Shown here: positions 1 to 64,000 of the stretch, in pieces
Position numbering within the stretch: position 1 is the stretch's first letter
How the letters are laid out: every line of letters begins with the position of its first letter
NCBI GenBank assembly: GCA_050951805.1
Contig: JBMNJT010000008.1
Coordinates: 352,001 to 416,000 of the forward strand
Reading direction: 5' to 3'
Length of the DNA stretch: 64,000 nt
DNA from: Bacillota bacterium
GTDB taxonomy: Bacteria; Bacillota; DTU025
Made by a program: the position numbers and the translations under genes
Notes under the pieces: model-generated
The model's database searches: none
What the model saw: only the letters and a program-made list of their open reading frames with translations
Told to the model about the DNA's origin: nothing

Positions 1-17
1 CCTGCAATAGGTATTGA

Positions 18-180
18 CCTGAATGCCTTGAAGAGCTCATCTGCCTGTTCAATGAAGCTAGCAATGAGGAAGCCGGGGACCACTTCACCCCGTGTGAAGC
101 AGTCAATCTGATGGTAGATACTCTTTTCCTGTCGGATGGCGATATCCTTTCAGTCAGAGGCATTGTCAATGCATTGTTTC
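18..180 (+). pseudogene. hsdM: Remnant of type I restriction-modification methyltransferase HsdM
   Basis: The frame of ORF 111..299 extended upstream reads LEELICLFNEASNEEAGDHFTPCEAVNLMVDTLFLSDGDILSVRGIV, matching the HsdM segment FEELIRxFNE(x)nAGEHFTPREVIxLMV. A stop lies at 15-17, and similarity ends before the YDPACGTGG SAM motif. Confidence 0.7.
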
Positions 181-255
181 ATTGCGATAGTGATTCTGCT
201 ATGAATTCTGAGGGATGGTGGGATTATACAAGAGCTTATGGACTTGGATTGATTC

Positions 256-1559
256 GATCAAGTCCGAGATATGCTGTAAAAATGGTTCTAGGTCGTTGAA
301 ACATGCCTATACAGATACGTGATCGAACCTGCCAGCGAATCCGATCCAATTCCTCGTCCTTGCTCCGTTGGACGCATTCGCTTGGTTTTCACTTTTTATC
401 CAAGCCGAGTGAGTATTGTACTCTGGCTCGGCCTCGCGGCAAGTTATGCCCAAGGCCGTGATATTCTTCCATGGCTAAACCCTGCTTGCCTCTCAGCCTT
501 CGCCGGAGTGGGCGGCGGCTAGCGGCTTGGATTATGACAAGAAGGGCTGAGCCTCAGGCAACGCGGAGGGCAGCTTCAGGCAAGGATTCTGCCTTGCCCG
601 ATTCACAAGCCTGCTTCCACTGCCAATACTCCGCCATGTTCAGGTACCTACGACCAGTAGACCAATCCTCATCCTTTTCGATAAGCACAGCGCCAATCAA
701 CCTCACAGCGGAGTCATCATTTGGGAATATCCTTATCACTCGTTCCCGCCTTCGGATCTCTTCGTTGAGCCTTTCTGCACAGTTGGTTGTTCGCAGCCTT
801 TTGCGGAGACACTCTGGCAGGACCATTACGGCCATCGCATCGTCAAAGCCCTCTTCAAGTCTTTCAATTGCCTTGGGAGCCAGATCTCCGAAATCAGCAC
901 GATCCCGTTAAGCAATTCTCTGGCCGTATTCATATCGGGCGCTTCAAACATGAGTCGGAGTCGGGAGTGAAGCTGATTCGTAAGCGCCTTGGGGCACGCA
1001 TCCAGGATGTTTTTGGTAAAATGAGTCTGGCAACGCTGCCATGATGCCCCCCTGAAATTCTATGGCCACAGCATTGACCAACCCACCGTGATCATCCGAG
1101 ACCACAAGATCCACGCCCGAAAGGCCCCTCGCTTTCAAGGCCCTGAAGAAATTGCGCCACGAGTTTTCCTTCTCACTATCTGCAAGCATGAACCCGAGAA
1201 TCTCACGCATGCCTTCAGAGTCTATGCCTACAGCAATCAACGCACTATGGTTCCAAACCCTACCTCCCTTACGTATCTTGAACACTATGGCATCAACTAT
1301 CAGAAATGGGTATGGCCCTTTATCGAGAGGACGTTCACGCCATTCACGAACCACAGGGTCTAGCGTTTTCACCATGTCTGAAACTGTCGATTTTGAGATC
1401 TCCACGCCACATAGCTCTTGAGTTATCTTTCGGATCTTGCGGGTAGACACCCCGTTTACTACCATTTCAACCAATGTAGTAATCAAGGCCTGTTCGCTGC
1501 GCTGGTAACGGTCGAAAAGATTCGTATTCAGCTTACCCTTTCTAAACTGAGGGATTCCA
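256..1559 (-). mobile_element. Truncated IS256-family insertion sequence
   Basis: Contains transposase fragments. An IS256-like terminus GATCAAGTCCGAGATATGCTGTAAAA lies at about 256-281. The 5' part is cut off at the ISLre2 left end. Confidence 0.7.
554..1559 (-). pseudogene. IS256-family transposase pseudogene (5'-truncated, two frameshifts)
   Basis: Motifs FDRYQRSEQAL, GVSTRKI, FLIVDA and VVSDDHGGL; then WQRCQTHF in another frame after the C6 run at 1047-1052; a second shift near 900; then RTTNCAERLNEEIRRRERVIRIFPN. Confidence 0.85.
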
Positions 1560-3323
1560 GATGGTGTAACTTTAGAGTAGGACGGGGAGAGGGAACGGGT
1601 TAGCGACGAAGAAGAGAGACCACAAAGTCCTGGAAGACGTTCCTGAGCGGGACGTCGCGGTGAAGTAATCCACCATCCAGCGCCCAGAAAGGTGGTCTCT
1701 CTATGGATGAGTTTATTCGTCGTGTTATGGATGCATTCCTGCAAGGGGTAGAGGATGTTGTAGCCGCTTTGTGCAAGGGGATGTCTGCTCCGGAGGCGGA
1801 AATGATGATCAAGGAACGTTGCGACAACCTTGCGGTAGCAATGTATTCGGAATACCTGAAAGAAGTGGACAGGCAGGTGCGTAACGACTTAGAGAACCGT
1901 AAGGGCTGGGTTGTGAACAAAAGAAGAGACAGCCGTTCAATCTTGAGCATCATGGGAAACGTTGAATATGAACGAACTTACTACCACAACGAAGGGACAG
2001 GCGAGTACCGGCACTTGTCAGATGATGTATGCGGGATAACGCCCCATGCACGCATTACGCCACTCTTCAGAGCGAACCTTGTGGAGAACTCATGTGATAT
2101 GTCGTATGGAAAGGCGGGCGAACTCACGGGGAGGTGCGCAGTAAGCGATCAAACTGTTATGAATTCGCTGAAGAAGCTCAAATTGGATCTGCCGACAAGT
2201 AATGACGGTGCACCAGCCCAAGAGAAGCGGAAGGTTAAGAAGCTGTATATCGAGGCCGACGAAGATCATCTCAGCGGGAATAGGAATAAGCGAATGCGGT
2301 TAGAACCGAAGCTTGTATACGTTCATGAGGGCCGAAAGAGGGTTGGACGTGGCCGCACCGAGCTGGTGCACGCGAAATACTTTGGAGGAATGTACAAGGA
2401 CCCTGAGGAGCTCTGGTGGGAAGTATACTGGTACATAGAGCAGACTTATGATATCGACTCCATAGAGATAATCTTCGTCACTGGGGATGGAGCCAACTGG
2501 ATAACGTTTGGGGCCGAATTCATGGTGAATGGGGTGCGCTTGCCTGACCTGTTCCATCTACGCAAATACATTGTAGCTGCTTGTCATGGCGATAAAAAAC
2601 TGATGAGCAAGCTATGGAAGGCAGTAGATTCAGCAGAGCGCAGCAAAACCTTCGAGATTCTGGATGAAGCGGGATCCACCACGGTAACTAAGGGTCAGGC
2701 AAAATCCGTTGAGAGATGCCGCACTTACATATCGAACATGTGGGGCGCAATCGAAAACCGGCGGAGGTATTACCAGGAAGTAGTAGGTTGCAGTGCAGAA
2801 GGCCATGTAAGCCACATCTATTCGGATCGCATGTCCAGCCGCCCGATGTCATGGTCCGAGGAAGGGGCCAACATCATGGCCAAGCTGCGAGTGAAAAAGG
2901 CCAACGGCGAATCTGTAAGTGCCTGCGCCTTACCCAGCACAGCTCCCCGATTTGGGAGCATTAAGATCGACCAGGGTAAAGCTCAACAGCTATGCTCGGA
3001 GGCAAAGACTATGGTTAGAACTAGCGGGAAGTGTCTGTGCAACCAGTTGGGCAATGTGCCAGTCCTAAAGGGCAACGCCAGCTTTACTGCGCGGGTATTC
3101 AGGGAACTTCGGGATTCTATAGCCATATGATATGGGTCCGTTGTTGACGGCCATTGTGATTTTCCCGAGGGGGAATACGCTACTTCGCATCACCCATATG
3201 CAACCAGTATCAAACAATAGCGCTGGATAAACCAAGCTTATATGGTTTTAACGACAGAGTCGGCATACCGGGATTAGCCAATGGTCTCTTAGCTGTTCTT
3301 TCCTACAGTAGGTTGACGCCGTC
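1560..3323 (+). mobile_element. ISLre2-family insertion sequence
   Basis: Imperfect terminal inverted repeats: GATGGTGTAACTTTAGAGTAGGA (1560-1582) versus the reverse complement of 3301-3323, GACGGCGTCAACCTACTGTAGGA (15/23 identical). They flank an intact transposase. Confidence 0.8.
1703..3130 (+). CDS. ISLre2-family (UPF0236) transposase
   Basis: 475 aa; motifs GNVEYERTYY, LYIEADEDH, GDGANWI, DLFHL, GCSAEGHVSH and RMSSRPMSWS. Confidence 0.9.
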   Translation: MDEFIRRVMDAFLQGVEDVVAALCKGMSAPEAEMMIKERCDNLAVAMYSEYLKEVDRQVRNDLENRKGWVVNKRRDSRSILSIMGNVEYERTYYHNEGTGEYRHLSDDVCGITPHARITPLFRANLVENSCDMSYGKAGELTGRCAVSDQTVMNSLKKLKLDLPTSNDGAPAQEKRKVKKLYIEADEDHLSGNRNKRMRLEPKLVYVHEGRKRVGRGRTELVHAKYFGGMYKDPEELWWEVYWYIEQTYDIDSIEIIFVTGDGANWITFGAEFMVNGVRLPDLFHLRKYIVAACHGDKKLMSKLWKAVDSAERSKTFEILDEAGSTTVTKGQAKSVERCRTYISNMWGAIENRRRYYQEVVGCSAEGHVSHIYSDRMSSRPMSWSEEGANIMAKLRVKKANGESVSACALPSTAPRFGSIKIDQGKAQQLCSEAKTMVRTSGKCLCNQLGNVPVLKGNASFTARVFRELRDSIAI

Positions 3324-3683
3324 CGGTCATGTGAAGGTGCTACTCTTCACCTGTAACGCACGCGCGCATGCAGTATGGGATATGTCTGCCGTAAGCGTCA
3401 AATGGCAACTACATGGCCACCGACTTCAGAGTCAGGGGAGTAAGTGGCGCGCGGCGGCGCTCGGAGTGTGGTCTGAAGCCCGGCGTCGAAAAGCCGGCCA
3501 CCCCGAAAATCCAGTCCCATGTGCCGATGGGTGAACATCACATCGGTTACACTACTACAGGGATTCTTTAAGGTGGCCACGATTGAGTCTATCCCATATG
3601 GCTACTGGCGTCGCCCTATTCGATTCTGGCTGCTCTTATCTTAGACGCCACAATATGGTGGTTTGCAGATCGGTTTGCAAAAC

Positions 3684-3709
3684 AAAAAGACCTGCCCATT
3701 GGCAGGTCT
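3684..3709 (-). terminator. Intrinsic terminator downstream of tRNA-Arg
   Basis: AGACCTGCC/GGCAGGTCT stem followed by a T-run on the minus strand. Confidence 0.6.
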
Positions 3710-3748
3710 ACCCAGTTACCTAAACCCCAGTCCATCAAGGGTTTGATA

Positions 3749-3824
3749 TGGCGCGCCTGGCAGGAATCGAACCTGCGGCCCACGGATTAGAAGTCCGTTG
3801 CTCTATCCCCTGAGCTACAGGCGC
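3749..3824 (-). tRNA. tRNA-Arg(TCT)
   Basis: Cloverleaf GCGCCTG...CAGGCGC-G-CCA; anticodon arm ACGGA-CTTCTAA-TCCGT; T-loop GGTTCGATTCC. Confidence 0.97.
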
Positions 3825-4055
3825 GCAAGACATGTTGCCGGATACCACATCCAGCAGAAAACATTATAACACCGCGTCGAGTTCAAGTCAAAACCGGATC
3901 CACCCCAAATGGCTCGCCGCTCAACTGCCGTTTTCCTTAATTGGAAGCACTAGAGGTTATAGCACGGCAGCGATAAACCCAAACGCAATGAGTTGCAGCA
4001 TGATCAAGGAAAACTAATAAAACACAGCACAATTATGTCCTGCATAACTATACGC

Positions 4056-4084
4056 TTGCATTGTATGATGATGCGATATATAAT
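4056..4084 (+). promoter_or_regulatory. SigA-type promoter of the amidohydrolase
   Basis: TTGCAT-N17-TATAAT. Confidence 0.6.
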
Positions 4085-4133
4085 GGTCGGCATAACCATT
4101 CATCACACATACTGAAAGGGGATTCGATCTAGG

Positions 4134-5816
4134 ATGTCGCATCAAACCAAAAAAGCGTTAACTACATGCTTTGTATCAGTTTGTCTCGTCCTTTGCCTTG
4201 CATTTGGCCTTCTAGTGCCTATGCCAACCATGGCTGCAGATGAGCAAGGCGGAGATGTTATGGCAACGGCGATCAAATTCGCGGAAGACCATGCTGATCT
4301 TACTGAGGAAATCGCCAGTGCACTGTGGGGGTACGCCGAGATAGGGCTTGCGGAGTACAAGTCGTATGTCAAGGCCCGAAGTGTTCTGGCGGAAGCCGGA
4401 TTTGAGATCATCGATTCAGCTGCGGATATCCCGACGTGCCTAGTTGCCCAATGGGGCTCAGGCAATCCTGTAATCGGTATCTATGAGGATATTGATGCTC
4501 TGCCAGGCGTTGGCCATGGATGCGGACACAACCTGAACACCGCAGCCGGTATCGTGGCGGCTATGGCTATGAAGCATGCCATGGAGACACACGACATACA
4601 GGGCACGATAAAGGTGTTTATCAACCCCGCAGAGGAAGTATGGGATGTTGCTCCCCTCGTTGCCGCTGCAGGATACTATGATGACGTCGACGCGTTGATC
4701 AGTTTTCACGCAGGAACAGAAAATACGTCTGAGTACGGAAGTACGATGGCTATGGACCATGTGGAATACAAATTCAAGGGGCAGCCTGCTCATGCTGCTG
4801 CTGCTCCTGAGAAAGGCATCAGCGCTCTCGATGCCGTGGAGATAATGAACGTGGCAGTCAATTACCTCAGAGAACACCTGATTCAGGAGATGAGGATACA
4901 TTACGTCATAACAGATGGTGGCGCCGCTCCCAATATAGTGCCTGCCACTGCCGCCAGCCGCTACTTCATCCGTGGGCCCGAATATCCTGACGTGGCTCAC
5001 GCTCGGCAGCGCATAGACGATTGCGCGAAAGCGGCCGCTCTTGCCACAGGCGCCCAGCTCGAGATAGGATTTAGTTCAGGCATATACAACAAGGTTCCCA
5101 ACAAGACCTTAGCCCTCAAGGCCATAGATGCGATAGACTTCGTAGGGACGCCTAAGTTCAATGAGGACGACATAGCTAAGATGGCAGCCCTCGGCATCGC
5201 CGGCGTGCCATCCGGCGCTATCACGGAGCCTACAGGAAGTCAGAGTTTCGGTTCTGATCCAATAGGCGACGTAACTTGGAAGACTCCTGCCACTACCATA
5301 GGGATTGCTACGTGGGTTCCGGGAACTGCAGGCCACTCGGTGGAGGCGGCTCTGCAGAGTGGATCGGTTTATGGTTTCAAGGGAGCAGCAGCTGCATCCA
5401 AAGCCCTTGCAGTCCTGGGACTGGAACTGATGACGAACCCGGATTCACTGGCTGCCATCGTTGCGGAATACGAGGATAGGATGAAGGACATGCCCCCATA
5501 CGAGGGCAAGGCAATGATACCGGAAGTAGCTTATCCGGAGGCGCCTGGAGTTGTGGTATCAGCTTCAAAGGGCTGTGTACTGCTGACATCTGCTGAAACA
5601 GCGTTCGAAGAAGCCGAAGGTGACGTCATAGCAGTCAAGTCGGCTTCCGGAGAAGTGTTTGGCGAGTTTCTCGTTGGGGCCAAACCCCTGGACGCAGCAG
5701 CCGAGTATTCCTTTGCTCTCAGCGGAAAGATCGAGCCTGGCCAGAGGCTGAAGATCTTTTATACTGCAGCCGGAACCAACAGCACATGGTTCTACGGCTA
5801 TGTTCACGCAGAATAA
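4134..5816 (+). CDS. M20 amidohydrolase (AbgB-like) with signal peptide and C-terminal extension
   Basis: Motifs DALPG, GHGCGHN, PAEE, AHAAAAPE, SALDAVE and GGAAPNIVP; hydrophobic N-terminus ending TMA|ADE. Confidence 0.85.
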   Translation: MSHQTKKALTTCFVSVCLVLCLAFGLLVPMPTMAADEQGGDVMATAIKFAEDHADLTEEIASALWGYAEIGLAEYKSYVKARSVLAEAGFEIIDSAADIPTCLVAQWGSGNPVIGIYEDIDALPGVGHGCGHNLNTAAGIVAAMAMKHAMETHDIQGTIKVFINPAEEVWDVAPLVAAAGYYDDVDALISFHAGTENTSEYGSTMAMDHVEYKFKGQPAHAAAAPEKGISALDAVEIMNVAVNYLREHLIQEMRIHYVITDGGAAPNIVPATAASRYFIRGPEYPDVAHARQRIDDCAKAAALATGAQLEIGFSSGIYNKVPNKTLALKAIDAIDFVGTPKFNEDDIAKMAALGIAGVPSGAITEPTGSQSFGSDPIGDVTWKTPATTIGIATWVPGTAGHSVEAALQSGSVYGFKGAAAASKALAVLGLELMTNPDSLAAIVAEYEDRMKDMPPYEGKAMIPEVAYPEAPGVVVSASKGCVLLTSAETAFEEAEGDVIAVKSASGEVFGEFLVGAKPLDAAAEYSFALSGKIEPGQRLKIFYTAAGTNSTWFYGYVHAE

Positions 5817-5854
5817 GCTGACACAGGCCTAAGACGATGGTCGTCGCCTACACC

Positions 5855-5901
5855 AAAAAGGCGGCAGCTGACTGGCTCCCAAGTTGTTCAGCTGCCGCCT
5901 T
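5855..5901 (-). terminator. Terminator between convergent amidohydrolase and mal operon
   Basis: 14-bp stem AAGGCGGCAGCTGA/TCAGCTGCCGCCTT with a T-run on the minus strand. Confidence 0.65.
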
Positions 5902-5995
5902 ATCAACAGACTGCGAGTGCGTATGGGTTAAAAACCACCGCACACGCCTATACGCAGTCTACATGTGCGGGCAGTTTTTGCTATGCTTTCCCTGA

Positions 5996-7843
5996 CTAAG
6001 ATTGAACTTGAAAAACGGCTGCCCCCATACCTGGCAGGCCAACCACATGCCGGCCACAATTCTCGCCTACCGCCGACATCGATGCCTGCGTATTGTCGGA
6101 TCTGCCTTGACCAGTATTGTCGCCGTGCAGGCTGAAGATTTGCTTCATCGGCATGCCGGCCCACTGCTCTAGTTCGTGTGTCTTTCTCATGCGCTCTGCG
6201 ACAAGCTTCGTATTTACCGTCTGAGGCTCTTCTGTGTTGTTGAGCGCGACGACGATGCACGCGTCATCATCCCATCTAGCATAGACGTAAGGACTGTCCG
6301 GCCCGTCTGCAATGAGTGATGCGAAGTCTCCACGCCTGAGGACCGGATGTTCGGCTCGGAGCCGGGCTAGGGCCCGATGATGCTCGAGGAGATCGAGGTC
6401 CCATAAGTCTTCCTCCCAAGGCATGCATTTTCTGCAGTCCGGATCCTCTCCGCCTTTGAGCCCGATTTCATCCCCATAGTAGATGTAGGGAGTTCCTGTA
6501 TACGTGAACTGGAACGTGGTAGCCAGCATCAGCCTCGCAGTATCTCCCCGGCATGCGGTGAGGAACCGCTGTCGATCGTGGGACCCCAGAAGGTTCCACA
6601 TGGCATACTGTGTTTGTCTGCGGTAGTGCATGGCTGTGGCGGTTATGCCGTCTGCAAAATCGGCAGTCCCGATTCGTCGGCGGGCGAAGTAATCGAGACA
6701 CAGCTCTCTCCAGGGGTAGTTCATGACCGAGTCCATCTGGTCCCCGCGGAGAAATGGCGAGGCATCATGGAGGATTTCGCCCACTATTAGGATGTCGGGC
6801 TTTATTTGCCGCATCCGCGTCCTGAACTCGCGCCAGAACCCCTGGTCTACATCGTCCGCCACATCAAGCCGCCAACCGTCGATGTCGAGTGTGCGCGTCC
6901 AGTGCTCAGCCGCTGAGATGAGGTAATCGCGGACTTCGGGATTGTCGGTCCGGAATTTCGGCATCTGCCATATCCCGGGACCAAATGTTTCGTAGTTCGG
7001 CTTTGGACGTGTGCGCACCGGATAGCCGTGGATATTGAACCACTTCCAGTATGGCGAGGCGTCGCCTTTTTTTACCACGTCGCGAAATGCGAAAAAGTCG
7101 TAGCCGGAGTGGTTGAAGACAGCATCAAGAACGACGCGGATTCCCCGGGCGTGGCACTGATCCACAAGATGTCGCGCCGTATCCTCGTTTCCGAAATGCG
7201 GATCGATGTGATAATAGTCAATGGTGTCGTACTTGTGATTCGACGACGAAAGGAAGATAGGGGTGAGGTAGAGGCACGACACCCCCAAAGAGGATATGTA
7301 GTCGAGCTTTTCGATGATTCCAGCCAGGTCTCCCCCGGAAAAGGAGCGCGGTGTGGGCAGCGTTCCCCATCTGGATACTCCGGGCGGGTCATTTGCCCGG
7401 TCGCCATTGGCGAATCTATCCACAAAGATCTGATACACCACTGCGTCCTGAGCCCACTTCGGGGGATCATCCATGCCTCCATGATACCAGATGCACGGGT
7501 ATTGGAAACACCATGTCCATGGCTCGTCCTGTGGCGGTTCGTCCGAAAAACCGCCTTCACCGTAGCAGATGCGTTTTTCATCATCTTGAAGCTCGAAATA
7601 GTACATGAAGCGCCCATATTGAAGCTTCATGCTTCCTCTCCAGTAATCGAAGAGTCCATCAGATCCTGCGATCCAGAGACGAGTACTGCTAGTGCGGGCA
7701 TGTGGCGTGTATCTGTCGGTGTATACTGCCTCAACTCGCCGCAGATCGCCTCTGGCTGCACGGAGCACGATTTCAAGCCGGTCATCACTGATTGGATATG
7801 CCATTGCATCGTAAGGCACATGCCATATTGCGTGTTTCTGCAA
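5996..7843 (-). CDS. GH13 neopullulanase / cyclomaltodextrinase
   Basis: N-terminal domain plus YQIFVDRF, DAVFNH, DGWRLDVA, GEI, LLGSHD and YYGDEIG. Confidence 0.92.
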   Translation of the reverse strand: MQKHAIWHVPYDAMAYPISDDRLEIVLRAARGDLRRVEAVYTDRYTPHARTSSTRLWIAGSDGLFDYWRGSMKLQYGRFMYYFELQDDEKRICYGEGGFSDEPPQDEPWTWCFQYPCIWYHGGMDDPPKWAQDAVVYQIFVDRFANGDRANDPPGVSRWGTLPTPRSFSGGDLAGIIEKLDYISSLGVSCLYLTPIFLSSSNHKYDTIDYYHIDPHFGNEDTARHLVDQCHARGIRVVLDAVFNHSGYDFFAFRDVVKKGDASPYWKWFNIHGYPVRTRPKPNYETFGPGIWQMPKFRTDNPEVRDYLISAAEHWTRTLDIDGWRLDVADDVDQGFWREFRTRMRQIKPDILIVGEILHDASPFLRGDQMDSVMNYPWRELCLDYFARRRIGTADFADGITATAMHYRRQTQYAMWNLLGSHDRQRFLTACRGDTARLMLATTFQFTYTGTPYIYYGDEIGLKGGEDPDCRKCMPWEEDLWDLDLLEHHRALARLRAEHPVLRRGDFASLIADGPDSPYVYARWDDDACIVVALNNTEEPQTVNTKLVAERMRKTHELEQWAGMPMKQIFSLHGDNTGQGRSDNTQASMSAVGENCGRHVVGLPGMGAAVFQVQS

Positions 7844-7880
7844 CCTTTAGTATCCCTCGTTTCTTGGTGTTTGCAATTGA

Positions 7881-8738
7881 TTATTCCTTGACCGCGCCGC
7901 GCGTCAGCCCCGATACCAGCTCGTTTTGGAGAAGCGCAAAGAGCGTAAGGATTGGAGCAGAACCTATGATTGCGGCAGCGGAAAACACCCCCCACCTTTT
8001 TGCATACTGATCGCCAATGAACGATTGGAGTCCTACTGCCAGCGTAAGGACGTCGTTTGACGACAACAGGACCTTTGCCAGGACATACTCTGAATAGGTC
8101 CCAATGAACTGGAGGAAGAAGATAACCACAAGAATAGGGCGGGACAGCGGCAGTATTACCTTGTAGAAACATTGGAACCGTGTTGCCCCGTCTATTGTCG
8201 CCGCTTCCTCCAGCGACGTGGGTATGGTGTCGAAGTAGCCTTTCATCAGCCACACGTTAACCCCCATGGCGCCGCCCAAATACACCAGAATGAGCCCTCC
8301 ATGGGTATTGAGGCCGAACGTCGGAAAATGCTCGCCGATCCAGAGCAGGAGTAAGTAGATAGCGACCATCGCTAGCATCTGCGGAAACATCTGAATCAGC
8401 AGGATCGAGAAGAGCCCGGTCTTTCTCCCGCGGAAACGAAATCGGGAGAAGGAATAGGCGGCCAACGACGTCATGATGACCACCAGGGCCGACGTGATAA
8501 ATGAGACCTTTAAAGTGTTTAGCATCCACCGTCCGAACGGGTGAGTGGGGTCATTAAATAGCTTTCTATAGTTCTCCAGTGATGGATTGCTCGGTATAAG
8601 CTTCTGCCCGATTATGGTGTTTGAAGGGTCGAACGAAGCCGATATTATCCAAAGCACCGGCAGAATGGCGAATGCTATGCACAGCCATATGACTATGTGG
8701 CGCCACAAGTAGGCCGGTTCTAAGAACCCCTTATACAT
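7881..8738 (-). CDS. malG: Maltose/maltodextrin ABC permease MalG
   Basis: EAA loop EEAATIDGA, QMFP motif, six TM segments. Confidence 0.9.
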   Translation of the reverse strand: MYKGFLEPAYLWRHIVIWLCIAFAILPVLWIISASFDPSNTIIGQKLIPSNPSLENYRKLFNDPTHPFGRWMLNTLKVSFITSALVVIMTSLAAYSFSRFRFRGRKTGLFSILLIQMFPQMLAMVAIYLLLLWIGEHFPTFGLNTHGGLILVYLGGAMGVNVWLMKGYFDTIPTSLEEAATIDGATRFQCFYKVILPLSRPILVVIFFLQFIGTYSEYVLAKVLLSSNDVLTLAVGLQSFIGDQYAKRWGVFSAAAIIGSAPILTLFALLQNELVSGLTRGAVKE

Positions 8739-10308
8739 TCTCGTGCACCTCCTCGAGGGCGCCTGTGAAGCGGAAGTTGAACCAGCTCAGTGTGCCGATT
8801 ATTAGGAAGATCAATATGGTTACTGCTGAAGCAAGCCCGTAGTCGGTTCCAGAACCGCTTTCAAAAGCCAGACGGTAAGTGTAAGTAATCAGTATGTCGG
8901 TTGCCCCTGCAGGAGTCTGCGCGCCGGGAATAGCCGGTCTTCCCTGGGTGACCAGGTATATCACACCAAAATTGTTGAAATTGAAAGCGAAACTCGACAC
9001 AAGCAAGGGCGCTACGCTTACGAGCAGGAGCGGGAATGTGACATGCCAGAACTGCTGCCAGCCGGTGGCGCCGTCTACCCGGGAAGCCTCATAGAGCTCG
9101 TCCGGGATGCTCTGAAGTGAACCGAGGCTGACTAGCATCATGTACGGGAATCCAAGCCAAAGGTTGACTATTATCAGTGCGACCTTGGCCCAGAATGGAT
9201 CCTGCAGCCACGGCACTCTCACGTTGAAAAGGAACTGGAGCATGTCATTGATGAGCCCCACTTCCGCGTTGAGGAGGCCTCTCCAGATGAGCGCGGATAT
9301 GAAGGCGGGCATCGCATAGGGGATAACCAGCAGAACTCTGTAGAATCCTTTGAACTTCATTTTCTGGTCATTGAGAAGGACAGCGAGGAGAAGGCCGAGG
9401 ATAAACGTGGTTACCACAGAAAGCGCCGCCCATTCAAAAGTCCATACGAACACCCTGAAAAACGGGCCTGACACCTGGGGACTTCGGATTAACCTCGCAA
9501 AATTGCTCCACCCGACCGGCGCACGATAGCCTACGTCCAAAGCTTCCCCGTCGTCTGCCAGAAAAGTGCCTTGCGTCGCTGTATAAACTTTTCCGGTGGT
9601 CGTGTCAATGAGGGCATCCAGATTGCTATCGTAGGAATATTGAGGCTTATATGTGGCAAACCGATCCACGTTCCTCATCTTGAGTATAAAGTCCTCGAAG
9701 TGGAACTGGAGAGCCTCTACTGCACTCATGTGCTGGAAGAGTTCGAGCGTGCCGAGGCGCTGATAGGGGCCTATGCTTTCCGGAACGCCATCTGAATCCG
9801 CGTATTCAACGGGCAGTTGGACCTCGCCAAGCGGGAGAACTTCACCGTCTACGCCGAGCAACTTCTCTCCCTTAGGGTCGATGAGGACGACTGCGAATCT
9901 GCCGTCATGGCTTTTGTACATTGCAGCAGGGTACTCCGGCGCATCTTCCTGCAGGGTGGCCCGGGAGAGGTAGTTCTCGATTACCTGTTCTTTTGTGAGG
10001 AGGTGGCCGGTGCCGTAGTTTGTGAAGGCCACAGCCACTGTGTAACATATGGGATACACCACCATGGCTGCCATGAAGATGAGGCCTGGAATCAAGTAGC
10101 GCCATGGGAACAGGCGCGGAGTCAGGAAGACCCAATCGATCAGAGCGCATCCCGCTGCAAGCATGACAGCTATCCAATAGGCGCTTTCGCCTATCAGAAC
10201 GAATATGGCCCAGATGGCCAATGCGTTGAGTATTCCCAGGAGTGCGACCTTTGCAATCAATCCTGGAATCGGCATATCGACGGGCGCGCGTCTTGTCGCG
10301 ACTTTCAA
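8731..10308 (-). CDS. malF: Maltose/maltodextrin ABC permease MalF
   Basis: AFTNY, large P2 loop, EASRVDGA, FAFNFNNF, TDILITY. Confidence 0.9.
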   Translation of the reverse strand: MKVATRRAPVDMPIPGLIAKVALLGILNALAIWAIFVLIGESAYWIAVMLAAGCALIDWVFLTPRLFPWRYLIPGLIFMAAMVVYPICYTVAVAFTNYGTGHLLTKEQVIENYLSRATLQEDAPEYPAAMYKSHDGRFAVVLIDPKGEKLLGVDGEVLPLGEVQLPVEYADSDGVPESIGPYQRLGTLELFQHMSAVEALQFHFEDFILKMRNVDRFATYKPQYSYDSNLDALIDTTTGKVYTATQGTFLADDGEALDVGYRAPVGWSNFARLIRSPQVSGPFFRVFVWTFEWAALSVVTTFILGLLLAVLLNDQKMKFKGFYRVLLVIPYAMPAFISALIWRGLLNAEVGLINDMLQFLFNVRVPWLQDPFWAKVALIIVNLWLGFPYMMLVSLGSLQSIPDELYEASRVDGATGWQQFWHVTFPLLLVSVAPLLVSSFAFNFNNFGVIYLVTQGRPAIPGAQTPAGATDILITYTYRLAFESGSGTDYGLASAVTILIFLIIGTLSWFNFRFTGALEEVHENV

Positions 10309-10417
10309 GTCATTTCACCCTCCCTGAGCTAGCGCAAGGGCGCGCGCCCTTGTCGAACTGTCGGCATGACGGGCGGCGCCCCCACGAAATCAGGCATCGC
10401 GTGAACATTGTGCAAAC

Positions 10418-11623
10418 CTATTTCTTGCTAGCCTTGATGGCAGAGATGATCTGTGCCGTTGCGTCATCAAGAGCTTTCTTCGGTTCGAGCTTCTGGTTGA
10501 ACGTGAGTTCTATGGCGTTGGCCCATGCCGTCCACACTGCGGACATTTCCGGTATTGCCGGCATAGGTATGCCAGCGGCTGCGCTATCGCCCGTAGCCCT
10601 TATGTCTGCGTCAGACGACACGGCTCTTGCCGTCGCAAGATACGCCGGCGGACGGGGATCCTGCTTGAACAGGGCCATCATAGTGTCGGCAGTAGCCACG
10701 TATTCGTTGAGGAAGGCTTTGGCCAGCATCTTGTTCTTGCTGAACGAGCTGATCATGAAGCCTTGAACTCCGACAAACGGGCGGGGATCCTTTCCGTCTA
10801 TCTTTGGTATGGTGGTGAACCCGTAAGGGACCTTTGCTGCGCGAAGGTCGGCCAGGGCCCATGGCCCTGTGAGCATCATGCCTACTTTGCCATCTTTGAA
10901 GAGGCCCATCATTGTGTTGTAATCCATACTTTGCGGCATCAGTCCGTCCTCAACAAGCTTGTCGAGGAGGCTGAGGCCTCTGACTGCGCCCGCATTATTG
11001 AGCCCCACGTCGAGCGGGTTGAGGGTGCCATCCTTGTTCACCCCAAATACGTATCCGCCGGCGGCACTCATGATCGGGAATGTGTGGTATGGGTCGGGTA
11101 TGGGAAGAAGGAATCCGTATTGCTTCTTATCTTTGTCGGTAAGCTTTTTGCAGATTGCCACCAAGTCGTCCCAGGTCTTTGGCGGATTGGGAACGAGCTT
11201 TGTGTTGTAGAAGAGCCCCACTGCCTCCACAGCGTAAGGAACTCCGTACAATGTACTGCCCCATGTGAAGGCTTCAACCGAGACTTTGAGGAAATCTTTC
11301 TCTTTGGCCTGCAGGTCGATGGGCTCGATAAGGCCGTTGGTTACGAGCTCTCCCAGCCAGTCATGGGCACCTATGATGATATCGGGGCCTTTGCCTGCCG
11401 GTCCGGCCACGCCAAGCTGGTCGCGGATGTCACCAAAGCCCAGTTCTTGAACTTCCACAGGCACTTTGTACTTGGCTGTAAACTTTTTACCTAGGTCCTC
11501 CATGACAGGGGCTCGCGTTCCATCTGCCCATATGAGAAGTTTGCCTTCTTGAGATGCCGACGCGCACGTAGCCAATCCTAGCAGCATTGAGATGCACATG
11601 GCAATTGCAAGAGATCTTTTCAT
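10418..11623 (-). CDS. malE: Maltose/maltodextrin-binding protein MalE
   Basis: Signal peptide MKRSLAIAM; motifs GPDIIIGAHDWLG, PFVGVQG and MPAIPEM. Start may be 11623 or 11644. Confidence 0.9.
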   Translation of the reverse strand: MKRSLAIAMCISMLLGLATCASASQEGKLLIWADGTRAPVMEDLGKKFTAKYKVPVEVQELGFGDIRDQLGVAGPAGKGPDIIIGAHDWLGELVTNGLIEPIDLQAKEKDFLKVSVEAFTWGSTLYGVPYAVEAVGLFYNTKLVPNPPKTWDDLVAICKKLTDKDKKQYGFLLPIPDPYHTFPIMSAAGGYVFGVNKDGTLNPLDVGLNNAGAVRGLSLLDKLVEDGLMPQSMDYNTMMGLFKDGKVGMMLTGPWALADLRAAKVPYGFTTIPKIDGKDPRPFVGVQGFMISSFSKNKMLAKAFLNEYVATADTMMALFKQDPRPPAYLATARAVSSDADIRATGDSAAAGIPMPAIPEMSAVWTAWANAIELTFNQKLEPKKALDDATAQIISAIKASKK

Positions 11624-11790
11624 CTTCGCGGCTGCGCACTCCAAGCACTCGTTGCGCCTGAAGAGGCGCCTTTCCCCCCTCCATTTTTAATGACAAGCAT
11701 GCTCCCCATGATGCTGACTGGGTCGTATGTTTATGCCATGGAAGCTGCCTATCTATACCTGTAGTGCAGTGTTTGGGGAACACTTGATAA

Positions 11791-11817
11791 ATTCTCCGGA
11801 AGAATCACAAATCCTGC
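11791..11817 (-). promoter_or_regulatory. SigH-type promoter of the mal operon
   Basis: Minus strand GCAGGATTT-N11-GGAGAAT matches RNAGGAWWW-N11/12-RNNGAAT. Confidence 0.55.
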
Positions 11818-12002
11818 ATTGATAAAACAGGATGGGCTTTGGGCTATTGCACTGGGAGGTTAGCGTATTGCCCATAGGCCGATGGGTGCTGCCCGGTATT
11901 TACGAACCTATCGGACCCTGGCACATGTGCTTTGGGTCCATGGTCAAACCCATGTCCGTGCGCATATGGTGCACTAGACTCTAACCAGGAGAGTGATGGG
12001 CA

Positions 12003-12917
12003 ATGACAGATGAAGAAAGGGAAGAGGTCGAAACGCGCCAGACGCCGGCTTGTCCGGGCGGATTTCTATATGAGATCAGGGCTGGCGACACATTCTACGC
12101 TCTGGCCCGACGATACGGGACAACTGTAGAGGCTATAACGGCAGCTAATCCCGGCGTAGACCCGCGAAGGCTGCAGATCGGGCAGCTTATCTGTATACCC
12201 GTAGCTGTCCCGACGCCCCCCGTGCCTCCGGTTCTCTGTCCTGGTGGGACGCCTTATGTCATACGGCAAGGCGATACTCTATACAGGATAGCTCAGAGGT
12301 ATGGGACCACCGTTGATGCGTTGCTCCGCGCAAATCCAGGAATCGATCCCATGAACCTCCAGATTGGGCAGGTTATATGTATTCCCGTGCCGATTCCCGT
12401 TCCTCCTCCGACGGTTTGTCCGGGAGGAGTCTTCTACACTATCAGAGCAGGAGACACGCTATACACGATCGCAGCTGCGTACGGAACGACAGTCCAGGCA
12501 ATACTGGCGGCCAACCCCGGCCTCGATCCGATGAGGCTCCAGGTAGGCCAGGTAATATGCGTGCCTCTGCCTGCTGTGGCGCCCAGAACGTGTACGCTCG
12601 CCCTCGCTCCGTCTGTGACAGGCCCTGTAACAACGGCAGGAGGCGCCCTGTGGATGAGAACTGATGCATCAGGTAGGACTGAGCTTCTGGTTATCATCAC
12701 TAATGTGCCGTCACCTACAAGCCTTGGAGCGGCTACTTACACGGCCCTGTTTACTTGGGGTGGGTATTCATTCCAGGTGCCTATGACAGAGGCGCTGGGC
12801 ACCGGGATCTGGGCTGGCACTGCAGTTCAGCAGTTGCCTGCGGCCTTTTTCTCAACCGGCAGCGTAAACGTGTGGCCAGGTCCAGTCCTTGGCGGACTCG
12901 TGGCAAACTGCAAGTAA
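12003..12917 (+). CDS. 3xLysM protein, SafA/ExsA-like spore morphogenetic protein candidate
   Basis: Three repeats CPGG..Y.IRxGDT.Y.IA.RYGTTV.A...ANPG.DP..LQIGQ.IC.P separated by Pro-rich linkers; CATATGGT mother-cell-type -10 upstream. Confidence 0.8.
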   Translation: MTDEEREEVETRQTPACPGGFLYEIRAGDTFYALARRYGTTVEAITAANPGVDPRRLQIGQLICIPVAVPTPPVPPVLCPGGTPYVIRQGDTLYRIAQRYGTTVDALLRANPGIDPMNLQIGQVICIPVPIPVPPPTVCPGGVFYTIRAGDTLYTIAAAYGTTVQAILAANPGLDPMRLQVGQVICVPLPAVAPRTCTLALAPSVTGPVTTAGGALWMRTDASGRTELLVIITNVPSPTSLGAATYTALFTWGGYSFQVPMTEALGTGIWAGTAVQQLPAAFFSTGSVNVWPGPVLGGLVANCK

Positions 12918-13340
12918 GAGTCGGGCGCGTGGGTAACGATGCCGACAGAGGGTCGGAAAGCTTGCCATTTAAGGCAGGCTTTCCGGCATTTACGCGGCAT
13001 GTTTGTTGGGCCTATGGAATGAAAAAAGTCCAAGCAGCTTTGAAAAAGTAGTTGAGCGCGTTCAAACGGCTATCGCATGGGCACCGCCTGGGGAAAGTTG
13101 CCCCTGTAGGAATGTGTATATAGGGCAAAGCCTAGTTCGAGATTGCTTTGAGCACCATAGAAGGTACGTACGGTTCGGTGAGGAGATGGCGCCGGGCTGA
13201 TCGCATGGCGCCACCATATTAAATGTCGTGGCGACAATGCTCCGCGAGATTACTCACACAATCAGGCAGGTGCACAGCAGCGATGTCGCCCATAATGAAC
13301 AGGTTGTTGTGTGGTTGATCTACGACTTCGGCAGCACAGC

Positions 13341-13946
13341 TCATGCCAGGTGGGAAATGCAATTTACGGATTCCACAACATAACCTGCCTCGGTGTAATC
13401 CACCACGTTTATGCAACATGGATCCTGAGACAGCTTCCAAAAACTCGATACAGGGGCATGCAACATATTGAGCAAAATGAGCTTAGTCAGCACGCGGTGG
13501 GAGACGATTGCCAACTCATCGTCATGCTCGTGTGATGAGACGATTTTGCCCATTGCAGCCATGGCACGGTCAGATACGTCTGACAGAGACTCGCCACCGG
13601 GGAAGGTAAATGAATCGGGGCCTGTTTGCCAGTCCAGATAGAGTCTTCCGTAGTCCGACCTTATCCGGTCGGTGGAAAGCCCTTCCCATTCCCCGACATC
13701 TATGTCTGTGAGCGCGTCGCGAACGATGATGTTTATGCCATGTGAGACAGCTATCGCCCTTGCAGTGTCGACGGAACGCGACAGAGGGCTCGTATAGACC
13801 GCAACGAGTTTGACATCGCGAAGCGCCGTAGCGACCGCCGCAGCTTGTTTTCTGCCCATGTCATCGAGGGGCGCATCCATGCGTCCACGGAAGGTCTCTT
13901 CGCGCCCGCGGACGGTTTGCCCGTGACGAACAAGATATATTCTCAT
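13341..13946 (-). CDS. Histidine phosphatase family protein (PGM/CobC-like)
   Basis: LVRHGQT, SPLSR, PGGES, VSH. Confidence 0.88.
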   Translation of the reverse strand: MRIYLVRHGQTVRGREETFRGRMDAPLDDMGRKQAAAVATALRDVKLVAVYTSPLSRSVDTARAIAVSHGINIIVRDALTDIDVGEWEGLSTDRIRSDYGRLYLDWQTGPDSFTFPGGESLSDVSDRAMAAMGKIVSSHEHDDELAIVSHRVLTKLILLNMLHAPVSSFWKLSQDPCCINVVDYTEAGYVVESVNCISHLA

Positions 13947-15328
13947 CCGATTAACACCTTCTCTTCTGGGAGATGGACATTGGCCAAGGGCTTTTGCCGT
14001 TGAGCCAAAGCTAACATCACAGTGAGGGGGCCGAGACGCCCAGAAAACATGGTTATCATTATAAGCACTCTGCCGAAGTCAGTAAGGTTAGGCGTTATGC
14101 CCGTTGTCAGACCGACTGTGCCGAAGGCCGACGCGGCTTCAAACAACACCTGAAGGAACGAAGCCTCTTCTGTTGCGGAGAGTACCAAAGTGACGCCTGT
14201 TACCAAGGCCAGTGCGAGACTGGCGATGGTGATGGCCCTGAACACCAGGCTTTGGGATATCTGCCTGTCGTTGATCTCCACATCGTCTGAACCACGAATA
14301 GTGGAGAGTATGGCTGCGATGATCACTCCCATTGTTGTGGTTTTTATGCCTCCGCCGGTGGAACTGGGAGAGGCTCCTATAAACATGAGAATTACGAAAA
14401 TGAACAAGGTCGAGCTTCTCATCTTGCTGATGTCAAGGGTGTTAAAGCCAGCGGTCCGCGGGGTTATGCCTTGAAAGACTGCGCCAAGGACTTTGCCTGC
14501 CGGAGACATTTTTCCGAGTGTGTCGGGGTTGCTGAACTCCAACCCGAATGTGGCGGCCGTGCCGATGGCGAGCAGCCAGAGTGTGACTGTCAGGACCAGT
14601 CTGGCATGGAGCGACAGCCTGTTGCCCCGTCGGTGACCAACAAGTTCGACTATGACTGGAAAGCCCAGGCCTCCAATGATTATCAACGATCCTATGACGA
14701 GAACGACTGTGGGATCTGATGCCCAGTATGTGAGGCTGGAGAAAGGCCCGGTTATAGAGCCAAAAAGATCAAACCCTGCATTGCAGAACGCCGATATTGA
14801 ATGGAATATTCCGTAGTATATTGCCTTTGATGTGGGCATGATCGACGAAAACCTAAGGCTCAGAATGATCGCCCCGACACCCTCCACGATGAATGTGGTC
14901 AAGAGGAGGTATCTGGTGAGGCGCACCAGCCCTGCAATGCTAAACTGGTTGAGGGATTCTTGCAGAAGAATCCTCCCCCGCAGCGTAATCTTTCGGCCCA
15001 AAAACAAGGCGATTGCTGTGGCCAGCGCCATGAATCCCAATCCGCCTATTTGTATCAGGATGATGATTACTATCTGCCCAAAAAGCGAAAAAGATGTGGC
15101 TGTATCGAGCACCACGAGGCCTGTAACGCAAGTGGCGGATGTAGCGGTGAAAATGGCGTCAATAAACCGGATGCTTTTTCCGTTGGCTGATGCTGCAGGA
15201 AGCGAAAGCAGAATTGCCCCGATGATTATCACGGCAGCGAAACCCGTGACCAGAACCTGTGATGGATTGAGTTTAGCACGATGAAACCTGTGGAAGAATC
15301 CGTTGAGCGCATCCATGTTTTCAGTCAT
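13943..15328 (-). CDS. ktrB: Ktr/Trk potassium uptake membrane subunit
   Basis: Motifs SATCVTGL, SAFCNAGF, PRTAGF, STGGGIK and SAFGTVGL; ATG at 15328 follows an RBS. Confidence 0.88.
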   Translation of the reverse strand: MTENMDALNGFFHRFHRAKLNPSQVLVTGFAAVIIIGAILLSLPAASANGKSIRFIDAIFTATSATCVTGLVVLDTATSFSLFGQIVIIILIQIGGLGFMALATAIALFLGRKITLRGRILLQESLNQFSIAGLVRLTRYLLLTTFIVEGVGAIILSLRFSSIMPTSKAIYYGIFHSISAFCNAGFDLFGSITGPFSSLTYWASDPTVVLVIGSLIIIGGLGFPVIVELVGHRRGNRLSLHARLVLTVTLWLLAIGTAATFGLEFSNPDTLGKMSPAGKVLGAVFQGITPRTAGFNTLDISKMRSSTLFIFVILMFIGASPSSTGGGIKTTTMGVIIAAILSTIRGSDDVEINDRQISQSLVFRAITIASLALALVTGVTLVLSATEEASFLQVLFEAASAFGTVGLTTGITPNLTDFGRVLIMITMFSGRLGPLTVMLALAQRQKPLANVHLPEEKVLIG

Positions 15329-15357
15329 ACCCGCTTTCACTCTCCTGAATGCAAACA

Positions 15358-15401
15358 ATCCTATCATCGGGGTGTTCGCGTGTCAATTGTATCAAATTGA
15401 C
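15358..15401 (-). promoter_or_regulatory. SigA promoter of ktrB overlapped by an inverted-repeat operator
   Basis: Minus strand TTGACA-N17-TAGGAT; GTCAATT-N6-AATTGAC at 15382-15401. Confidence 0.6.
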
Positions 15402-15588
15402 GGCCGTTCTACCCTCGCGAACTGCGTAACCAGGTGCAAGCTGGACGCAGAATCGGACCCAATCCAGCTCATGGCTTGGTGCACTTAGTGGGTGTGGCAC
15501 GTAGAGAGTGATTTTATGGTGTTGAAACAAGATTGAGAAGAGTATAAAATATGTCATACTACTTATCGACACTGAGAGGTGATGATGG

Positions 15589-16893
15589 GTGGACGACCCA
15601 AGTAGCAGTACCTACTTGTTTGCCTTTATCTGCTTGGTGTTGTCTGGAGCTTTTTCCGCGAGCGAGGCTGCGATTCTCTCATCCGATGAGGCAAGGCTCA
15701 AGAGTCGATATTCATCCGACCCCCGACTCCGTTCGATTCTTGCTGTGAATAAGAGCCCTGCTCCTGTCATGTCGTCTATTCTTCTTGGCAATACTCTGGT
15801 AAACGCAATGTTCTCTGCACTTGCGGCATTCATAATTCACTCTATTGTACCGGGCGATGCTGGGCTCGCTGACGCAATTGCGACGGCAGCGGCTACGGTG
15901 ATGCTTCTCGTATTCGCAGAGGTAAGCCCTAAATTGGTAAGTGGAGGCAACCCAGAAGCCGTTGCGCTTTGGGCTTCATCCTGGCTGTTAGGTTTGGCTC
16001 GTGCGCTGGCGCCGGTATCTAGCGTGCTGACAGCATTGTCGGGGCATTTGGTGGCATGCCTTCCCCAACCGGACACTGCGGAGGAGGATTTCGGCGAACT
16101 GCGATTTCTGGCTGCAGTTGAATACGGTGAAGAGGCTGGCGCCATATCCGGTCTGGAAAAGGAGATGATATGGGGGGCCATGGAAACCCATGACCTCTTG
16201 GCCAAAGACATAATGACTCCGAGGCCGCGTATTGTGGCAGCGAGTGAGGATCAGAGCACCGCAGAGGCACTTGACTTAATGCTGAAATACGGTTTTTCCC
16301 GCATTCCGGTGTACGCGGATTCCATCGATAATGTGACTGGAATACTCAACATGAAGGATATTGCTCTGCTCATAAGCTGCTCTCCCAATGACTGGCGTGA
16401 GAGATTGGACCTCATGCCATGCGTGCAGCTGGCAGTGAGACCCTACTTTACCCATGAAAGAAAGAGAGTCTCCGATTTGCTGATCGAAATGCGTCTGAAG
16501 GGCATACATACGGCAATTGTTGTGGACGGCCATGATGGCGTATCTGGCCTGGTCACGCTCGAAGACGCTCTCGAGGTTATAGTTGGGGACATTCAAGATG
16601 AATATGACGAGGAGACTCCGGAACTGGTGATGTCGGAAGCAGGGTGTTGCCATGTCGTTGGAAGTGTTAGGCTGGCTGATCTTGCAGAGGCCTTTGATGT
16701 GGAGTTGCCTACGGAGGAATTTGATTCCGTAGCCGACTTCATTATGGCATGCCTCGACAGGGTGCCTTCCGAGGGGGACGCCTACTCTCTTGTAGGGCCA
16801 AGATTGACTTTGGAGGTTGTGGAGATGGACGGCCCGCGTATAAAAAGGGCCATAGTGCGTCTATCGGAGATGGAGACGGGACGCCATGGGTGA
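15589..16893 (+). CDS. CNNM (DUF21)-CBS-CorC hemolysin-family metal transporter
   Basis: FSASEAA, ILLGNTLVN, EVSPK, DIMTPR, FSRIPVY, TLEDALEVIVGDI, C-terminal CorC domain. Confidence 0.88.
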   Translation: MDDPSSSTYLFAFICLVLSGAFSASEAAILSSDEARLKSRYSSDPRLRSILAVNKSPAPVMSSILLGNTLVNAMFSALAAFIIHSIVPGDAGLADAIATAAATVMLLVFAEVSPKLVSGGNPEAVALWASSWLLGLARALAPVSSVLTALSGHLVACLPQPDTAEEDFGELRFLAAVEYGEEAGAISGLEKEMIWGAMETHDLLAKDIMTPRPRIVAASEDQSTAEALDLMLKYGFSRIPVYADSIDNVTGILNMKDIALLISCSPNDWRERLDLMPCVQLAVRPYFTHERKRVSDLLIEMRLKGIHTAIVVDGHDGVSGLVTLEDALEVIVGDIQDEYDEETPELVMSEAGCCHVVGSVRLADLAEAFDVELPTEEFDSVADFIMACLDRVPSEGDAYSLVGPRLTLEVVEMDGPRIKRAIVRLSEMETGRHG

Positions 16894-17974
16894 GTTGGAC
16901 TTATTGGTTTCTTTGATGATCCGGACTATTCTGTTTGTTGGTTCAGTGTTTGGTGTGGGCTTCTTTGCGGCGTCTGAGAGCGCGTTTTTGAGCATGAATA
17001 GGTGGGCAATTGACAAGCTTGCGCAGGAAGGCGACGAGAACGCGTTGATTATGCGCAGGCTTACAGAGGACTCCGCCAAGACAGTATCAGCTGTGCTGGT
17101 CGGAACGAATGTCCTGTCAACACTCTCATCTGTCCTGGCGGTTTCCATTCTGTTGCTTGTAGGGAAATCAGGGACGAGGGCGATAGCTATTGCATCGATA
17201 GTGACAACTGCGATTATACTGATTTTCTCTGAGCTGACTCCGAAGACATATGCGGCAGCAAATCCCACAGCCACTGCCCTGAAGGTTGCTGTTCCGCTAT
17301 CCTGGGCAATTACTCTGCTCGGCCCTGCGGCATCATTCCTTGCTTGGGTTCCCGCGCAGATCGCTGCCTTGTTTAGGCGAAAATCGAATGCTGGCAATGA
17401 GTCTCCTGATGAGATCATTCGAGCGGCTCTTGATGCTGCTGAGGACGACGGGTCAGTTGTTCCGACTGAGACCGAGGTGATCCATGGAGTTTTGGATTCC
17501 AAAAGGAAGTTCGTTCGCGACATCATGATTCCAATCGAGCGGACTGTCGCTTTGGATTACGATTCCACTTTGGAGGATTTCATGGAGGCCTACCTGAAAG
17601 AACGCTACAGCCGGATGCCGATAATCGCTTCATTCTGCGGCAAAGTGCTTGGCATTGCACATGTGAAGGATGTTATGAAGGAGATTGTAGCGGGCGGCGA
17701 TCCGGCTGCAAAGAAGGCTCTGTCGGTGGCAAACACCGCCTGTTTGGTATCTGCCGATGCTCCGGCACTCGACGCTTTCAACGAGATACGGAGCCGCAAG
17801 GCTCATCTGGCCGTAGTGGTCCAGCGCGGAATCGCTGTGGGCATTGTGACCATAGAGGATTTCCTCGAAGAGATAGTGGGCGATATTCCGGAAGATGCAT
17901 CCGGCCATGTCGTGAAGTCGACCTATGGCACAATGGCCCTGGCTGTGACAGTAGAAGGCGCTGAGAACGCCTAA
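16886..17974 (+). CDS. Second CNNM-CBS protein (no CorC domain)
   Basis: FFAASESAF, LVGTN, ELTPK, YSRMP, TIEDFLEEIVGDI. Confidence 0.86.
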   Translation: MGELDLLVSLMIRTILFVGSVFGVGFFAASESAFLSMNRWAIDKLAQEGDENALIMRRLTEDSAKTVSAVLVGTNVLSTLSSVLAVSILLLVGKSGTRAIAIASIVTTAIILIFSELTPKTYAAANPTATALKVAVPLSWAITLLGPAASFLAWVPAQIAALFRRKSNAGNESPDEIIRAALDAAEDDGSVVPTETEVIHGVLDSKRKFVRDIMIPIERTVALDYDSTLEDFMEAYLKERYSRMPIIASFCGKVLGIAHVKDVMKEIVAGGDPAAKKALSVANTACLVSADAPALDAFNEIRSRKAHLAVVVQRGIAVGIVTIEDFLEEIVGDIPEDASGHVVKSTYGTMALAVTVEGAENA

Positions 17975-18004
17975 AGCTAGCCAGAACTATCGCACAAATC
18001 AGTT

Positions 18005-18856
18005 TTGGAAGCGTCCATGCAAAGATGTAAGCGTGCTGTGAATACGGTGATCAAGACCTGGTGTCCCTTATCCCGAGATGACCGGACTTTCATTGCCAGA
18101 CTGATTGTTGCTGAAGCCTTGTGTGGGCTATGCAAGGAACTAGGATGTGACACGGGGATATGCGTGTTTTCGAAGAAAGAAGCCGAGCATTCGATAGCAA
18201 ACGTTCCATCTGAACTGTCAGACATTGGGCCTATGTATGCGGCCTTCGTGCTGTTCTCCGAAGCCTTCTATTTCGGTGAGAACGGTCTTGCCGTACTTTT
18301 CCCAGCGCTCAGACGTCCCGAATGGCTGCGTTCTCGGTATATATTCTTTCGATCGCGGATCCCTGAGAGAGCGCTTCTCGAAACTGATCGAATAGCTATG
18401 GAATACACATTGTATGCAAGCGGAGACAGGCTAAACGTTGAGGCGCCAGGGGGACTGATATAGATGCGACTTTGCCTGGCGCCAACTGTTTTGGAAGAGA
18501 CTTCAGCCAACGGCGTTATAGTAGCTGATGTGACAATTGGGGAGCTCGTGTACGACGGCAAACTGTTGGATGCCTTGGAAGAGCTAGATGCGCCTGTTCG
18601 ATTTATAGTGGAAGAGGGCATGTTTGCCGAACGCCTCAGGAACCTGCTATGGACATTACCCCGATCCAGTCGACACGTGGTTGAGCTGGGAATAGGACTG
18701 TCAAATATCACTCCAACGGGTTACATCGGAGCTGACGAGTGCATTGCAGGCACATGCCATTTTGGAATCGGCGACAATAGGTTTTATGGAGGAAGGAATG
18801 CCTCGCCCATACACCTAGATGTAGTTGTGGATCGGCCCCGTATCAAGCGCTATTGA
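18005..18856 (+). pseudogene. Disrupted M29-family (AmpS/AmpT-like) aminopeptidase
   Basis: Two ORFs (18005-18463, 18464-18856). The conserved GTD motif is out of frame at the G5 run 18449-18453. The C-terminus has SANGVIV, ELGIG, DE..GTCHFGIGDN..GG.N.S.IHLD; the NLPxGE segment is missing. Confidence 0.65.
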
Positions 18857-19051
18857 CTGTGTTGTGTTTGAGACTTGGCAAGCCGCTTACAGTCTGGAGC
18901 AAAGCTGAAGGCTTTTTGGGAGTCACTTGTTGCCTCATAAGAAGTGACATTGAACACGGAAGTTCGCTCTAGCGAAGCAATTGTGGTCATAGGACTGTGC
19001 TTGGCACAGAATTGCGTTTGGCAAAACGCGTAACAAAGTCGTGCGGGACCC

Positions 19052-19080
19052 TTGACCATGGGGTACGCCTATGATAAAAT
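19052..19080 (+). promoter_or_regulatory. SigA promoter of tRNA-His
   Basis: TTGACC-N17-TAAAAT with extended TG. Confidence 0.65.
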
Positions 19081-19093
19081 TCTTAAGCAACGT

Positions 19094-19171
19094 GGTGGAT
19101 GTAGCTCAGTTGGCTAGAGCATCAGATTGTGGCTCTGAGGGTCGTGGGTTCAAGTCCCATCATCCACCCCA
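19094..19171 (+). tRNA. tRNA-His(GTG) including G-1
   Basis: Anticodon arm TCAGA-TTGTGGC-TCTGA; G-1:C73 pair; CCA encoded. Confidence 0.97.
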
Positions 19172-19262
19172 TCAATTCGATTGTGAGGCCCTGGGATATC
19201 CAGGGTCTATTGCTTTACATGCGCTTTGGGTTATGCTATACTTTGTCGCGGGCATGAAGCGG

Positions 19263-19339
19263 GCGCCCGTAGCTCAGTTGGACAGAGCGATGGACTTCGA
19301 ATCCATAGGCCGCAGGTTCGAGCCCTGCCGGGCGCGCCA
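19263..19339 (+). tRNA. tRNA-Arg(TCG)
   Basis: Anticodon arm ATGGA-CTTCGAA-TCCAT; CCA encoded; own promoter TTTACA-N17-TATACT at 19214-19242. Confidence 0.96.
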
Positions 19340-19515
19340 TTTTTGTTTGCCAGAGTGTAACCGGTGCATATCGGGGATTGGCATTGATGCCCCGGTGGTG
19401 GCTTGAACAGCCGCTCGCCGGGGCATACTATTGTGAATTAAAGTTTTCAAAGGAATCAACTTACGCATCGTCGAATAGGTTACCCGAAGGATGCTCGGGA
19501 CAGCGAGGTGTACTC

Positions 19516-21018
19516 ATGTATAAAGCCAGTGTAGTCGATAATGATCAAGGATTAGTGACTCTGGAGATAACCGTAAGCGAAGACGAGGTTCGTCGCGCGC
19601 TTGGAAGCGCGGTCCGCAGACTGGGGCAACGATATACGGTCCCGGGTTTCCGGAAGGGTAAAGCGCCCCGCCTAATATTGGAGAACTACGTTGGCAGAGA
19701 GATCATATACGATGAAGCTATCCGTGATTTCGTGCCGAAAGCCTATGAGGCTGCTCTCGAGGAGACAAATCTGATTCCTCTGGAGGATCCGGCATTTGAG
19801 GGCCTTGACGATGCTGACCTCGATTCAGGCGAGCCGTTAACGTTCAAGGCGAGAATGACGGTGAAGCCCGAGGTAAAGCTGGGAGATTACAAGTCTATTA
19901 AGCTCGACCGGGAGAAGCGCGAGGTGACTGAAGCCGATATCGACCGCGTGCTTGAGAATCTGCGTGATCAGCGAGGCGAATTTGTTTCTACAGAGCGTAC
20001 CACAGCTCAAGCTGGGGACCTTGTGACCGTCTCAATCGAAGCCATGGTTGATGGGGAGCGTTTGGAAGAGATCTCAGTTGATGACACGCAAGTTCCCGTG
20101 GGTATGGGTTACCTCATGGAAGGCATAGATGAAGAGATCGAGGGCATGACGGTTGGCGAACCCAAATCTGTCACTGCTGTTCTCCCTGAAGGTTTTTATA
20201 TCGAGGAACTCGCAGGCCATGATGTTACGTTCAACATAATAGTAAAAGACATCAAGGTCAAGCAACTGCCTGAGTTGGATGACGAGTTTGCCAAGGATTT
20301 TGGAGAGACGAAAACCCTTGAAGAGCTGCGCAATGATATCAAGCATTCCATGATGCACCATTTCCTTGATGAGGCCAAGAAGGATTTGGGTGAACGCGCG
20401 CTCGACGCGTTGGTGACGACCTCAGAAGTCGAACCTCCCAAGCTCCTGGTAGAGCAAGAGGCATATATCGCATTTGACAAGCTGCAGGAGACAGTGGAAA
20501 AGGAGGGGCTCGAATGGGAGGAATACCTGGAGGCAAAGGGTCAATCGGAAGATGACGTGTATCAGGAGATGCTCGAGTTGGCGCCGGCCTCTGTCAAGAA
20601 AGCATTGGTAATTGAGGCTTTGGCCAAAGAGGAAAACCTTTTCCCTACTACTGACGAAGTGAGCATTGCCGTTGCTCAGGTAATGAGTTATGCGGGTGCT
20701 CAAAGCCGTGAGATATTGCAGAAGGCGATAGAAGATCCCGAAATGCGTAGGGTTACGACTAAAGCACTGATGCGTGAAAAAGTCTTGGCATATTTAGCCA
20801 ATACATGCGACGCGGATCCGGAGTCTGCTATATGCCAGGAATGTGCTGCACGCGAAGCGGAAGAAGCGAAGGAAAACGCTGAGAAGGCTCAGGCCGAGTC
20901 TGGGACCGAGTCGCGTGACGAGGGCATAGAGCAGACCAGTGAAGCTGATGAGCCGGGTTCAGATGAGGAAATGGACGGAGAAGCCGTAGCGGAAGAAACG
21001 TCGTCACCAGAGCCATAG
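19516..21018 (+). CDS. tig: Trigger factor
   Basis: VPGFRKGKAP ribosome-binding motif, FKBP domain, LPELDDEFAK; ATG at 19516 follows GAGGTG. Confidence 0.95.
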   Translation: MYKASVVDNDQGLVTLEITVSEDEVRRALGSAVRRLGQRYTVPGFRKGKAPRLILENYVGREIIYDEAIRDFVPKAYEAALEETNLIPLEDPAFEGLDDADLDSGEPLTFKARMTVKPEVKLGDYKSIKLDREKREVTEADIDRVLENLRDQRGEFVSTERTTAQAGDLVTVSIEAMVDGERLEEISVDDTQVPVGMGYLMEGIDEEIEGMTVGEPKSVTAVLPEGFYIEELAGHDVTFNIIVKDIKVKQLPELDDEFAKDFGETKTLEELRNDIKHSMMHHFLDEAKKDLGERALDALVTTSEVEPPKLLVEQEAYIAFDKLQETVEKEGLEWEEYLEAKGQSEDDVYQEMLELAPASVKKALVIEALAKEENLFPTTDEVSIAVAQVMSYAGAQSREILQKAIEDPEMRRVTTKALMREKVLAYLANTCDADPESAICQECAAREAEEAKENAEKAQAESGTESRDEGIEQTSEADEPGSDEEMDGEAVAEETSSPEP

Positions 21019-21207
21019 GCGCAAATCGGGAAATAGCCGATCAGCGCTTCAGGACCGCTTCCGATGCGGGCGATATGGCCAAGTCTTCGAAGGCAGTTGC
21101 ACGCATAGAGTTACATGGAGTATTATTCGCGGCCTAAAGCAGCAGAATAATCTGGACTCTGCTGGATGGCTCAGCACACGTTCCTGGCAAGAGTTGCATA
21201 CCCCACC

Positions 21208-21239
21208 TTTGCCTCTCGCTGAGGGGCGTGGATTGAAAC
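21208..21239 (+). repeat. Solitary type I-C-like CRISPR repeat unit in the clpP leader
   Basis: 32 nt TTTGCCTCTCGCTGAGGGGCGTGGATTGAAAC: GCCTCTC/GAGGGGC hairpin plus the canonical I-C tail GCGTGGATTGAAAC. Confidence 0.75.
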
Positions 21240-21255
21240 CAGAGAGGTGATGGAC

Positions 21256-21849
21256 ATGACCCTCATACCTATGGTTGTTGAACAGACTAGCCGTGGTGAG
21301 CGAGCATATGATATTTACTCCAGGCTTCTGAAAGACAGGATCATCTTCGTTGGGGGCCCGATAGATGACAGTATGGCGAATCTTGTCATAGCGCAGATGC
21401 TTTTCCTGCAGGGCGAAGATCCTGAGAAGGATATCAATCTTTACATCAATAGCCCAGGCGGAGTAGTCACTGCTGGGCTGGCGATATATGATACAATGCA
21501 GTACGTGAAGCCTGATGTTTCCACGGTATGCGTCGGGCTTGCGGCGAGCGCGGCAGCCGTACTCCTTGCTGCGGGCGCGAAGGGCAAGCGTTACGCACTG
21601 CCCTATTCCAGGATAATGGTTCATCAGCCTCATGGAGGCACACAGGGTCAGGCCACAGACATAGAGATACAGGCCAAGGAGATCCTGCGAATTAAAGGAA
21701 TTACCAACGAGATTCTCTCGCGCCACACTGGGCAGCCAATCGAACGGATCGACCGCGACACCGATCGCGACTTTTACATGTCAGCCCAGGAAGCTAAGGA
21801 ATATGGAATCATTGACAGCATTTTCGAGGGCAAGGCTGCAGAGGCTTAG
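21256..21849 (+). CDS. clpP: ATP-dependent Clp protease proteolytic subunit
   Basis: [35 protein letters not shown]; ATG at 21256 follows GAGGTG. Confidence 0.97.
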
Positions 21850-21864
21850 CCGAGGGGTGGTATC

Positions 21865-23130
21865 ATGTTCAAGTACGGTGATGATAAGGGTCAGCTAAGG
21901 TGCTCCTTTTGTGGCAAGGCCCAGGAGCAGGTAAGAAGGCTCATCGCTGGTCCTGGCGTTTACATCTGCGATGAGTGCATTGAGCTGTGCAATGAGATCA
22001 TCGAGGAAGAGTCGGGAATCAGTCCTGACATCGATTTCAGCGAGATCCCAAAGCCGCACGAAATACGCGCCATTCTTGATGAATACGTGATAGGGCAAGA
22101 TGACGCTAAGAAGACGCTCTCGGTTGCCGTGTACAACCATTATAAGAGGATCAGCGCTGCACCCCATGTCGACGACGTGGAGCTGCAGAAAAGCAACATC
22201 TTGCTGCTTGGCCCCACGGGCTGCGGCAAAACATTGCTCGCGCAAACCCTTGCGAAGATACTCAACGTGCCTTTTGCCATATCAGATGCCACTTCTCTTA
22301 CGGAGGCTGGCTATGTGGGCGAGGATGTCGAGAACATTTTGCTCAAGCTGATCCAGAACGCCGACTACGATATCGAGCGCGCGGAAAAGGGAATTGTTTA
22401 CATTGACGAGGTAGATAAGATAGCTAGAAAGTCGGAGAACCCGTCCATAACAAGGGATGTGTCGGGTGAAGGGGTCCAGCAGGCCCTCCTCAAAATACTT
22501 GAGGGGACAGTGGCGAGCGTTCCCCCTCAAGGGGGTCGAAAGCACCCACATCAGGAGTTTATCCAGCTTGACACGACGAATATCCTCTTCATATGCGGCG
22601 GCGCATTTGACGGTCTCGATAGCATAATCGAGAACCGCATCGGTCGAAAGACTTTGGGATTTGGCGCTGAGGTAAAGCCAAAGGTCGACAAGAACATCGG
22701 CGATATCCTCCGTCAAGTTATGCCCGAGGATCTTCTGAAGTATGGTCTGATCCCTGAGTTCATCGGCAGGCTTCCAGTGGTCGTTCCCCTCGACGCCCTT
22801 GATGAGGAGTCGTTGGTTCGGATACTGACTGAGCCGCGGAATGCGCTGGTGAAGCAGTATAGGAAGCTGTTCGAGTTGGACGGCGTGGAGCTCGAGTTCA
22901 CCGACGATTCGCTGGAGGCCGTGGCTCGCAAGGCCATGGAGAGGAATACAGGCGCCAGAGGATTGAGGTCGATCATGGAGCACATTATGCTTGACATAAT
23001 GTACGACATACCTACTCGCACAGATGTGAAGAAGGTCGTCATAACCAAGGAGACCGTGGCTGACGACGGCAAGCCAACCATGGTGTTGGCCGAGAAGAAG
23101 CCGGCGCGCAAGAAGGAAGAGACGGCGTAG
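21865..23130 (+). CDS. clpX: Clp protease ATP-binding subunit ClpX
   Basis: CSFC..CDEC zinc finger, [21 protein letters not shown]. Confidence 0.98.
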
Positions 23131-23215
23131 GGACGGTTTTCCTGGGGAATGCGCGAGTTGACAAGACCTTTATAGACGTTGCTGATAATCCCGGCGTGGC
23201 GCACGGCGTCCGCCG

Positions 23216-23244
23216 GGATAGTTGTTGTTGGCCGGGGCATGCTA
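23216..23244 (+). promoter_or_regulatory. SigF-like promoter of lonB
   Basis: GGATA-N14-GGGCATGCTA; lonB is SigF-dependent in B. subtilis. Confidence 0.4.
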
Positions 23245-23268
23245 CACCGTGGACAGGAGGGATGTTCG

Positions 23269-25011
23269 GTGAGCAACCTCGGCGTGATTGGGTTGATAAA
23301 CCTCTTTTTCGGAATCGTGATCGGTCTTTACTTTTGGAATCTCCTCAAGGTCCAGCAGGGATCGAAAACTGCGGTTGACCGCGATTCTCGCCGTGAAATG
23401 GATAAGCTGCGCGAAATGCGGAGCCTCAGCCTTACCAGGCCGCTTACGGAGTTGACTAGGCCCAAGAGATTTGAAGACGTGGTCGGACAGAAGGATGCGC
23501 TCCTTGCTCTAAAGGCGGCGCTATGCGGGCCCAATCCCCAACATGTGATCCTCTACGGTCCTCCCGGCGTCGGCAAGACGGCGGCTGCTCGGGTTGTGCT
23601 TGAGGAGGCCAAGAAGAGCCCGCTTTCGCCTTTCCGGGCCGATGCTGTTTTCATTGAAATTGATGCCAATACAGCCCGTTTCGATGACCGTGGAATCGCA
23701 GATCCATTGATCGGATCCGTGCACGACCCTATCTATCAGGGTGCGGGTCCTCTGGGAATAGCAGGGGTACCCCAGCCCAAGCCGGGCGCCGTAACCAAGG
23801 CTCACGGGGGTGTGCTTTTCATAGACGAGATCGGAGAACTCCACCCGATTCAGATGAACAAGCTTCTTAAGGTGTTGGAAGACAGGAAGGTCTTCCTGGA
23901 GTCAGCGTACTACAGCCCTGATGATCGCAATATCCCCATGTACATTCACGACATATTCAAGAACGGGCTGCCTGCTGACTTTCGGCTTGTTGGGGCAACT
24001 ACTCGCCCTGCCCACGATATCCCTCCCGCCATTCGATCGAGGTGCCTGGAGATATACTTCAAGGCGTTGACCCCTGAGGAAGTCGGCATCATAGCGTCGC
24101 AAGCTGTTGACAAGATGAACATGCGTGTGGAAGACGGTGTTATTCAGATAGTGACCAAGTATGCGCAGAACGGCAGGGACGCTGTGAATATGGTTCAGCT
24201 CGCCGCCGGCGTCGCCATCACTGAGGGCCGAAAAATGGTGATGCGGTCTGACATGGAATGGGTGGTAGAAAGCGGGCAGTATTCGCCAAGGCCGGAACGG
24301 AAGGTGCCCGATGCTCCGCAGATAGGCATCGTCAACGGACTCGCCGTTTGGGGCCCGGGAATGGGATCGGTGATCCAGGTCGAGGCCTCTGCTGTGCCTG
24401 CAGAGGCCGGGACGGGAAGTTTCATTGTGACCGGAATCGTGGAGGAAGAAGAACAGGGGGACGGCTCGAAGATCCTACGCCGTCGCAGCATGGCGCGGAG
24501 TTCGGTAGACAACGTGTCGACCGTCCTGCGAAACCGGCATGCGCTGCAAGTCGGGGACTACCACATACATGTCAATTTCCCCGGAGGGGCGCCAGTAGAT
24601 GGCCCGTCGGCGGGAATTGCCATGGCTACTGCCGTGTTCTCCGCTGCGAGACAGATACCCATCGACAACAGGGTTGCGATGACCGGTGAGCTTTCGGTGC
24701 ACGGGAAGGTGAAGCCGGTGGGGGGTATTGTCGCCAAAGTTGAGGCCGCAGTGAGCGCGGGGGCTACCCGTGTGCTGATCCCTGCGGAGAACTGGAACGA
24801 GAGGTTTGCGGACCGTGCAGATGTGCAGGTAATCGCAGTGGAGGACATCGATGAGGTTTTGAGAATAGCGGCTTCCTGCAATGCAGCTGAGACCGAACCT
24901 GAAGCGACATGCACACCTTGGCCCGAGGTTGCTGCCGCAGCTAGTTGCCGCAGAGGGGATGCGCCGGGAGGAACGGGTTCGATGCCTCCCACAGTGCAGA
25001 TTACAGGGTGA
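23269..25011 (+). CDS. lonB: Sporulation ATP-dependent protease LonB
   Basis: N-terminal [45 protein letters not shown]; GTG at 23269 follows AGGAGG. Confidence 0.93.
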   Translation: MSNLGVIGLINLFFGIVIGLYFWNLLKVQQGSKTAVDRDSRREMDKLREMRSLSLTRPLTELTRPKRFEDVVGQKDALLALKAALCGPNPQHVILYGPPGVGKTAAARVVLEEAKKSPLSPFRADAVFIEIDANTARFDDRGIADPLIGSVHDPIYQGAGPLGIAGVPQPKPGAVTKAHGGVLFIDEIGELHPIQMNKLLKVLEDRKVFLESAYYSPDDRNIPMYIHDIFKNGLPADFRLVGATTRPAHDIPPAIRSRCLEIYFKALTPEEVGIIASQAVDKMNMRVEDGVIQIVTKYAQNGRDAVNMVQLAAGVAITEGRKMVMRSDMEWVVESGQYSPRPERKVPDAPQIGIVNGLAVWGPGMGSVIQVEASAVPAEAGTGSFIVTGIVEEEEQGDGSKILRRRSMARSSVDNVSTVLRNRHALQVGDYHIHVNFPGGAPVDGPSAGIAMATAVFSAARQIPIDNRVAMTGELSVHGKVKPVGGIVAKVEAAVSAGATRVLIPAENWNERFADRADVQVIAVEDIDEVLRIAASCNAAETEPEATCTPWPEVAAAASCRRGDAPGGTGSMPPTVQITG

Positions 25012-25265
25012 GTGTGTCTGTGCTGCTCAAGATGGGTGCCGGGCGGGCATGCCAAGCTTTGCGGTTATGACTGTCGCCGCCTCGATTGTCCGCGATAGGT
25101 GGGCCTGGGGCGGTGACAGCCTTTTGCATTGTACATGTGGTAGAGTATATGCGAAATCTGAAAGCATCGGGGTTGAGCGGACAGGCTGAAAACAGCTAGG
25201 TGCTGGCAAATGGGATAGAATTGGCACGCCAAGTGGCCAGCTGAAGAGTTTCAGCTAAGTCAAGT

Positions 25266-25294
25266 CTTGTCCCCACGCGGGTGGGGGTGTTTCG
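25266..25294 (+). repeat. Solitary type I-E-like CRISPR repeat unit between lonB and lon
   Basis: 29 nt CTTGTCCCCACGCGGGTGGGGGTGTTTCG with CCCCAC/GTGGGG hairpin, matching the GTxxTCCCCACGCxxGTGGGGGTGTTTC repeat family. Confidence 0.75.
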
Positions 25295-25605
25295 CCAACT
25301 TTGCAAATCAAGGTTGCCCACCAGTCTCGGAGTATTATGGTGACGCAGATCGCTCCCCTAATCCCCAATATGGTATGATTACATTACGGTCCTAATCCTT
25401 TCTCCAGCGGCAAAACAAAGCTGGCGTGTTAACCTGCGGCTTTTTGGGTGGATATGTTGCAATCCTTACTCTCTCATGCTCCCAGAGTGGGCTAATCTCC
25501 AACCCGCCTGTATCCTTTTCGAATACTCCGCTTATCTCCATGAAAAGGGCAGTTTTTCACTTGCCCAGTTCTGCCACGTATTGCATTTACCGAGGCGCTT
25601 TTCTT

Positions 25606-25632
25606 GAAGGAATGCAAAGAGGCAAGGAGAAT
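25606..25632 (+). promoter_or_regulatory. SigH-type promoter of lon
   Basis: GAAGGAATG-N11-GGAGAAT. Confidence 0.45.
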
Positions 25633-25652
25633 AGGTAGAATGCATGTAGGAG

Positions 25653-28145
25653 GTGCTTAATCCCTTGGCTAGAGCGGACAAGTTATCACATAAAGATAGA
25701 GAAAACGTTGCACAGAGTCTGCCGCTTCTTCCTCTCAGGGGAGTTGTGGTCTTTCCTAATACTACCCTTCCGCTTGAGGTTGGAAGGGAGAAGTCGGTGG
25801 CCGCGCTCGAAGAGGCGATGTCATGCGGGAAGCTGATTGTCCTTGCCGCTCAGAAGGTCGCTAAGGTTAATGAGCCATCTCCCGACGACATCTACACGGT
25901 AGGCACAGTGTCAGCGATAAAGCAGTTAGTAAAGTTGCCTGATGGCACTATACGCGTTGTTGTGGAAGGCGTCGAGCGGGCCGTTATCCATGAATATGTA
26001 CAATCCGATCCATGTTACATGGTTCAAGTCGAACTAATGCCGACTGTGGAAGTATGCGACCGCGAGATCGAGGCTCTTGCCCGCAACGCATTGCGTGAAT
26101 TTGAGCAATTCGTCAAACTTTCAAAGAAGATGCCGGTAGAGATAATGCTGGCTATCGGGGGAACGGACGAGCCCGGCAGGCTGGCGGACGATATAGCGGC
26201 TCATATGCCGCTCAGTGTCGAGGACAAGCAGGAGCTTCTCTCGTGCTTTAGCGTTCGAACACGGCTTGAGAGGCTTGCAGTGATCCTCAGACGAGAACTT
26301 GAGATCCTGGAGCTCGAGCGCAAGATCCATTTGCGAGTCAGAAAGCAGATGGAAAAGACCCAGAAGGAATATTACCTTCGCGAGCAAATGCGCGCTATAC
26401 AGAAAGAATTGGGTGACCGAGACGACCCCAGCTCTGAAGCCGCAGAGCTCAGGCAGAAGATTGAGGAGGCCAACTTCCCTCCCGAAGTGCTTGAGAAGGC
26501 CGTTCGCGAGCTTGATAGGCTGGAGAGTATGCCTCCGATGGCGGCCGAGTCTGTCGTGGTCCGAAACTACCTCGACTGGCTCCTCGCTGTTCCGTGGGGT
26601 GTAATGACAGAGGATAGGCTCGATATTGAGCGGGCTGAAGCCATCCTCGATGAGGATCATTGGGGCCTTGACAAGGTCAAAGATAGAATTTTGGAATTTC
26701 TCGCTGTTCGGCAGCTGTCTGACGAGTTGCGCGGACCTATTCTTTGCCTCGTGGGCCCGCCTGGTGTGGGCAAAACCTCACTGGGCAAGTCTGTTGCCAG
26801 AGCCCTCAACAGGAACTTCGTCAGGTTTTCTCTTGGCGGGGTCAGGGATGAGGCAGAGATACGTGGCCATAGGCGCACTTATGTAGGGGCGATGCCGGGC
26901 AAAATAGTTCAGCTTCTCAAGCAAGCGGGCAGCATGAACCCGGTGATTCTCCTCGACGAGATCGACAAGATGTCTGCCGATTTTCGCGGAGATCCGTCAT
27001 CTGCCTTGCTGGAGGTGCTCGATCCCGAGCAAAACTCGGAGTTTGGCGACCACTACATGGAGGTCACGGTGGATTTGTCCAACGTGCTCTTCATCACGAC
27101 CGCCAACAACCTGTATTCCATCCCCCGCCCTCTTCAGGACAGGATGGAGATTATAACGCTTCCGGGCTATACGGAAGAGGACAAGGTGCAGATTGCAACG
27201 CATTTCCTCATCCGCAAGCAGTTGTCGGAGAACGGTCTTTCGGAAGAGAATGTCGTTATCCAGGAAGATGCGGTGCGCGAGATCATCCGCTGTTATACGC
27301 GGGAATCTGGCGTGCGAAGTCTCGAACGCCAGATAGGAGCGATTTGCCGCAAGATTGCCAGAGAAGTAGTGGCGGGGGCAGAAGGGCCTTTCGTCGTTGG
27401 CCGCGCAGATCTTCAGGAGTATCTCGGTGTGCCTCAGTATCGTTACGGCGTTGCCGACCTTGACAGCAAGGTTGGCGTGGCGGTAGGCGTCGCCTGGACT
27501 GAGACTGGCGGCGACACCCTGGACATCGAAGTTTCGGCCATGAAGGGCAGCGGTAAGCTGATCCTCACCGGAAAACTGGGCGACGTTATGCGTGAGTCAG
27601 CCCAGGCCGGATATACTTATGTCAGGTCGCGCGCTCGTGAACTTGGCATCCCAGAGGATTTCTACGAGAAGATGGACGTCCATATCCATGTTCCGGAAGG
27701 CGCAATTCCCAAAGACGGGCCGTCTGCAGGCATAACCATGGCCACTGCTTTGGCCTCGGCTCTCTCGGGCGTCCCTGTGAGAAATGACGTGGCCATGACG
27801 GGCGAGATAACGCTGCGTGGGAGAGTATTGCCAGTGGGCGGGCTTAAGGAGAAGACACTAGCTGCCCATAGAGCAGGCATTCGTACGATGATAATCCCTG
27901 ACGATAACAAGAAGGATCTCGAGGAGTTGCCGGAAAATGTTGCTGGCGACATGACATTCATTGAAGTCTCCCATATGGATGAGGTGCTGGCAATCGCCCT
28001 TCTCTCTGCTAAGGACGATGAAAAGTCATCATTCGGCGCCGACTACGCAGTGGGCGAAGCAGGGGACGAGCAGGGTGGAACCATGAGAGACGTGCCATTG
28101 CCTCACGTTGTTCCCAATACGCCTCAACCGCCGGCTGTGTGCTGA
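25653..28145 (+). CDS. lon: Endopeptidase La
   Basis: [33 protein letters not shown]. Confidence 0.98.
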
Positions 28146-28187
28146 ATTGGGCGAAGGCCCAACATAGATTAATGATGCGATGCGAAC

Positions 28188-28212
28188 TAGGGCGCCCCGA
28201 CGGGGCGCCCTG
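28188..28212 (+). terminator. GC-rich hairpin after lon
   Basis: AGGGCGCCCCG-A-CGGGGCGCCCT. Confidence 0.5.
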
Positions 28213-28419
28213 GGCTTATTGTAGGACGTATATAGCGTCCGCAGTTGCTATTACCAACAAGGAAGGCGCTCGATGTGCATACAAAAGGCAGGCCTTATGC
28301 TGCATGGAAGGGCAATTTCACGTGTGCATTGCGGTGCGTAATCGGGCAGGAACAATGGTCCAACAAGATAGGAGGTGCTGATATGCCGACAACACGCAGT
28401 ATAAACCATTTTTCCACTG

Positions 28420-28470
28420 TTGACATTGGGACAAATTGAGTGTATGCTTTTCCTGAGTTGTTGAACAACT
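28420..28470 (+). promoter_or_regulatory. SigA promoter plus GntR-type operator
   Basis: TTGACA-N17-TATGCT (28420-28448); palindrome AGTTGTT-G-AACAACT (28456-28470). Confidence 0.65.
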
Positions 28471-28505
28471 ATGTCGAGCAAGTATGAAGAGAGGTTGAAT
28501 GACTC

Positions 28506-29291
28506 ATGACATCGACTGAGCCTATGAAACCTGCCGGCGCTCTTTACATAGGCATAGCGTCCCAACTCAAAAATGATATAGTTCGCGGGGCCTTCCCCGA
28601 CAATCGCTTGCCTACAGAGGAGGAGCTATCACAGCGCTTCGGTGTGAGCCGAAACACCATTCGCGAGGCTCTTAGCATGTTGGAGATGGATGGCCTCATT
28701 ACTAGGCGACAGGGTGTGGGGACCTTTATAGAGCGTGACAAAGTTCATGTGGGCTCCAGGACTATTGGCTTTACCGAGAGCATGAGACTTGCGGGACGCA
28801 ATCCAGGCACCTTGATGATGTCCTTCGATTGGGAGCCTGCTGATCAGCATATGTCCGGCATGTTGGATATGAGGGTCGGAGAGGCCATGGGAGTGCTTAA
28901 GAGGGTGAGATCGCTAGACGGAGTGCCTGCTTATTACCAGATAGAGAGATTGCCGGCGCACGTGATAGGCGAAGACTTCGATCCTGACGCCATGGGCGAA
29001 TCACTATTTGAATACTTGAATAAGCAGAGAGACATAGAGGTTGGCGGATCTGAATTCAGCCTTCGCGCAACTGTTCCCAATCGCGTAATCGCCAGCATAC
29101 TTGGAATGGACATTGGTCTACCGCTTTTGATGATAGAAGATCTTTACCGTTCTAGAGAAGATAAGCCGCTGCTGTGGTCGGTGAACTACTACAGAAGCGA
29201 TTTATACTGCTTCCGCGCTGTTGAACGTAATGGAACGTTCGAGATGCTTACGGTGCAGGAAGAGAGGATATCACACAGGGAGGAATACTGA
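28506..29291 (+). CDS. GntR/HutC-family regulator (wHTH plus UTRA)
   Basis: LPTEEELSQRFGVSRNTIREAL..RRQGVGTF; C-terminal UTRA-like domain. Confidence 0.92.
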   Translation: MTSTEPMKPAGALYIGIASQLKNDIVRGAFPDNRLPTEEELSQRFGVSRNTIREALSMLEMDGLITRRQGVGTFIERDKVHVGSRTIGFTESMRLAGRNPGTLMMSFDWEPADQHMSGMLDMRVGEAMGVLKRVRSLDGVPAYYQIERLPAHVIGEDFDPDAMGESLFEYLNKQRDIEVGGSEFSLRATVPNRVIASILGMDIGLPLLMIEDLYRSREDKPLLWSVNYYRSDLYCFRAVERNGTFEMLTVQEERISHREEY

Positions 29292-30181
29292 TGCAGCAGG
29301 ATTTCAAGTATCCGAAGACGGCAGAAGATGTAACAGCAGAGATGCTAGCCATGTCGCCTGAGGAGCTCGAGAAGGTTTCACGCTATCCGCTGTACATTCA
29401 CGAGACTCGCGATGATCTTTACAAGTGGATTGCTAGGTTGATGGCCGATGAACTCAAGGAGAATAACGCCAAAGGCGAACCCACCCGCTGGGTTCTTCCT
29501 ATAGGCCCTAAGGGTCAATACCCCTTGCTTGCCAAGATCTGCAACGAGGAGCGTATCAGTTGGAAGAACGTGTGGGCATTCCACATGGACGAGTACCTCG
29601 ATTGGCAGGGCCGTCCCATTTCTTACGATAGTCCCTTTAGTTTCAGGCGCTATGCTGATGAACACTTGTACAAGCTGATTGATGATGAATTGCTCCCTCC
29701 AAAAGAACAGATCATATTTCCTGACGTTTACGATATAGACGCCTTTACCGCCAAGATTGATGAGGTGGGCGGTGTAGACAGCACCTTTGCCGGCTTCGGT
29801 TATCGCGGACATCTTGCCTTTAACGAGTCGCCCTGTAACAGATGGCAGAAGATTTCTGCAGACGAATTCGCCGCTGGGAAAACCCGTGTGGTTCATCTGC
29901 TCGATGACACTATCATCGCGCTTTCCCAGCGCATGTTGGGCGGACATTCGGATCCCATTCCGCAGATGGCGATCACTATCGGGATGGCCGATATTCTGAG
30001 ATCCAGCAAGATATATCTGCTTACTGATGGGGCCGGATGGAAGCAGTGGATGTTGCGCGTGTTCCTGCTTACTACCGAACGCGATCCACGCTACGCAGTA
30101 ACCCTGTGCCACGGGCATAATGGGGTTATCGTGGGAGTAGATGCTGCAAGCGCAGCCCCGATTACCCTGGGTATCGTGTAA
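29291..30181 (+). CDS. Divergent glucosamine-6-phosphate deaminase/isomerase family protein
   Basis: FHMDEY, GHLAFNE, AITIGMADIL. Confidence 0.8.
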   Translation: MQQDFKYPKTAEDVTAEMLAMSPEELEKVSRYPLYIHETRDDLYKWIARLMADELKENNAKGEPTRWVLPIGPKGQYPLLAKICNEERISWKNVWAFHMDEYLDWQGRPISYDSPFSFRRYADEHLYKLIDDELLPPKEQIIFPDVYDIDAFTAKIDEVGGVDSTFAGFGYRGHLAFNESPCNRWQKISADEFAAGKTRVVHLLDDTIIALSQRMLGGHSDPIPQMAITIGMADILRSSKIYLLTDGAGWKQWMLRVFLLTTERDPRYAVTLCHGHNGVIVGVDAASAAPITLGIV

Positions 30182-30206
30182 TTTTGCCATTGAGGAGATA
30201 TTGATC

Positions 30207-31169
30207 ATGACCAGGCACACAAAGAAAACTGCGCCCACGATTACCGTGGTTGGCAGCTTTACTGTAGACATGATGATGAGAATACCCAGATTGCCTGTGT
30301 ATGGAGAAACCCTTCTTGGCTCCAGCTTTTTGCAGGCGCCAGGCGGGAAAGGCGCTAACCAGGCAGTGGCCTGCGCGCGTCTTGGTGCCAACGTCAACTA
30401 TGTAGGCGTGCTTGGCATGGACTCAATGGCTGAGGCAGCATTGGAACTGTTCAGACAGGAGGGCATCGGCACCGAATGCCTATTTCGCACTGACGAGGCG
30501 GCGACCGGTGTCGGCTTCGTGCTCCAGTTTCCTGACGGAAACAATGTATGCCTCACTGACATGGCAGCCAATCAGCATCTCAGTGCTGATATGGTTGACC
30601 GGGCCGCATCATTGATTGAAGAAAGCGACGCAGTTCTTACGTGCCTGGAGATTCCTACTGATGCGGCCCTTAGGTCAATGGAGCTGGCTCGGAAACACGG
30701 TGTGTGCAGCATACTCAATCCGGCTCCCGCTATTGCGGGAATTGAGAAGCTCAAGGGGCACGTGGATGTGCTCACCCCCAACCATGTGGAAGCAGCCGCT
30801 CTCTTGAATATAGATCCAGACGCTGCGACCTCGGCGGATGCAGTGGCCATAGCGCGTACACTTAGAGAAGAAGGCTTCCCTGCGGTGATCATCACTTGCG
30901 GAGAAGATGGTGCCGTAATCGCCGACGGCTGCGGTGAAATGAAAGTTTTGGGCGCAAAGGTGCAAGCTGTTGACACTACAGGCGCTGGCGACACCTTCAA
31001 CGCTGCCTTGGCAGTTGCGATCGCTGAAGGGAAGCCGCTTGCTGAAGCGGTGATGTTTGCCAATTGTGCTGGCGCATTAGCCTGCATGAAAGTTGGATGT
31101 GTTGCAGCTATACCTTACAGAGATGAAGTTGAGGAGCGGTTTAGATCGACCTACTCTGCGATGAACTAG
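30207..31169 (+). CDS. rbsK: Ribokinase-family sugar kinase
   Basis: GGKGANQA, ILNPAP, DTTGAGDTFN. Confidence 0.85.
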   Translation: MTRHTKKTAPTITVVGSFTVDMMMRIPRLPVYGETLLGSSFLQAPGGKGANQAVACARLGANVNYVGVLGMDSMAEAALELFRQEGIGTECLFRTDEAATGVGFVLQFPDGNNVCLTDMAANQHLSADMVDRAASLIEESDAVLTCLEIPTDAALRSMELARKHGVCSILNPAPAIAGIEKLKGHVDVLTPNHVEAAALLNIDPDAATSADAVAIARTLREEGFPAVIITCGEDGAVIADGCGEMKVLGAKVQAVDTTGAGDTFNAALAVAIAEGKPLAEAVMFANCAGALACMKVGCVAAIPYRDEVEERFRSTYSAMN

Positions 31170-31182
31170 GGGGCTGTTCGGA

Positions 31183-32682
31183 TTGTCCGATGAATACGTG
31201 TTGGAAATGAGGCAGATCTGCAAGCGCTTTGGCGGCACGCTTGCCCTTGACAACGTCGACTTTGCGGTGAACAAAGGCGAGGTGCACGCCCTCATCGGGG
31301 AAAACGGTGCTGGTAAGAGCACCCTCATCAAGATACTCAGTGGCATTTACTCTGCTGACTCTGGGACTATTGCCGTCGATGGCAAGAAGGTTGAGATACA
31401 TTCGCCTCAAGATGCACAGCGACTCGGAATAGCCACAGTGCATCAGGAATTGAATCTTGCCCCTGACTTGACAGTGGCCGAAAATGTGTACCTTGGCAGG
31501 CTGCCCACGAAGAGAGGCTCGATCATAGATTGGTCTACATTGCAACAACAGGCGGAACTCGCTTTTGAGCAGCTGGGCGTGGCTGACCAGATCGACCCGA
31601 TGGTGCCAGTGCGCAGCCTGAGCATTTCCAAACAACAGCTTGTGGAGATAGCCAAAGCTTTCTCCGCTGGAGCGCGTCTTATTATCATGGATGAACCCAC
31701 GTCGTCCCTGCCTGAAAGTGAAGTTCAGCATCTGTTTGATGTTGTCAGAACCCTAAACCGCAAGGGGGTCAGCTTCATCTACATCTCCCACCGCCTCGAA
31801 GAAGTATTGGCCATTACCGACTCCTTGACTGTGCTGCGCGACGGTAGATTGGTCGGATCGTGCAAGACTGCCGAGACATCCTATGACGACATCGTCAGGA
31901 TGATGGTGGGGCGAGAGCTTACAGAACGTTTTCCTAAGAGAGAACCGAGTATAGGTGAGACTGTGCTCGAAGTGGAAGGCCTTGCTGATGCTGGACGTTT
32001 TCGAGACATATCATTCCAGGTGCGCGCCGGAGAAATCTTGGGTATTTCAGGATTGATGGGCTCGGGCCGCACAGAACTGGCACAGGCAATATTCGGCGTA
32101 GTCCCTCCTGAAGAGGGAAGCATTCGTCTCAATGGCAAGGAACTCAATGTTCGCTGTGCTGAAGATGGCATAGAGGTCGGGATATACCTCGTGCCGGAAG
32201 ACAGAAAACGTCATGGTCTAGTGCAGACGATGTCTGTCAGGTCCAATACTGTTCTCTCGATTCTGAGCAGGCTGTCGGGGGCGTTTGGGGTAGTAGACAA
32301 AAACAAGGAAGAACAGGTTGTAACGAAGGCAGTTCGAGACTTTAACGTGAAGACAGCTTCGATAGACCAGAACGTATCGAGCCTGAGCGGAGGCAATCAG
32401 CAGAAGGTTGTATTTGCTAAGGCTGTGTGCAGCGGACCGAAGGTACTCATACTCGATGAACCCACGCGTGGTGTTGATGTGGGCGCAAAGGCTGAGATAT
32501 ACAAGTTAGTTCAGGACTTCGCTTCTTCGGGAGGGGCCGTGGTGTTCATATCGTCGGAGATGCCTGAGATTCTTGGCATGTGCGACAGAATACTTGTGAT
32601 GGCTGAGGGTCGAATAGTAGGTGAATTTGCGGGATCCAAAGCAACGCAAGAAGAGATTCTCAAATGCGCTCTCGCGAAGTGA
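31183..32682 (+). CDS. CUT2 sugar ABC ATP-binding protein (RbsA-like)
   Basis: GENGAGKST, duplicated NBD, LSGGNQQK, DEPTRGVDVGAK. Confidence 0.92.
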   Translation: MSDEYVLEMRQICKRFGGTLALDNVDFAVNKGEVHALIGENGAGKSTLIKILSGIYSADSGTIAVDGKKVEIHSPQDAQRLGIATVHQELNLAPDLTVAENVYLGRLPTKRGSIIDWSTLQQQAELAFEQLGVADQIDPMVPVRSLSISKQQLVEIAKAFSAGARLIIMDEPTSSLPESEVQHLFDVVRTLNRKGVSFIYISHRLEEVLAITDSLTVLRDGRLVGSCKTAETSYDDIVRMMVGRELTERFPKREPSIGETVLEVEGLADAGRFRDISFQVRAGEILGISGLMGSGRTELAQAIFGVVPPEEGSIRLNGKELNVRCAEDGIEVGIYLVPEDRKRHGLVQTMSVRSNTVLSILSRLSGAFGVVDKNKEEQVVTKAVRDFNVKTASIDQNVSSLSGGNQQKVVFAKAVCSGPKVLILDEPTRGVDVGAKAEIYKLVQDFASSGGAVVFISSEMPEILGMCDRILVMAEGRIVGEFAGSKATQEEILKCALAK

Positions 32683-32702
32683 CGACAGAATACGGGGTGT
32701 AA

Positions 32703-33659
32703 ATGATGCGACGCGGAGTAATGCAGAAATACCGGATTCTATTCGTGTTTGTAGGGATATGCATCCTGCTTAGTGTGCTGACCCCTGTCTTCCTTTCAGT
32801 GAACAACATAATAAACGTGATCAGGCAGGTATCAATAAACGGGATACTGGCGGCAGGGATGACAATGGTGATCATCTCAGGAGGCATTGACCTTTCTGTC
32901 GGATCTGTGGCTGCCATTTGCGGGGCTATTGTTGCGGGAACGCAGCTTAAGCTGGGGCTTGCACCCGCAATGCTGCTTAGTGTTGCTACAGGCGCATTGC
33001 TCGGCCTGATTAACGGGCTTGTGATTACCAAAGGCAAGGTAGCGCCGTTCGTTGCCACACTGGGAATGACGACGGTCGCCAGAGGGCTTACCCTCATCTA
33101 TACCGGAGGACGTCCAATATACAACCTCACAGATGCCTTCAGAGTGCTAGGAGCAGGTTATGTTGGCCCGATACCAGTTCCCGTTATCATACTGGCACTC
33201 GTAATTGCAGTAGTGCATTTCGTGATGTCGTCTACGGTTTTCGGACGTGAAGTCTATGCGCTCGGGGGCAATGAGGAAGCGGCTCGATACTCAGGAATCA
33301 ACGTAGAACGCAGGCGTATGCTGGTCTATATCTCCATGGGCTTGCTGTCAGCGGTCACAGGAATAGTCCTTACATCCCGCTTGGGCTCTGCTGATCCCAC
33401 GGCCGGAGTCGGTTTTGAAACTGACGCCATCGCGGCTGTCGTTATAGGTGGAACAAGTATGTCGGGAGGAGAGGGCTCCGTTATCGGATCTCTCATTGGA
33501 GCCCTGATCATCGGCGTCATGAACAACGGATTGAACCTTTTGAATGTGTCGCCATACTATCAGCAGATATTCAAAGGCCTCATAGTAGTCCTTGCGGTTC
33601 TCATGGATTCGGCTTCGAGACGCAAACGTCAGGCGGCTGCTTTGAAGGTTGGCAGGTAG
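32703..33659 (+). CDS. CUT2 sugar ABC permease (RbsC-like)
   Basis: GGIDLSVG, GGNEEAARYSG, IAAVVIGGTS. Confidence 0.92.
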   Translation: MMRRGVMQKYRILFVFVGICILLSVLTPVFLSVNNIINVIRQVSINGILAAGMTMVIISGGIDLSVGSVAAICGAIVAGTQLKLGLAPAMLLSVATGALLGLINGLVITKGKVAPFVATLGMTTVARGLTLIYTGGRPIYNLTDAFRVLGAGYVGPIPVPVIILALVIAVVHFVMSSTVFGREVYALGGNEEAARYSGINVERRRMLVYISMGLLSAVTGIVLTSRLGSADPTAGVGFETDAIAAVVIGGTSMSGGEGSVIGSLIGALIIGVMNNGLNLLNVSPYYQQIFKGLIVVLAVLMDSASRRKRQAAALKVGR

Positions 33660-33768
33660 TGTTGGAATGGGAGGGATGAAGAGCTCAGATTAAACCATAA
33701 TGTAGAGTCGATTCCACAGGCTGTTTTGTCTAGTCACTCACCAATCAAGTTTTGGAGGTGCCAACGAG

Positions 33769-34707
33769 ATGAGGTTTTCAACGAAGCGTACAACACAGGT
33801 CGTCATCGGCATTATCATGGTGGCGTTGTGCATGGTTATGAACGTAGGCGGCGCAGCGGTAGCAGCCGCGGCCAAACCTCGAACGGTTGCAGTAGCGTTC
33901 TGCACCCTGAACATACCGTTCTTCGTGGAAATGGAGAATGGTATTCGCGCGGCAGCGGCGAAGAACAACGTAAAGCTCATCGTCACTGATGCGCAGGATA
34001 GTGCGGCAAAGCAGCTTTCGCAGGTGGAGGACCTGCTTGTTCAGAAGCCGGATCTGCTCCTGATCACCCCTGTTGACTCAGATGTCCTGGTTCCTGCAGT
34101 TGAGGCTGCATACAAAGCCAAGGTGCCTGTGATCACAATCGACAGAAGCGTCAACTCGGACAAGGTAGTCTCGTTCATAGGCGTAGATGATGTTGAGGGA
34201 GGGCGCATGGCAGGCCGCTACGTAGTGGAGAAGCTCAAAGGCAAGGGCAACGTGGTAATGCTCGAGGGCGTCATGGGCAGCTCTGCCCAGCGCGACCGCG
34301 CGCAAGGCTTTGAGGAGGTCATTGGAAAGAACAAGGGGATCAAGATGCTCGCCAAGCAGACCGCCAACTTCAATAGGGGCGAGGCCATGACCGTGATGGA
34401 GAACTGGCTGCAGTCGTTCCGAACGATTGATGCAGTGTTTGCCCAGAACGATGAGATGGCTTTGGGCGCCATCGAGGCAATACGGGCCGCAGGTCGGCAG
34501 AATGAAATCATCGTCGTTGGATTCGACGCTGATCCCGGTGCCAAGCAGGCCGTCAAAGAAGGCAAGATGGCGGCCACTATTGAAGGCTCGCCATACAAAC
34601 TTGGCGTAATGGGCATTCAGGCCGCAGTGGATTGCCTTGCCGGCAAGAAGCTTCCAAAGCAAATATTGATTCCGCTTGACCTGATTACGAAGGATACGTT
34701 CAAATAG
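33769..34707 (+). CDS. CUT2 sugar-binding protein (RbsB-like)
   Basis: Signal peptide; PFF, VITIDR, FAQNDEMALGA, GFD. Confidence 0.9.
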   Translation: MRFSTKRTTQVVIGIIMVALCMVMNVGGAAVAAAAKPRTVAVAFCTLNIPFFVEMENGIRAAAAKNNVKLIVTDAQDSAAKQLSQVEDLLVQKPDLLLITPVDSDVLVPAVEAAYKAKVPVITIDRSVNSDKVVSFIGVDDVEGGRMAGRYVVEKLKGKGNVVMLEGVMGSSAQRDRAQGFEEVIGKNKGIKMLAKQTANFNRGEAMTVMENWLQSFRTIDAVFAQNDEMALGAIEAIRAAGRQNEIIVVGFDADPGAKQAVKEGKMAATIEGSPYKLGVMGIQAAVDCLAGKKLPKQILIPLDLITKDTFK

Positions 34708-34743
34708 CTGTAACTGCATGTTCATAGGAACCTAGATTCGTCA

Positions 34744-34797
34744 GCGCCCTGGGGCTGTGCATGATGTGATTAGCACAGCCCCAGGGCGCATTTCTTT
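34744..34797 (+). terminator. Intrinsic terminator of the sugar operon
   Basis: 17-bp stem GCGCCCTGGGGCTGTGC/GCACAGCCCCAGGGCGC followed by ATTTCTTT. Confidence 0.75.
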
Positions 34798-35078
34798 GTG
34801 GCAGAACAATTGACTCGCATTTCCCATAAAGCGTGAACTGCTCCGATATCGCCGAAGTTGAGATGCTTGTCGATTTCCGGCGGCATATATGACAATCATT
34901 GAAGGAGTTGATGCCGGAGAAGTCGAATACTCATGGGACGAATATGCAACGTTGCATAAACTATCTGCGGCGTGATTTCTGGCGGCCATGTAGGTTCCTG
35001 ATTCGCCATGGTTTCGTATCCATGACCCCCTAGATGGGGGTGTGCTGATGACTTGGTGGGCAATATACTGAGGAAGCA

Positions 35079-35106
35079 GTCTTTCCCACGCAGGTGGGAT
35101 GCGCCT
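35079..35106 (+). repeat. Degenerate type I-E-like CRISPR repeat in the leader of the arcE-like gene
   Basis: GTCTTTCCCACGCAGGTGGGATGCGCC versus family pattern GTCTTCCCCACGCAGGTGGGGGTG; TCCCAC/GTGGGA hairpin intact. Confidence 0.55.
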
Positions 35107-35129
35107 TGAAAGGACGGGATGTGTAAGAC

Positions 35130-36449
35130 ATGGAGAAAACAAAAGTGATCATCATGGGCGCTGCGGGACGCGATTTCCACAACTTCAATGTCTACTTCCG
35201 CGACAACGAGAGATATGAAGTTGTGGCTTTCACGGCCACGCAGATTCCGGACATTGCCGGCAGAATGTACCCTGCAGAGCTTGCAGGAAAGCTGTATCCC
35301 AATGGAATTCCCATCTACCCCGAGGACCAGCTCGAAGAGTTGATTGTAAAGCACGACATCGATCAGGCGATCTTCGCCTACAGCGATCTCTCGCATGTCG
35401 ACATTATGCACAAGGCTTCTGCTGTGATGGCGGCGGGAGCGGATTTCCGGCTGATGGGGCCGAACACTACCATGCTCAAGTCGAAAGTTCCGATTGTCGC
35501 CATTGTTGCGGTTCGCACCGGGGTCGGTAAGAGCCAGACGACACGTTACGTGAGCCAGGCGCTGATCGATGCAGGCCTTAAAGTGGTGGCGATCAGGCAC
35601 CCCATGCCCTATGGCGACCTTGCCAAACAGGCAGTCCAGCGTTTCGCCACTTATGAGGATCTCGACATCCATGAGTGCACCATTGAGGAGCGCGAGGAAT
35701 ACGAGCCGCATATCGACCGAGGCGTGATCGTGTATGCAGGCGTCGACTACGGCAGGATCTTGGAGGAAGCCGAAAAGGAGGCTGACGTCATCCTTTGGGA
35801 CGGTGGGAACAACGACTTCTCCTTCTACAAGCCTGACCTCACCATTACCTTGGTTGACCCACACCGGGCGGGGCACGAGGTTCTGTACCATCCTGGCGAG
35901 ACCAATGTCCGCCTTGCTGATGTGGTGATAATCAACAAGGTTGACACTGCCAAGCCGGAAGATGTCGAAACGGTCCGCAAGAACGTGCAGAGGATCAACC
36001 CGAGGGCTCAGATCATAGATGCGGCTTCGCCTGTAACAGTGGAAGATCCTGAGATGATCCGCGGTAAGCGTGTGTTGGTAGTAGAGGACGGTCCGACGCT
36101 CACCCATGGCGGAATGGGTTATGGCGCGGGAGTGGTAGCGGCACGCCAGTTCGGTGCCGGCGAGCTTGTTGACCCGAGGCCGTTTGCCGTAGGCAGCATC
36201 GTCGAGACTCTTGAGAGGTTCCATCATCTCGAGCCGTTGCTCCCTGCAATGGGATACAGCAAAAAGCAGATAGATGAGCTTGAGACCACCATCAACAGAT
36301 CTGATGCCGAAGTGGTGCTGATTGGCACTCCGATCGATCTCCGGAAGGTTCTCAAGATAGACAAGCCTGCCGTGAGAGTCAGGTACGAGCTCGAACAGGA
36401 GTCCGGCCCCGACCTCAGGGATATTGTATGTTCCAAGTTCGCTAAGTAG
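35130..36449 (+). CDS. P-loop NTPase of the cDPG-synthetase-like family; candidate arginine synthetase ArcE
   Basis: IMGAAGRDFHNFN, AFTATQIP, RTGVGKS, RHPMPYG, TIEEREEYE, DGGNND, EDGPTLTHGGM, PAMGY. Confidence 0.8.
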   Translation: MEKTKVIIMGAAGRDFHNFNVYFRDNERYEVVAFTATQIPDIAGRMYPAELAGKLYPNGIPIYPEDQLEELIVKHDIDQAIFAYSDLSHVDIMHKASAVMAAGADFRLMGPNTTMLKSKVPIVAIVAVRTGVGKSQTTRYVSQALIDAGLKVVAIRHPMPYGDLAKQAVQRFATYEDLDIHECTIEEREEYEPHIDRGVIVYAGVDYGRILEEAEKEADVILWDGGNNDFSFYKPDLTITLVDPHRAGHEVLYHPGETNVRLADVVIINKVDTAKPEDVETVRKNVQRINPRAQIIDAASPVTVEDPEMIRGKRVLVVEDGPTLTHGGMGYGAGVVAARQFGAGELVDPRPFAVGSIVETLERFHHLEPLLPAMGYSKKQIDELETTINRSDAEVVLIGTPIDLRKVLKIDKPAVRVRYELEQESGPDLRDIVCSKFAK

Positions 36450-36604
36450 TAGATGTTTGGGCGGGCCCCGGCCAAAATGGCATGCCGGGGCCGTACAAGC
36501 TATGGCAGATATGGAAGCAAGCCCACATGGTATCACATAGTTTACAGTGTAGCCTTAAAATGGTATAATCCTGTCAGAATCAACACTGACAGGAGGGACG
36601 GTTT

Positions 36605-37843
36605 ATGCGTCGGAGCTCTTGCGCCACCAGGCATAGAGCTTTCCCATGTGTGCTGGCATTTACGATGGCGGTGTTCTTCTGCCCCCCATGGCAGGCGGCG
36701 GGCGTGTCTGCCGCCAATGATTCCCTTGTGCTCAAAGTCGCGCTCGACTCGGAATCCTTGCCGAAGCTGACTGCCACCTTGTCCCACAAAGCCGCTCGCT
36801 TCTCTTCGACAGTAAAATCATCCACAGAAGGAACGCATGAATTCAAATTGGAGGCCAAAATGGCTGAAGATATATCGCATCTCCGGCAGTCTGCAACTTT
36901 GAGCATCTCAGGCCTCCTTGCTGCGCAGGGGGATGCTTCCTGTTGGCGTCAGCTTTCCTCCACTACCGGCGTTGTTGTCGATAGGAAAGCGAGTCCGTGG
37001 CGGCCTGAGGGGAAGCTTTCCATAACCGTGAGAGAATATCCGCTCAATGCGGCCAGGGACTACAGCGAAGGCACAGTGAGGGTTAAGGCTGGGCGCACAT
37101 GGTCGCAACCGTATGCTGTTGCATTGAAAGCGGAAGCGACCGTGGGCCACAAAGAGATGCCGGGCAATCCTAAGTGGACTGCGAACTACTGGGAATCGTC
37201 TGCAATCGCGCAATCACCTCTGGGTTCGGAATGCAAAGGTTCAATCACAGTATCAGCCAAAGGCCGGGCATACCCCGAAGCCGAGCACAAATCATATACC
37301 CGCGCGTCATGCAAACTTGAGGGTATTTGGACCCCGTCTAAGGTACATTCGATCGGCTGCAGCCTCACAGCGGCGGCTACGGTCCGGGAGAAGGACAGAT
37401 CTTGTGATAAGACCGACACAGCGATTTCGGCTAGATGGTCGATTGAGCCTTCTCAACATTGGAGTGCAGACATCAAAGGGTCGCTTTCATCGTCGATTGA
37501 GCCCAATAGGGCCGATGCCGGCAGGCCGGTGCGGGCAAACGGAGGAGTTACCCTGACTTGCGTGCCAGCGGACATCTGGAGGCTGACTGCCGCAGGAGAT
37601 CTGTCATTAGGCCATACCTTAGGCGAAAACGAGGAGGGGGACGAGGAGATCGTCGGCATTCAGTCGGAGCAAAGCGGCAAGCTTAAGATGGGGCTTTCAT
37701 TTGCAGCAAAGTTGGGTCCCGTAAACGGAGTAACTTTGGACGGAAAACTCAACCTGAAGCGCGAGAGTGAGCACGCAAAAGATCGATGGGAACACAGCAC
37801 ATGGGCCCCTTCGGCGGAGATTCAGGCGTCTATGAAGTTCTAA
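36605..37843 (+). CDS. Hypothetical exported protein, predicted outer-membrane beta-barrel
   Basis: RBS AGGAGG, signal peptide, many alternating amphipathic strands, C-terminal AEIQASMKF. Confidence 0.55.
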   Translation: MRRSSCATRHRAFPCVLAFTMAVFFCPPWQAAGVSAANDSLVLKVALDSESLPKLTATLSHKAARFSSTVKSSTEGTHEFKLEAKMAEDISHLRQSATLSISGLLAAQGDASCWRQLSSTTGVVVDRKASPWRPEGKLSITVREYPLNAARDYSEGTVRVKAGRTWSQPYAVALKAEATVGHKEMPGNPKWTANYWESSAIAQSPLGSECKGSITVSAKGRAYPEAEHKSYTRASCKLEGIWTPSKVHSIGCSLTAAATVREKDRSCDKTDTAISARWSIEPSQHWSADIKGSLSSSIEPNRADAGRPVRANGGVTLTCVPADIWRLTAAGDLSLGHTLGENEEGDEEIVGIQSEQSGKLKMGLSFAAKLGPVNGVTLDGKLNLKRESEHAKDRWEHSTWAPSAEIQASMKF

Positions 37844-37949
37844 GGCTATTGCCTCAGTGCTGGGTTAAGTGTAAGATACTATAGTGAGTATCTGTTGCAA
37901 ACAGGCAGTTAATTGCAGGGCTGCGATAAGGCTTAAGGGAGGAGATCGC

Positions 37950-40037
37950 TTGAAAAAATATAAAGTGGATCAACTGCGCAACCTTGCCGTTGTATCGCAT
38001 GGCGGCGCCGGCAAAACGACTCTTGCCGAGGCCATGCTATATTTGAGCGGCGGTGTTGATAGGTTCGGCAAGGTAGATGAAGGAACTTCCACGATGGACT
38101 ACGATCCCGACGAGGTCAAGCGGAAAATCTCCATTAATGCCTCGGTAGCTCCTGTCGAATGGAAGGATCACAAGATCAACTTCATAGACACTCCCGGCTA
38201 CTCCGATTTTGTGGGTGAGGTTGTGGGCGCGTTGCGCGTGGCCGATTCCGTCTTGGTGGCTGTAGATGCAGTCTCCGGAGTCGAAGTCGGTACGGAGCTG
38301 ATGTGGAGGCGCGTTGAGGAATACGACCTCCCGCGCATGATAGTGATCAGCCGTATGGATCGGGAGAACGCCAACTTTAACAAGGCCGTCGAATCTCTGA
38401 CGGAAATCTTTGGCAACAGGGTTGCTGTTGCGCAGATTCCCATAGGGGAAGGCGATAAGTTCCGCGGGGTTGTTGACCTCATCAAAATGAAGGCTTATGT
38501 GTGGGAGGATGCATCGGGAAAGAAGTTTGTTGAGACGGATATCCCCGCAGACCTAGCCGACATAGCAGAGGAACACCGCGAAAAGCTGGTCGAGTTTGCT
38601 GCTGAAAGTGATGAGGAGCTCCTCGACAAGTATCTGGAGGGCGAGGCTCTAACTGAGGACGACATCAAGGCAGGACTTGCCAAGGCCGTGCTTTCTCGTT
38701 CGGCTTATCCCGTGTTTTGCATATCCGGCATGAAACTGATTGGGATTCAGCCTCTGATGGATGCGATAATTTCGCTCTGTCCGTCGCCAGTGGCGGTTGG
38801 ACCGGTGAAGGGCATTGTGCCGAACTCAGAAGACACGATAGAGCGCAAGCCGGAGGAGACCGAGCCCTTCTCGGCATTGGTCTTCAAGACGATGGCGGAC
38901 CCGTTCGTCGGCAAGATCACCATGTTCCGTGTGTATTCAGGGGTTGTGAAGTCGGACTCGCAAGTTTACAACGCGAGCCGCGATAAAACGGAGCGGTTCG
39001 GGCAGATATTCCTTACCAAGGGCAAGCAGCAAGTGGCTGTCTCCGAAGTGGGCCCTGGCGACATTGCAGGCGTAGCGAAGCTGGCTGATACGACTACAGG
39101 GGATACGCTGGCCGACAAGGACAATCCGATCATACTTCCAAAAATTCAGTTCCCCAGTTCGGTTCTGTCGATGGCTGTGAAGCCCAAAAGCAAGGGCGAC
39201 GAGGACAAGATAAGCCAGGGCCTCGCGAGGCTTATGGAGGAAGATCCCACGCTCAAGTACGACAAGGATGCGGAATCTTCGGAGCTCGTCGTTTCGGGAA
39301 TGGGTGAAGTTCACCTCGACATCATGGCCGACAGGCTCAAGAGGAAGTTCGGCGTAGAGGTGACCCTCGAAGAACCGAAGATCCCGTACAGAGAGACGAT
39401 CAAGAACACCGTGAAGGTCGAAGGGAAGCATAAGAAGCAGACCGGCGGTCGTGGCCAGTATGGACATGTATGGATTGAGATGTCGCCCCTGCCGGCGGGA
39501 AGCGGGTTCGAGTTCGAAGACAAGGTGTTTGGAGGCGCGGTGCCGAGACAGTTCATTCCTGCGGTGGAGAAGGGCTTGAGAGAGGCTCTTCCCGAGGGAG
39601 GGGTGTTGGCCGGTTTCCCATTGATCGACATTAAGTGCTCGCTCTATGATGGTTCGAGCCATCCTGTCGACTCTTCTGAAATGGCATTCAAGATCGCTGC
39701 CCAGTTGGCGCTCAAGAAGGGATGTCAAGATGCGAACCCGATAATCCTCGAGCCTATACTGAAGGTAGAGGTAACGGTGCCTGAGGAATACATGGGCGAT
39801 GTCATGGGCGACTTCAACAAGAAGCGCGGACGGATCCTCGGTATGGAGCCCGAAGGCAGATACCAGGTGGTAAAGGCTCTCGTGCCAATGTCGGAGATGG
39901 CCAAATACTCTATCGACCTCAGGGCTATGACGGGCGGGCGCGCCACGTTTACTACGGAGTTCTCCCACTATGAGGAGGCTCCGGCGAACATCGCGGCCCG
40001 CGTTATTGAAGAGGCGAAAAAGGAGAAGGAAGCGTAG
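37950..40037 (+). CDS. fusA: Elongation factor G paralog (EF-G2 type)
   Basis: HGGAGKTT, DTPG, KKQTGGRGQYG, HPVDSSEMAF; not in the rpsL-rpsG operon; TTG at 37950 follows GGAGG. Confidence 0.92.
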   Translation: MKKYKVDQLRNLAVVSHGGAGKTTLAEAMLYLSGGVDRFGKVDEGTSTMDYDPDEVKRKISINASVAPVEWKDHKINFIDTPGYSDFVGEVVGALRVADSVLVAVDAVSGVEVGTELMWRRVEEYDLPRMIVISRMDRENANFNKAVESLTEIFGNRVAVAQIPIGEGDKFRGVVDLIKMKAYVWEDASGKKFVETDIPADLADIAEEHREKLVEFAAESDEELLDKYLEGEALTEDDIKAGLAKAVLSRSAYPVFCISGMKLIGIQPLMDAIISLCPSPVAVGPVKGIVPNSEDTIERKPEETEPFSALVFKTMADPFVGKITMFRVYSGVVKSDSQVYNASRDKTERFGQIFLTKGKQQVAVSEVGPGDIAGVAKLADTTTGDTLADKDNPIILPKIQFPSSVLSMAVKPKSKGDEDKISQGLARLMEEDPTLKYDKDAESSELVVSGMGEVHLDIMADRLKRKFGVEVTLEEPKIPYRETIKNTVKVEGKHKKQTGGRGQYGHVWIEMSPLPAGSGFEFEDKVFGGAVPRQFIPAVEKGLREALPEGGVLAGFPLIDIKCSLYDGSSHPVDSSEMAFKIAAQLALKKGCQDANPIILEPILKVEVTVPEEYMGDVMGDFNKKRGRILGMEPEGRYQVVKALVPMSEMAKYSIDLRAMTGGRATFTTEFSHYEEAPANIAARVIEEAKKEKEA

Positions 40038-40091
40038 CAATCTGCCTGCGCGGCAGAGTGTGCGCATGCTATACTTGAAAATGATAATGGC

Positions 40092-40451
40092 AAACGCGAT
40101 GAAAGGGAGGAGTAGTGCGGTTAAGCTGCAAGAGAGGGATGCCCACCGGGTGGAAGGCGTCCTGGCCTCTGTCCGCGCGAAGGTCGCCCCGGAGCGGTTG
40201 GCGTGAACCAGGTTTGCTGCAGCCTGAGTGAGGCATGCAGGCAAAAGTAGCGTCAATCGGGACTGCCCGTTATAGCTTGAAAGATCGAAGTGAGTATCTG
40301 AGCCGGCTCGCCCATGACGGCAAAAGGGCTATACGGCCCTGGTCGGGCATTCTATCGGCTGCATGCCGGAGGGATGCTTGCTTTGAACAAAGGTGGTACC
40401 GCGAAGGAACGCCTCCTTCGCCCTTTGGTGGGCGGGGAGGCGTCTGTTTTT
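40092..40451 (+). ncRNA. T-box riboswitch (Val)
   Basis: GA motif and AGTA, AGAGAG distal stem I, specifier GTC at 40183-40185, T-box AAGGTGGTACCGCG at 40390-40403, terminator hairpin with TTTTT. Confidence 0.92.
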
Positions 40452-40518
40452 CAAAATGTGTCGGACACATCCTGCGACGCCTGCAGGCATGTCCGCGGCT
40501 ACAGGAGGAAAGAAGCTC

Positions 40519-43179
40519 ATGGGCACAACAGAGATATCGACTACTTACAACCCGAAAGAGATTGAGGAAAAGACTTACCAGTTCTGGCTCGAGCGTGGCT
40601 ATTTCCATGCAGAGCCCGACCCGGATCCTGAGAGGGAGCATTTCGTTATCTTAATGCCCCCGCCCAATATCACGGGGACGCTCCACATAGGGCATGCCCT
40701 CGACGTCACGATCCCGGACATTCTGATCAGATGGAAGCGGATGCAGGGGGCCAACGTCTGCTGGATACCGGGCACAGACCATGCTAGCATCGCCACTGAG
40801 GCCAAGGTCGTGGCGAGCCTTGCAAAGGAAGGCCTCTCCAAGACGGACATAGGCCGTGAGCGCTTTCTCGAGATCGCGTGGGAGTGGAAGGAGAAGTATG
40901 GTGGAGAGATAGTGGAGCAGCAGAAGAAGCTGGGCGCGTCGTGCGATTGGGACAGGAAACGTTTCACCATGGACCCTGTATGCTCCAAGGCTGTGCGCGA
41001 GGTATTCGTGAGGCTTTTCGAGAAGGGGCTCATCTACCGGGGCGATCGGATGATCAACTGGTGTCCGAATTGCAGAACCTCGTTATCGGATGTAGAGGTG
41101 GAGCACGAAGACGTTGAATCGGCTCTGTGGCATCTGCGCTATCCGCTGGCTGATGGATCCGGGCACGTGGTAGTTGCCACGACGCGCCCTGAAACTATGC
41201 TGGGCGATACCGCGGTCGCTGTGAACCCGAAGGACCCGAGGTACGCCAAGCTCGTCGGGAAAACCCTCATCTTGCCCATTATGGACAGGGAGATCCCGAT
41301 TGTTGCCGATGCCCACGTAGACCCGGAGTTTGGAACCGGGGCCGTGAAAGTCACTCCAGCGCATGACCCTGATGACTTTGAAATCGGCGAAAGGCACGGA
41401 CTAGCCTCGGTGAAGGTCATAGGCCCTGATGGTATCATGACTGAGGAGGCAGGGAAGTATGCCGGCATGACCCGGGAAGAGTGCAGGCGCCAAGTGGTGG
41501 AGGAATTGAAGAGCGCGGGCCTGCTGGAGAAGATCGAAAGCTACGAGCATGCGGTCGGCCATTGCCAGCGGTGCGGCACTGCGGTAGAACCCATGGTGTC
41601 GAGGCAGTGGTTTGTGAAGATGAAACCCCTGGCCGAACCGGCAATTGAGGCGGCGAAAGACGGAAGAGTGAGATTCGTTCCGGAAAGGTTCACCAAAACC
41701 TATCTTAACTGGATGGAGAACGTGCGCGATTGGTGTATATCCCGTCAGCTTTGGTGGGGCCATCGAATACCCGTCTGGTACTGCACCAGCTGCGACCACA
41801 TGTTCGCCTCCAGGGAAGACGCCACTTCATGCCCGAAATGCGGCGGACAAGTGGAGCAGGACCCTGATGTGCTCGACACCTGGTTCAGCTCGGCGCTGTG
41901 GTCTTTTTCGACCATGGGATGGCCTGAAGAAACTCCGGAGCTTAAAAGCTGGCATCCAACCTCAGTGTTGGTGACAGGGTACGACATCATCTTCTTCTGG
42001 GTTGCTAGGATGATCTTTATGAGCCTGGAGTTCATGGGCGAGGAGCCATTTTCCGATGTGCTCTTGCACGGGCTGATCAGGAATCCCGATGGTTCCAAGA
42101 TGAGCAGGTCGAAGGGGACAGGTGTCAACCCGCTCGAGATCATCGAAGAGTATGGCGCCGACACGCTCAGATTTACTCTGATCACAGGGAATACCCCTGG
42201 AAACGATATTAGGTGGCGTCCGGAGAAAGTGGAGGCTTCCCGCAATTTCTGCAACAAGATATGGAATGCGAGCAGGTTCGTGATGATGAACCTCGAGGAC
42301 TTCACCTTGCCCGAGGGCAAAGTGATGCCGGAAGATCTGGAGTTGAACCTTGCTGACAGGTGGATCATATCGCGCATGAACAGAGTGGCTGCCGACATCA
42401 CTGAGCAACTCGGAAGATACGACATGGGCGAAGCGGCGCGGACTATATACGATTTCGTATGGGGCGAGTATTGCGACTGGTATATAGAGATAGCCAAGCG
42501 CCGCCTGTACGGAGAGGACGATCCAGTCGGCAGGCGTACAGCCCAGTACGTTTTGTGGAAGGTGTTGGACGGTTCACTCAAGATGCTCCATCCCTTTATG
42601 CCATTCATCACCGAGGGCATTTGGCAGCATTTGCCCGGCTCAGGCGAGAGCATAATGATAGAGCCCTGGCCTACAGCGGATAAAGACGAGATCGACGCTG
42701 TGGCCGAAGCCGAGATGGCCGTTTTGATGGAGACGGTGAGAGCCATCAGGAACATCAGGGCTGAGTTCAACGTTGAACCAGGCAAGAAGGTGGACGCAAT
42801 ATTCCACGCAGACGGTGAGGCGTTCGACACTATCAACGTCAATGTGGACATCGTTGCCCACCTTGCGGGACTTGCCAGCGTGACTGTGGAGCATGTGTCT
42901 GCGGCTAAACCAGAGAAAGCTGCTGCAGCGGTTGTGCCAGGGATAGAAGTCTATCTTCCCCTTGCGGGGATGGTCGACATCGGCAAGGAGACCAACAGGT
43001 TGCGCCGCGAGGAGGAGAACCTCCTGCGCGAGGTGAAATCCGCCCGCGCGAAGCTCTCCAATGAAGGCTTCGTTACAAAGGCTCCTGCCGAAGTAGTTCA
43101 GAAGCAACGCGACAGACTCGGGGAGTATGAGGAGCAGTTGGTGAAGATCAGAGCTAGAATAGCTCAGCTAGAGGGATAA
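40519..43179 (+). CDS. valS: Valine-tRNA ligase
   Basis: PPPNITGTLHIGH, DWCISRQLWWGH, KMSRS, C-terminal coiled coil. Confidence 0.98.
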   Translation: MGTTEISTTYNPKEIEEKTYQFWLERGYFHAEPDPDPEREHFVILMPPPNITGTLHIGHALDVTIPDILIRWKRMQGANVCWIPGTDHASIATEAKVVASLAKEGLSKTDIGRERFLEIAWEWKEKYGGEIVEQQKKLGASCDWDRKRFTMDPVCSKAVREVFVRLFEKGLIYRGDRMINWCPNCRTSLSDVEVEHEDVESALWHLRYPLADGSGHVVVATTRPETMLGDTAVAVNPKDPRYAKLVGKTLILPIMDREIPIVADAHVDPEFGTGAVKVTPAHDPDDFEIGERHGLASVKVIGPDGIMTEEAGKYAGMTREECRRQVVEELKSAGLLEKIESYEHAVGHCQRCGTAVEPMVSRQWFVKMKPLAEPAIEAAKDGRVRFVPERFTKTYLNWMENVRDWCISRQLWWGHRIPVWYCTSCDHMFASREDATSCPKCGGQVEQDPDVLDTWFSSALWSFSTMGWPEETPELKSWHPTSVLVTGYDIIFFWVARMIFMSLEFMGEEPFSDVLLHGLIRNPDGSKMSRSKGTGVNPLEIIEEYGADTLRFTLITGNTPGNDIRWRPEKVEASRNFCNKIWNASRFVMMNLEDFTLPEGKVMPEDLELNLADRWIISRMNRVAADITEQLGRYDMGEAARTIYDFVWGEYCDWYIEIAKRRLYGEDDPVGRRTAQYVLWKVLDGSLKMLHPFMPFITEGIWQHLPGSGESIMIEPWPTADKDEIDAVAEAEMAVLMETVRAIRNIRAEFNVEPGKKVDAIFHADGEAFDTINVNVDIVAHLAGLASVTVEHVSAAKPEKAAAAVVPGIEVYLPLAGMVDIGKETNRLRREEENLLREVKSARAKLSNEGFVTKAPAEVVQKQRDRLGEYEEQLVKIRARIAQLEG

Positions 43180-43977
43180 GTGATGATGTCTGACAGGCAC
43201 ACTGACGAGGTCGGGGTCCCCATGGACGTTGCCGGGGGTGCCCCCTCCAACGTCTCTTTGGAGATTGTGAGGCGCGTGGACGAAGCTCTTAGACACATGT
43301 ATGGACCGAAGATGCTGGCGCCAAATGGCGATCCCGTCGGCGAGCTGATCCACATCATGCTTACGCAGAATACTTCGGACGCGAATTCCGACCGGACTTA
43401 CGCTGCATTGCGAAGCGCCTATTCCTCATGGGAGGCTGTGGCTGCCGCATCCCCGTCCGAGATCGCCGAAGTGATCCGCATGGGCGGGCTTGCGGACATA
43501 AAGGCCGCGCGCATAATCGAAGTCCTTTCCAGGATAGAGGCGGACTACGGCTGCATTAGCTTGGATGCCATCGATTCCATGAATGATGACGAGGCTTTCG
43601 ATTACCTTACTTCGCTTCCGGGTGTAGGGCCGAAGACCGCCGCGTGCGTACTCTTATTTGCCTTGGGGAGGCCAGTCTTTCCAGTAGACACCCACGTGCA
43701 CAGGGTTGCAAACCGAATTGGCCTTGTTGATACTAAACAGCCTGCCAAGACACAGGAAGAACTGGGCGCCGTTGTGCCGGAGGACATCGTCTACCAGCTG
43801 CACATGAACATGGTGGCCCATGGAAGGCGAACATGCCGCGCTAGGCGTCCAAAGTGCGAAGAGTGCGCCTTGCGGGATGAGTGCGCGTGGGCGATAGCTG
43901 CAAGCCGTAAAGCAGGAGATAAAGGCGTTTCGGAAGAATCAGTCGCCGAGCGTGTGGCCGAAGGCGGAAGAGCGTGA
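43180..43977 (+). CDS. nth: Endonuclease III / HhH-GPD glycosylase
   Basis: LPGVGPKTA, FPVDTHVHR, C-x6-C-x2-C-x5-C. Confidence 0.85.
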   Translation: MMMSDRHTDEVGVPMDVAGGAPSNVSLEIVRRVDEALRHMYGPKMLAPNGDPVGELIHIMLTQNTSDANSDRTYAALRSAYSSWEAVAAASPSEIAEVIRMGGLADIKAARIIEVLSRIEADYGCISLDAIDSMNDDEAFDYLTSLPGVGPKTAACVLLFALGRPVFPVDTHVHRVANRIGLVDTKQPAKTQEELGAVVPEDIVYQLHMNMVAHGRRTCRARRPKCEECALRDECAWAIAASRKAGDKGVSEESVAERVAEGGRA

Positions 43978-44043
43978 AGAGGGTTTGCTCCAATGCTCAT
44001 GTATTCTTCGAGAGTTGTTTTATGAATGTGAGGCATGGAGTAG

Positions 44044-45357
44044 ATGGATTATGAAGCAGCCGTTGACTATCTGAGATCCCTTTCGAGATTTGGGATCAAG
44101 CCAGGATTGGAACGCACTGAGGCCTTGCTTCAGTCGATGGGGAACCCGGAGCGAAGCATGGCTCACGTGCACATAGCGGGAACAAACGGCAAGGGTTCTG
44201 TTTCGGTGATGGTCGAATCCGCGCTGGAAGAGGCCGGACATGTTTCCGGATTGCTCACATCGCCTCACCTGCAGCGCTACACGGAGCGGATAAAGGTTGG
44301 GGGCAGTGAGATTTCCCAGCAGCAGCTCGCTGAATTAGTTGGAGAGATGGCTCCCGTCATCGCCAAGCTGAGCGAGAATGAGAACATAGGGACTCCTACG
44401 GAATTCGAGGCGCTGACTGCAGCTTGTTTTGAGTGGTTCATGCGCTCCGGTGTGGAGATAGCCGTTGTTGAAACAGGCCTAGGCGGTACCTATGACTCGA
44501 CCAACGTGGTGACCCCTGAAGTGAGCGTGATTACCCACATAGCAATGGACCACATGGATCGACTGGGCAACACCCTTTCTGAGATCGCTTCCAACAAGGC
44601 CGGGATCATCAAGCCGGGGGTGCCTGTAGTCGTGTCGCCACAGGATCCCGAGGCTATGGCCGTTATTGTCGCCAAGGCGAACGAAGTGGGGGCCGAGGTT
44701 ACGGTTGTCGGAATGGATGTCCCTTACGAGCCTATCCATATGGATCTAGACGGCACGACTGTGGATGTGGATGCTCCTGTCCTCGGTCGTTTGCGTGTTC
44801 ACACTCCCCTTGTCGGACGTCATCAAGTGACTAACTGTGCAACGGCAGTAGCTGCTCTAGATGTTCTTGAAGGACTGAAAGGCGGGACTATCTCACCTGC
44901 CGCGGTTTGCAGCGGAATAGGGAAGGCGTGCCATCCCGGACGATTCGAAGTCGTCCGCAAGTCGCCATATGTCGTGATTCTGGATGGTGCTCATAATCTG
45001 GATGGGGCGGCCAGCCTTGCGGCGACGCTTCACGAGATTGCGTATGGGCTGAGGCCGAGGGTGATGGTGTTTGGCACGTCCCGCGACAAGCCTGTCCGCG
45101 AGATGTTGGCAGCACTTGTGCCCGAGGTGGATGTGGTTATCGCCACTGCGGCGGTTGGCGCTAGGACAGGGGCGCATGATCCTGAGTTCGTGGCTAGCGT
45201 TGCCAGAGAGATGGGGGTCGAGGCGCATGCAGTCGCTTCCGCCTGCGAGGCTGTGCAGGCCGGAGCTCGGATTGCATCTGCGATTGGGGCAAAGTCATTG
45301 CTGGTGGCAGGGTCGTTGTATCTGGTGGGCGAAGTAAGGGGGATATGGAGGGACTAG
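44044..45357 (+). CDS. folC: Folylpolyglutamate synthase / dihydrofolate synthase
   Basis: AGTNGKGS, TSPHL, ETGLGG, DGAHN, GSLYLVG. Confidence 0.96.
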   Translation: MDYEAAVDYLRSLSRFGIKPGLERTEALLQSMGNPERSMAHVHIAGTNGKGSVSVMVESALEEAGHVSGLLTSPHLQRYTERIKVGGSEISQQQLAELVGEMAPVIAKLSENENIGTPTEFEALTAACFEWFMRSGVEIAVVETGLGGTYDSTNVVTPEVSVITHIAMDHMDRLGNTLSEIASNKAGIIKPGVPVVVSPQDPEAMAVIVAKANEVGAEVTVVGMDVPYEPIHMDLDGTTVDVDAPVLGRLRVHTPLVGRHQVTNCATAVAALDVLEGLKGGTISPAAVCSGIGKACHPGRFEVVRKSPYVVILDGAHNLDGAASLAATLHEIAYGLRPRVMVFGTSRDKPVREMLAALVPEVDVVIATAAVGARTGAHDPEFVASVAREMGVEAHAVASACEAVQAGARIASAIGAKSLLVAGSLYLVGEVRGIWRD

Positions 45358-46094
45358 ATTTGACGCAGGGGTGGGCAGAGATGGAGAAGTTCCGAAAGGC
45401 CCGCGTTACTGTGCTCGTGGGGGCCTTTGGATCGGGAAAGACCGAACTCGCGCTCAACTTCGCGAAGCGGCTGAACGCCGCGGGACGAAATGCGGTTCTC
45501 GTTGATATCGATATTTTAAAGCCGATGTTTCGTTCCAGGGACAAAAGAAATGACCTATCAGAGCTGGGAGTGCGTGTGGTATCGAGCGTCACTGATTATG
45601 AGGATTCCGATGTTCCTGCACTTTCGCCTGCTATATACGGGGTTATAGAGGACAGGTCATCAGACGTCGTGGTCGATGTGGGCGGTGACGATGATGGCGC
45701 GCGGGCGCTTGGGAGGTTTCGCGAGGCGCTCGAAGAAGCTGGGTATGAAATGTTGTATGTGGTCAATACGCGCAGGCCCTTCTCGTCAACTCCGGAGGAG
45801 ATAGTCTCCATGGTGCTGGCGGTTGAGGAGGCGTCCAGACTCCGATGCACTGCATTGGTGGCAAACACTAATCTGGGTTCGGAGAGCTTTGTTGGACTGG
45901 TGGAGGAAGGACTCGATATTACGCTGCAGGCATCACAAACCTTGGGAGTGCCAGTGCGGTTTGCGATGATCCAAAAGAGTGTTGCTGATTCGCAAAGGAA
46001 TGAGTTAGAGAAGATCGTGCAGGTCTACGGGGTGCCTGTGTTCGAAATGGATCGATCAATTCTGCCTCCTTGGGAAGGAATTGCACAGTCATGA
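45345..46094 (+). CDS. Conserved P-loop (MinD/CbiA-like) ATP-binding protein
   Basis: GAFGSGKTE, DID...P.FRSR, DVGGDD.GA, NTRRP. Confidence 0.8.
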   Translation: MEGLDLTQGWAEMEKFRKARVTVLVGAFGSGKTELALNFAKRLNAAGRNAVLVDIDILKPMFRSRDKRNDLSELGVRVVSSVTDYEDSDVPALSPAIYGVIEDRSSDVVVDVGGDDDGARALGRFREALEEAGYEMLYVVNTRRPFSSTPEEIVSMVLAVEEASRLRCTALVANTNLGSESFVGLVEEGLDITLQASQTLGVPVRFAMIQKSVADSQRNELEKIVQVYGVPVFEMDRSILPPWEGIAQS

Positions 46095-46178
46095 GTGGTA
46101 TTACACAAGAATAGAAGTATCTACTGAGGCGGGGCCATGCCCCGTACCGGATGAATCGAGCAAAGGAAGGGATATCAC

Positions 46179-46778
46179 ATGCCGGCGAAGCGATCGTCCT
46201 CAGGCAATGCTCTGTCATGGATCCTTGCAGTGGTCTTGATAAGCGTGGCCGCGGTCGGGGTTGGCTGGCTCATCGGGCAGCAAGTGCTGGGCTGGATTAA
46301 CCCGAACCGAAGCTCAGTATCTGAAGAAGACTCAGGAGATACTGGAGGTTACAGCTATTATCCATGGAGCGGGTCGGATGGAGCAGAAAGTGCGTCCCAG
46401 CAGCCACAGCAGACGCCTGCTCCCAACATCAATCTACCCACAAGCAGTCTGCCCGAAAGCAGCGCGGTTGAGCCCCCTACATACGGGGCAGAAAGCTCAT
46501 CAGTACCCAGTTCTGTTCCGGATAGCATTGGTTCGACACAAGACATGGTTTCCAGTCCCGTTGCTGCTAAGTTTTACAAGGTACGTGTGGGTTCTTTCGG
46601 CACAAAGGAGGCTGCGGCGGCCACCGCCAGGGAGCTCGAAGCTCAAGGTTATCCGATATTCGTCACAGGTGGTGGTCCATGGTCTGTCCAAGTTGGAGCG
46701 TTTTCGCTTAGGGAGAATGCCATTGTGCTAGGCGACATCCTTGCAAATCAGGGCTACGACGTTACAATAGTTGAATAG
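46179..46778 (+). CDS. Membrane-anchored SPOR-domain protein (SpoIIB/FtsN-like architecture)
   Basis: N-terminal TM, Ser/Pro-rich linker, YKVRVGSF..K..A and VQVGAF SPOR repeats. Confidence 0.8.
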   Translation: MPAKRSSSGNALSWILAVVLISVAAVGVGWLIGQQVLGWINPNRSSVSEEDSGDTGGYSYYPWSGSDGAESASQQPQQTPAPNINLPTSSLPESSAVEPPTYGAESSSVPSSVPDSIGSTQDMVSSPVAAKFYKVRVGSFGTKEAAAATARELEAQGYPIFVTGGGPWSVQVGAFSLRENAIVLGDILANQGYDVTIVE

Positions 46779-46974
46779 CTGTGCGCATGCCATTTCCAGG
46801 GCTAATGAAACAGGCGTTGGCGCGTGGAGCGTCCGCCATGGGCGGCAACGATCGGTTATGCGCGGTAGTTTGCGGAGCGATCAGCAATAATGATACAGGC
46901 CCGGTCCGGGCGCAAAAAGTGTGGGCCGGGCCAGGCGCTTTTTGGATGAGTGTCGGGTCCATAGTCTTGAATAC

Positions 46975-47006
46975 GCCGCTCCTTGAGTAGGAGCGTAGAG
47001 TGAAAC
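46975..47006 (+). repeat. Solitary type I-C-like CRISPR repeat unit in the DRTGG operon leader
   Basis: 32 nt GCCGCTCCTTGAGTAGGAGCGTAGAGTGAAAC; perfect 7-bp stem CGCTCCT/AGGAGCG; tail differs from GTGGATTGAAAC at 2 positions. Confidence 0.65.
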
Positions 47007-47019
47007 GAGGGAGCGAGGC

Positions 47020-47403
47020 TTGAAGCTTGCAGACATCCGGGAGCTGATAGGGGCGGAGGTCCTTGTTGGGGAGGACAAGCTTTCCACTGTTGAGATCGAA
47101 ATGGCGTGCGGCTCGGACCTCATCAGTGACGTGCTGGCATTTTGTCATGACAAGACGCTTCTTTGCACGGGGCTCGTCAGCGCGCAGGTTGTTCGCACGG
47201 CGGAGATCGCTGGGTTGTCCACGATAATATTCGTTCGGGGGAAAAGGCCTGATGAGAGTGTCATAGAGATGGGCAAGGCTGCCGGAATCCCAATGCTTGC
47301 AACGGATCTTCCGATGTTTGAAACTTGTGGCTTGCTATATGGCGCTGGCGTTGGCGGCATCTGCCTTGGCGCCGATGGGAGCAGGCGAGGAGATGTCGGA
47401 TAG
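47020..47403 (+). CDS. DRTGG-domain protein
   Basis: CGSDLISDVL, TGL, VVRTAE, VRGK. Confidence 0.85.
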   Translation: MKLADIRELIGAEVLVGEDKLSTVEIEMACGSDLISDVLAFCHDKTLLCTGLVSAQVVRTAEIAGLSTIIFVRGKRPDESVIEMGKAAGIPMLATDLPMFETCGLLYGAGVGGICLGADGSRRGDVG

Positions 47404-47903
47404 TGTATCGCGGTGGCAATGATGGACAAGCCATTGATCGGGCTAGTGCTGCCTTTTCTGGGGCAGCCAGTCCTCACTCGGAACCGGTGCTAGAGATGAG
47501 CTTTCGAGTCGACCGATACGATTTCGCTGCAGCCGGCGAGGCGGCCAGCAAGATCAAACAGGTTCTGAGGCAATTGGGCATGGCACCCGAGTTGGTACGC
47601 CGTGCGGCAGTGGCAGCGTACGAGGCAGAGATGAACCTAGTCATACACTCGGAGGGCGGACAGATCCTTCTCCGTGTGGACACGGAGAAGGTGACGCTTG
47701 TCGCTTGCGATGGAGGACCGGGAATGCCCGATGTTTCCTTGGCAATGCGCGAAGGCTACTCAACAGCGCCGGATGAGATAAGGGAGATGGGGTTTGGGGC
47801 CGGAATGGGGCTTCCGAACATGAAGAGGTGTTCTGATTCGTTTTCAATAGAATCTGAGGTGGGACGCGGGACGACTGTGACCGCAGCAATCAGGATAGCC
47901 TAG
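47403..47903 (+). CDS. Anti-sigma/RsbT-like HATPase Ser/Thr kinase
   Basis: YEAEMNLVIH, DGGPG, GYSTAP, GFGAGMGLPN; likely GTG start at 47403. Confidence 0.85.
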   Translation: MYRGGNDGQAIDRASAAFSGAASPHSEPVLEMSFRVDRYDFAAAGEAASKIKQVLRQLGMAPELVRRAAVAAYEAEMNLVIHSEGGQILLRVDTEKVTLVACDGGPGMPDVSLAMREGYSTAPDEIREMGFGAGMGLPNMKRCSDSFSIESEVGRGTTVTAAIRIA

Positions 47904-47955
47904 AGAAGGAGAGCAGCCAAAACCGTGGCAGTTCGCGTTCCATGGGGAGGTTGAA

Positions 47956-49296
47956 ATGGGCATGGAGGGCCGGTTCCATTCTGTGAAACTCCTCGAGGAA
48001 AAATGCAAAGGCTGCACCAACTGCATTAAGCGTTGCCCGACTGAGGCAATCAGAGTTCGGGAAGGAAAAGCTGTAATCAACGCTGCCCGATGCATCGATT
48101 GCGGAGAGTGCGTGAGAACCTGCGAAAACCACGCCAAGACCATTATCGCTAACTCCATCGACGACCTCAAAAACTACGATTATACTATTGCTCTACCGGC
48201 GCCGGCTCTGTACTCGCAACTAGGCCGGGCCTCAGGCCCTGACGAGGTGGTATGGGCTCTTCAGGAGATCGGCTTTGACGCAGTGTGCGACGTATCCTTT
48301 GGCGCAGATATCGTTACCGAGTGTACGCGCAGACACCTAATATCCCATCCTAAGCCTCGGCCGGTGATTTCCGCGGCGTGTCCGGCCGTAGTCCGCTTGA
48401 TTCAGGTGAGATACCCCAACCTCATTTCCCACGTAGCCCGAGTTGAGAGCCCTATGTACGCTGCGGCCCGTGTAGCCCGAGTTGAAGCCGCCGAGAAGCT
48501 CGGCATAGCGGGCGATCGCATCGGCGTGTTTTTCATCTCTCCTTGTGCGGCCAAGGTAACAGCGGTTATTGCCCCATTGGGATCAGAGTTTTCGTGCGTG
48601 GACGGTGCGATTTCGATATCAGACATATACGGCGAACTCATGACTGAGCTAGGACGAGGACGCAGCGCCCGGCCCATGCACAGAGGGTCGAACCTTGGGT
48701 TTGCATGGGCAAACAGCAGTGGAGAACTGAAGGCGTTGGGACTTCATAACGTCTTGGCTGTGGACGGAATACACAATGTTCTGGGACTCCTTGAAGAGGT
48801 AGACAACGGCAGGCTGGCAGGGGTGGACTACATCGAAGCCTTGGCATGTCCTGCGGGGTGTGTTGGAGGTCCGGCTACAGTCGAGAACCCCTTCGTTGCG
48901 CGGGCGCGTATGATCGAGATCTCAAAAGCTGTGGAGGCTGATTCCGCTGAAGCTCTCTCCGAGGCAAGGCGGCTGGTAGATGAGCGCGGGACAGATTTCT
49001 TCGCTCTCCAGGGCGAGCTTACGGCCCTCTCAGGTCTTGAGATCGATCCGCGCCTCGAAGTAGCCATTGCCAAAATGAGTGAGCTGGAGCGAGTTTTGGC
49101 TCGGCTTCCGGGCTTAGATTGCGGTGCCTGCGGGTCGCCAACTTGCCGTGCCCATGCAGAAGATGTTGTGTGCGGGAATGCATCTGAAGTAGATTGCGTG
49201 TTCAAGCTGAGAGAGGCCATGGAAGAGGTGGCCGAGGAGCTCCTCAGATTGGCCAAGACGGATCTTCCGTCGCTGCAGAGGAGGAACGACAAGTGA
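47956..49296 (+). CDS. [FeFe]-hydrogenase-like protein (2x4Fe-4S, divergent H-domain, C-terminal FeS domain)
   Basis: CKGCTNC..CP, CIDCGEC, SAACPAV, SPCAAK, EALACPAGCVGG, LDCGACGSPTC. Confidence 0.85.
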   Translation: MGMEGRFHSVKLLEEKCKGCTNCIKRCPTEAIRVREGKAVINAARCIDCGECVRTCENHAKTIIANSIDDLKNYDYTIALPAPALYSQLGRASGPDEVVWALQEIGFDAVCDVSFGADIVTECTRRHLISHPKPRPVISAACPAVVRLIQVRYPNLISHVARVESPMYAAARVARVEAAEKLGIAGDRIGVFFISPCAAKVTAVIAPLGSEFSCVDGAISISDIYGELMTELGRGRSARPMHRGSNLGFAWANSSGELKALGLHNVLAVDGIHNVLGLLEEVDNGRLAGVDYIEALACPAGCVGGPATVENPFVARARMIEISKAVEADSAEALSEARRLVDERGTDFFALQGELTALSGLEIDPRLEVAIAKMSELERVLARLPGLDCGACGSPTCRAHAEDVVCGNASEVDCVFKLREAMEEVAEELLRLAKTDLPSLQRRNDK

Positions 49297-49637
49297 CTGT
49301 TCGGGAGATAGCTGCCGTTTTGGGAATGAAATGCGTGGCGGGAGGCGTAGGGCTGGACAGGGAGGTCTCATCCGGATACGTTTCAGATTTGCTCAGCGAT
49401 GTCATGGCGAATGCAAGTGATGGCGGGATATGGGTTACTTCACAAGTTCACCAGAATGTTGTTGCTGTTGCGCTCCTGCTCGATCTCGCAGCTGTCGTGA
49501 TCGCAGGGGGGCTTGAGATGAATGAGGATGCCATTGCCAGGGCAGAGGCGGAAGGCATGCCAATCCTGTCCACCAAGATGTCGGCGTTCGAGACAGTCGG
49601 CAGACTATACGAGCTGGGCGTGAGGGGAGATTCCTAG
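49293..49637 (+). CDS. Second DRTGG-domain protein
   Basis: GYVSDLLSDVM, WVT.Q.H.NVVAVA; GTG at 49293 follows GAGGAGG. Confidence 0.85.
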   Translation: MTVREIAAVLGMKCVAGGVGLDREVSSGYVSDLLSDVMANASDGGIWVTSQVHQNVVAVALLLDLAAVVIAGGLEMNEDAIARAEAEGMPILSTKMSAFETVGRLYELGVRGDS

Positions 49638-49639
49638 GG

Positions 49640-50383
49640 ATGGTTCAGGGCTTCGCCGCCGATCTGCACATTCACACTTTCCTATCGCCATGCGCGGGCA
49701 GGGAGATGAACCCGAAGGCAATCGTGGGGCGGTGCTTGGACCTAGGGCTCGACATAATTGCCTCTGCAGATCACAACTCAGCCGCCAACGTTGAGGCTTT
49801 GGCTGCGGCGGCAGAGGGGACTGGACTTACCGTCATCTGTGGCATGGAGGTTTGCACAAAGGAAGAGGTTCATCTGTTGACATTGCTGCCAGATTTGTCT
49901 GCCATGCATGAATGGGAGCTGATAGTTGCACCCCATAGAGCTACCGGCAGGAACATCCCGGAAATATTCGGAAGGCAGTGGATTTGTTCGCCGCGCACTG
50001 GAGATATCACAGAGGAGACCGCGCTCTTGTCCGCCCCAACAACGCTATCCGTGGACGAAGTCGTGGATGGCGTTGACGCCTTGGGGGGCATTTCGGTTCC
50101 ATGCCATATCGACAGGCGTGCTTTCAGCATCGTAGCCCAGCTAGGATTTGTCCCGGACCACCTCGACATTCCCGTACTGGAGATATCCAGGACGATTACG
50201 GCAACCGAGGCCAGAGCGAGGTTTCCTGCGACGCAAGGCCGCGTCCTGCTCTCTTCCTCCGATGCCCACACTTTGGAAGAAATCGGATTGGGATGCTCGC
50301 TCTTTTGGCTGGAAGAACCGACATTTGCTGAATTAATTCTTGCTCTTCGCGGAGAGGCAGGAAGATACGTGCAAGTGGAGTAA
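49640..50383 (+). CDS. PHP-domain phosphoesterase
   Basis: DLHIHT.LSPC, DHN, GMEV..KEEVH, HIDR, SSDAH. Confidence 0.88.
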   Translation: MVQGFAADLHIHTFLSPCAGREMNPKAIVGRCLDLGLDIIASADHNSAANVEALAAAAEGTGLTVICGMEVCTKEEVHLLTLLPDLSAMHEWELIVAPHRATGRNIPEIFGRQWICSPRTGDITEETALLSAPTTLSVDEVVDGVDALGGISVPCHIDRRAFSIVAQLGFVPDHLDIPVLEISRTITATEARARFPATQGRVLLSSSDAHTLEEIGLGCSLFWLEEPTFAELILALRGEAGRYVQVE

Positions 50384-50444
50384 AGGCGATTGCTTATAGC
50401 GGATTTTCCGTGCTGGGCAGAGTATACAGAAATGGCGGTGTGGT

Positions 50445-50987
50445 ATGAGGGAGCTTTCAATGCACATACTCGATATAGCGCAAAACTCGATAGCTGCCGG
50501 CGCAGAGCTTGTTGAGATCGATGTTATCGAGGATGTGGCCAACGACAAGATGATTATCAGGGTTGCCGATGATGGCCGGGGAATGCCTGCCGACGTCGTG
50601 GCGCAGATCCGCGATCCATTCGTTACATCGAGGACTACCCGCCGAGTCGGACTGGGGATTCCGCTATTGGCTGCAGCTGCTGAAAGATGCGGTGGCGGAG
50701 TGGACATAGCGAGCGTGCCTGGCGGTGGCACGACTGTAACAGCTATTTTTGAGTATTCTCACGTCGACCGGGCGCCCTTGGGCAACATGGCAGAAACCCT
50801 TCTTGCATTGGTAGTATGCAACCCAAACCTGGATTTCGTGTATAATCATGTTCGAGGAGATAATTCATTTCATTTTGATACCCGAGAGATTCGATTGGAG
50901 TTGGGCAGCATCCCTCTGTCGGACCCGGAGGTCGTAGCGTTTATTCGTGATTTCGTAGCAGAGGGCGAAAGGAGGCTGGATGCATGA
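50445..50987 (+). CDS. Stand-alone HATPase_c (histidine-kinase-like) protein
   Basis: HILDIAQNS, DDGRGM, DPF.TSRTTRRVGLG, SHVDR.PLG. Confidence 0.87.
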   Translation: MRELSMHILDIAQNSIAAGAELVEIDVIEDVANDKMIIRVADDGRGMPADVVAQIRDPFVTSRTTRRVGLGIPLLAAAAERCGGGVDIASVPGGGTTVTAIFEYSHVDRAPLGNMAETLLALVVCNPNLDFVYNHVRGDNSFHFDTREIRLELGSIPLSDPEVVAFIRDFVAEGERRLDA

Positions 50988-51472
50988 GGCAGTTTGGCAT
51001 TGTGAAGCGGGTTTGCGGAGAATCCGTGGAAGTCCTGGTCAGCCGTCCGGCAGCCTGTAAGGGCTGCGGAGCTTGCCAGATGGCGAATAATCGTCCCCAT
51101 ACCGTGATTGCGAGAAACGATGCCTCGGCGGAAGTAGGCGACACAGTGGCATTGGAACTTCCCGGACAAGATCTCATGCGCGCAGTCCTTCTCGCCTATG
51201 GAGTGCCATTGGTCATGTTCCTTGCCGGGCTGGGAGTGGGTGCGCTTGCAGCCCGGAGCTTCGGATGGACGATAGACTCGTCTCTTGCTTCCGCTATAGG
51301 GGGAATTCTCTTTCTAGCTGCCGGCTACTACGGAATTCACCTCTACGATCGTTCTCTTGGAACGGAAGCTTTTGCATCTGTTGCCGTGGCTGTGGTGGAT
51401 TCGAACAACCCTGAGTGTGCGTCGATTCATTCAGGGGCTGGGCGGGTTGAGGATACGGAGGAGACCGAATGA
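50984..51472 (+). CDS. RseC/MucC-family membrane FeS protein
   Basis: AC.GCGAC, VGD.V, AYGVPL, two TMs. Confidence 0.82.
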   Translation: MRQFGIVKRVCGESVEVLVSRPAACKGCGACQMANNRPHTVIARNDASAEVGDTVALELPGQDLMRAVLLAYGVPLVMFLAGLGVGALAARSFGWTIDSSLASAIGGILFLAAGYYGIHLYDRSLGTEAFASVAVAVVDSNNPECASIHSGAGRVEDTEETE

Positions 51473-52134
51473 AGCAGGAGAAGATACCAGATGTAGTTGT
51501 AAGGAGGCTTCCACTGTACCTACGCGCAGTGGAAGACTTTGATCGCAGGGAACATGCAATCGTCTCATCTAGTCAGCTAGGGGAGTGGACAGGGTTGACT
51601 CCGGCGCAGGTTAGAAAGGACCTTGCGTTTTTCGGAGAATTTGGCAAGCAAGGCATTGGTTACAATGTAAAGTTCTTGCATGAACAACTAAGGGAGATAC
51701 TTGGCCTTACCACAGATGTTCGCGTGGGCCTGGTTGGCCTGGGAAATCTGGGCCGCGCCTTGCTCCATCATAATGTAGATGCTCGCATCGACGGCTCAGC
51801 CGTAGAAGGCGACCCTGCCCGTTGGGTCCCTGAAAGCCTGCGTATTGTCGCCGCTTTCGATGTGGACCCACAAAAAGTGGGTATTACCTATGCCCAGGTC
51901 CCAGTCTACCACGTAGATGAGCTTGCTGCGAAAGTCCGCGAGCTCGACCTGAAGATTGTAGTTATTGCAGTTACGCCTGAGAGCGCGGGAGCTGTTGCTA
52001 GCGAATGCGTGAAAGCGGGGGTCAAGGCTATCCTGAATTTTGCCCCTGTAAAGCTTGATGTGCCTGAAGATGTAAAGGTCCATTCGGCGGACCTCACGTT
52101 GGAGCTACAGAGCCTTGCGTTTTATACTCGCTGA
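51469..52134 (+). CDS. rex: Redox-sensing repressor Rex
   Basis: RRLPLYLR, QVRKDL..FG.FG..G.GY, G.GNLG.AL, ILNFAP. Confidence 0.96.
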   Translation: MKQEKIPDVVVRRLPLYLRAVEDFDRREHAIVSSSQLGEWTGLTPAQVRKDLAFFGEFGKQGIGYNVKFLHEQLREILGLTTDVRVGLVGLGNLGRALLHHNVDARIDGSAVEGDPARWVPESLRIVAAFDVDPQKVGITYAQVPVYHVDELAAKVRELDLKIVVIAVTPESAGAVASECVKAGVKAILNFAPVKLDVPEDVKVHSADLTLELQSLAFYTR

Positions 52135-52184
52135 GCATGTGCGAGGAATGTCGCAAGGCCAGCGACGCTATAGAACTCGATCAT

Positions 52185-52216
52185 GTTGCCCCTCGCGTGG
52201 GCGCGGGGGACGAAAT
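52185..52216 (+). repeat. Degenerate type I-C-like CRISPR repeat unit downstream of rex
   Basis: 32 nt GTTGCCCCTCGCGTGGGCGCGGGGGACGAAAT; 25/32 identical to the pattern GTCGCGCCCCGCGTGGGCGCGTGGATTGAAAT. Confidence 0.5.
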
Positions 52217-52683
52217 AAGCAGTTGGCTGTCAAACCATGTGAAAGCCGGGCGGCCGCCCGGCTTTCTGCATGGTCGGCGACAGCTGCAACCACGGGACGG
52301 GAAGCTTGAGTGCCACGAATAGGTGTTAGACTGCGCTGAGGGCCCATGTATGTGCAACAATCGGTGCTCTTGCATTAAGGTTGTCACTTTACACCATACA
52401 CACGAAAGGGTAGGCAATGCGGGGATAGCCTTCTTCGTATTCCATGCCGATCATGCGATGAGGATAACGCCATCATATCGGCGGGATCAGCCAAGGCCTT
52501 GCACTTGTTGATCGAATATGTTCTACAGGAAATGACGTCATGGCAGGATGCGACTGAGCGACGCCTATCGACGGAGTAGTCGCTCTCCAAGGGCGAAGGG
52601 CGGTCGAAATGCGCATTTCCCCTAAGCCCAGGGTCTTTGTGCGCTCAATTTCATCCCAGTCTATCTATGGTGGTGGTTTTAAC

Positions 52684-54027
52684 ATGGAGTTGAACCAAGA
52701 GCTGATGATCGGATCAGTCTATGCCAGAGATGCCATACACTCCCTATATGGTGGTCAACGAGGCTTGAGGATCAGCACCCCAAAGGCAGCACCGGTCGTT
52801 CTTTTGTTTGCAAGAAAAAGTTGCGACTTTAAGGTGCGGCACGGCGTCGACTGCGGCTCTCCTGAAGGAGAACACAGCTACGCCCTGCCAGAAGATGAAT
52901 TGCCGAACGCACATACTGCCTCAGCTGAGCTGGCGCCATACGTTTCAGATCCGGAGGAAGGATGGCGTGATGATGGCTTCTACCATTTTCGAGGAGAGAA
53001 GCACGTTCAGTTCCTTCGCGGTAATCGCGCAGTGCGTGACCATGCTCGTGACGGAAAGCTGCTCTTTCTTTTTGAAGAGACTACCCGCCCGGAGGGGAGA
53101 CAGGCGTGGAGATTCATCGGTCCGATGGAATGTGCAGGCTATTACTTCGCGCAGGCGTCCGCCGGGAGGATGGCGATCATGTTCCGGCTTGCTCCTGTAT
53201 GCGCGATCCATTGCCTTCGGAAGAATTCTCAGGAAGTGGTGCTGCATTCTGTGTTGGCAGAGCGCTACGCGTTGGATTTCCTCAATAGCCGCCATGGCGC
53301 TATTGCTGCGAGCGCTGAGAGCACTCGTCCCGGACATCACAGCAATGCCTGGAAATGGTCGTCAGACTGCGCCCTGATTCAGCGGTATGCGCTTGATCGC
53401 GCTTTCGGCTTCTGTGAGAGTTGCGGTAAGCCGTCGCCGTTTTCGGACCCTGATGGTGAACCATATCTCGAGCCCCATTACATGCTTCGACCGTATGATT
53501 CCGGGGTGGATCCGGTGCATGGCATCGCTGCATGCTGCCCCGAATGTCACCGGATGATCCATGATGCCTGGAATGGGCGGAGTTATGATGTGGCCCTGGC
53601 CCGCAAGATAGCACTGCTTGAACGCTCAGTTGACAGAGGCGACTTCCTGGCGGTTACAGCTGCGGTAATTAGGAACGCAGAAGGGAAGGTATTGCTTACT
53701 CAGCGAGGGCATGGCGCACTTGCCGGCAAATGGGAGTTTCCTGGCGGAAAGATTGAGCCAGGGGAGACCTTGGAGGCTTGTTTGGCCAGGGAAATCAGGG
53801 AGGAATTGGACCTGGACATTGCAGATATTCGACCCCTTGTGTCCTCGTTCTATCAGTATGATGACTCTGCCGTGCGCCTTTTCGGGCTGTCTGCCAACGC
53901 AGTCGGAAACCAGCTTGAGCTGCGGGAACATATCAGCAAAGCGTGGGTATGGCCCCGTGAATTGGAATCGTATGACCTTGCCTCGGCAGATTTGCCCATA
54001 GCGGCTGTTGCGGCCAGGTTATTGTGA
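52684..54027 (+). CDS. SRA-like + McrA-type HNH + MutT/Nudix fusion protein
   Basis: N-terminus YGGQRG.RISTP..GW.DDG.Y.F.GE..RGN.AVRDH..DGK.L.LFE; middle CESC..PF...GEPYLEPH...CPECHRMIH; C-terminal Nudix box GGKIEPGETLEACLAREIREELDL. Confidence 0.8.
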   Translation: MELNQELMIGSVYARDAIHSLYGGQRGLRISTPKAAPVVLLFARKSCDFKVRHGVDCGSPEGEHSYALPEDELPNAHTASAELAPYVSDPEEGWRDDGFYHFRGEKHVQFLRGNRAVRDHARDGKLLFLFEETTRPEGRQAWRFIGPMECAGYYFAQASAGRMAIMFRLAPVCAIHCLRKNSQEVVLHSVLAERYALDFLNSRHGAIAASAESTRPGHHSNAWKWSSDCALIQRYALDRAFGFCESCGKPSPFSDPDGEPYLEPHYMLRPYDSGVDPVHGIAACCPECHRMIHDAWNGRSYDVALARKIALLERSVDRGDFLAVTAAVIRNAEGKVLLTQRGHGALAGKWEFPGGKIEPGETLEACLAREIREELDLDIADIRPLVSSFYQYDDSAVRLFGLSANAVGNQLELREHISKAWVWPRELESYDLASADLPIAAVAARLL

Positions 54028-54250
54028 CCGTCAAGTCCCGGTGCCCATTGCGCTGTAGAGATGTGCAAGCGTGCCATGCTTTTGAGCGGGCGTTCGAATC
54101 GCTCGAGGCGCACTTGCGAACTTCAGTTGGTTGACCCTGCATGCAGCCAAGGATATTATTAATGCTGGAGCAGAGTAGGAATTGCCGCGCTTGCGATGTG
54201 GGACTATGATGGCAGCACAGTCAGGGTTGTTGTTATGTGGGGGTGAACGG

Positions 54251-55102
54251 ATGTTCAAAATTGTTGAAAAGTGCACTCTCGCGCCGGGCGTGCACCAGTA
54301 TGAAGTTGAGGCGCCGCTAGTTGCTAAAAGCGCGCGCCCCGGCAATTTCGTCGTGGTCAGAACGAGCGAAACAGGGGAAAGGATTCCCCTGACAATTGCA
54401 GGCCACAATCGAGAGACAGGCACGATCACGCTCGTCGTGCAGGAAGTGGGAAAGAGCACCATGGAAATGGGTATGCTCGAGGTGGGCGACTATTTCAAGG
54501 ATGTAGCAGGCCCTCTTGGCCAGGCAACCCGCATCGAGAAGGTGGGAACTGTGGTGGCTGTGGCCGGAGGGATAGGGGTTGCACCGGTCCTTCCACAGAT
54601 CAGAGCGCATAAGGCCATAGGCAATCATGTCATATCCATTGTAGGCGCGCGCACTCGTGATCTGCTCGTTCTCAGAGATGAAGTAGAAAAGTTCAGTGAC
54701 GAAGTGATTTGGGCCACTGATGATGGGAGCCTTGGATACCATGGGTTTGTCAGTGGAGCGCTCGAAGAGTTGATCGGTTCGGGGCAGAAGATCGATGAAG
54801 TAATCGCAATCGGGCCTGTCAGGATGATGCAGGCTGTAGCAGATGTAACTAGGAAACACAACATACCCACAACTGTCAGCCTCAATGCGATCATGGTTGA
54901 TGGAACCGGGATGTGTGGATGCTGTAGAGTCACAGTAGATGGTGAAGTCAAGTTTTCGTGTGTTGATGGACCGGAGTTCGACGGACACAAAGTGGACTTC
55001 GACGAACTCGTATCGAGGCAGGGTTTCTTCCGCGACAAGGAGCAAATTGCAAGAGAGCGCTTCGAGGCAGATAGGGGTGGGTGCAAGTGTCACGCAAAAT
55101 AG
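54251..55102 (+). CDS. nfnA: NfnA (SudB-like) transhydrogenase small subunit
   Basis: GERIPLTIA, GPLG, GGIG, MVDGTGMCGCCR, CVDGPEF. Confidence 0.9.
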   Translation: MFKIVEKCTLAPGVHQYEVEAPLVAKSARPGNFVVVRTSETGERIPLTIAGHNRETGTITLVVQEVGKSTMEMGMLEVGDYFKDVAGPLGQATRIEKVGTVVAVAGGIGVAPVLPQIRAHKAIGNHVISIVGARTRDLLVLRDEVEKFSDEVIWATDDGSLGYHGFVSGALEELIGSGQKIDEVIAIGPVRMMQAVADVTRKHNIPTTVSLNAIMVDGTGMCGCCRVTVDGEVKFSCVDGPEFDGHKVDFDELVSRQGFFRDKEQIARERFEADRGGCKCHAK

Positions 55103-56574
55103 TCGACAGAACTGAGATGCCGAAGCAGTCGCCGGAGGCAAGGCGGACGAATTTCAGCGAAGTGGCGCTCGGACTCGACCCGGAATTGGCAAGGCGTGAA
55201 GCTGAACGATGCATCCAGTGCAAGACTAGGCCATGCACGACAGGGTGCCCTGTTGAAGTTGACATTCCAGAGTTCGTCGCGCTTATTGCCGAAGGTAAGT
55301 ATGACGAGGCTGCTGCGAAGATAAAGGAGAAGAACAGCCTGCCCGCGATATGCGGGAGGGTATGCCCCCAGGAGAGTCAATGCGAGAGCCTGTGCACGCT
55401 GGGGCGCAAGTATGAACCTGTGGCCATCGGAGCGCTGGAACGTTTTGCTGCAGATTGGGCCAGCAAGCGAGCGGTTGAGAAGCGCGAAGCCTGTGTAGGC
55501 GATGTTGACTCCGATTTGCAGTGCGGGTGTGAACAGAAAGTATGCGAGCTGGACTCCCGCGGATGCGCCCCTACAAGCGATTCTGCGGCTTCAGCGGCGC
55601 GTGTGGCGGTGATAGGTACAGGCCCTGCAGGGCTGACCTGTGCTGCAGACCTTGCCCTCAAGGGATACAAGGTAGATATGTTTGAGTCTTTGCACGACAC
55701 CGGAGGTGTGTTGCGATACGGCATTCCAGAGTTCAGGCTTCCAAAGTCCATCGTCGACGAGGAAGTTGAATACGTACGCAGCCTGGGCGTACGAATCTTC
55801 ACCAACGTAGTTGTAGGGCTGACTTTGGATTTGCGCGAAATGCTGGAGTCTGGCCAATACCAGGCTGCGTTCATTGCTACTGGTGCAGGCCTCCCGTATT
55901 TCCTCGGCATCCCCGGAGAGAACCTGAACGGGGTTTATTCCGCTAACGAGTTCCTCACCAGGGTCAACCTGATGAAAGCCTACATGTTTCCCCAATACGA
56001 TACTCCTGTCAATATTGGATCGAAGGTTGCCGTGGTGGGCGCAGGCAATGTTGCCATGGATTCGGCCCGCACTTCTCTTCGTCTTGGTGCCGAGGAAGTC
56101 AAGATAGTCTATCGCCGCTCTCGGGCTGAGATGCCGGCAAGGCTTGAGGAGATCGAGAACGCCGAAGAGGAAGGCGTGGAGATGATGCTCCTTGCCAATC
56201 CTGTGCGCATCATATCAGACGGCTGCGGTAAAGTTTCAGGGATGGAGTGTATCCGTATGGAACTGGGTGAGCCGGACGCAAGCGGCAGGAGGCGCCCGGT
56301 GCCGGTAGAGGGGTCGGAATTCATTCTCGATGTGGATACGGTTATTGTGGCCGTGGGTCAGGGGCCCAATCCTCTCTTGACTGAACGCACCAAGGGTTTG
56401 GAACTTAATCGAAAAGGGAACATTGAGGTGCGTGATGAATGCGGAGCAACAAGCATCTCCGGCGTGTGGGCAGGTGGTGACATAGTCACAGGCGCTGCAA
56501 CGGTCATATCCGCTATGGGAGCGGGAAAGCGCGCCGCTAGAGGAATCGATGAATGGATCCGGTCTAAGTTTTAA
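55081..56574 (+). CDS. nfnB: NfnB (GltD/SudA-like) transhydrogenase large subunit
   Basis: RCIQC..C..GCPV, CGRVCPQE.QC, G.GPAGL, YGIPEFRLP, GAGNVAMD, GGD.V.GAATV. Confidence 0.9.
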   Translation: MQVSRKIVDRTEMPKQSPEARRTNFSEVALGLDPELARREAERCIQCKTRPCTTGCPVEVDIPEFVALIAEGKYDEAAAKIKEKNSLPAICGRVCPQESQCESLCTLGRKYEPVAIGALERFAADWASKRAVEKREACVGDVDSDLQCGCEQKVCELDSRGCAPTSDSAASAARVAVIGTGPAGLTCAADLALKGYKVDMFESLHDTGGVLRYGIPEFRLPKSIVDEEVEYVRSLGVRIFTNVVVGLTLDLREMLESGQYQAAFIATGAGLPYFLGIPGENLNGVYSANEFLTRVNLMKAYMFPQYDTPVNIGSKVAVVGAGNVAMDSARTSLRLGAEEVKIVYRRSRAEMPARLEEIENAEEEGVEMMLLANPVRIISDGCGKVSGMECIRMELGEPDASGRRRPVPVEGSEFILDVDTVIVAVGQGPNPLLTERTKGLELNRKGNIEVRDECGATSISGVWAGGDIVTGAATVISAMGAGKRAARGIDEWIRSKF

Positions 56575-56595
56575 TGGTGGAGGTGTAGCTTAGAA

Positions 56596-58266
56596 GTGTT
56601 GAGCGATATCGAGATAGCGCAGTCCACTAAGCTCAGGCCCATAATTGACGTTGCGAAAGAGGTGGGTCTGACAGAGGACGAGATCGAGTATTATGGTAAA
56701 TATAAGGCCAAGGTTTCCCTTGACGTGTTCGATCGGCTGAAGGACCGTCCGAATGGCAAACTTATTTACACTACAGCGATAACAGCGACGCCGGCAGGCG
56801 AGGGCAAGACATGCATGGCTGTGGGCTTGACCCAGGCCTTGGGGAAGTTGAACAAGAAGGTAATGGTTTGCTTGCGTGAGCCTTCGCTGGGTCCGACCTT
56901 CGGGATCAAGGGAGGAGCTGCCGGTGGCGGCTATTCACAGGTACTCCCAATGGAGGATATCAACCTGCATTTTACAGGAGACATCCACGCAGTAAGCACT
57001 GCCCATAACCTGCTTGCCGCCATGCTGGACAACCACATTCACCAGGGAAATGATCTGAATATCGATATCCACAGGGTTGCTTGGCGTCGTGTGATGGACA
57101 TGAACGAGAGGCAGCTGCGGAATATCGTTTGTGGCTTGGGTGGCAAGGCCAATGGGACTCCACGGGAGTCTGGGTTCGATATCTCTGTTGCTTCTGAGAT
57201 AATGGCTGTGCTTTGTCTGGCCTCTGATATGGAGGACCTCAAGGCTCGGCTCGGCCGGCTCGTCGTGGCCTACACAAGGGATGGACAGCCGGTGACCGCC
57301 GCAGATCTCAAGGCAGTGGGGGCAATGGCTGTCCTGCTCAAGGATGCAATCAAGCCGAACTTGGTTCAGACAGTCGAAGGCCAACCAGCATTCGTCCACG
57401 GCGGTCCTTTTGCGAACATCGCCCATGGCAACAACTCGGTAATTGCCACGCGCATGGCGCTCAAACTTTGTGATTACGTGGTCACCGAAGGTGGATTCGC
57501 TGCAGATCTTGGCGCTGAGAAGTTCTTCGATATAGTGCACAGATTTACAGGGCTCACACCGGATGTGGCGGTTCTTGTAGCCTCTGTTCGCGCCCTTAAC
57601 ATGCATGGCGGCGTTCCAAAGTCGAAAGTCGCAGAGACGAATCTTGATGCTCTCGAGAAGGGTTGTACCAACCTTGACAAGCACATTGAGAACCTGAAAA
57701 AATTCGGGCTTCCCACAGTCGTGGCGATAAACAGATTCCCTACAGATACCCCAGAGGAGCTAGAGCTCGTGAAGAAGCATTGCGATGCCTTGGGTGTTCG
57801 CAGCGCGATATCGGATGTTGTGGCGAGGGGCGGGGACGGCGGAATCGAGTTGGCCAAAGAGGTTCTTGAAGCTGTCGAGAATGACCAGAACAATTTCAAG
57901 CCCATCTATGATCCAAACATGCCTATTCGTGACAAGATCGAGATACTGGCGACGGAGATATATGGCGCTGATGGGGTCGTGTACACTCCATCAGCGGAAA
58001 AGGAGATCAACCGCCTAACCAGATTGGGGTTCGATAAAATGCCCATCTGCGTTGCTAAAACGCAGCATTCGCTCACCGATGATCCGAACCTCAAGGGAGC
58101 CCCTGTTGGATGGAAGCTAACCGTTAGGGACGTGCGGGTTTCTGCGGGCGCAGGCTTCTTGGTGATCCTTACCGGCGACATCATGACGATGCCCGGGTTG
58201 CCCAAGGCGCCGGCTGCGGAGAACGTAGACATAGACGAGAATGGAACAATAGTAGGTCTCTTTTAG
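56596..58266 (+). CDS. fhs: Formate-tetrahydrofolate ligase
   Basis: [38 protein letters not shown]. Confidence 0.98.
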
Positions 58267-58312
58267 ACGCCCCGTGGCTGTGCATTCGTGCCAGCCTACA
58301 TAAACTGGAGCA

Positions 58313-58364
58313 GCATGGGAAGGCGCGCTCTCAGGCAGATTCCTGGGAGCGCGCCTTCCCATGC
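58313..58364. repeat. 23-bp inverted repeat after fhs
   Basis: GCATGGGAAGGCGCGCTCTCAGG-N6-CCTGGGAGCGCGCCTTCCCATGC (one G:T pair). Confidence 0.7.
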
Positions 58365-58869
58365 CCGATTGCGGGAGATTGCCATGTTCAAGATGTATTA
58401 TTACCGTGTGCTCAGTCAAACGAGGTACGGGACTGCTTTGGGGTGAAGACGAGGCTGATGTTGTGAGCTGTCGGTATGTATCCAGATTACCTTGTTGCTT
58501 GCCACGAAAACGACTCACCAGTAGGCTATCCTGGTTACGGTGCCGCTTTCAGGAGGCAATCGGGCAGGTGTGGGATAGAACATTTGGTCGTCTCAGACGA
58601 CGTAGCTTTACACGTTAAAGACGGGCACTCCTCATATGGGGAATGAGCATTAGATGCAGATAGTCTAGTGCCGGCGGCATCTTCGACCAGCTTATCGTCC
58701 CCTATGATCGTGTTCAGCTGGGTATTGCCCAGGCTTTTTGCCATGTGCGTGACGCGCAACTGACGCCAATTTCGTCGTGGAGCGACACAAAAAGCCTTAT
58801 TCTCATACTATATATCAGTCTGCGGGCATAGCCCGCGGATGGAAAACTTTCACGGGAGGAGCGATTGCG

Positions 58870-58977
58870 GTGGAAAGCGCAGTATTCGCCGGCGGTTTCA
58901 GGGGTTTCTTCGCCTGGAACCTAGCATTGATTCTTCTAGGCATAATAGTGATCGCAGTGTTCTGGTTCCCTTGGTAA
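58870..58977 (+). CDS. 35-aa membrane peptide (YjcZ/SscA-like candidate)
   Basis: RBS GGGAGGA, GTG start; MESAVFAGGFRGFFAWNLALILLGIIVIAVFWFPW. Confidence 0.6.
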   Translation: MESAVFAGGFRGFFAWNLALILLGIIVIAVFWFPW

Positions 58978-59010
58978 TTCAAGGCATGGCCTAAAAAGGA
59001 GGACACGCAC

Positions 59011-59145
59011 ATGACAGTTGGCGATGTTATAAAGGCTGCTCCAGACCCAGGGCCTTTTGGATGTGGGTTTGGATCATGGGGCATGCTCCTAATCCTGCTT
59101 GCCATAATCGTATTGGCAGCCTTCCTGCCAAGATTCTGCTGGTAG
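59011..59145 (+). CDS. 44-aa membrane peptide (YjcZ/SscA-like candidate), absent from the ORF track
   Basis: RBS AAGGAGG; MTVGDVIKAAPDPGPFGCGFGSWGMLLILLAIIVLAAFLPRFCW. Confidence 0.65.
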   Translation: MTVGDVIKAAPDPGPFGCGFGSWGMLLILLAIIVLAAFLPRFCW

Positions 59146-59469
59146 AACGAGGCAGTCTCTGCAGTCAACCGTGCCGATTTTGGCACGGTTGACCCCCTGC
59201 TTTCCTGCAAAGGCCACATTTCCTCCCGGATAAAGATCCTGCAGATTAGTGCCCAGGCCATCGTTCGTCACAAGGACTTTTGTGTTGCCCACACAATTAA
59301 GCCGGTCATAGCTGGGTAAACCCTAATTGGTGATGGGCGGTGTGTTATGGATGCAAGTTGACGCATCGGACGCATCTTTGGATCATGGATGCGAAGCATT
59401 GTTCTGCAATGATTCATACTGTATACTCATGGTGTGGTCACTCAACATTTGAAGGGGAGTGCTGGCAAT

Positions 59470-59832
59470 ATGAAGTCGCTTGATGACCTCAAGAAGATCA
59501 AGGAACGCGCTCAGGCAATGACGGAGTTGCGTGAGGGCAACGAGGAGGTAAGGATCGTTATTGGCATGGGCACCTGCGGTATCGCGGCCGGCGCGCGCGA
59601 TACGCTCGCAGCAGTCGTAGATGAGATCAACACGCGCAACCTTCGGCATGTGGCAGTGACGCAGACGGGTTGCATCGGGATGTGTGAATACGAGCCGATC
59701 GTGGATGTAATCAGGCAAGGTGAGCCAAAGGTGACATACGGGCGTGTTACGCCGGAGAAGGCTCGCCAGATTATCGCTAGTCATGTAGTGAATGGGCAGG
59801 TCGTAGGCGACCTCGTGATATCCTCCAAATAG
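59470..59832 (+). CDS. Thioredoxin-like (2Fe-2S) ferredoxin, hydrogenase HydD/HndB-like subunit
   Basis: GMGTCGIAAGAR, TGCIGMC..EP. Confidence 0.88.
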   Translation: MKSLDDLKKIKERAQAMTELREGNEEVRIVIGMGTCGIAAGARDTLAAVVDEINTRNLRHVAVTQTGCIGMCEYEPIVDVIRQGEPKVTYGRVTPEKARQIIASHVVNGQVVGDLVISSK

Positions 59833-59894
59833 GCAAGGGCTTTAGCGATGGGTGCCGATAGGGAGAGCCTCACGAGGTATTTAGTTGCGGAACT

Positions 59895-59912
59895 TTGTGA
59901 AAAACAGCACAA
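59895..59912. promoter_or_regulatory. Rex operator
   Basis: TTGTGAA-AAAC-AGCACAA versus consensus TTGTGAA-N4-TTCACAA, upstream of hydC. Confidence 0.7.
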
Positions 59913-59960
59913 TCTTGAAACGCCCGATGTTAGTAAGGACAGAAGGGGAGGGGTCCGGGC

Positions 59961-60476
59961 ATGCTCAAAATGCGCGGTCCTGTTGGCCCGGAAGGGCCTG
60001 GTGTTGTTTGTGAGTGCGACGACGTCTTCTTAACCGAAGTGCAGAGGGTTGTATCTGTCTACAAGGAACGACCGGAAGACCTAGTACAAGCTCTTCATGA
60101 TGTTCAATCGCTCCGAAATTACCTTCCACGCGAGGCTTTGCGTGTAGTAGCGCGCACCCTCGACGTGCCCGAAAGCCGAGTTTATGGAGTAGCTACATTT
60201 TACTCAATGTTCTCTACAAGTCCTAGGGGACGCCACATAATCAGGATCTGCGAGTCGGCTCCGTGCCACGTAGCGGGGGCTGCTGAGATAATCAATTCGC
60301 TCTTGAACGAACTCGGAGTGGAGATGGGGGGCACTACATCTGACGGGATATTTACTGTGGAGACGTCGTCCTGTTTGGGTGTATGTGGTGTTGCACCTGC
60401 CATCATGATTGACGACACAGTCTACGGTAATCTTGTCTCGGAAGATCTGCCTGCAGTTCTGCGCCGTTATCGTTAG
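59961..60476 (+). CDS. hydC: [FeFe]-hydrogenase gamma subunit (NuoE-like)
   Basis: GVATFYS, C.SAPCH..G, CLGVC..AP. Confidence 0.9.
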   Translation: MLKMRGPVGPEGPGVVCECDDVFLTEVQRVVSVYKERPEDLVQALHDVQSLRNYLPREALRVVARTLDVPESRVYGVATFYSMFSTSPRGRHIIRICESAPCHVAGAAEIINSLLNELGVEMGGTTSDGIFTVETSSCLGVCGVAPAIMIDDTVYGNLVSEDLPAVLRRYR

Positions 60477-60513
60477 GTCCCGGTTTTCTGAACGAAGCTT
60501 GGGGGGGATCCAC

Positions 60514-62187
60514 ATGGAGTTCTACCGAGCGCATGTCCTGGTGTGCGGCGGATTCCCGTGTGTCGCCGCTGGTTGCCGGGCGGTGCGTGGTGAAATCGAA
60601 CGATCGGTCAAGGAGCATGGTCTTGAGCGCGAGGTCCGTATTGTTGAGACGGGCTGCTTAGGTCCGTGCGACCTTGGGCCGATCGTTGTCGTGTACCCGG
60701 AAGGAACCGTATATTCCCGCGTCAGCGTGGATGATGTAAGTGAGATCGTAGGCGAACATCTGATGAAGGGGAGGCCTGTCAGGCGTCTTGAATACACAGA
60801 GCGTCTTCCTTCGGTATCGCAGGCTGATCACAAGCGCCCCGACTACTTTGGGATCCAAGAAAGGATAGTCCTTGAGAATGTGGGGCTGATCGACCCAGAC
60901 AGCATCGAGGAGTATATCGCCCGTGATGGGTATCTGGGCGCGGGTATGGCTCTTACATCCATGTCGCCTGATGAAGTCATTAGCGCTATAAAGGCTTCAG
61001 GCCTTCGCGGCCGTGGAGGCGCGGCTTTCCCCACTGGCGTGAAACTGGGATTCACTGCGCGGGTGGAGGCTGATCAGAAATACATAATATGTAATGCCGA
61101 TGAAGGAGAGCCCGGAACATTCAAGGACCGCCTCATACTCGAGGGTGACCCGCACAAGGTGATCGAAGGCATGATCATCTTGGGGTACTCAGTTGGCGCT
61201 ACCATGGGATACATATACATCAGAGGCGAATACTATCTCTCCATAGAGCGCATAGAGCGCGCGATCGCGGAGGCGCGCAGGTATGGGCTCTTAGGTCATG
61301 ACCTATTCGGCTCCGGCTTCAGTTTCGATATTGAAGTGAAGAAGGGCGCCGGGGCGTACGTGTGTGGCGAGGAGACTGCGCTGATCGAGTCGATGGAAGG
61401 CAAGCGGGGTGAACCTAGGCAGAAGCCTCCTTATCCGGGAACCTGTGGTCTGTGGGGCAAGCCGACCGTAGTCAACAATGTAGAGACCATAGCCAACGTC
61501 CCGCCTATAGTTCGCAACGGGGCCGATTGGTTCAGACAATTCGGAACCCCTACTAGCCCCGGCACAAAGGTATACACCCTTACAGGAGATGTTAACAACA
61601 AGGGACTGATAGAAGTCCCCATGGGTATTACGCTCCGTGAGGTCATATACGGGGTGGGTGGCGGAATCCCTGGGGGACGTCGTTTCAAGATGGCTCAGAC
61701 TGGCGGAACAGCAGGGGGCTGTCTGTCAGAGACGCACCTTGACATCCCTATGGATTACGAGAGTCTCCAGGAGGCAGGGTCCGCTCTCGGCTCCGGTGCG
61801 CTCCTGATAATCGACGACAGCCATTGCGTGGTGGACATAGCCTGCGCGTTGTTGCGCTTTTTTGAGCATGAGTCGTGCGGGCAATGCACGCCTTGCAGAG
61901 AGGGCACACGACGACTGCATGACATCTTCCGCAAGACGCGGGAGCTGGCCGCAACTGAAAAGGATCTAAAGCTGGCAAGGGAGCTTGCAGGGGTAATGCA
62001 AGCCTCTTCCCTTTGCGCGTTGGGCCAATCGGTTGCAGTTCCGCTCTTTACTATCATGGATCACTATGCGGATGAGATCGAAGCTCACCTTGAGGGGCGT
62101 TGCCCTGCGGGCGTATGCAGGCCAAATCCTGCAAACGCAGACGAGTCGGCATACGAGACGCTCCAGGCGGGCAACGGGATCAGGTGA
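60514..62187 (+). CDS. hydB: [FeFe]-hydrogenase beta subunit (NuoF-like), lacking the C-terminal 2x4Fe-4S domain
   Basis: GLRGRGGAAFPTG, NADEGEPGTFKDR, GAYVCGEET, ESCGQCTPCREG; ends shortly after CPAGVC. Confidence 0.9.
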   Translation: MEFYRAHVLVCGGFPCVAAGCRAVRGEIERSVKEHGLEREVRIVETGCLGPCDLGPIVVVYPEGTVYSRVSVDDVSEIVGEHLMKGRPVRRLEYTERLPSVSQADHKRPDYFGIQERIVLENVGLIDPDSIEEYIARDGYLGAGMALTSMSPDEVISAIKASGLRGRGGAAFPTGVKLGFTARVEADQKYIICNADEGEPGTFKDRLILEGDPHKVIEGMIILGYSVGATMGYIYIRGEYYLSIERIERAIAEARRYGLLGHDLFGSGFSFDIEVKKGAGAYVCGEETALIESMEGKRGEPRQKPPYPGTCGLWGKPTVVNNVETIANVPPIVRNGADWFRQFGTPTSPGTKVYTLTGDVNNKGLIEVPMGITLREVIYGVGGGIPGGRRFKMAQTGGTAGGCLSETHLDIPMDYESLQEAGSALGSGALLIIDDSHCVVDIACALLRFFEHESCGQCTPCREGTRRLHDIFRKTRELAATEKDLKLARELAGVMQASSLCALGQSVAVPLFTIMDHYADEIEAHLEGRCPAGVCRPNPANADESAYETLQAGNGIR

Positions 62188-62206
62188 GAGGAGGCTTGAC
62201 GGGGAA

Positions 62207-63937
62207 ATGTCTGACATTACTTTGACCATCGATGGCAAGTCTGTCTGCGCGTCGCCTGAGATGACAATCCTCGAGGCCGCGCGCACTGTGGGAATCAAGA
62301 TCCCAACGCTCTGTTGGCATGAAGACCTGGGAAGCCCGTCGGTCTGCCGCGTCTGCGTGGTGGAGATAGAGGGCCAGAACACGCTACAGCCAGCCTGCTC
62401 GTACCCTGTAAGCCAGGGTATGACAGTGCGCACCAATACGCCCCGGGTCAGAAATGCCAGACGCATGGCCATCGAACTGCTGCTTGCGCACCATCCTGAC
62501 GACTGCCTTTCATGCCAGCGGAACCTCAAATGTGAGCTGCAACAGCTTGCGGCCGATTTTGGGATAAGGGAGATAAGGTTCGAGCGTGTTTCAAGGAAGA
62601 TCCCCAGAGACGAATCTACTCCTTCGCTGGTGCGAGATGCCGATAAGTGCATTAACTGCAGAAGGTGCATCGAAGCTTGTGAGAAGATTCAGGGCGTGGC
62701 CGTGTTGTCCACTGTCAACCGCGGATTTGACTCGGTGGTGCTGCCCGCTTTCGGTGATGATCTCGATTCTGTTGTCTGCGTGCTTTGCGGACAGTGCACC
62801 TTGGCCTGCCCTACCGGGGCCATAGTGGAACGGGACGATACGGGAAAGGTCTGGGATGCGTTGGCTGACCCCAATATGCACGTCGTGGTCCAAACTGCTC
62901 CTGCAATCAGGGCTTCTTTGGGGGAGGAACTCGGACTGCCTGCTGGCTCTATAGTCACTGGCAAGTTGGTGGCTGCCCTCAGGAAGATCGGTTTTGACAG
63001 GGTATTTGATACTGACTTTGCTGCTGACCTCACAATCATGGAAGAAGGGCATGAGCTCCTGGATCGAATACAGAAGGGCAATGCTCCGTTGCCGCTTTTG
63101 ACTTCGTGCAGCCCTGGCTGGATCAACTTTGTTGAACGTTTCTACCCTGACCTGCTTCCGCACGTGTCCACGTGCAAATCCCCACAGCAGATGTTTGGGG
63201 CCGTGGCCAAGACATACTATGCCGAGCGTGCTGACATCGACCCTGCTCGGATCTTCGTCGTGTCGATAATGCCTTGCACTGCGAAAAAGTATGAATGCCA
63301 GAGGCCGGAGATGAGATCGAGCGGGTTTCAAGATGTAGACGCGGTCCTTACCACTCGGGAACTGGGCAGGATGATCAGGGAGATCGGCATAGATTTCGAT
63401 TCCCTGCCTGAAGAGGAGTATGATGCCCCTATGGGGATTTCTACAGGTGCCGGGGCCATATTCGGCGCCACTGGCGGGGTTATGGAGGCAGCGCTGCGCA
63501 CGGTGTATGCCGTGGTGACTGGGCGAGAGCTTTCCGAAGATGGTCTGGAATTCCATGATGTAAGGGGCCTTGAGGGTATCAAGGAGGCTGAGGTTGACCT
63601 TGAAGGCGCCACCGTGAGGGTTGCGATCGCTCACGGGCTCGGCAATGCGAGAAAGGTAATGGAGACGATCAGGACGGGTGAAGCTCCGTGGCAGTTTGTG
63701 GAGATAATGTGCTGCCCGGGTGGGTGCGTCGGAGGCGGCGGGCAGCCGATCGGAACTGTGATGTCGAGCCGGGCTGAGAGAGGCCAAGCTCTATACGAGG
63801 TTGACAGGGAGATGCCCTTGAGGGAGTCTCATAAGAATCCTGCGGTGCTCGCCCTATATCAGGAATTCCTGGACTGGCCACTCTCGGAGCGCAGCCATGA
63901 GCTGCTGCATACGCATTATACTCCGAAGAAATCCTGA
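62207..63937 (+). CDS. hydA: Group A [FeFe]-hydrogenase catalytic subunit
   Basis: 2Fe-2S, His-ligated 4Fe-4S, 2x4Fe-4S; H-cluster motifs TSCSPGW, MPCTAKKYE and EIMCCPGGCVGGGGQP. Confidence 0.96.
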   Translation: MSDITLTIDGKSVCASPEMTILEAARTVGIKIPTLCWHEDLGSPSVCRVCVVEIEGQNTLQPACSYPVSQGMTVRTNTPRVRNARRMAIELLLAHHPDDCLSCQRNLKCELQQLAADFGIREIRFERVSRKIPRDESTPSLVRDADKCINCRRCIEACEKIQGVAVLSTVNRGFDSVVLPAFGDDLDSVVCVLCGQCTLACPTGAIVERDDTGKVWDALADPNMHVVVQTAPAIRASLGEELGLPAGSIVTGKLVAALRKIGFDRVFDTDFAADLTIMEEGHELLDRIQKGNAPLPLLTSCSPGWINFVERFYPDLLPHVSTCKSPQQMFGAVAKTYYAERADIDPARIFVVSIMPCTAKKYECQRPEMRSSGFQDVDAVLTTRELGRMIREIGIDFDSLPEEEYDAPMGISTGAGAIFGATGGVMEAALRTVYAVVTGRELSEDGLEFHDVRGLEGIKEAEVDLEGATVRVAIAHGLGNARKVMETIRTGEAPWQFVEIMCCPGGCVGGGGQPIGTVMSSRAERGQALYEVDREMPLRESHKNPAVLALYQEFLDWPLSERSHELLHTHYTPKKS

Positions 63938-63951
63938 AGAGTTCGGTTTTC

Positions 63952-63980
63952 TTGCACAAGCTTGTTTCGTGGTGTACAAT
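63952..63980 (+). promoter_or_regulatory. SigA promoter for a gene beyond the window
   Basis: TTGCAC-N17-TACAAT. Confidence 0.5.
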
Positions 63981-64000
63981 TAGACCGGTTTTAGGCACCG

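Follow-up and report, generated by a model that had tools for sequence, protein, structure and literature searches.

Solitary CRISPR-repeat-like hairpins adjoin ribosome-binding sites in a Bacillota genome

We analysed five short hairpins in a stretch of 64,000 nucleotides, hereafter the window, and conclude that four of the five (units 1, 3 and 5 of type I-C, unit 2 of type I-E) are, judged by sequence comparison, real solitary copies of CRISPR repeats. Solitary repeats in the crRNA sense adjoin ribosome-binding sites, with their pairing conserved in orthologues. The explanation that we favour, with modest confidence, is that the units are leader hairpins derived from CRISPR repeats, a dispersed I-C family that lies in ordinary mRNAs and is now without Cas partners; any effect on RNA and any action of Cas5d are what we infer. 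All five hairpins are where an earlier note on this DNA had placed them, on the + strand and flanked by + strand genes, and, as that note had said, arrays and cas genes are absent from the window. The features are as follows.

21138..21161, +, 24-nt block 5' of unit 1, invariant in 3 of 3 genomes of the genus (alignment A3)
21208..21239, +, unit 1, solitary I-C-type repeat in the tig-clpP spacer
21247..21849, +, clpP open reading frame (Pfam CLP_protease, E = 2.1e-86)
25266..25294, +, unit 2, solitary I-E-type repeat in the 641-nt lonB-lon spacer
35079..35107, +, unit 4, GC hairpin, leader of the gene for a CobW-domain GTPase (start 35130)
46975..47006, +, unit 3, solitary I-C-type repeat in the leader of a DRTGG / hydrogenase-like / Rex operon
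47020..47403, +, DRTGG-domain protein gene (Pfam DRTGG), the first of that operon
52185..52216, +, unit 5, decayed solitary I-C-type repeat in the 3' region past the Rex-like gene
C2:155066-155434 (outside the window), I-B Cas6 gene, a resident candidate enzyme

Comparison of the hairpins with genuine CRISPR repeats

The probes for repeat identity came from real arrays of related genomes and were independent of the earlier note. Against the genuine I-C array repeat of relative G012, units 1, 3 and 5, which had been described as I-C-like 32-mers, matched without gaps at 27, 24 and 23 of 32 positions, and all three ranked among the best 8 sites when 5.5 Mb of strand sequence was searched. Eight sites in the genome reached at least 23 of 32, compared with a mean of 0.35 for shuffled probes (n = 40), and six of these eight were solitary units (Poisson P = 1.9e-6 for at least six). 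Identity of solitary I-C units to a relative's array repeat rises as high as 28 of 32. A geometry scan, which required a perfect 6-bp stem, a 5-nt loop and an adjoining tail matching at 10 or more of 12 positions, returned one real repeat and four solitary units genome-wide (5 matches), with a mean of 0.28 for 100 shuffled tails (P = 2e-4 for at least four). Conversely, a covariance model whose sole input was five solitary units recovered the genuine I-C repeat of the genome (E = 1.4e-6) and also found the I-C arrays of G001, G004, G009, G012, G013, G021 and G024. At least five well-kept and about seven decayed I-C-like solitary units are present in the genome, and there are more in its relatives.

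The stems differ between copies while pairing is kept, as had been proposed from the window: across 20 family members from five genomes, in an alignment that was itself fitted to the model, 95.7% of cells were paired and two of the six pairs had changed on both sides. The best-kept parts are the stem's base and the 3' tail, conservation of the tail being partly built into the scans used. A passage of PMC3973291, citing Nam et al., describes Cas5d recognition as strongest at these two parts. BLAST of the units against the genome, a model search of the window and comparison of flanks detected no second copy near any unit and no partial repeat within about 100 bp.

Two other classes of element were considered and rejected. 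A dispersed repeat of the REP or MITE type does not fit a best non-self BLAST match of 15 nt, which was to the real I-C repeat, nor a mean column identity of 79% over five aligned copies with flanks unrelated by eye. An intrinsic terminator was rejected after four regions around units 1, 2, 3 and 5 were scanned and yielded 0 terminator-like sites.

Structure and setting of the repeat copies

Unit 1 consists of a 3-nt flank, a 6-bp stem (21211-21216 with 21222-21227), a 5-nt loop and a 12-nt tail (21228-21239). The genome's own I-C remnant repeat, at C4:100981, has these same four parts at the same lengths, and the final 14 nt of unit 1 are identical to it. The 12-nt tail has just two occurrences in the genome, counting both strands. 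Covariance model R1, for which unit 1 is one of five building sequences, scores it at 41.6 bits. The 24-nt block upstream contains AATAAT and, from its sequence, may be the -10 region of the clpP promoter; a consensus promoter scan returned nothing at 21138..21161. In each of the four runs, contigs from the RNA libraries bridged tig, unit 1 and clpP, these data being assembled contigs that show no ends, may include DNA and are no proof of transcription.

Unit 3 has a 6-bp stem, a 5-nt loop and a tail matching at 10 of 12 positions, and it passes the geometry scan, as does unit 1 with a tail matching at 12 of 12; its R1 score is 39.3 bits, as one of the training sequences of R1. After the first DRTGG gene come HATPase, Fe-hydrogenase-like, DRTGG, PHP, HATPase, RseC and Rex-like genes of the same operon. 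Unit 5 is more decayed. Its R1 score is 17.8 bits (E = 0.18 genome-wide), and by eye its stem is in a different register and its tail is shorter than in units 1 and 3. It lies between the end of the Rex-like gene at 52134 and a strong hairpin at about 52245-52268, outside any leader, and within 45 nt no start codon is accompanied by a ribosome-binding site.

The earlier note had described two units as I-E-like, those at 25266 and 35079. The former stood up to comparison and the latter was at chance level, as described at the end. Unit 2 matches the I-E array repeat of G012 at 24 of 29 positions and is the sole site in the genome at 22 or above, where shuffled I-E probes (n = 60) gave a mean of 0.15 sites. 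Its gapped score against the I-E repeat is 9, with a null maximum of 3 in 30,000 windows. Unit 2 precedes the lon start at 25653 by 358 nt, the depth of RNA contigs over it is 0-4, and the lonB-lon spacer that contains it does not align to that of G001.

Position and orientation of the units

All five well-kept units are in the sense orientation and end 13-31 nt 5' of a start codon with a ribosome-binding site. Their carriers are clpP, the DRTGG/Rex redox operon, an aminotransferase gene, a formiminotransferase (hut) operon and an alpha/beta hydrolase gene, and three of the five are between divergent genes and oriented toward the adjoining one. In the window, unit 1 ends 16 nt before the likely clpP start (ATG 21256, preceded by the ribosome-binding site GAGAGG), unit 3 ends 13 nt before the TTG start at 47020 and unit 4 ends 22 nt before ATG 35130, in agreement with the claim that three units end within about 25 nt of a start codon. 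The neighbours of the units (tig, clpP, clpX, lon, an ABC-transporter binding protein gene, the DRTGG/Rex operon, aminotransferase and hut genes) indicate that they are not on a virus, prophage or plasmid. No promoter of their own was found at the units in consensus scans.

We scored a position as positive when a ribosome-binding site and the beginning of an ORF with 100 or more codons followed within 3-45 nt. All five well-kept units were positive (P = 6.6e-6), as were seven of the 12 solitary units examined (P = 2.9e-5); random positions were positive at a rate of 7.8%, and 7003 generic hairpins at 9.2%. Among relatives, six of 11 units passed within 60 nt (background 10.4%, P = 3.6e-4), and a seventh precedes the gene for L27, which has 93 codons. 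The I-C family is strongly enriched a short way 5' of ribosome-binding sites, both here and in relatives; enrichment for sense orientation and proximity to these sites had been suggested as a test in the earlier note. Units 2 and 5 and five of the seven decayed copies are away from start codons. The leaders that carry units fold no more stably than shuffled sequences in four of the five well-kept I-C cases (z -0.5 to +0.2).

Conservation of leader units between genomes

All three genomes of the genus have the clpP unit, with an orthologous hairpin in G001 and G002; it was not seen in the four leaders from other genera that were inspected. The aminotransferase unit is shared by this genome (G000) and G001 and was found at 0 of 12 loci from other genera. 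Both of its stem differences (n = 2) preserve pairing via G-U, and G-U pairs form only in the sense RNA. Of the 8 positions in its loop and 5' flank, 5 are different, and its turnover, at 10 of 32 positions, exceeds that of the neighbouring promoter block. Two units therefore occupy the same leaders in same-genus relatives with stem changes that keep pairing, and selection seems to keep the stem-loop beside the ribosome-binding site.

Preservation of a unit does not track the presence of cas genes. The clpP unit is best kept in G000, the cas-less genome of this comparison, where its tail is perfect, and worst in the I-C-positive sister G001, where a 15-nt insertion interrupts the tail and the model score is above E = 1. 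Conservation had been suggested for checking at the DRTGG leader as well, and there the outcome was different: the sequences of G001 and G002 do not align across unit 3, and by eye the DRTGG leader of G001 has an unrelated hairpin in its place. What is needed may be any hairpin, not specifically a CRISPR one.

Cognate Cas proteins were not found in this genome

The search for the genome's arrays and cas loci located them on contigs C2 and C4, outside the window, and the I-C array is reduced to broken remnants only. Cas5d, Cas8c and Cas6e were not found in this 97%-complete genome, and neither was the I-C Cas7. TIGR01863 and TIGR01876 had no match in the genome, the control for TIGR01876 likewise matching nowhere, and tblastn with the I-C proteins of G001 and G004 matched only the I-B Cas7 and Cas3. 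For Cas6e, PF08798 and TIGR01907 gave no match in G000, with a sensitivity that is limited, as the Escherichia coli control was also silent. Both systems do occur among relatives, as the idea of a Cas-linked control system requires of the lineage: I-C cas genes are present in G001, G004, G012, G013, G021 and G023, and Cas6e was found in G002, G003 (under the family cut-off), G011, G012, G013 and G015. We conclude that the genome has lost its I-C effector genes; with these lost and no I-E genes found, the units are cas-orphaned here. The proposal that Cas5d or Cas6e acts on the units in this host fails, because no Cas5d, Cas8c or Cas6e was found in the genome.

Comparison with known systems

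Gram-positive mRNAs can have stabilising stem-loops near the 5' end, in which a short GC hairpin lies just upstream of the ribosome-binding site, and the units resemble these as short GC leader hairpins in the same place. To our knowledge, however, such stem-loops do not form a sequence family and do not resemble CRISPR repeats. Cleavage hairpins of Csy4/Cas6 have been engineered in front of ribosome-binding sites as RNA "insulators". They, too, place a repeat hairpin just 5' of an unrelated gene's ribosome-binding site, but they are man-made and supplied with their nuclease, whereas the units are natural and any nuclease action on them is putative. A related tool with a DR in the UTR appears in the part of PMC11988398 that concerns it.

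Phages and plasmids carry solitary repeat units (SRUs) and RNA anti-CRISPRs (Racrs), which, as portrayed in sections of PMC10651486 that include a validated type I-C example, are likewise single repeats with hairpin and tail and no array or cas neighbour. According to the same sections they are on mobile elements, often right 3' of their own promoter, near acr and in hosts of the matching subtype. The units, in contrast, are chromosomal and within housekeeping mRNAs by ribosome-binding sites, conservation between species is seen for some of them, and the genome yielded no matching cas genes. CreA/CreR/crlRNA also represent degenerate repeats co-opted beyond immunity; in the portions of the reports concerned (PMC9458426; bioRxiv 10.1101/2023.03.03.530964) they usually have two repeats around a promoter-pairing spacer, within cas loci or next to them, and act in trans in dependence on Cascade. 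We rejected a CreA/CreR mini-array for the units, which are single and far from cas loci; a target search with the 33 nt 3' of unit 2 gave no match longer than 13 nt. A genuine I-C array repeat shares with the I-C units its 32 nt and its stem-loop-tail layout, as given in a passage of PMC3973291, but the units have no spacers and no tandem copies, and no Cas5d, Cas8c or I-C Cas7 was found.

A possible role in mRNA leaders and competing explanations

In the explanation that we favour, well-kept units would be transcribed within ordinary mRNAs, in the crRNA sense and directly 5' of ribosome-binding sites. As a hairpin in the leader, each could then act in cis to set how stable the mRNA is or how it is processed, and how ribosomes gain access to it. 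Where a relative has I-C, this hairpin with its tail might additionally be a Cas5d substrate, and cutting at the stem's 3' base would yield an 11-nt handle together with a 5' UTR that is short and defined. A wider reading, which we raise tentatively and consider doubtful, is that an anaerobic-digester Bacillota lineage has domesticated CRISPR repeats as cis leader modules (for example at clpP, at the genes for ribosomal proteins L27 and L9 and thiolase, and at redox and amino-acid operons), which Cas5d cuts or occupies where I-C is present. If true, expression of core genes would be coupled to the CRISPR-Cas state, abundant mRNAs would buffer Cascade assembly, and the units would be a natural counterpart of the engineered Cas6 insulators.

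The units could instead be neutral relics from a time of active I-C and I-E systems, when recombination or mis-integration spread them; they would now be functionless and decaying, with the harmless ones still present. We give this an appreciable chance of being right while thinking it on the whole unlikely. Loss of the cognate cas genes, the graded series of decayed copies, the lack of leader context at units 2 and 5 and the high turnover inside units all agree with it, as does a spacer in the I-E array of G003 that is an I-C repeat-like 32-mer, which implies that the adaptation machinery moves repeat-sized pieces. However, neutral scatter does not predict five of five units in sense and at most 31 nt from a start codon (P = 6.6e-6), the trend in relatives, or pairing-preserving stem changes at two orthologous leaders, and repeat-like sequences are depleted in intergenic DNA outside cas loci according to a part of Shmakov et al. 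(bioRxiv 10.1101/2023.03.03.530964). Flanking duplications were absent at all seven units compared, none having one above the 95th percentile of random sites. Integration scars of Cas1-Cas2, the alternative offered in the earlier note, are thus unsupported, and scars would leave position and orientation unexplained.

A role in trans, in which units on abundant mRNAs are host-borne decoys that titrate Cas5d/Cas7 or Cas6e from I-C and I-E systems that enter the cell or reside in it, appears improbable to us. Solitary repeats of phages and plasmids, a type I-C one among them, work in this way in the sections of PMC10651486 dealing with them; some carriers are abundant messages (here clpP; in relatives L27, L9 and thiolase), and units of two subtypes are present in this genome, which yielded the cas genes of neither. 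Yet a decoy has no need of a position beside a ribosome-binding site, and the units are off mobile elements, have no promoter of their own that we could find and have no acr-like neighbours that we saw. It is very improbable, in our estimation, that a resident non-cognate enzyme, either the I-B Cas6 or the Csb2-C-terminal-like protein whose gene adjoins III-B genes, still cuts the units via a shared 3' tail. Both candidate genes are present, and the 36-nt repeat at C2:1-180, read by eye as its reverse complement, has a similar plan, with a 12-nt tail after a 6-bp stem, and ends in the same 8 nt as unit 1. Stems and loops differ, however, the exact 8-mer is in unit 1 only, and Cas6 enzymes are usually specific to their own repeat. 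We give next to no credence to chance GC hairpins unrelated to CRISPR. Chance does account for unit 4, and the Rfam CRISPR-DR models had no significant match to any unit. These models also miss the genuine I-C repeat of the genome (20.2 bits, cut-off 45), and the Rfam test is therefore powerless here; units 1, 2, 3 and 5 are outliers when compared with real repeats of relatives, which already contradicts this reading.

Unit 4 is an ordinary leader hairpin

Unit 4 was rejected as an I-E repeat. Its gapped I-E score is equalled by 0.08% of random 40-mers, so that 64 kb should contain dozens of sites that score as high, and it is missing from the 171 genome sites with at least 18 of 29 ungapped matches. 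Rfam returned no significant match for it. We conclude that unit 4 is a leader hairpin of the ordinary kind, with no likeness to CRISPR repeats in these tests. The hairpin and its entire leader are conserved in the same-genus genome G001, where one C-to-T change preserves a G-U pair, and RNA contigs start nearby, at 34947-35026.

Source-genome CRISPR loci and the five flagged hairpins

The five hairpins that the earlier note had likened to CRISPR repeats were all found where it had placed them, on the + strand and flanked by + strand genes:

21208-21239, +, unit 1, flagged as I-C-like, spacer between the trigger factor gene and clpP
25266-25294, +, unit 2, flagged as I-E-like, spacer between a LonB-like gene and lon
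35079-35107, +, unit 4, flagged as I-E-like, spacer between the genes for an ABC-transporter binding protein and a CobW-domain GTPase
46975-47006, +, unit 3, flagged as I-C-like, spacer between a SPOR-domain gene and an operon of DRTGG, HATPase, Fe-hydrogenase-like, PHP, RseC and Rex-like genes
52185-52216, +, unit 5, flagged as I-C-like, 3' of the Rex-like gene of the DRTGG operon

We also searched the source genome (G000; 2.75 Mb in 8 contigs, 54% GC, rated 97% complete), in which the window is C8:352001-416000, for arrays and cas loci, as the earlier note had advised, and located type I-B and III-B loci together with two type I-C remnants:

C2:147980-152840, long array with a 30-nt repeat, adjoining a type I-B operon (Cas7/Csh2, Cas5b, Cas3, Cas4, Cas1b)
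C2:155066-155434, Cas6 gene
start of C2, array with a 36-nt repeat, adjoining cmr1-6 (type III-B), Csx15 and a match to the C-terminal half of Csb2
C4:100981-101072 (locus L047), I-C remnant: 32-nt repeat, 34-nt spacer and second repeat cut off after 26 nt
C2:15523-15553 (locus L048), second I-C remnant: one degenerate repeat behind a leader-like stretch, matching the C4 repeat at 27/30 positions

No cas genes were found in the flanks of either I-C remnant. A group II intron reverse transcriptase/maturase ORF follows the C4 remnant, whose spacer matched nothing in the genome past 20 nt with 2 mismatches (17 matching bases at most). Next to the III-B cmr genes (6683-10237 of locus L002, C2:1-12000), Cmr6 is encoded by two overlapping ORFs, followed by Csx15 and, 3' of it, a 260-aa protein with similarity confined to the C-terminal half of Csb2 of type I-G, a Cas5-Cas6 fusion. 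Elsewhere on this contig, a 7-bp hairpin occurs in two identical, inverted copies (C2:1262986, +, and C2:1256899, -); both have tails resembling that of the I-B repeat and are probably part of a duplicated element.

Searches of the source genome found no cognate effector genes. Model searches gave no match to Cas8c, Cas5d or Cas6e, with the caveats that the Cas5d model matched no control genome and that the Cas6e models matched the Thermus thermophilus control and not the Escherichia coli control. When the I-C proteins of the relatives G001 and G004 were used as tblastn queries, the sole matches were the I-B Cas7 and Cas3. The earlier note's proposal of Cas5d/Cas6-linked control thus finds no support in this host.

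Four of the five units are CRISPR-repeat copies

Unit 1 is built in just the same way as the C4 repeat, with a 3-nt flank, a 6-bp stem, a 5-nt loop and a 12-nt tail. The two have their last 14 nt in common, and searching both strands of the genome gave two occurrences of the 12-nt tail, one in unit 1 and one in the C4 repeat. A geometry scan requiring a fully paired 6-bp stem (G-U permitted, three or more of the pairs G-C), a 5-nt loop and, adjoining the hairpin, a tail with 10/12 matches or more returned five sites: the real C4 repeat, units 1 and 3, C8:57142 and C2:313124. With 100 shuffled tails the mean was 0.28, giving P = 2e-4 for four solitary matches. Allowing one stem mismatch added C3:83462. 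We refer to units 1 and 3 and these three further sites as the well-kept I-C units, and to the others as decayed copies.

The array repeat of the relative G012 served as a probe independent of the earlier note and of any hairpin criteria. It matched eight sites in the source genome at 23/32 positions or more, compared with 0.35 for shuffled probes:

C2:313124, 28 of 32
unit 1, 27 of 32
C4 repeat, 26 of 32
unit 3, 24 of 32
C2:792641, 24 of 32
unit 5, 23 of 32
C8:57142, 23 of 32
C2:15523 remnant, 23 of 32

Similarly, a covariance model trained on the five well-kept solitary units alone recovered the genuine C4 repeat at E = 1.4e-6 and more decayed copies in the source genome, unit 5 among them at E = 0.18. 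The solitary consensus is closer to the G012 array repeat than to this genus's own remnant repeat, and therefore the solitary copies probably derive from another or older I-C variant.

For the I-E-like units, unit 2 matched the 29-nt I-E array repeat of G012 at 24/29 positions and was the sole site in the source genome with at least 22 matches (decoys, 0.15). Unit 4 was absent among the 171 sites with at least 18 matches to this repeat, and its gapped I-E score was equalled or exceeded by 0.08% of random windows. We also considered units 2 and 4 as one family. CCCAC-N(3-5)-GTGGG palindromes number ten, three of them preceded by GTCTT; we rejected the grouping because the third of these lies within a coding gene and unit 4 fails the I-E test.

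Rfam CRISPR-DR models run on the whole window matched none of the units at E up to 10, and on 151-nt cut-outs gave only noise-level matches (17.7-20.1 bits). Because the genuine I-C repeat of this genome scored merely 20.2 bits, Rfam was discarded as a test for I-C repeats. Judged by sequence comparison, units 1, 3 and 5 (I-C probe) and unit 2 (I-E probe) are real CRISPR-repeat copies, and unit 4 is none by the tests run, so the claim of the earlier note stands for four of its five units.

Well-kept units lie directly upstream of ribosome-binding sites

The five well-kept I-C units were chosen without regard to genes. We asked of each whether it precedes a start codon that follows a ribosome-binding site and begins an ORF of 100 codons or more. 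All five do (P = 6.6e-6), ending 16, 13, 21, 31 and 28 nt upstream of such a start, against a background of 7.8% for random positions and 9.2% for 7003 generic hairpins of the same geometry. With the decayed copies added, the count was 7/12 (P = 2.9e-5). The well-kept units precede clpP, the DRTGG operon, a class I/II aminotransferase gene, a formiminotransferase gene with an amidohydrolase gene behind it, and an alpha/beta hydrolase gene. Divergent genes flank three of the five, and each of these three faces its adjoining gene, so their orientation is informative. The enrichment for sense orientation and proximity to the ribosome-binding site that the earlier note proposed to test holds for the well-kept units. 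Units 2 and 5 and five decayed copies have no start codon nearby.

In the relatives, 6/11 solitary units lie within 60 nt of a start of this kind (background 10.4%, P = 3.6e-4), and a seventh is 5' of a 93-codon L27 gene. The N-termini of the proteins downstream read as thiolase-, L9- and BMP-type lipoprotein-like. Units on two contigs (G004:C12 and G012:C195) are likewise without a nearby start, and at G007:C185 and G003:C71 an orthologous unit sits directly 3' of a stop codon. Taken together, we conclude that there is a strong bias to the position directly 5' of the ribosome-binding site.

Coupling of a short leader ORF to the downstream start was considered and rejected, since frames were read at units 1 and 3 only (5 codons with TGA at 21248-21250, overlapping the ATG at 21250; 7 codons, the end overlapping the TTG at 47020) and none at the other three well-kept units. 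The real ribosome-binding site is a potential pairing partner of the 5' arm motif CTCCT. This pairing occurs in the minimum-energy fold of the C3:83462 leader (z = -3.57) and is absent from those of the other leaders; an anti-Shine-Dalgarno switch is an idea only.

Units are retained with their pairing at two leaders

The clpP leader could be aligned in the three genomes of the genus, in which the hairpin and its tail come after a 24-nt invariant block. There is little variation in the 3' arm, and in the 5' arm C and T replace each other opposite G. The G002 tail retains 9/12 of the source-genome positions and the G001 tail carries a 15-nt insertion; the solitary-unit model scored the G002 copy at 17.2 bits, and the G001 copy fell short of E = 1. 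By eye, no hairpin of this type was seen in four leaders from other genera.

The unit in the aminotransferase leader is present in the source genome (39.3 bits) and G001 (39.1 bits) and in 0/12 loci from other genera. The two copies differ at 10/32 positions, of which 5/8 are in the loop and 5' flank, 3/12 in the tail and 2/12 in the stem. Pairing is kept at both stem positions via G-U pairs, which form in the sense RNA only. At these two loci, the aligned copies indicate units retained with pairing-preserving changes.

The conservation at orthologous leaders that the earlier note had asked about was thus seen for clpP within the genus and not for unit 3 of the DRTGG operon, which is particular to the source genome: G001 and G002 gave no alignment across it, and G001 has at this position an 8-bp hairpin that we read as unrelated. 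The unit 2 spacer gave no usable alignment with its G001 counterpart, and nothing in the genome matched the 33 nt after unit 2 past 20 nt with 2 mismatches (17 matching bases at most).

I-C and I-E systems in the lineage

Both system types occur in the lineage, as the earlier note's proposal required. Cas8c was found in 6/25 genomes searched, including same-genus G001, and Cas6e in 6/25 (5 above the family cut-off), including same-genus G002. The solitary-unit model matched 13/25 genomes at E up to 0.05. It recovered type I-C arrays of G001, G004, G009, G012, G013, G021 and G024; among the matches listed, arrays appear for 5/6 Cas8c genomes and for G009 and G024, where Cas8c was not found. Only isolated matches were seen in G003, G007, G014 and G020, and 11 genomes, several of them incomplete, had neither a model match nor Cas8c.

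One of the G003 matches lies within an I-E array. At the trailer end of this array (locus L070, G003:C34:10299-13154, minus, about 1297-1385 of the reverse complement), two degenerate I-E repeats surround a 32-nt spacer that itself resembles an I-C repeat (21.6 bits with the solitary-unit model), which suggests that an I-E system acquired this spacer from an I-C repeat. Locus L085 (G004:C30, 1428-1531) is a mini-array rather than a solitary unit, in which a 35-nt spacer separates a degenerate repeat from a near-perfect I-C repeat. Locus L080 (G012:C205) has two I-C repeats (1458-1489 and 1627-1658) 137 nt apart, far from array spacing, the second 5' of a 401-codon ORF.

Leaders in RNA-library contigs

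Twenty runs, drawn from 12 sludge and digester studies, contained the clpP stretch, and six of the runs are RNA libraries. These are Logan contigs, from which ends, strand and level are not readable and for which neither joints nor starts or ends of molecules were listed, and the survey covered a 20-kb stretch, with units 3 and 5 outside it. Contigs spanning tig, unit 1 and clpP were present in 4/4 RNA runs examined, consistent with a transcribed leader, with the limit that RNA contigs may include DNA. Within the leaders the units are in crRNA sense. Contig depth was low over 25003-25669, which is no evidence of RNA ends. Within this stretch, one RNA contig (run X17) has a 25-nt insertion at 25251, 15 nt 5' of unit 2; this is strain variation directly beside the unit.

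The CobW-domain GTPase leader (34947-35129) is kept in G001 and matched no Rfam family. RNA contigs of three runs start at 34947, 34958 and 35026, which again is no evidence of ends, and two runs have a 9-nt insertion behind 35025.

Cis-acting hairpins, Cas5d substrates or relics

We lean, by a little, toward a role for these repeat-derived hairpins in cis as RNA, in which the units would act as leader hairpins. In I-C-positive relatives they might also be Cas5d substrates. The best-kept parts of the units are the stem base and the 3' tail, although our scans selected on the tail, and Cas5d recognition is described as strongest at these same parts (PMC3973291, citing Nam et al.). We count against a Cas-dependent role because preservation does not track the presence of cas genes and an unrelated hairpin can hold the same place. 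Within the cis-role reading, a real link to Cas5d in relatives is doubtful. It is also unlikely, if somewhat less so, that the units are inert relics: copies without a start codon nearby would fit this account, and the positional bias and retained pairing would not be expected from it. The earlier note's alternative of integration scars fared poorly, as target-site duplications exceeded the 95th percentile of random sites at 0/7 units.

Solitary repeat units are known on viruses and plasmids, many as RNA anti-CRISPRs, one of type I-C among them (PMC10651486), and the excerpted text of a review (PMC8616872) mentions them for viruses only. Standalone repeats and mini-arrays inside cas loci are reported as crRNA-like regulators, in a survey that also reports a depletion of repeat-like sequences outside such loci (bioRxiv 10.1101/2023.03.03.530964); this lineage would thus depart from the general pattern in a directly testable way. 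In contrast to phage and plasmid anti-CRISPR RNAs and to cas-locus regulators, the source-genome units lie in leaders of unrelated housekeeping genes beside the ribosome-binding site, and some are kept between species; a search of this genome found no matching Cas proteins. A non-exhaustive literature search found no solitary repeats in such leaders; published supplementary lists may include chromosomal cases.

If the units affect mRNA fate, CRISPR repeats would be a source of new cis-regulatory RNA parts, and in type I-C relatives a crRNA-processing nuclease could reach core metabolism and proteostasis. If inert, they would still record two lost CRISPR-Cas systems.

Other features of the window

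A T-box leader (40090-40428; 86.2 bits, slightly below the Rfam cut-off of 93) precedes a 928-codon ORF (40393-43179). Three tRNA genes are also present, two of them directly upstream of the trigger-factor gene:

3752-3824, tRNA gene
19095-19168, tRNA gene
19263-19336, tRNA gene
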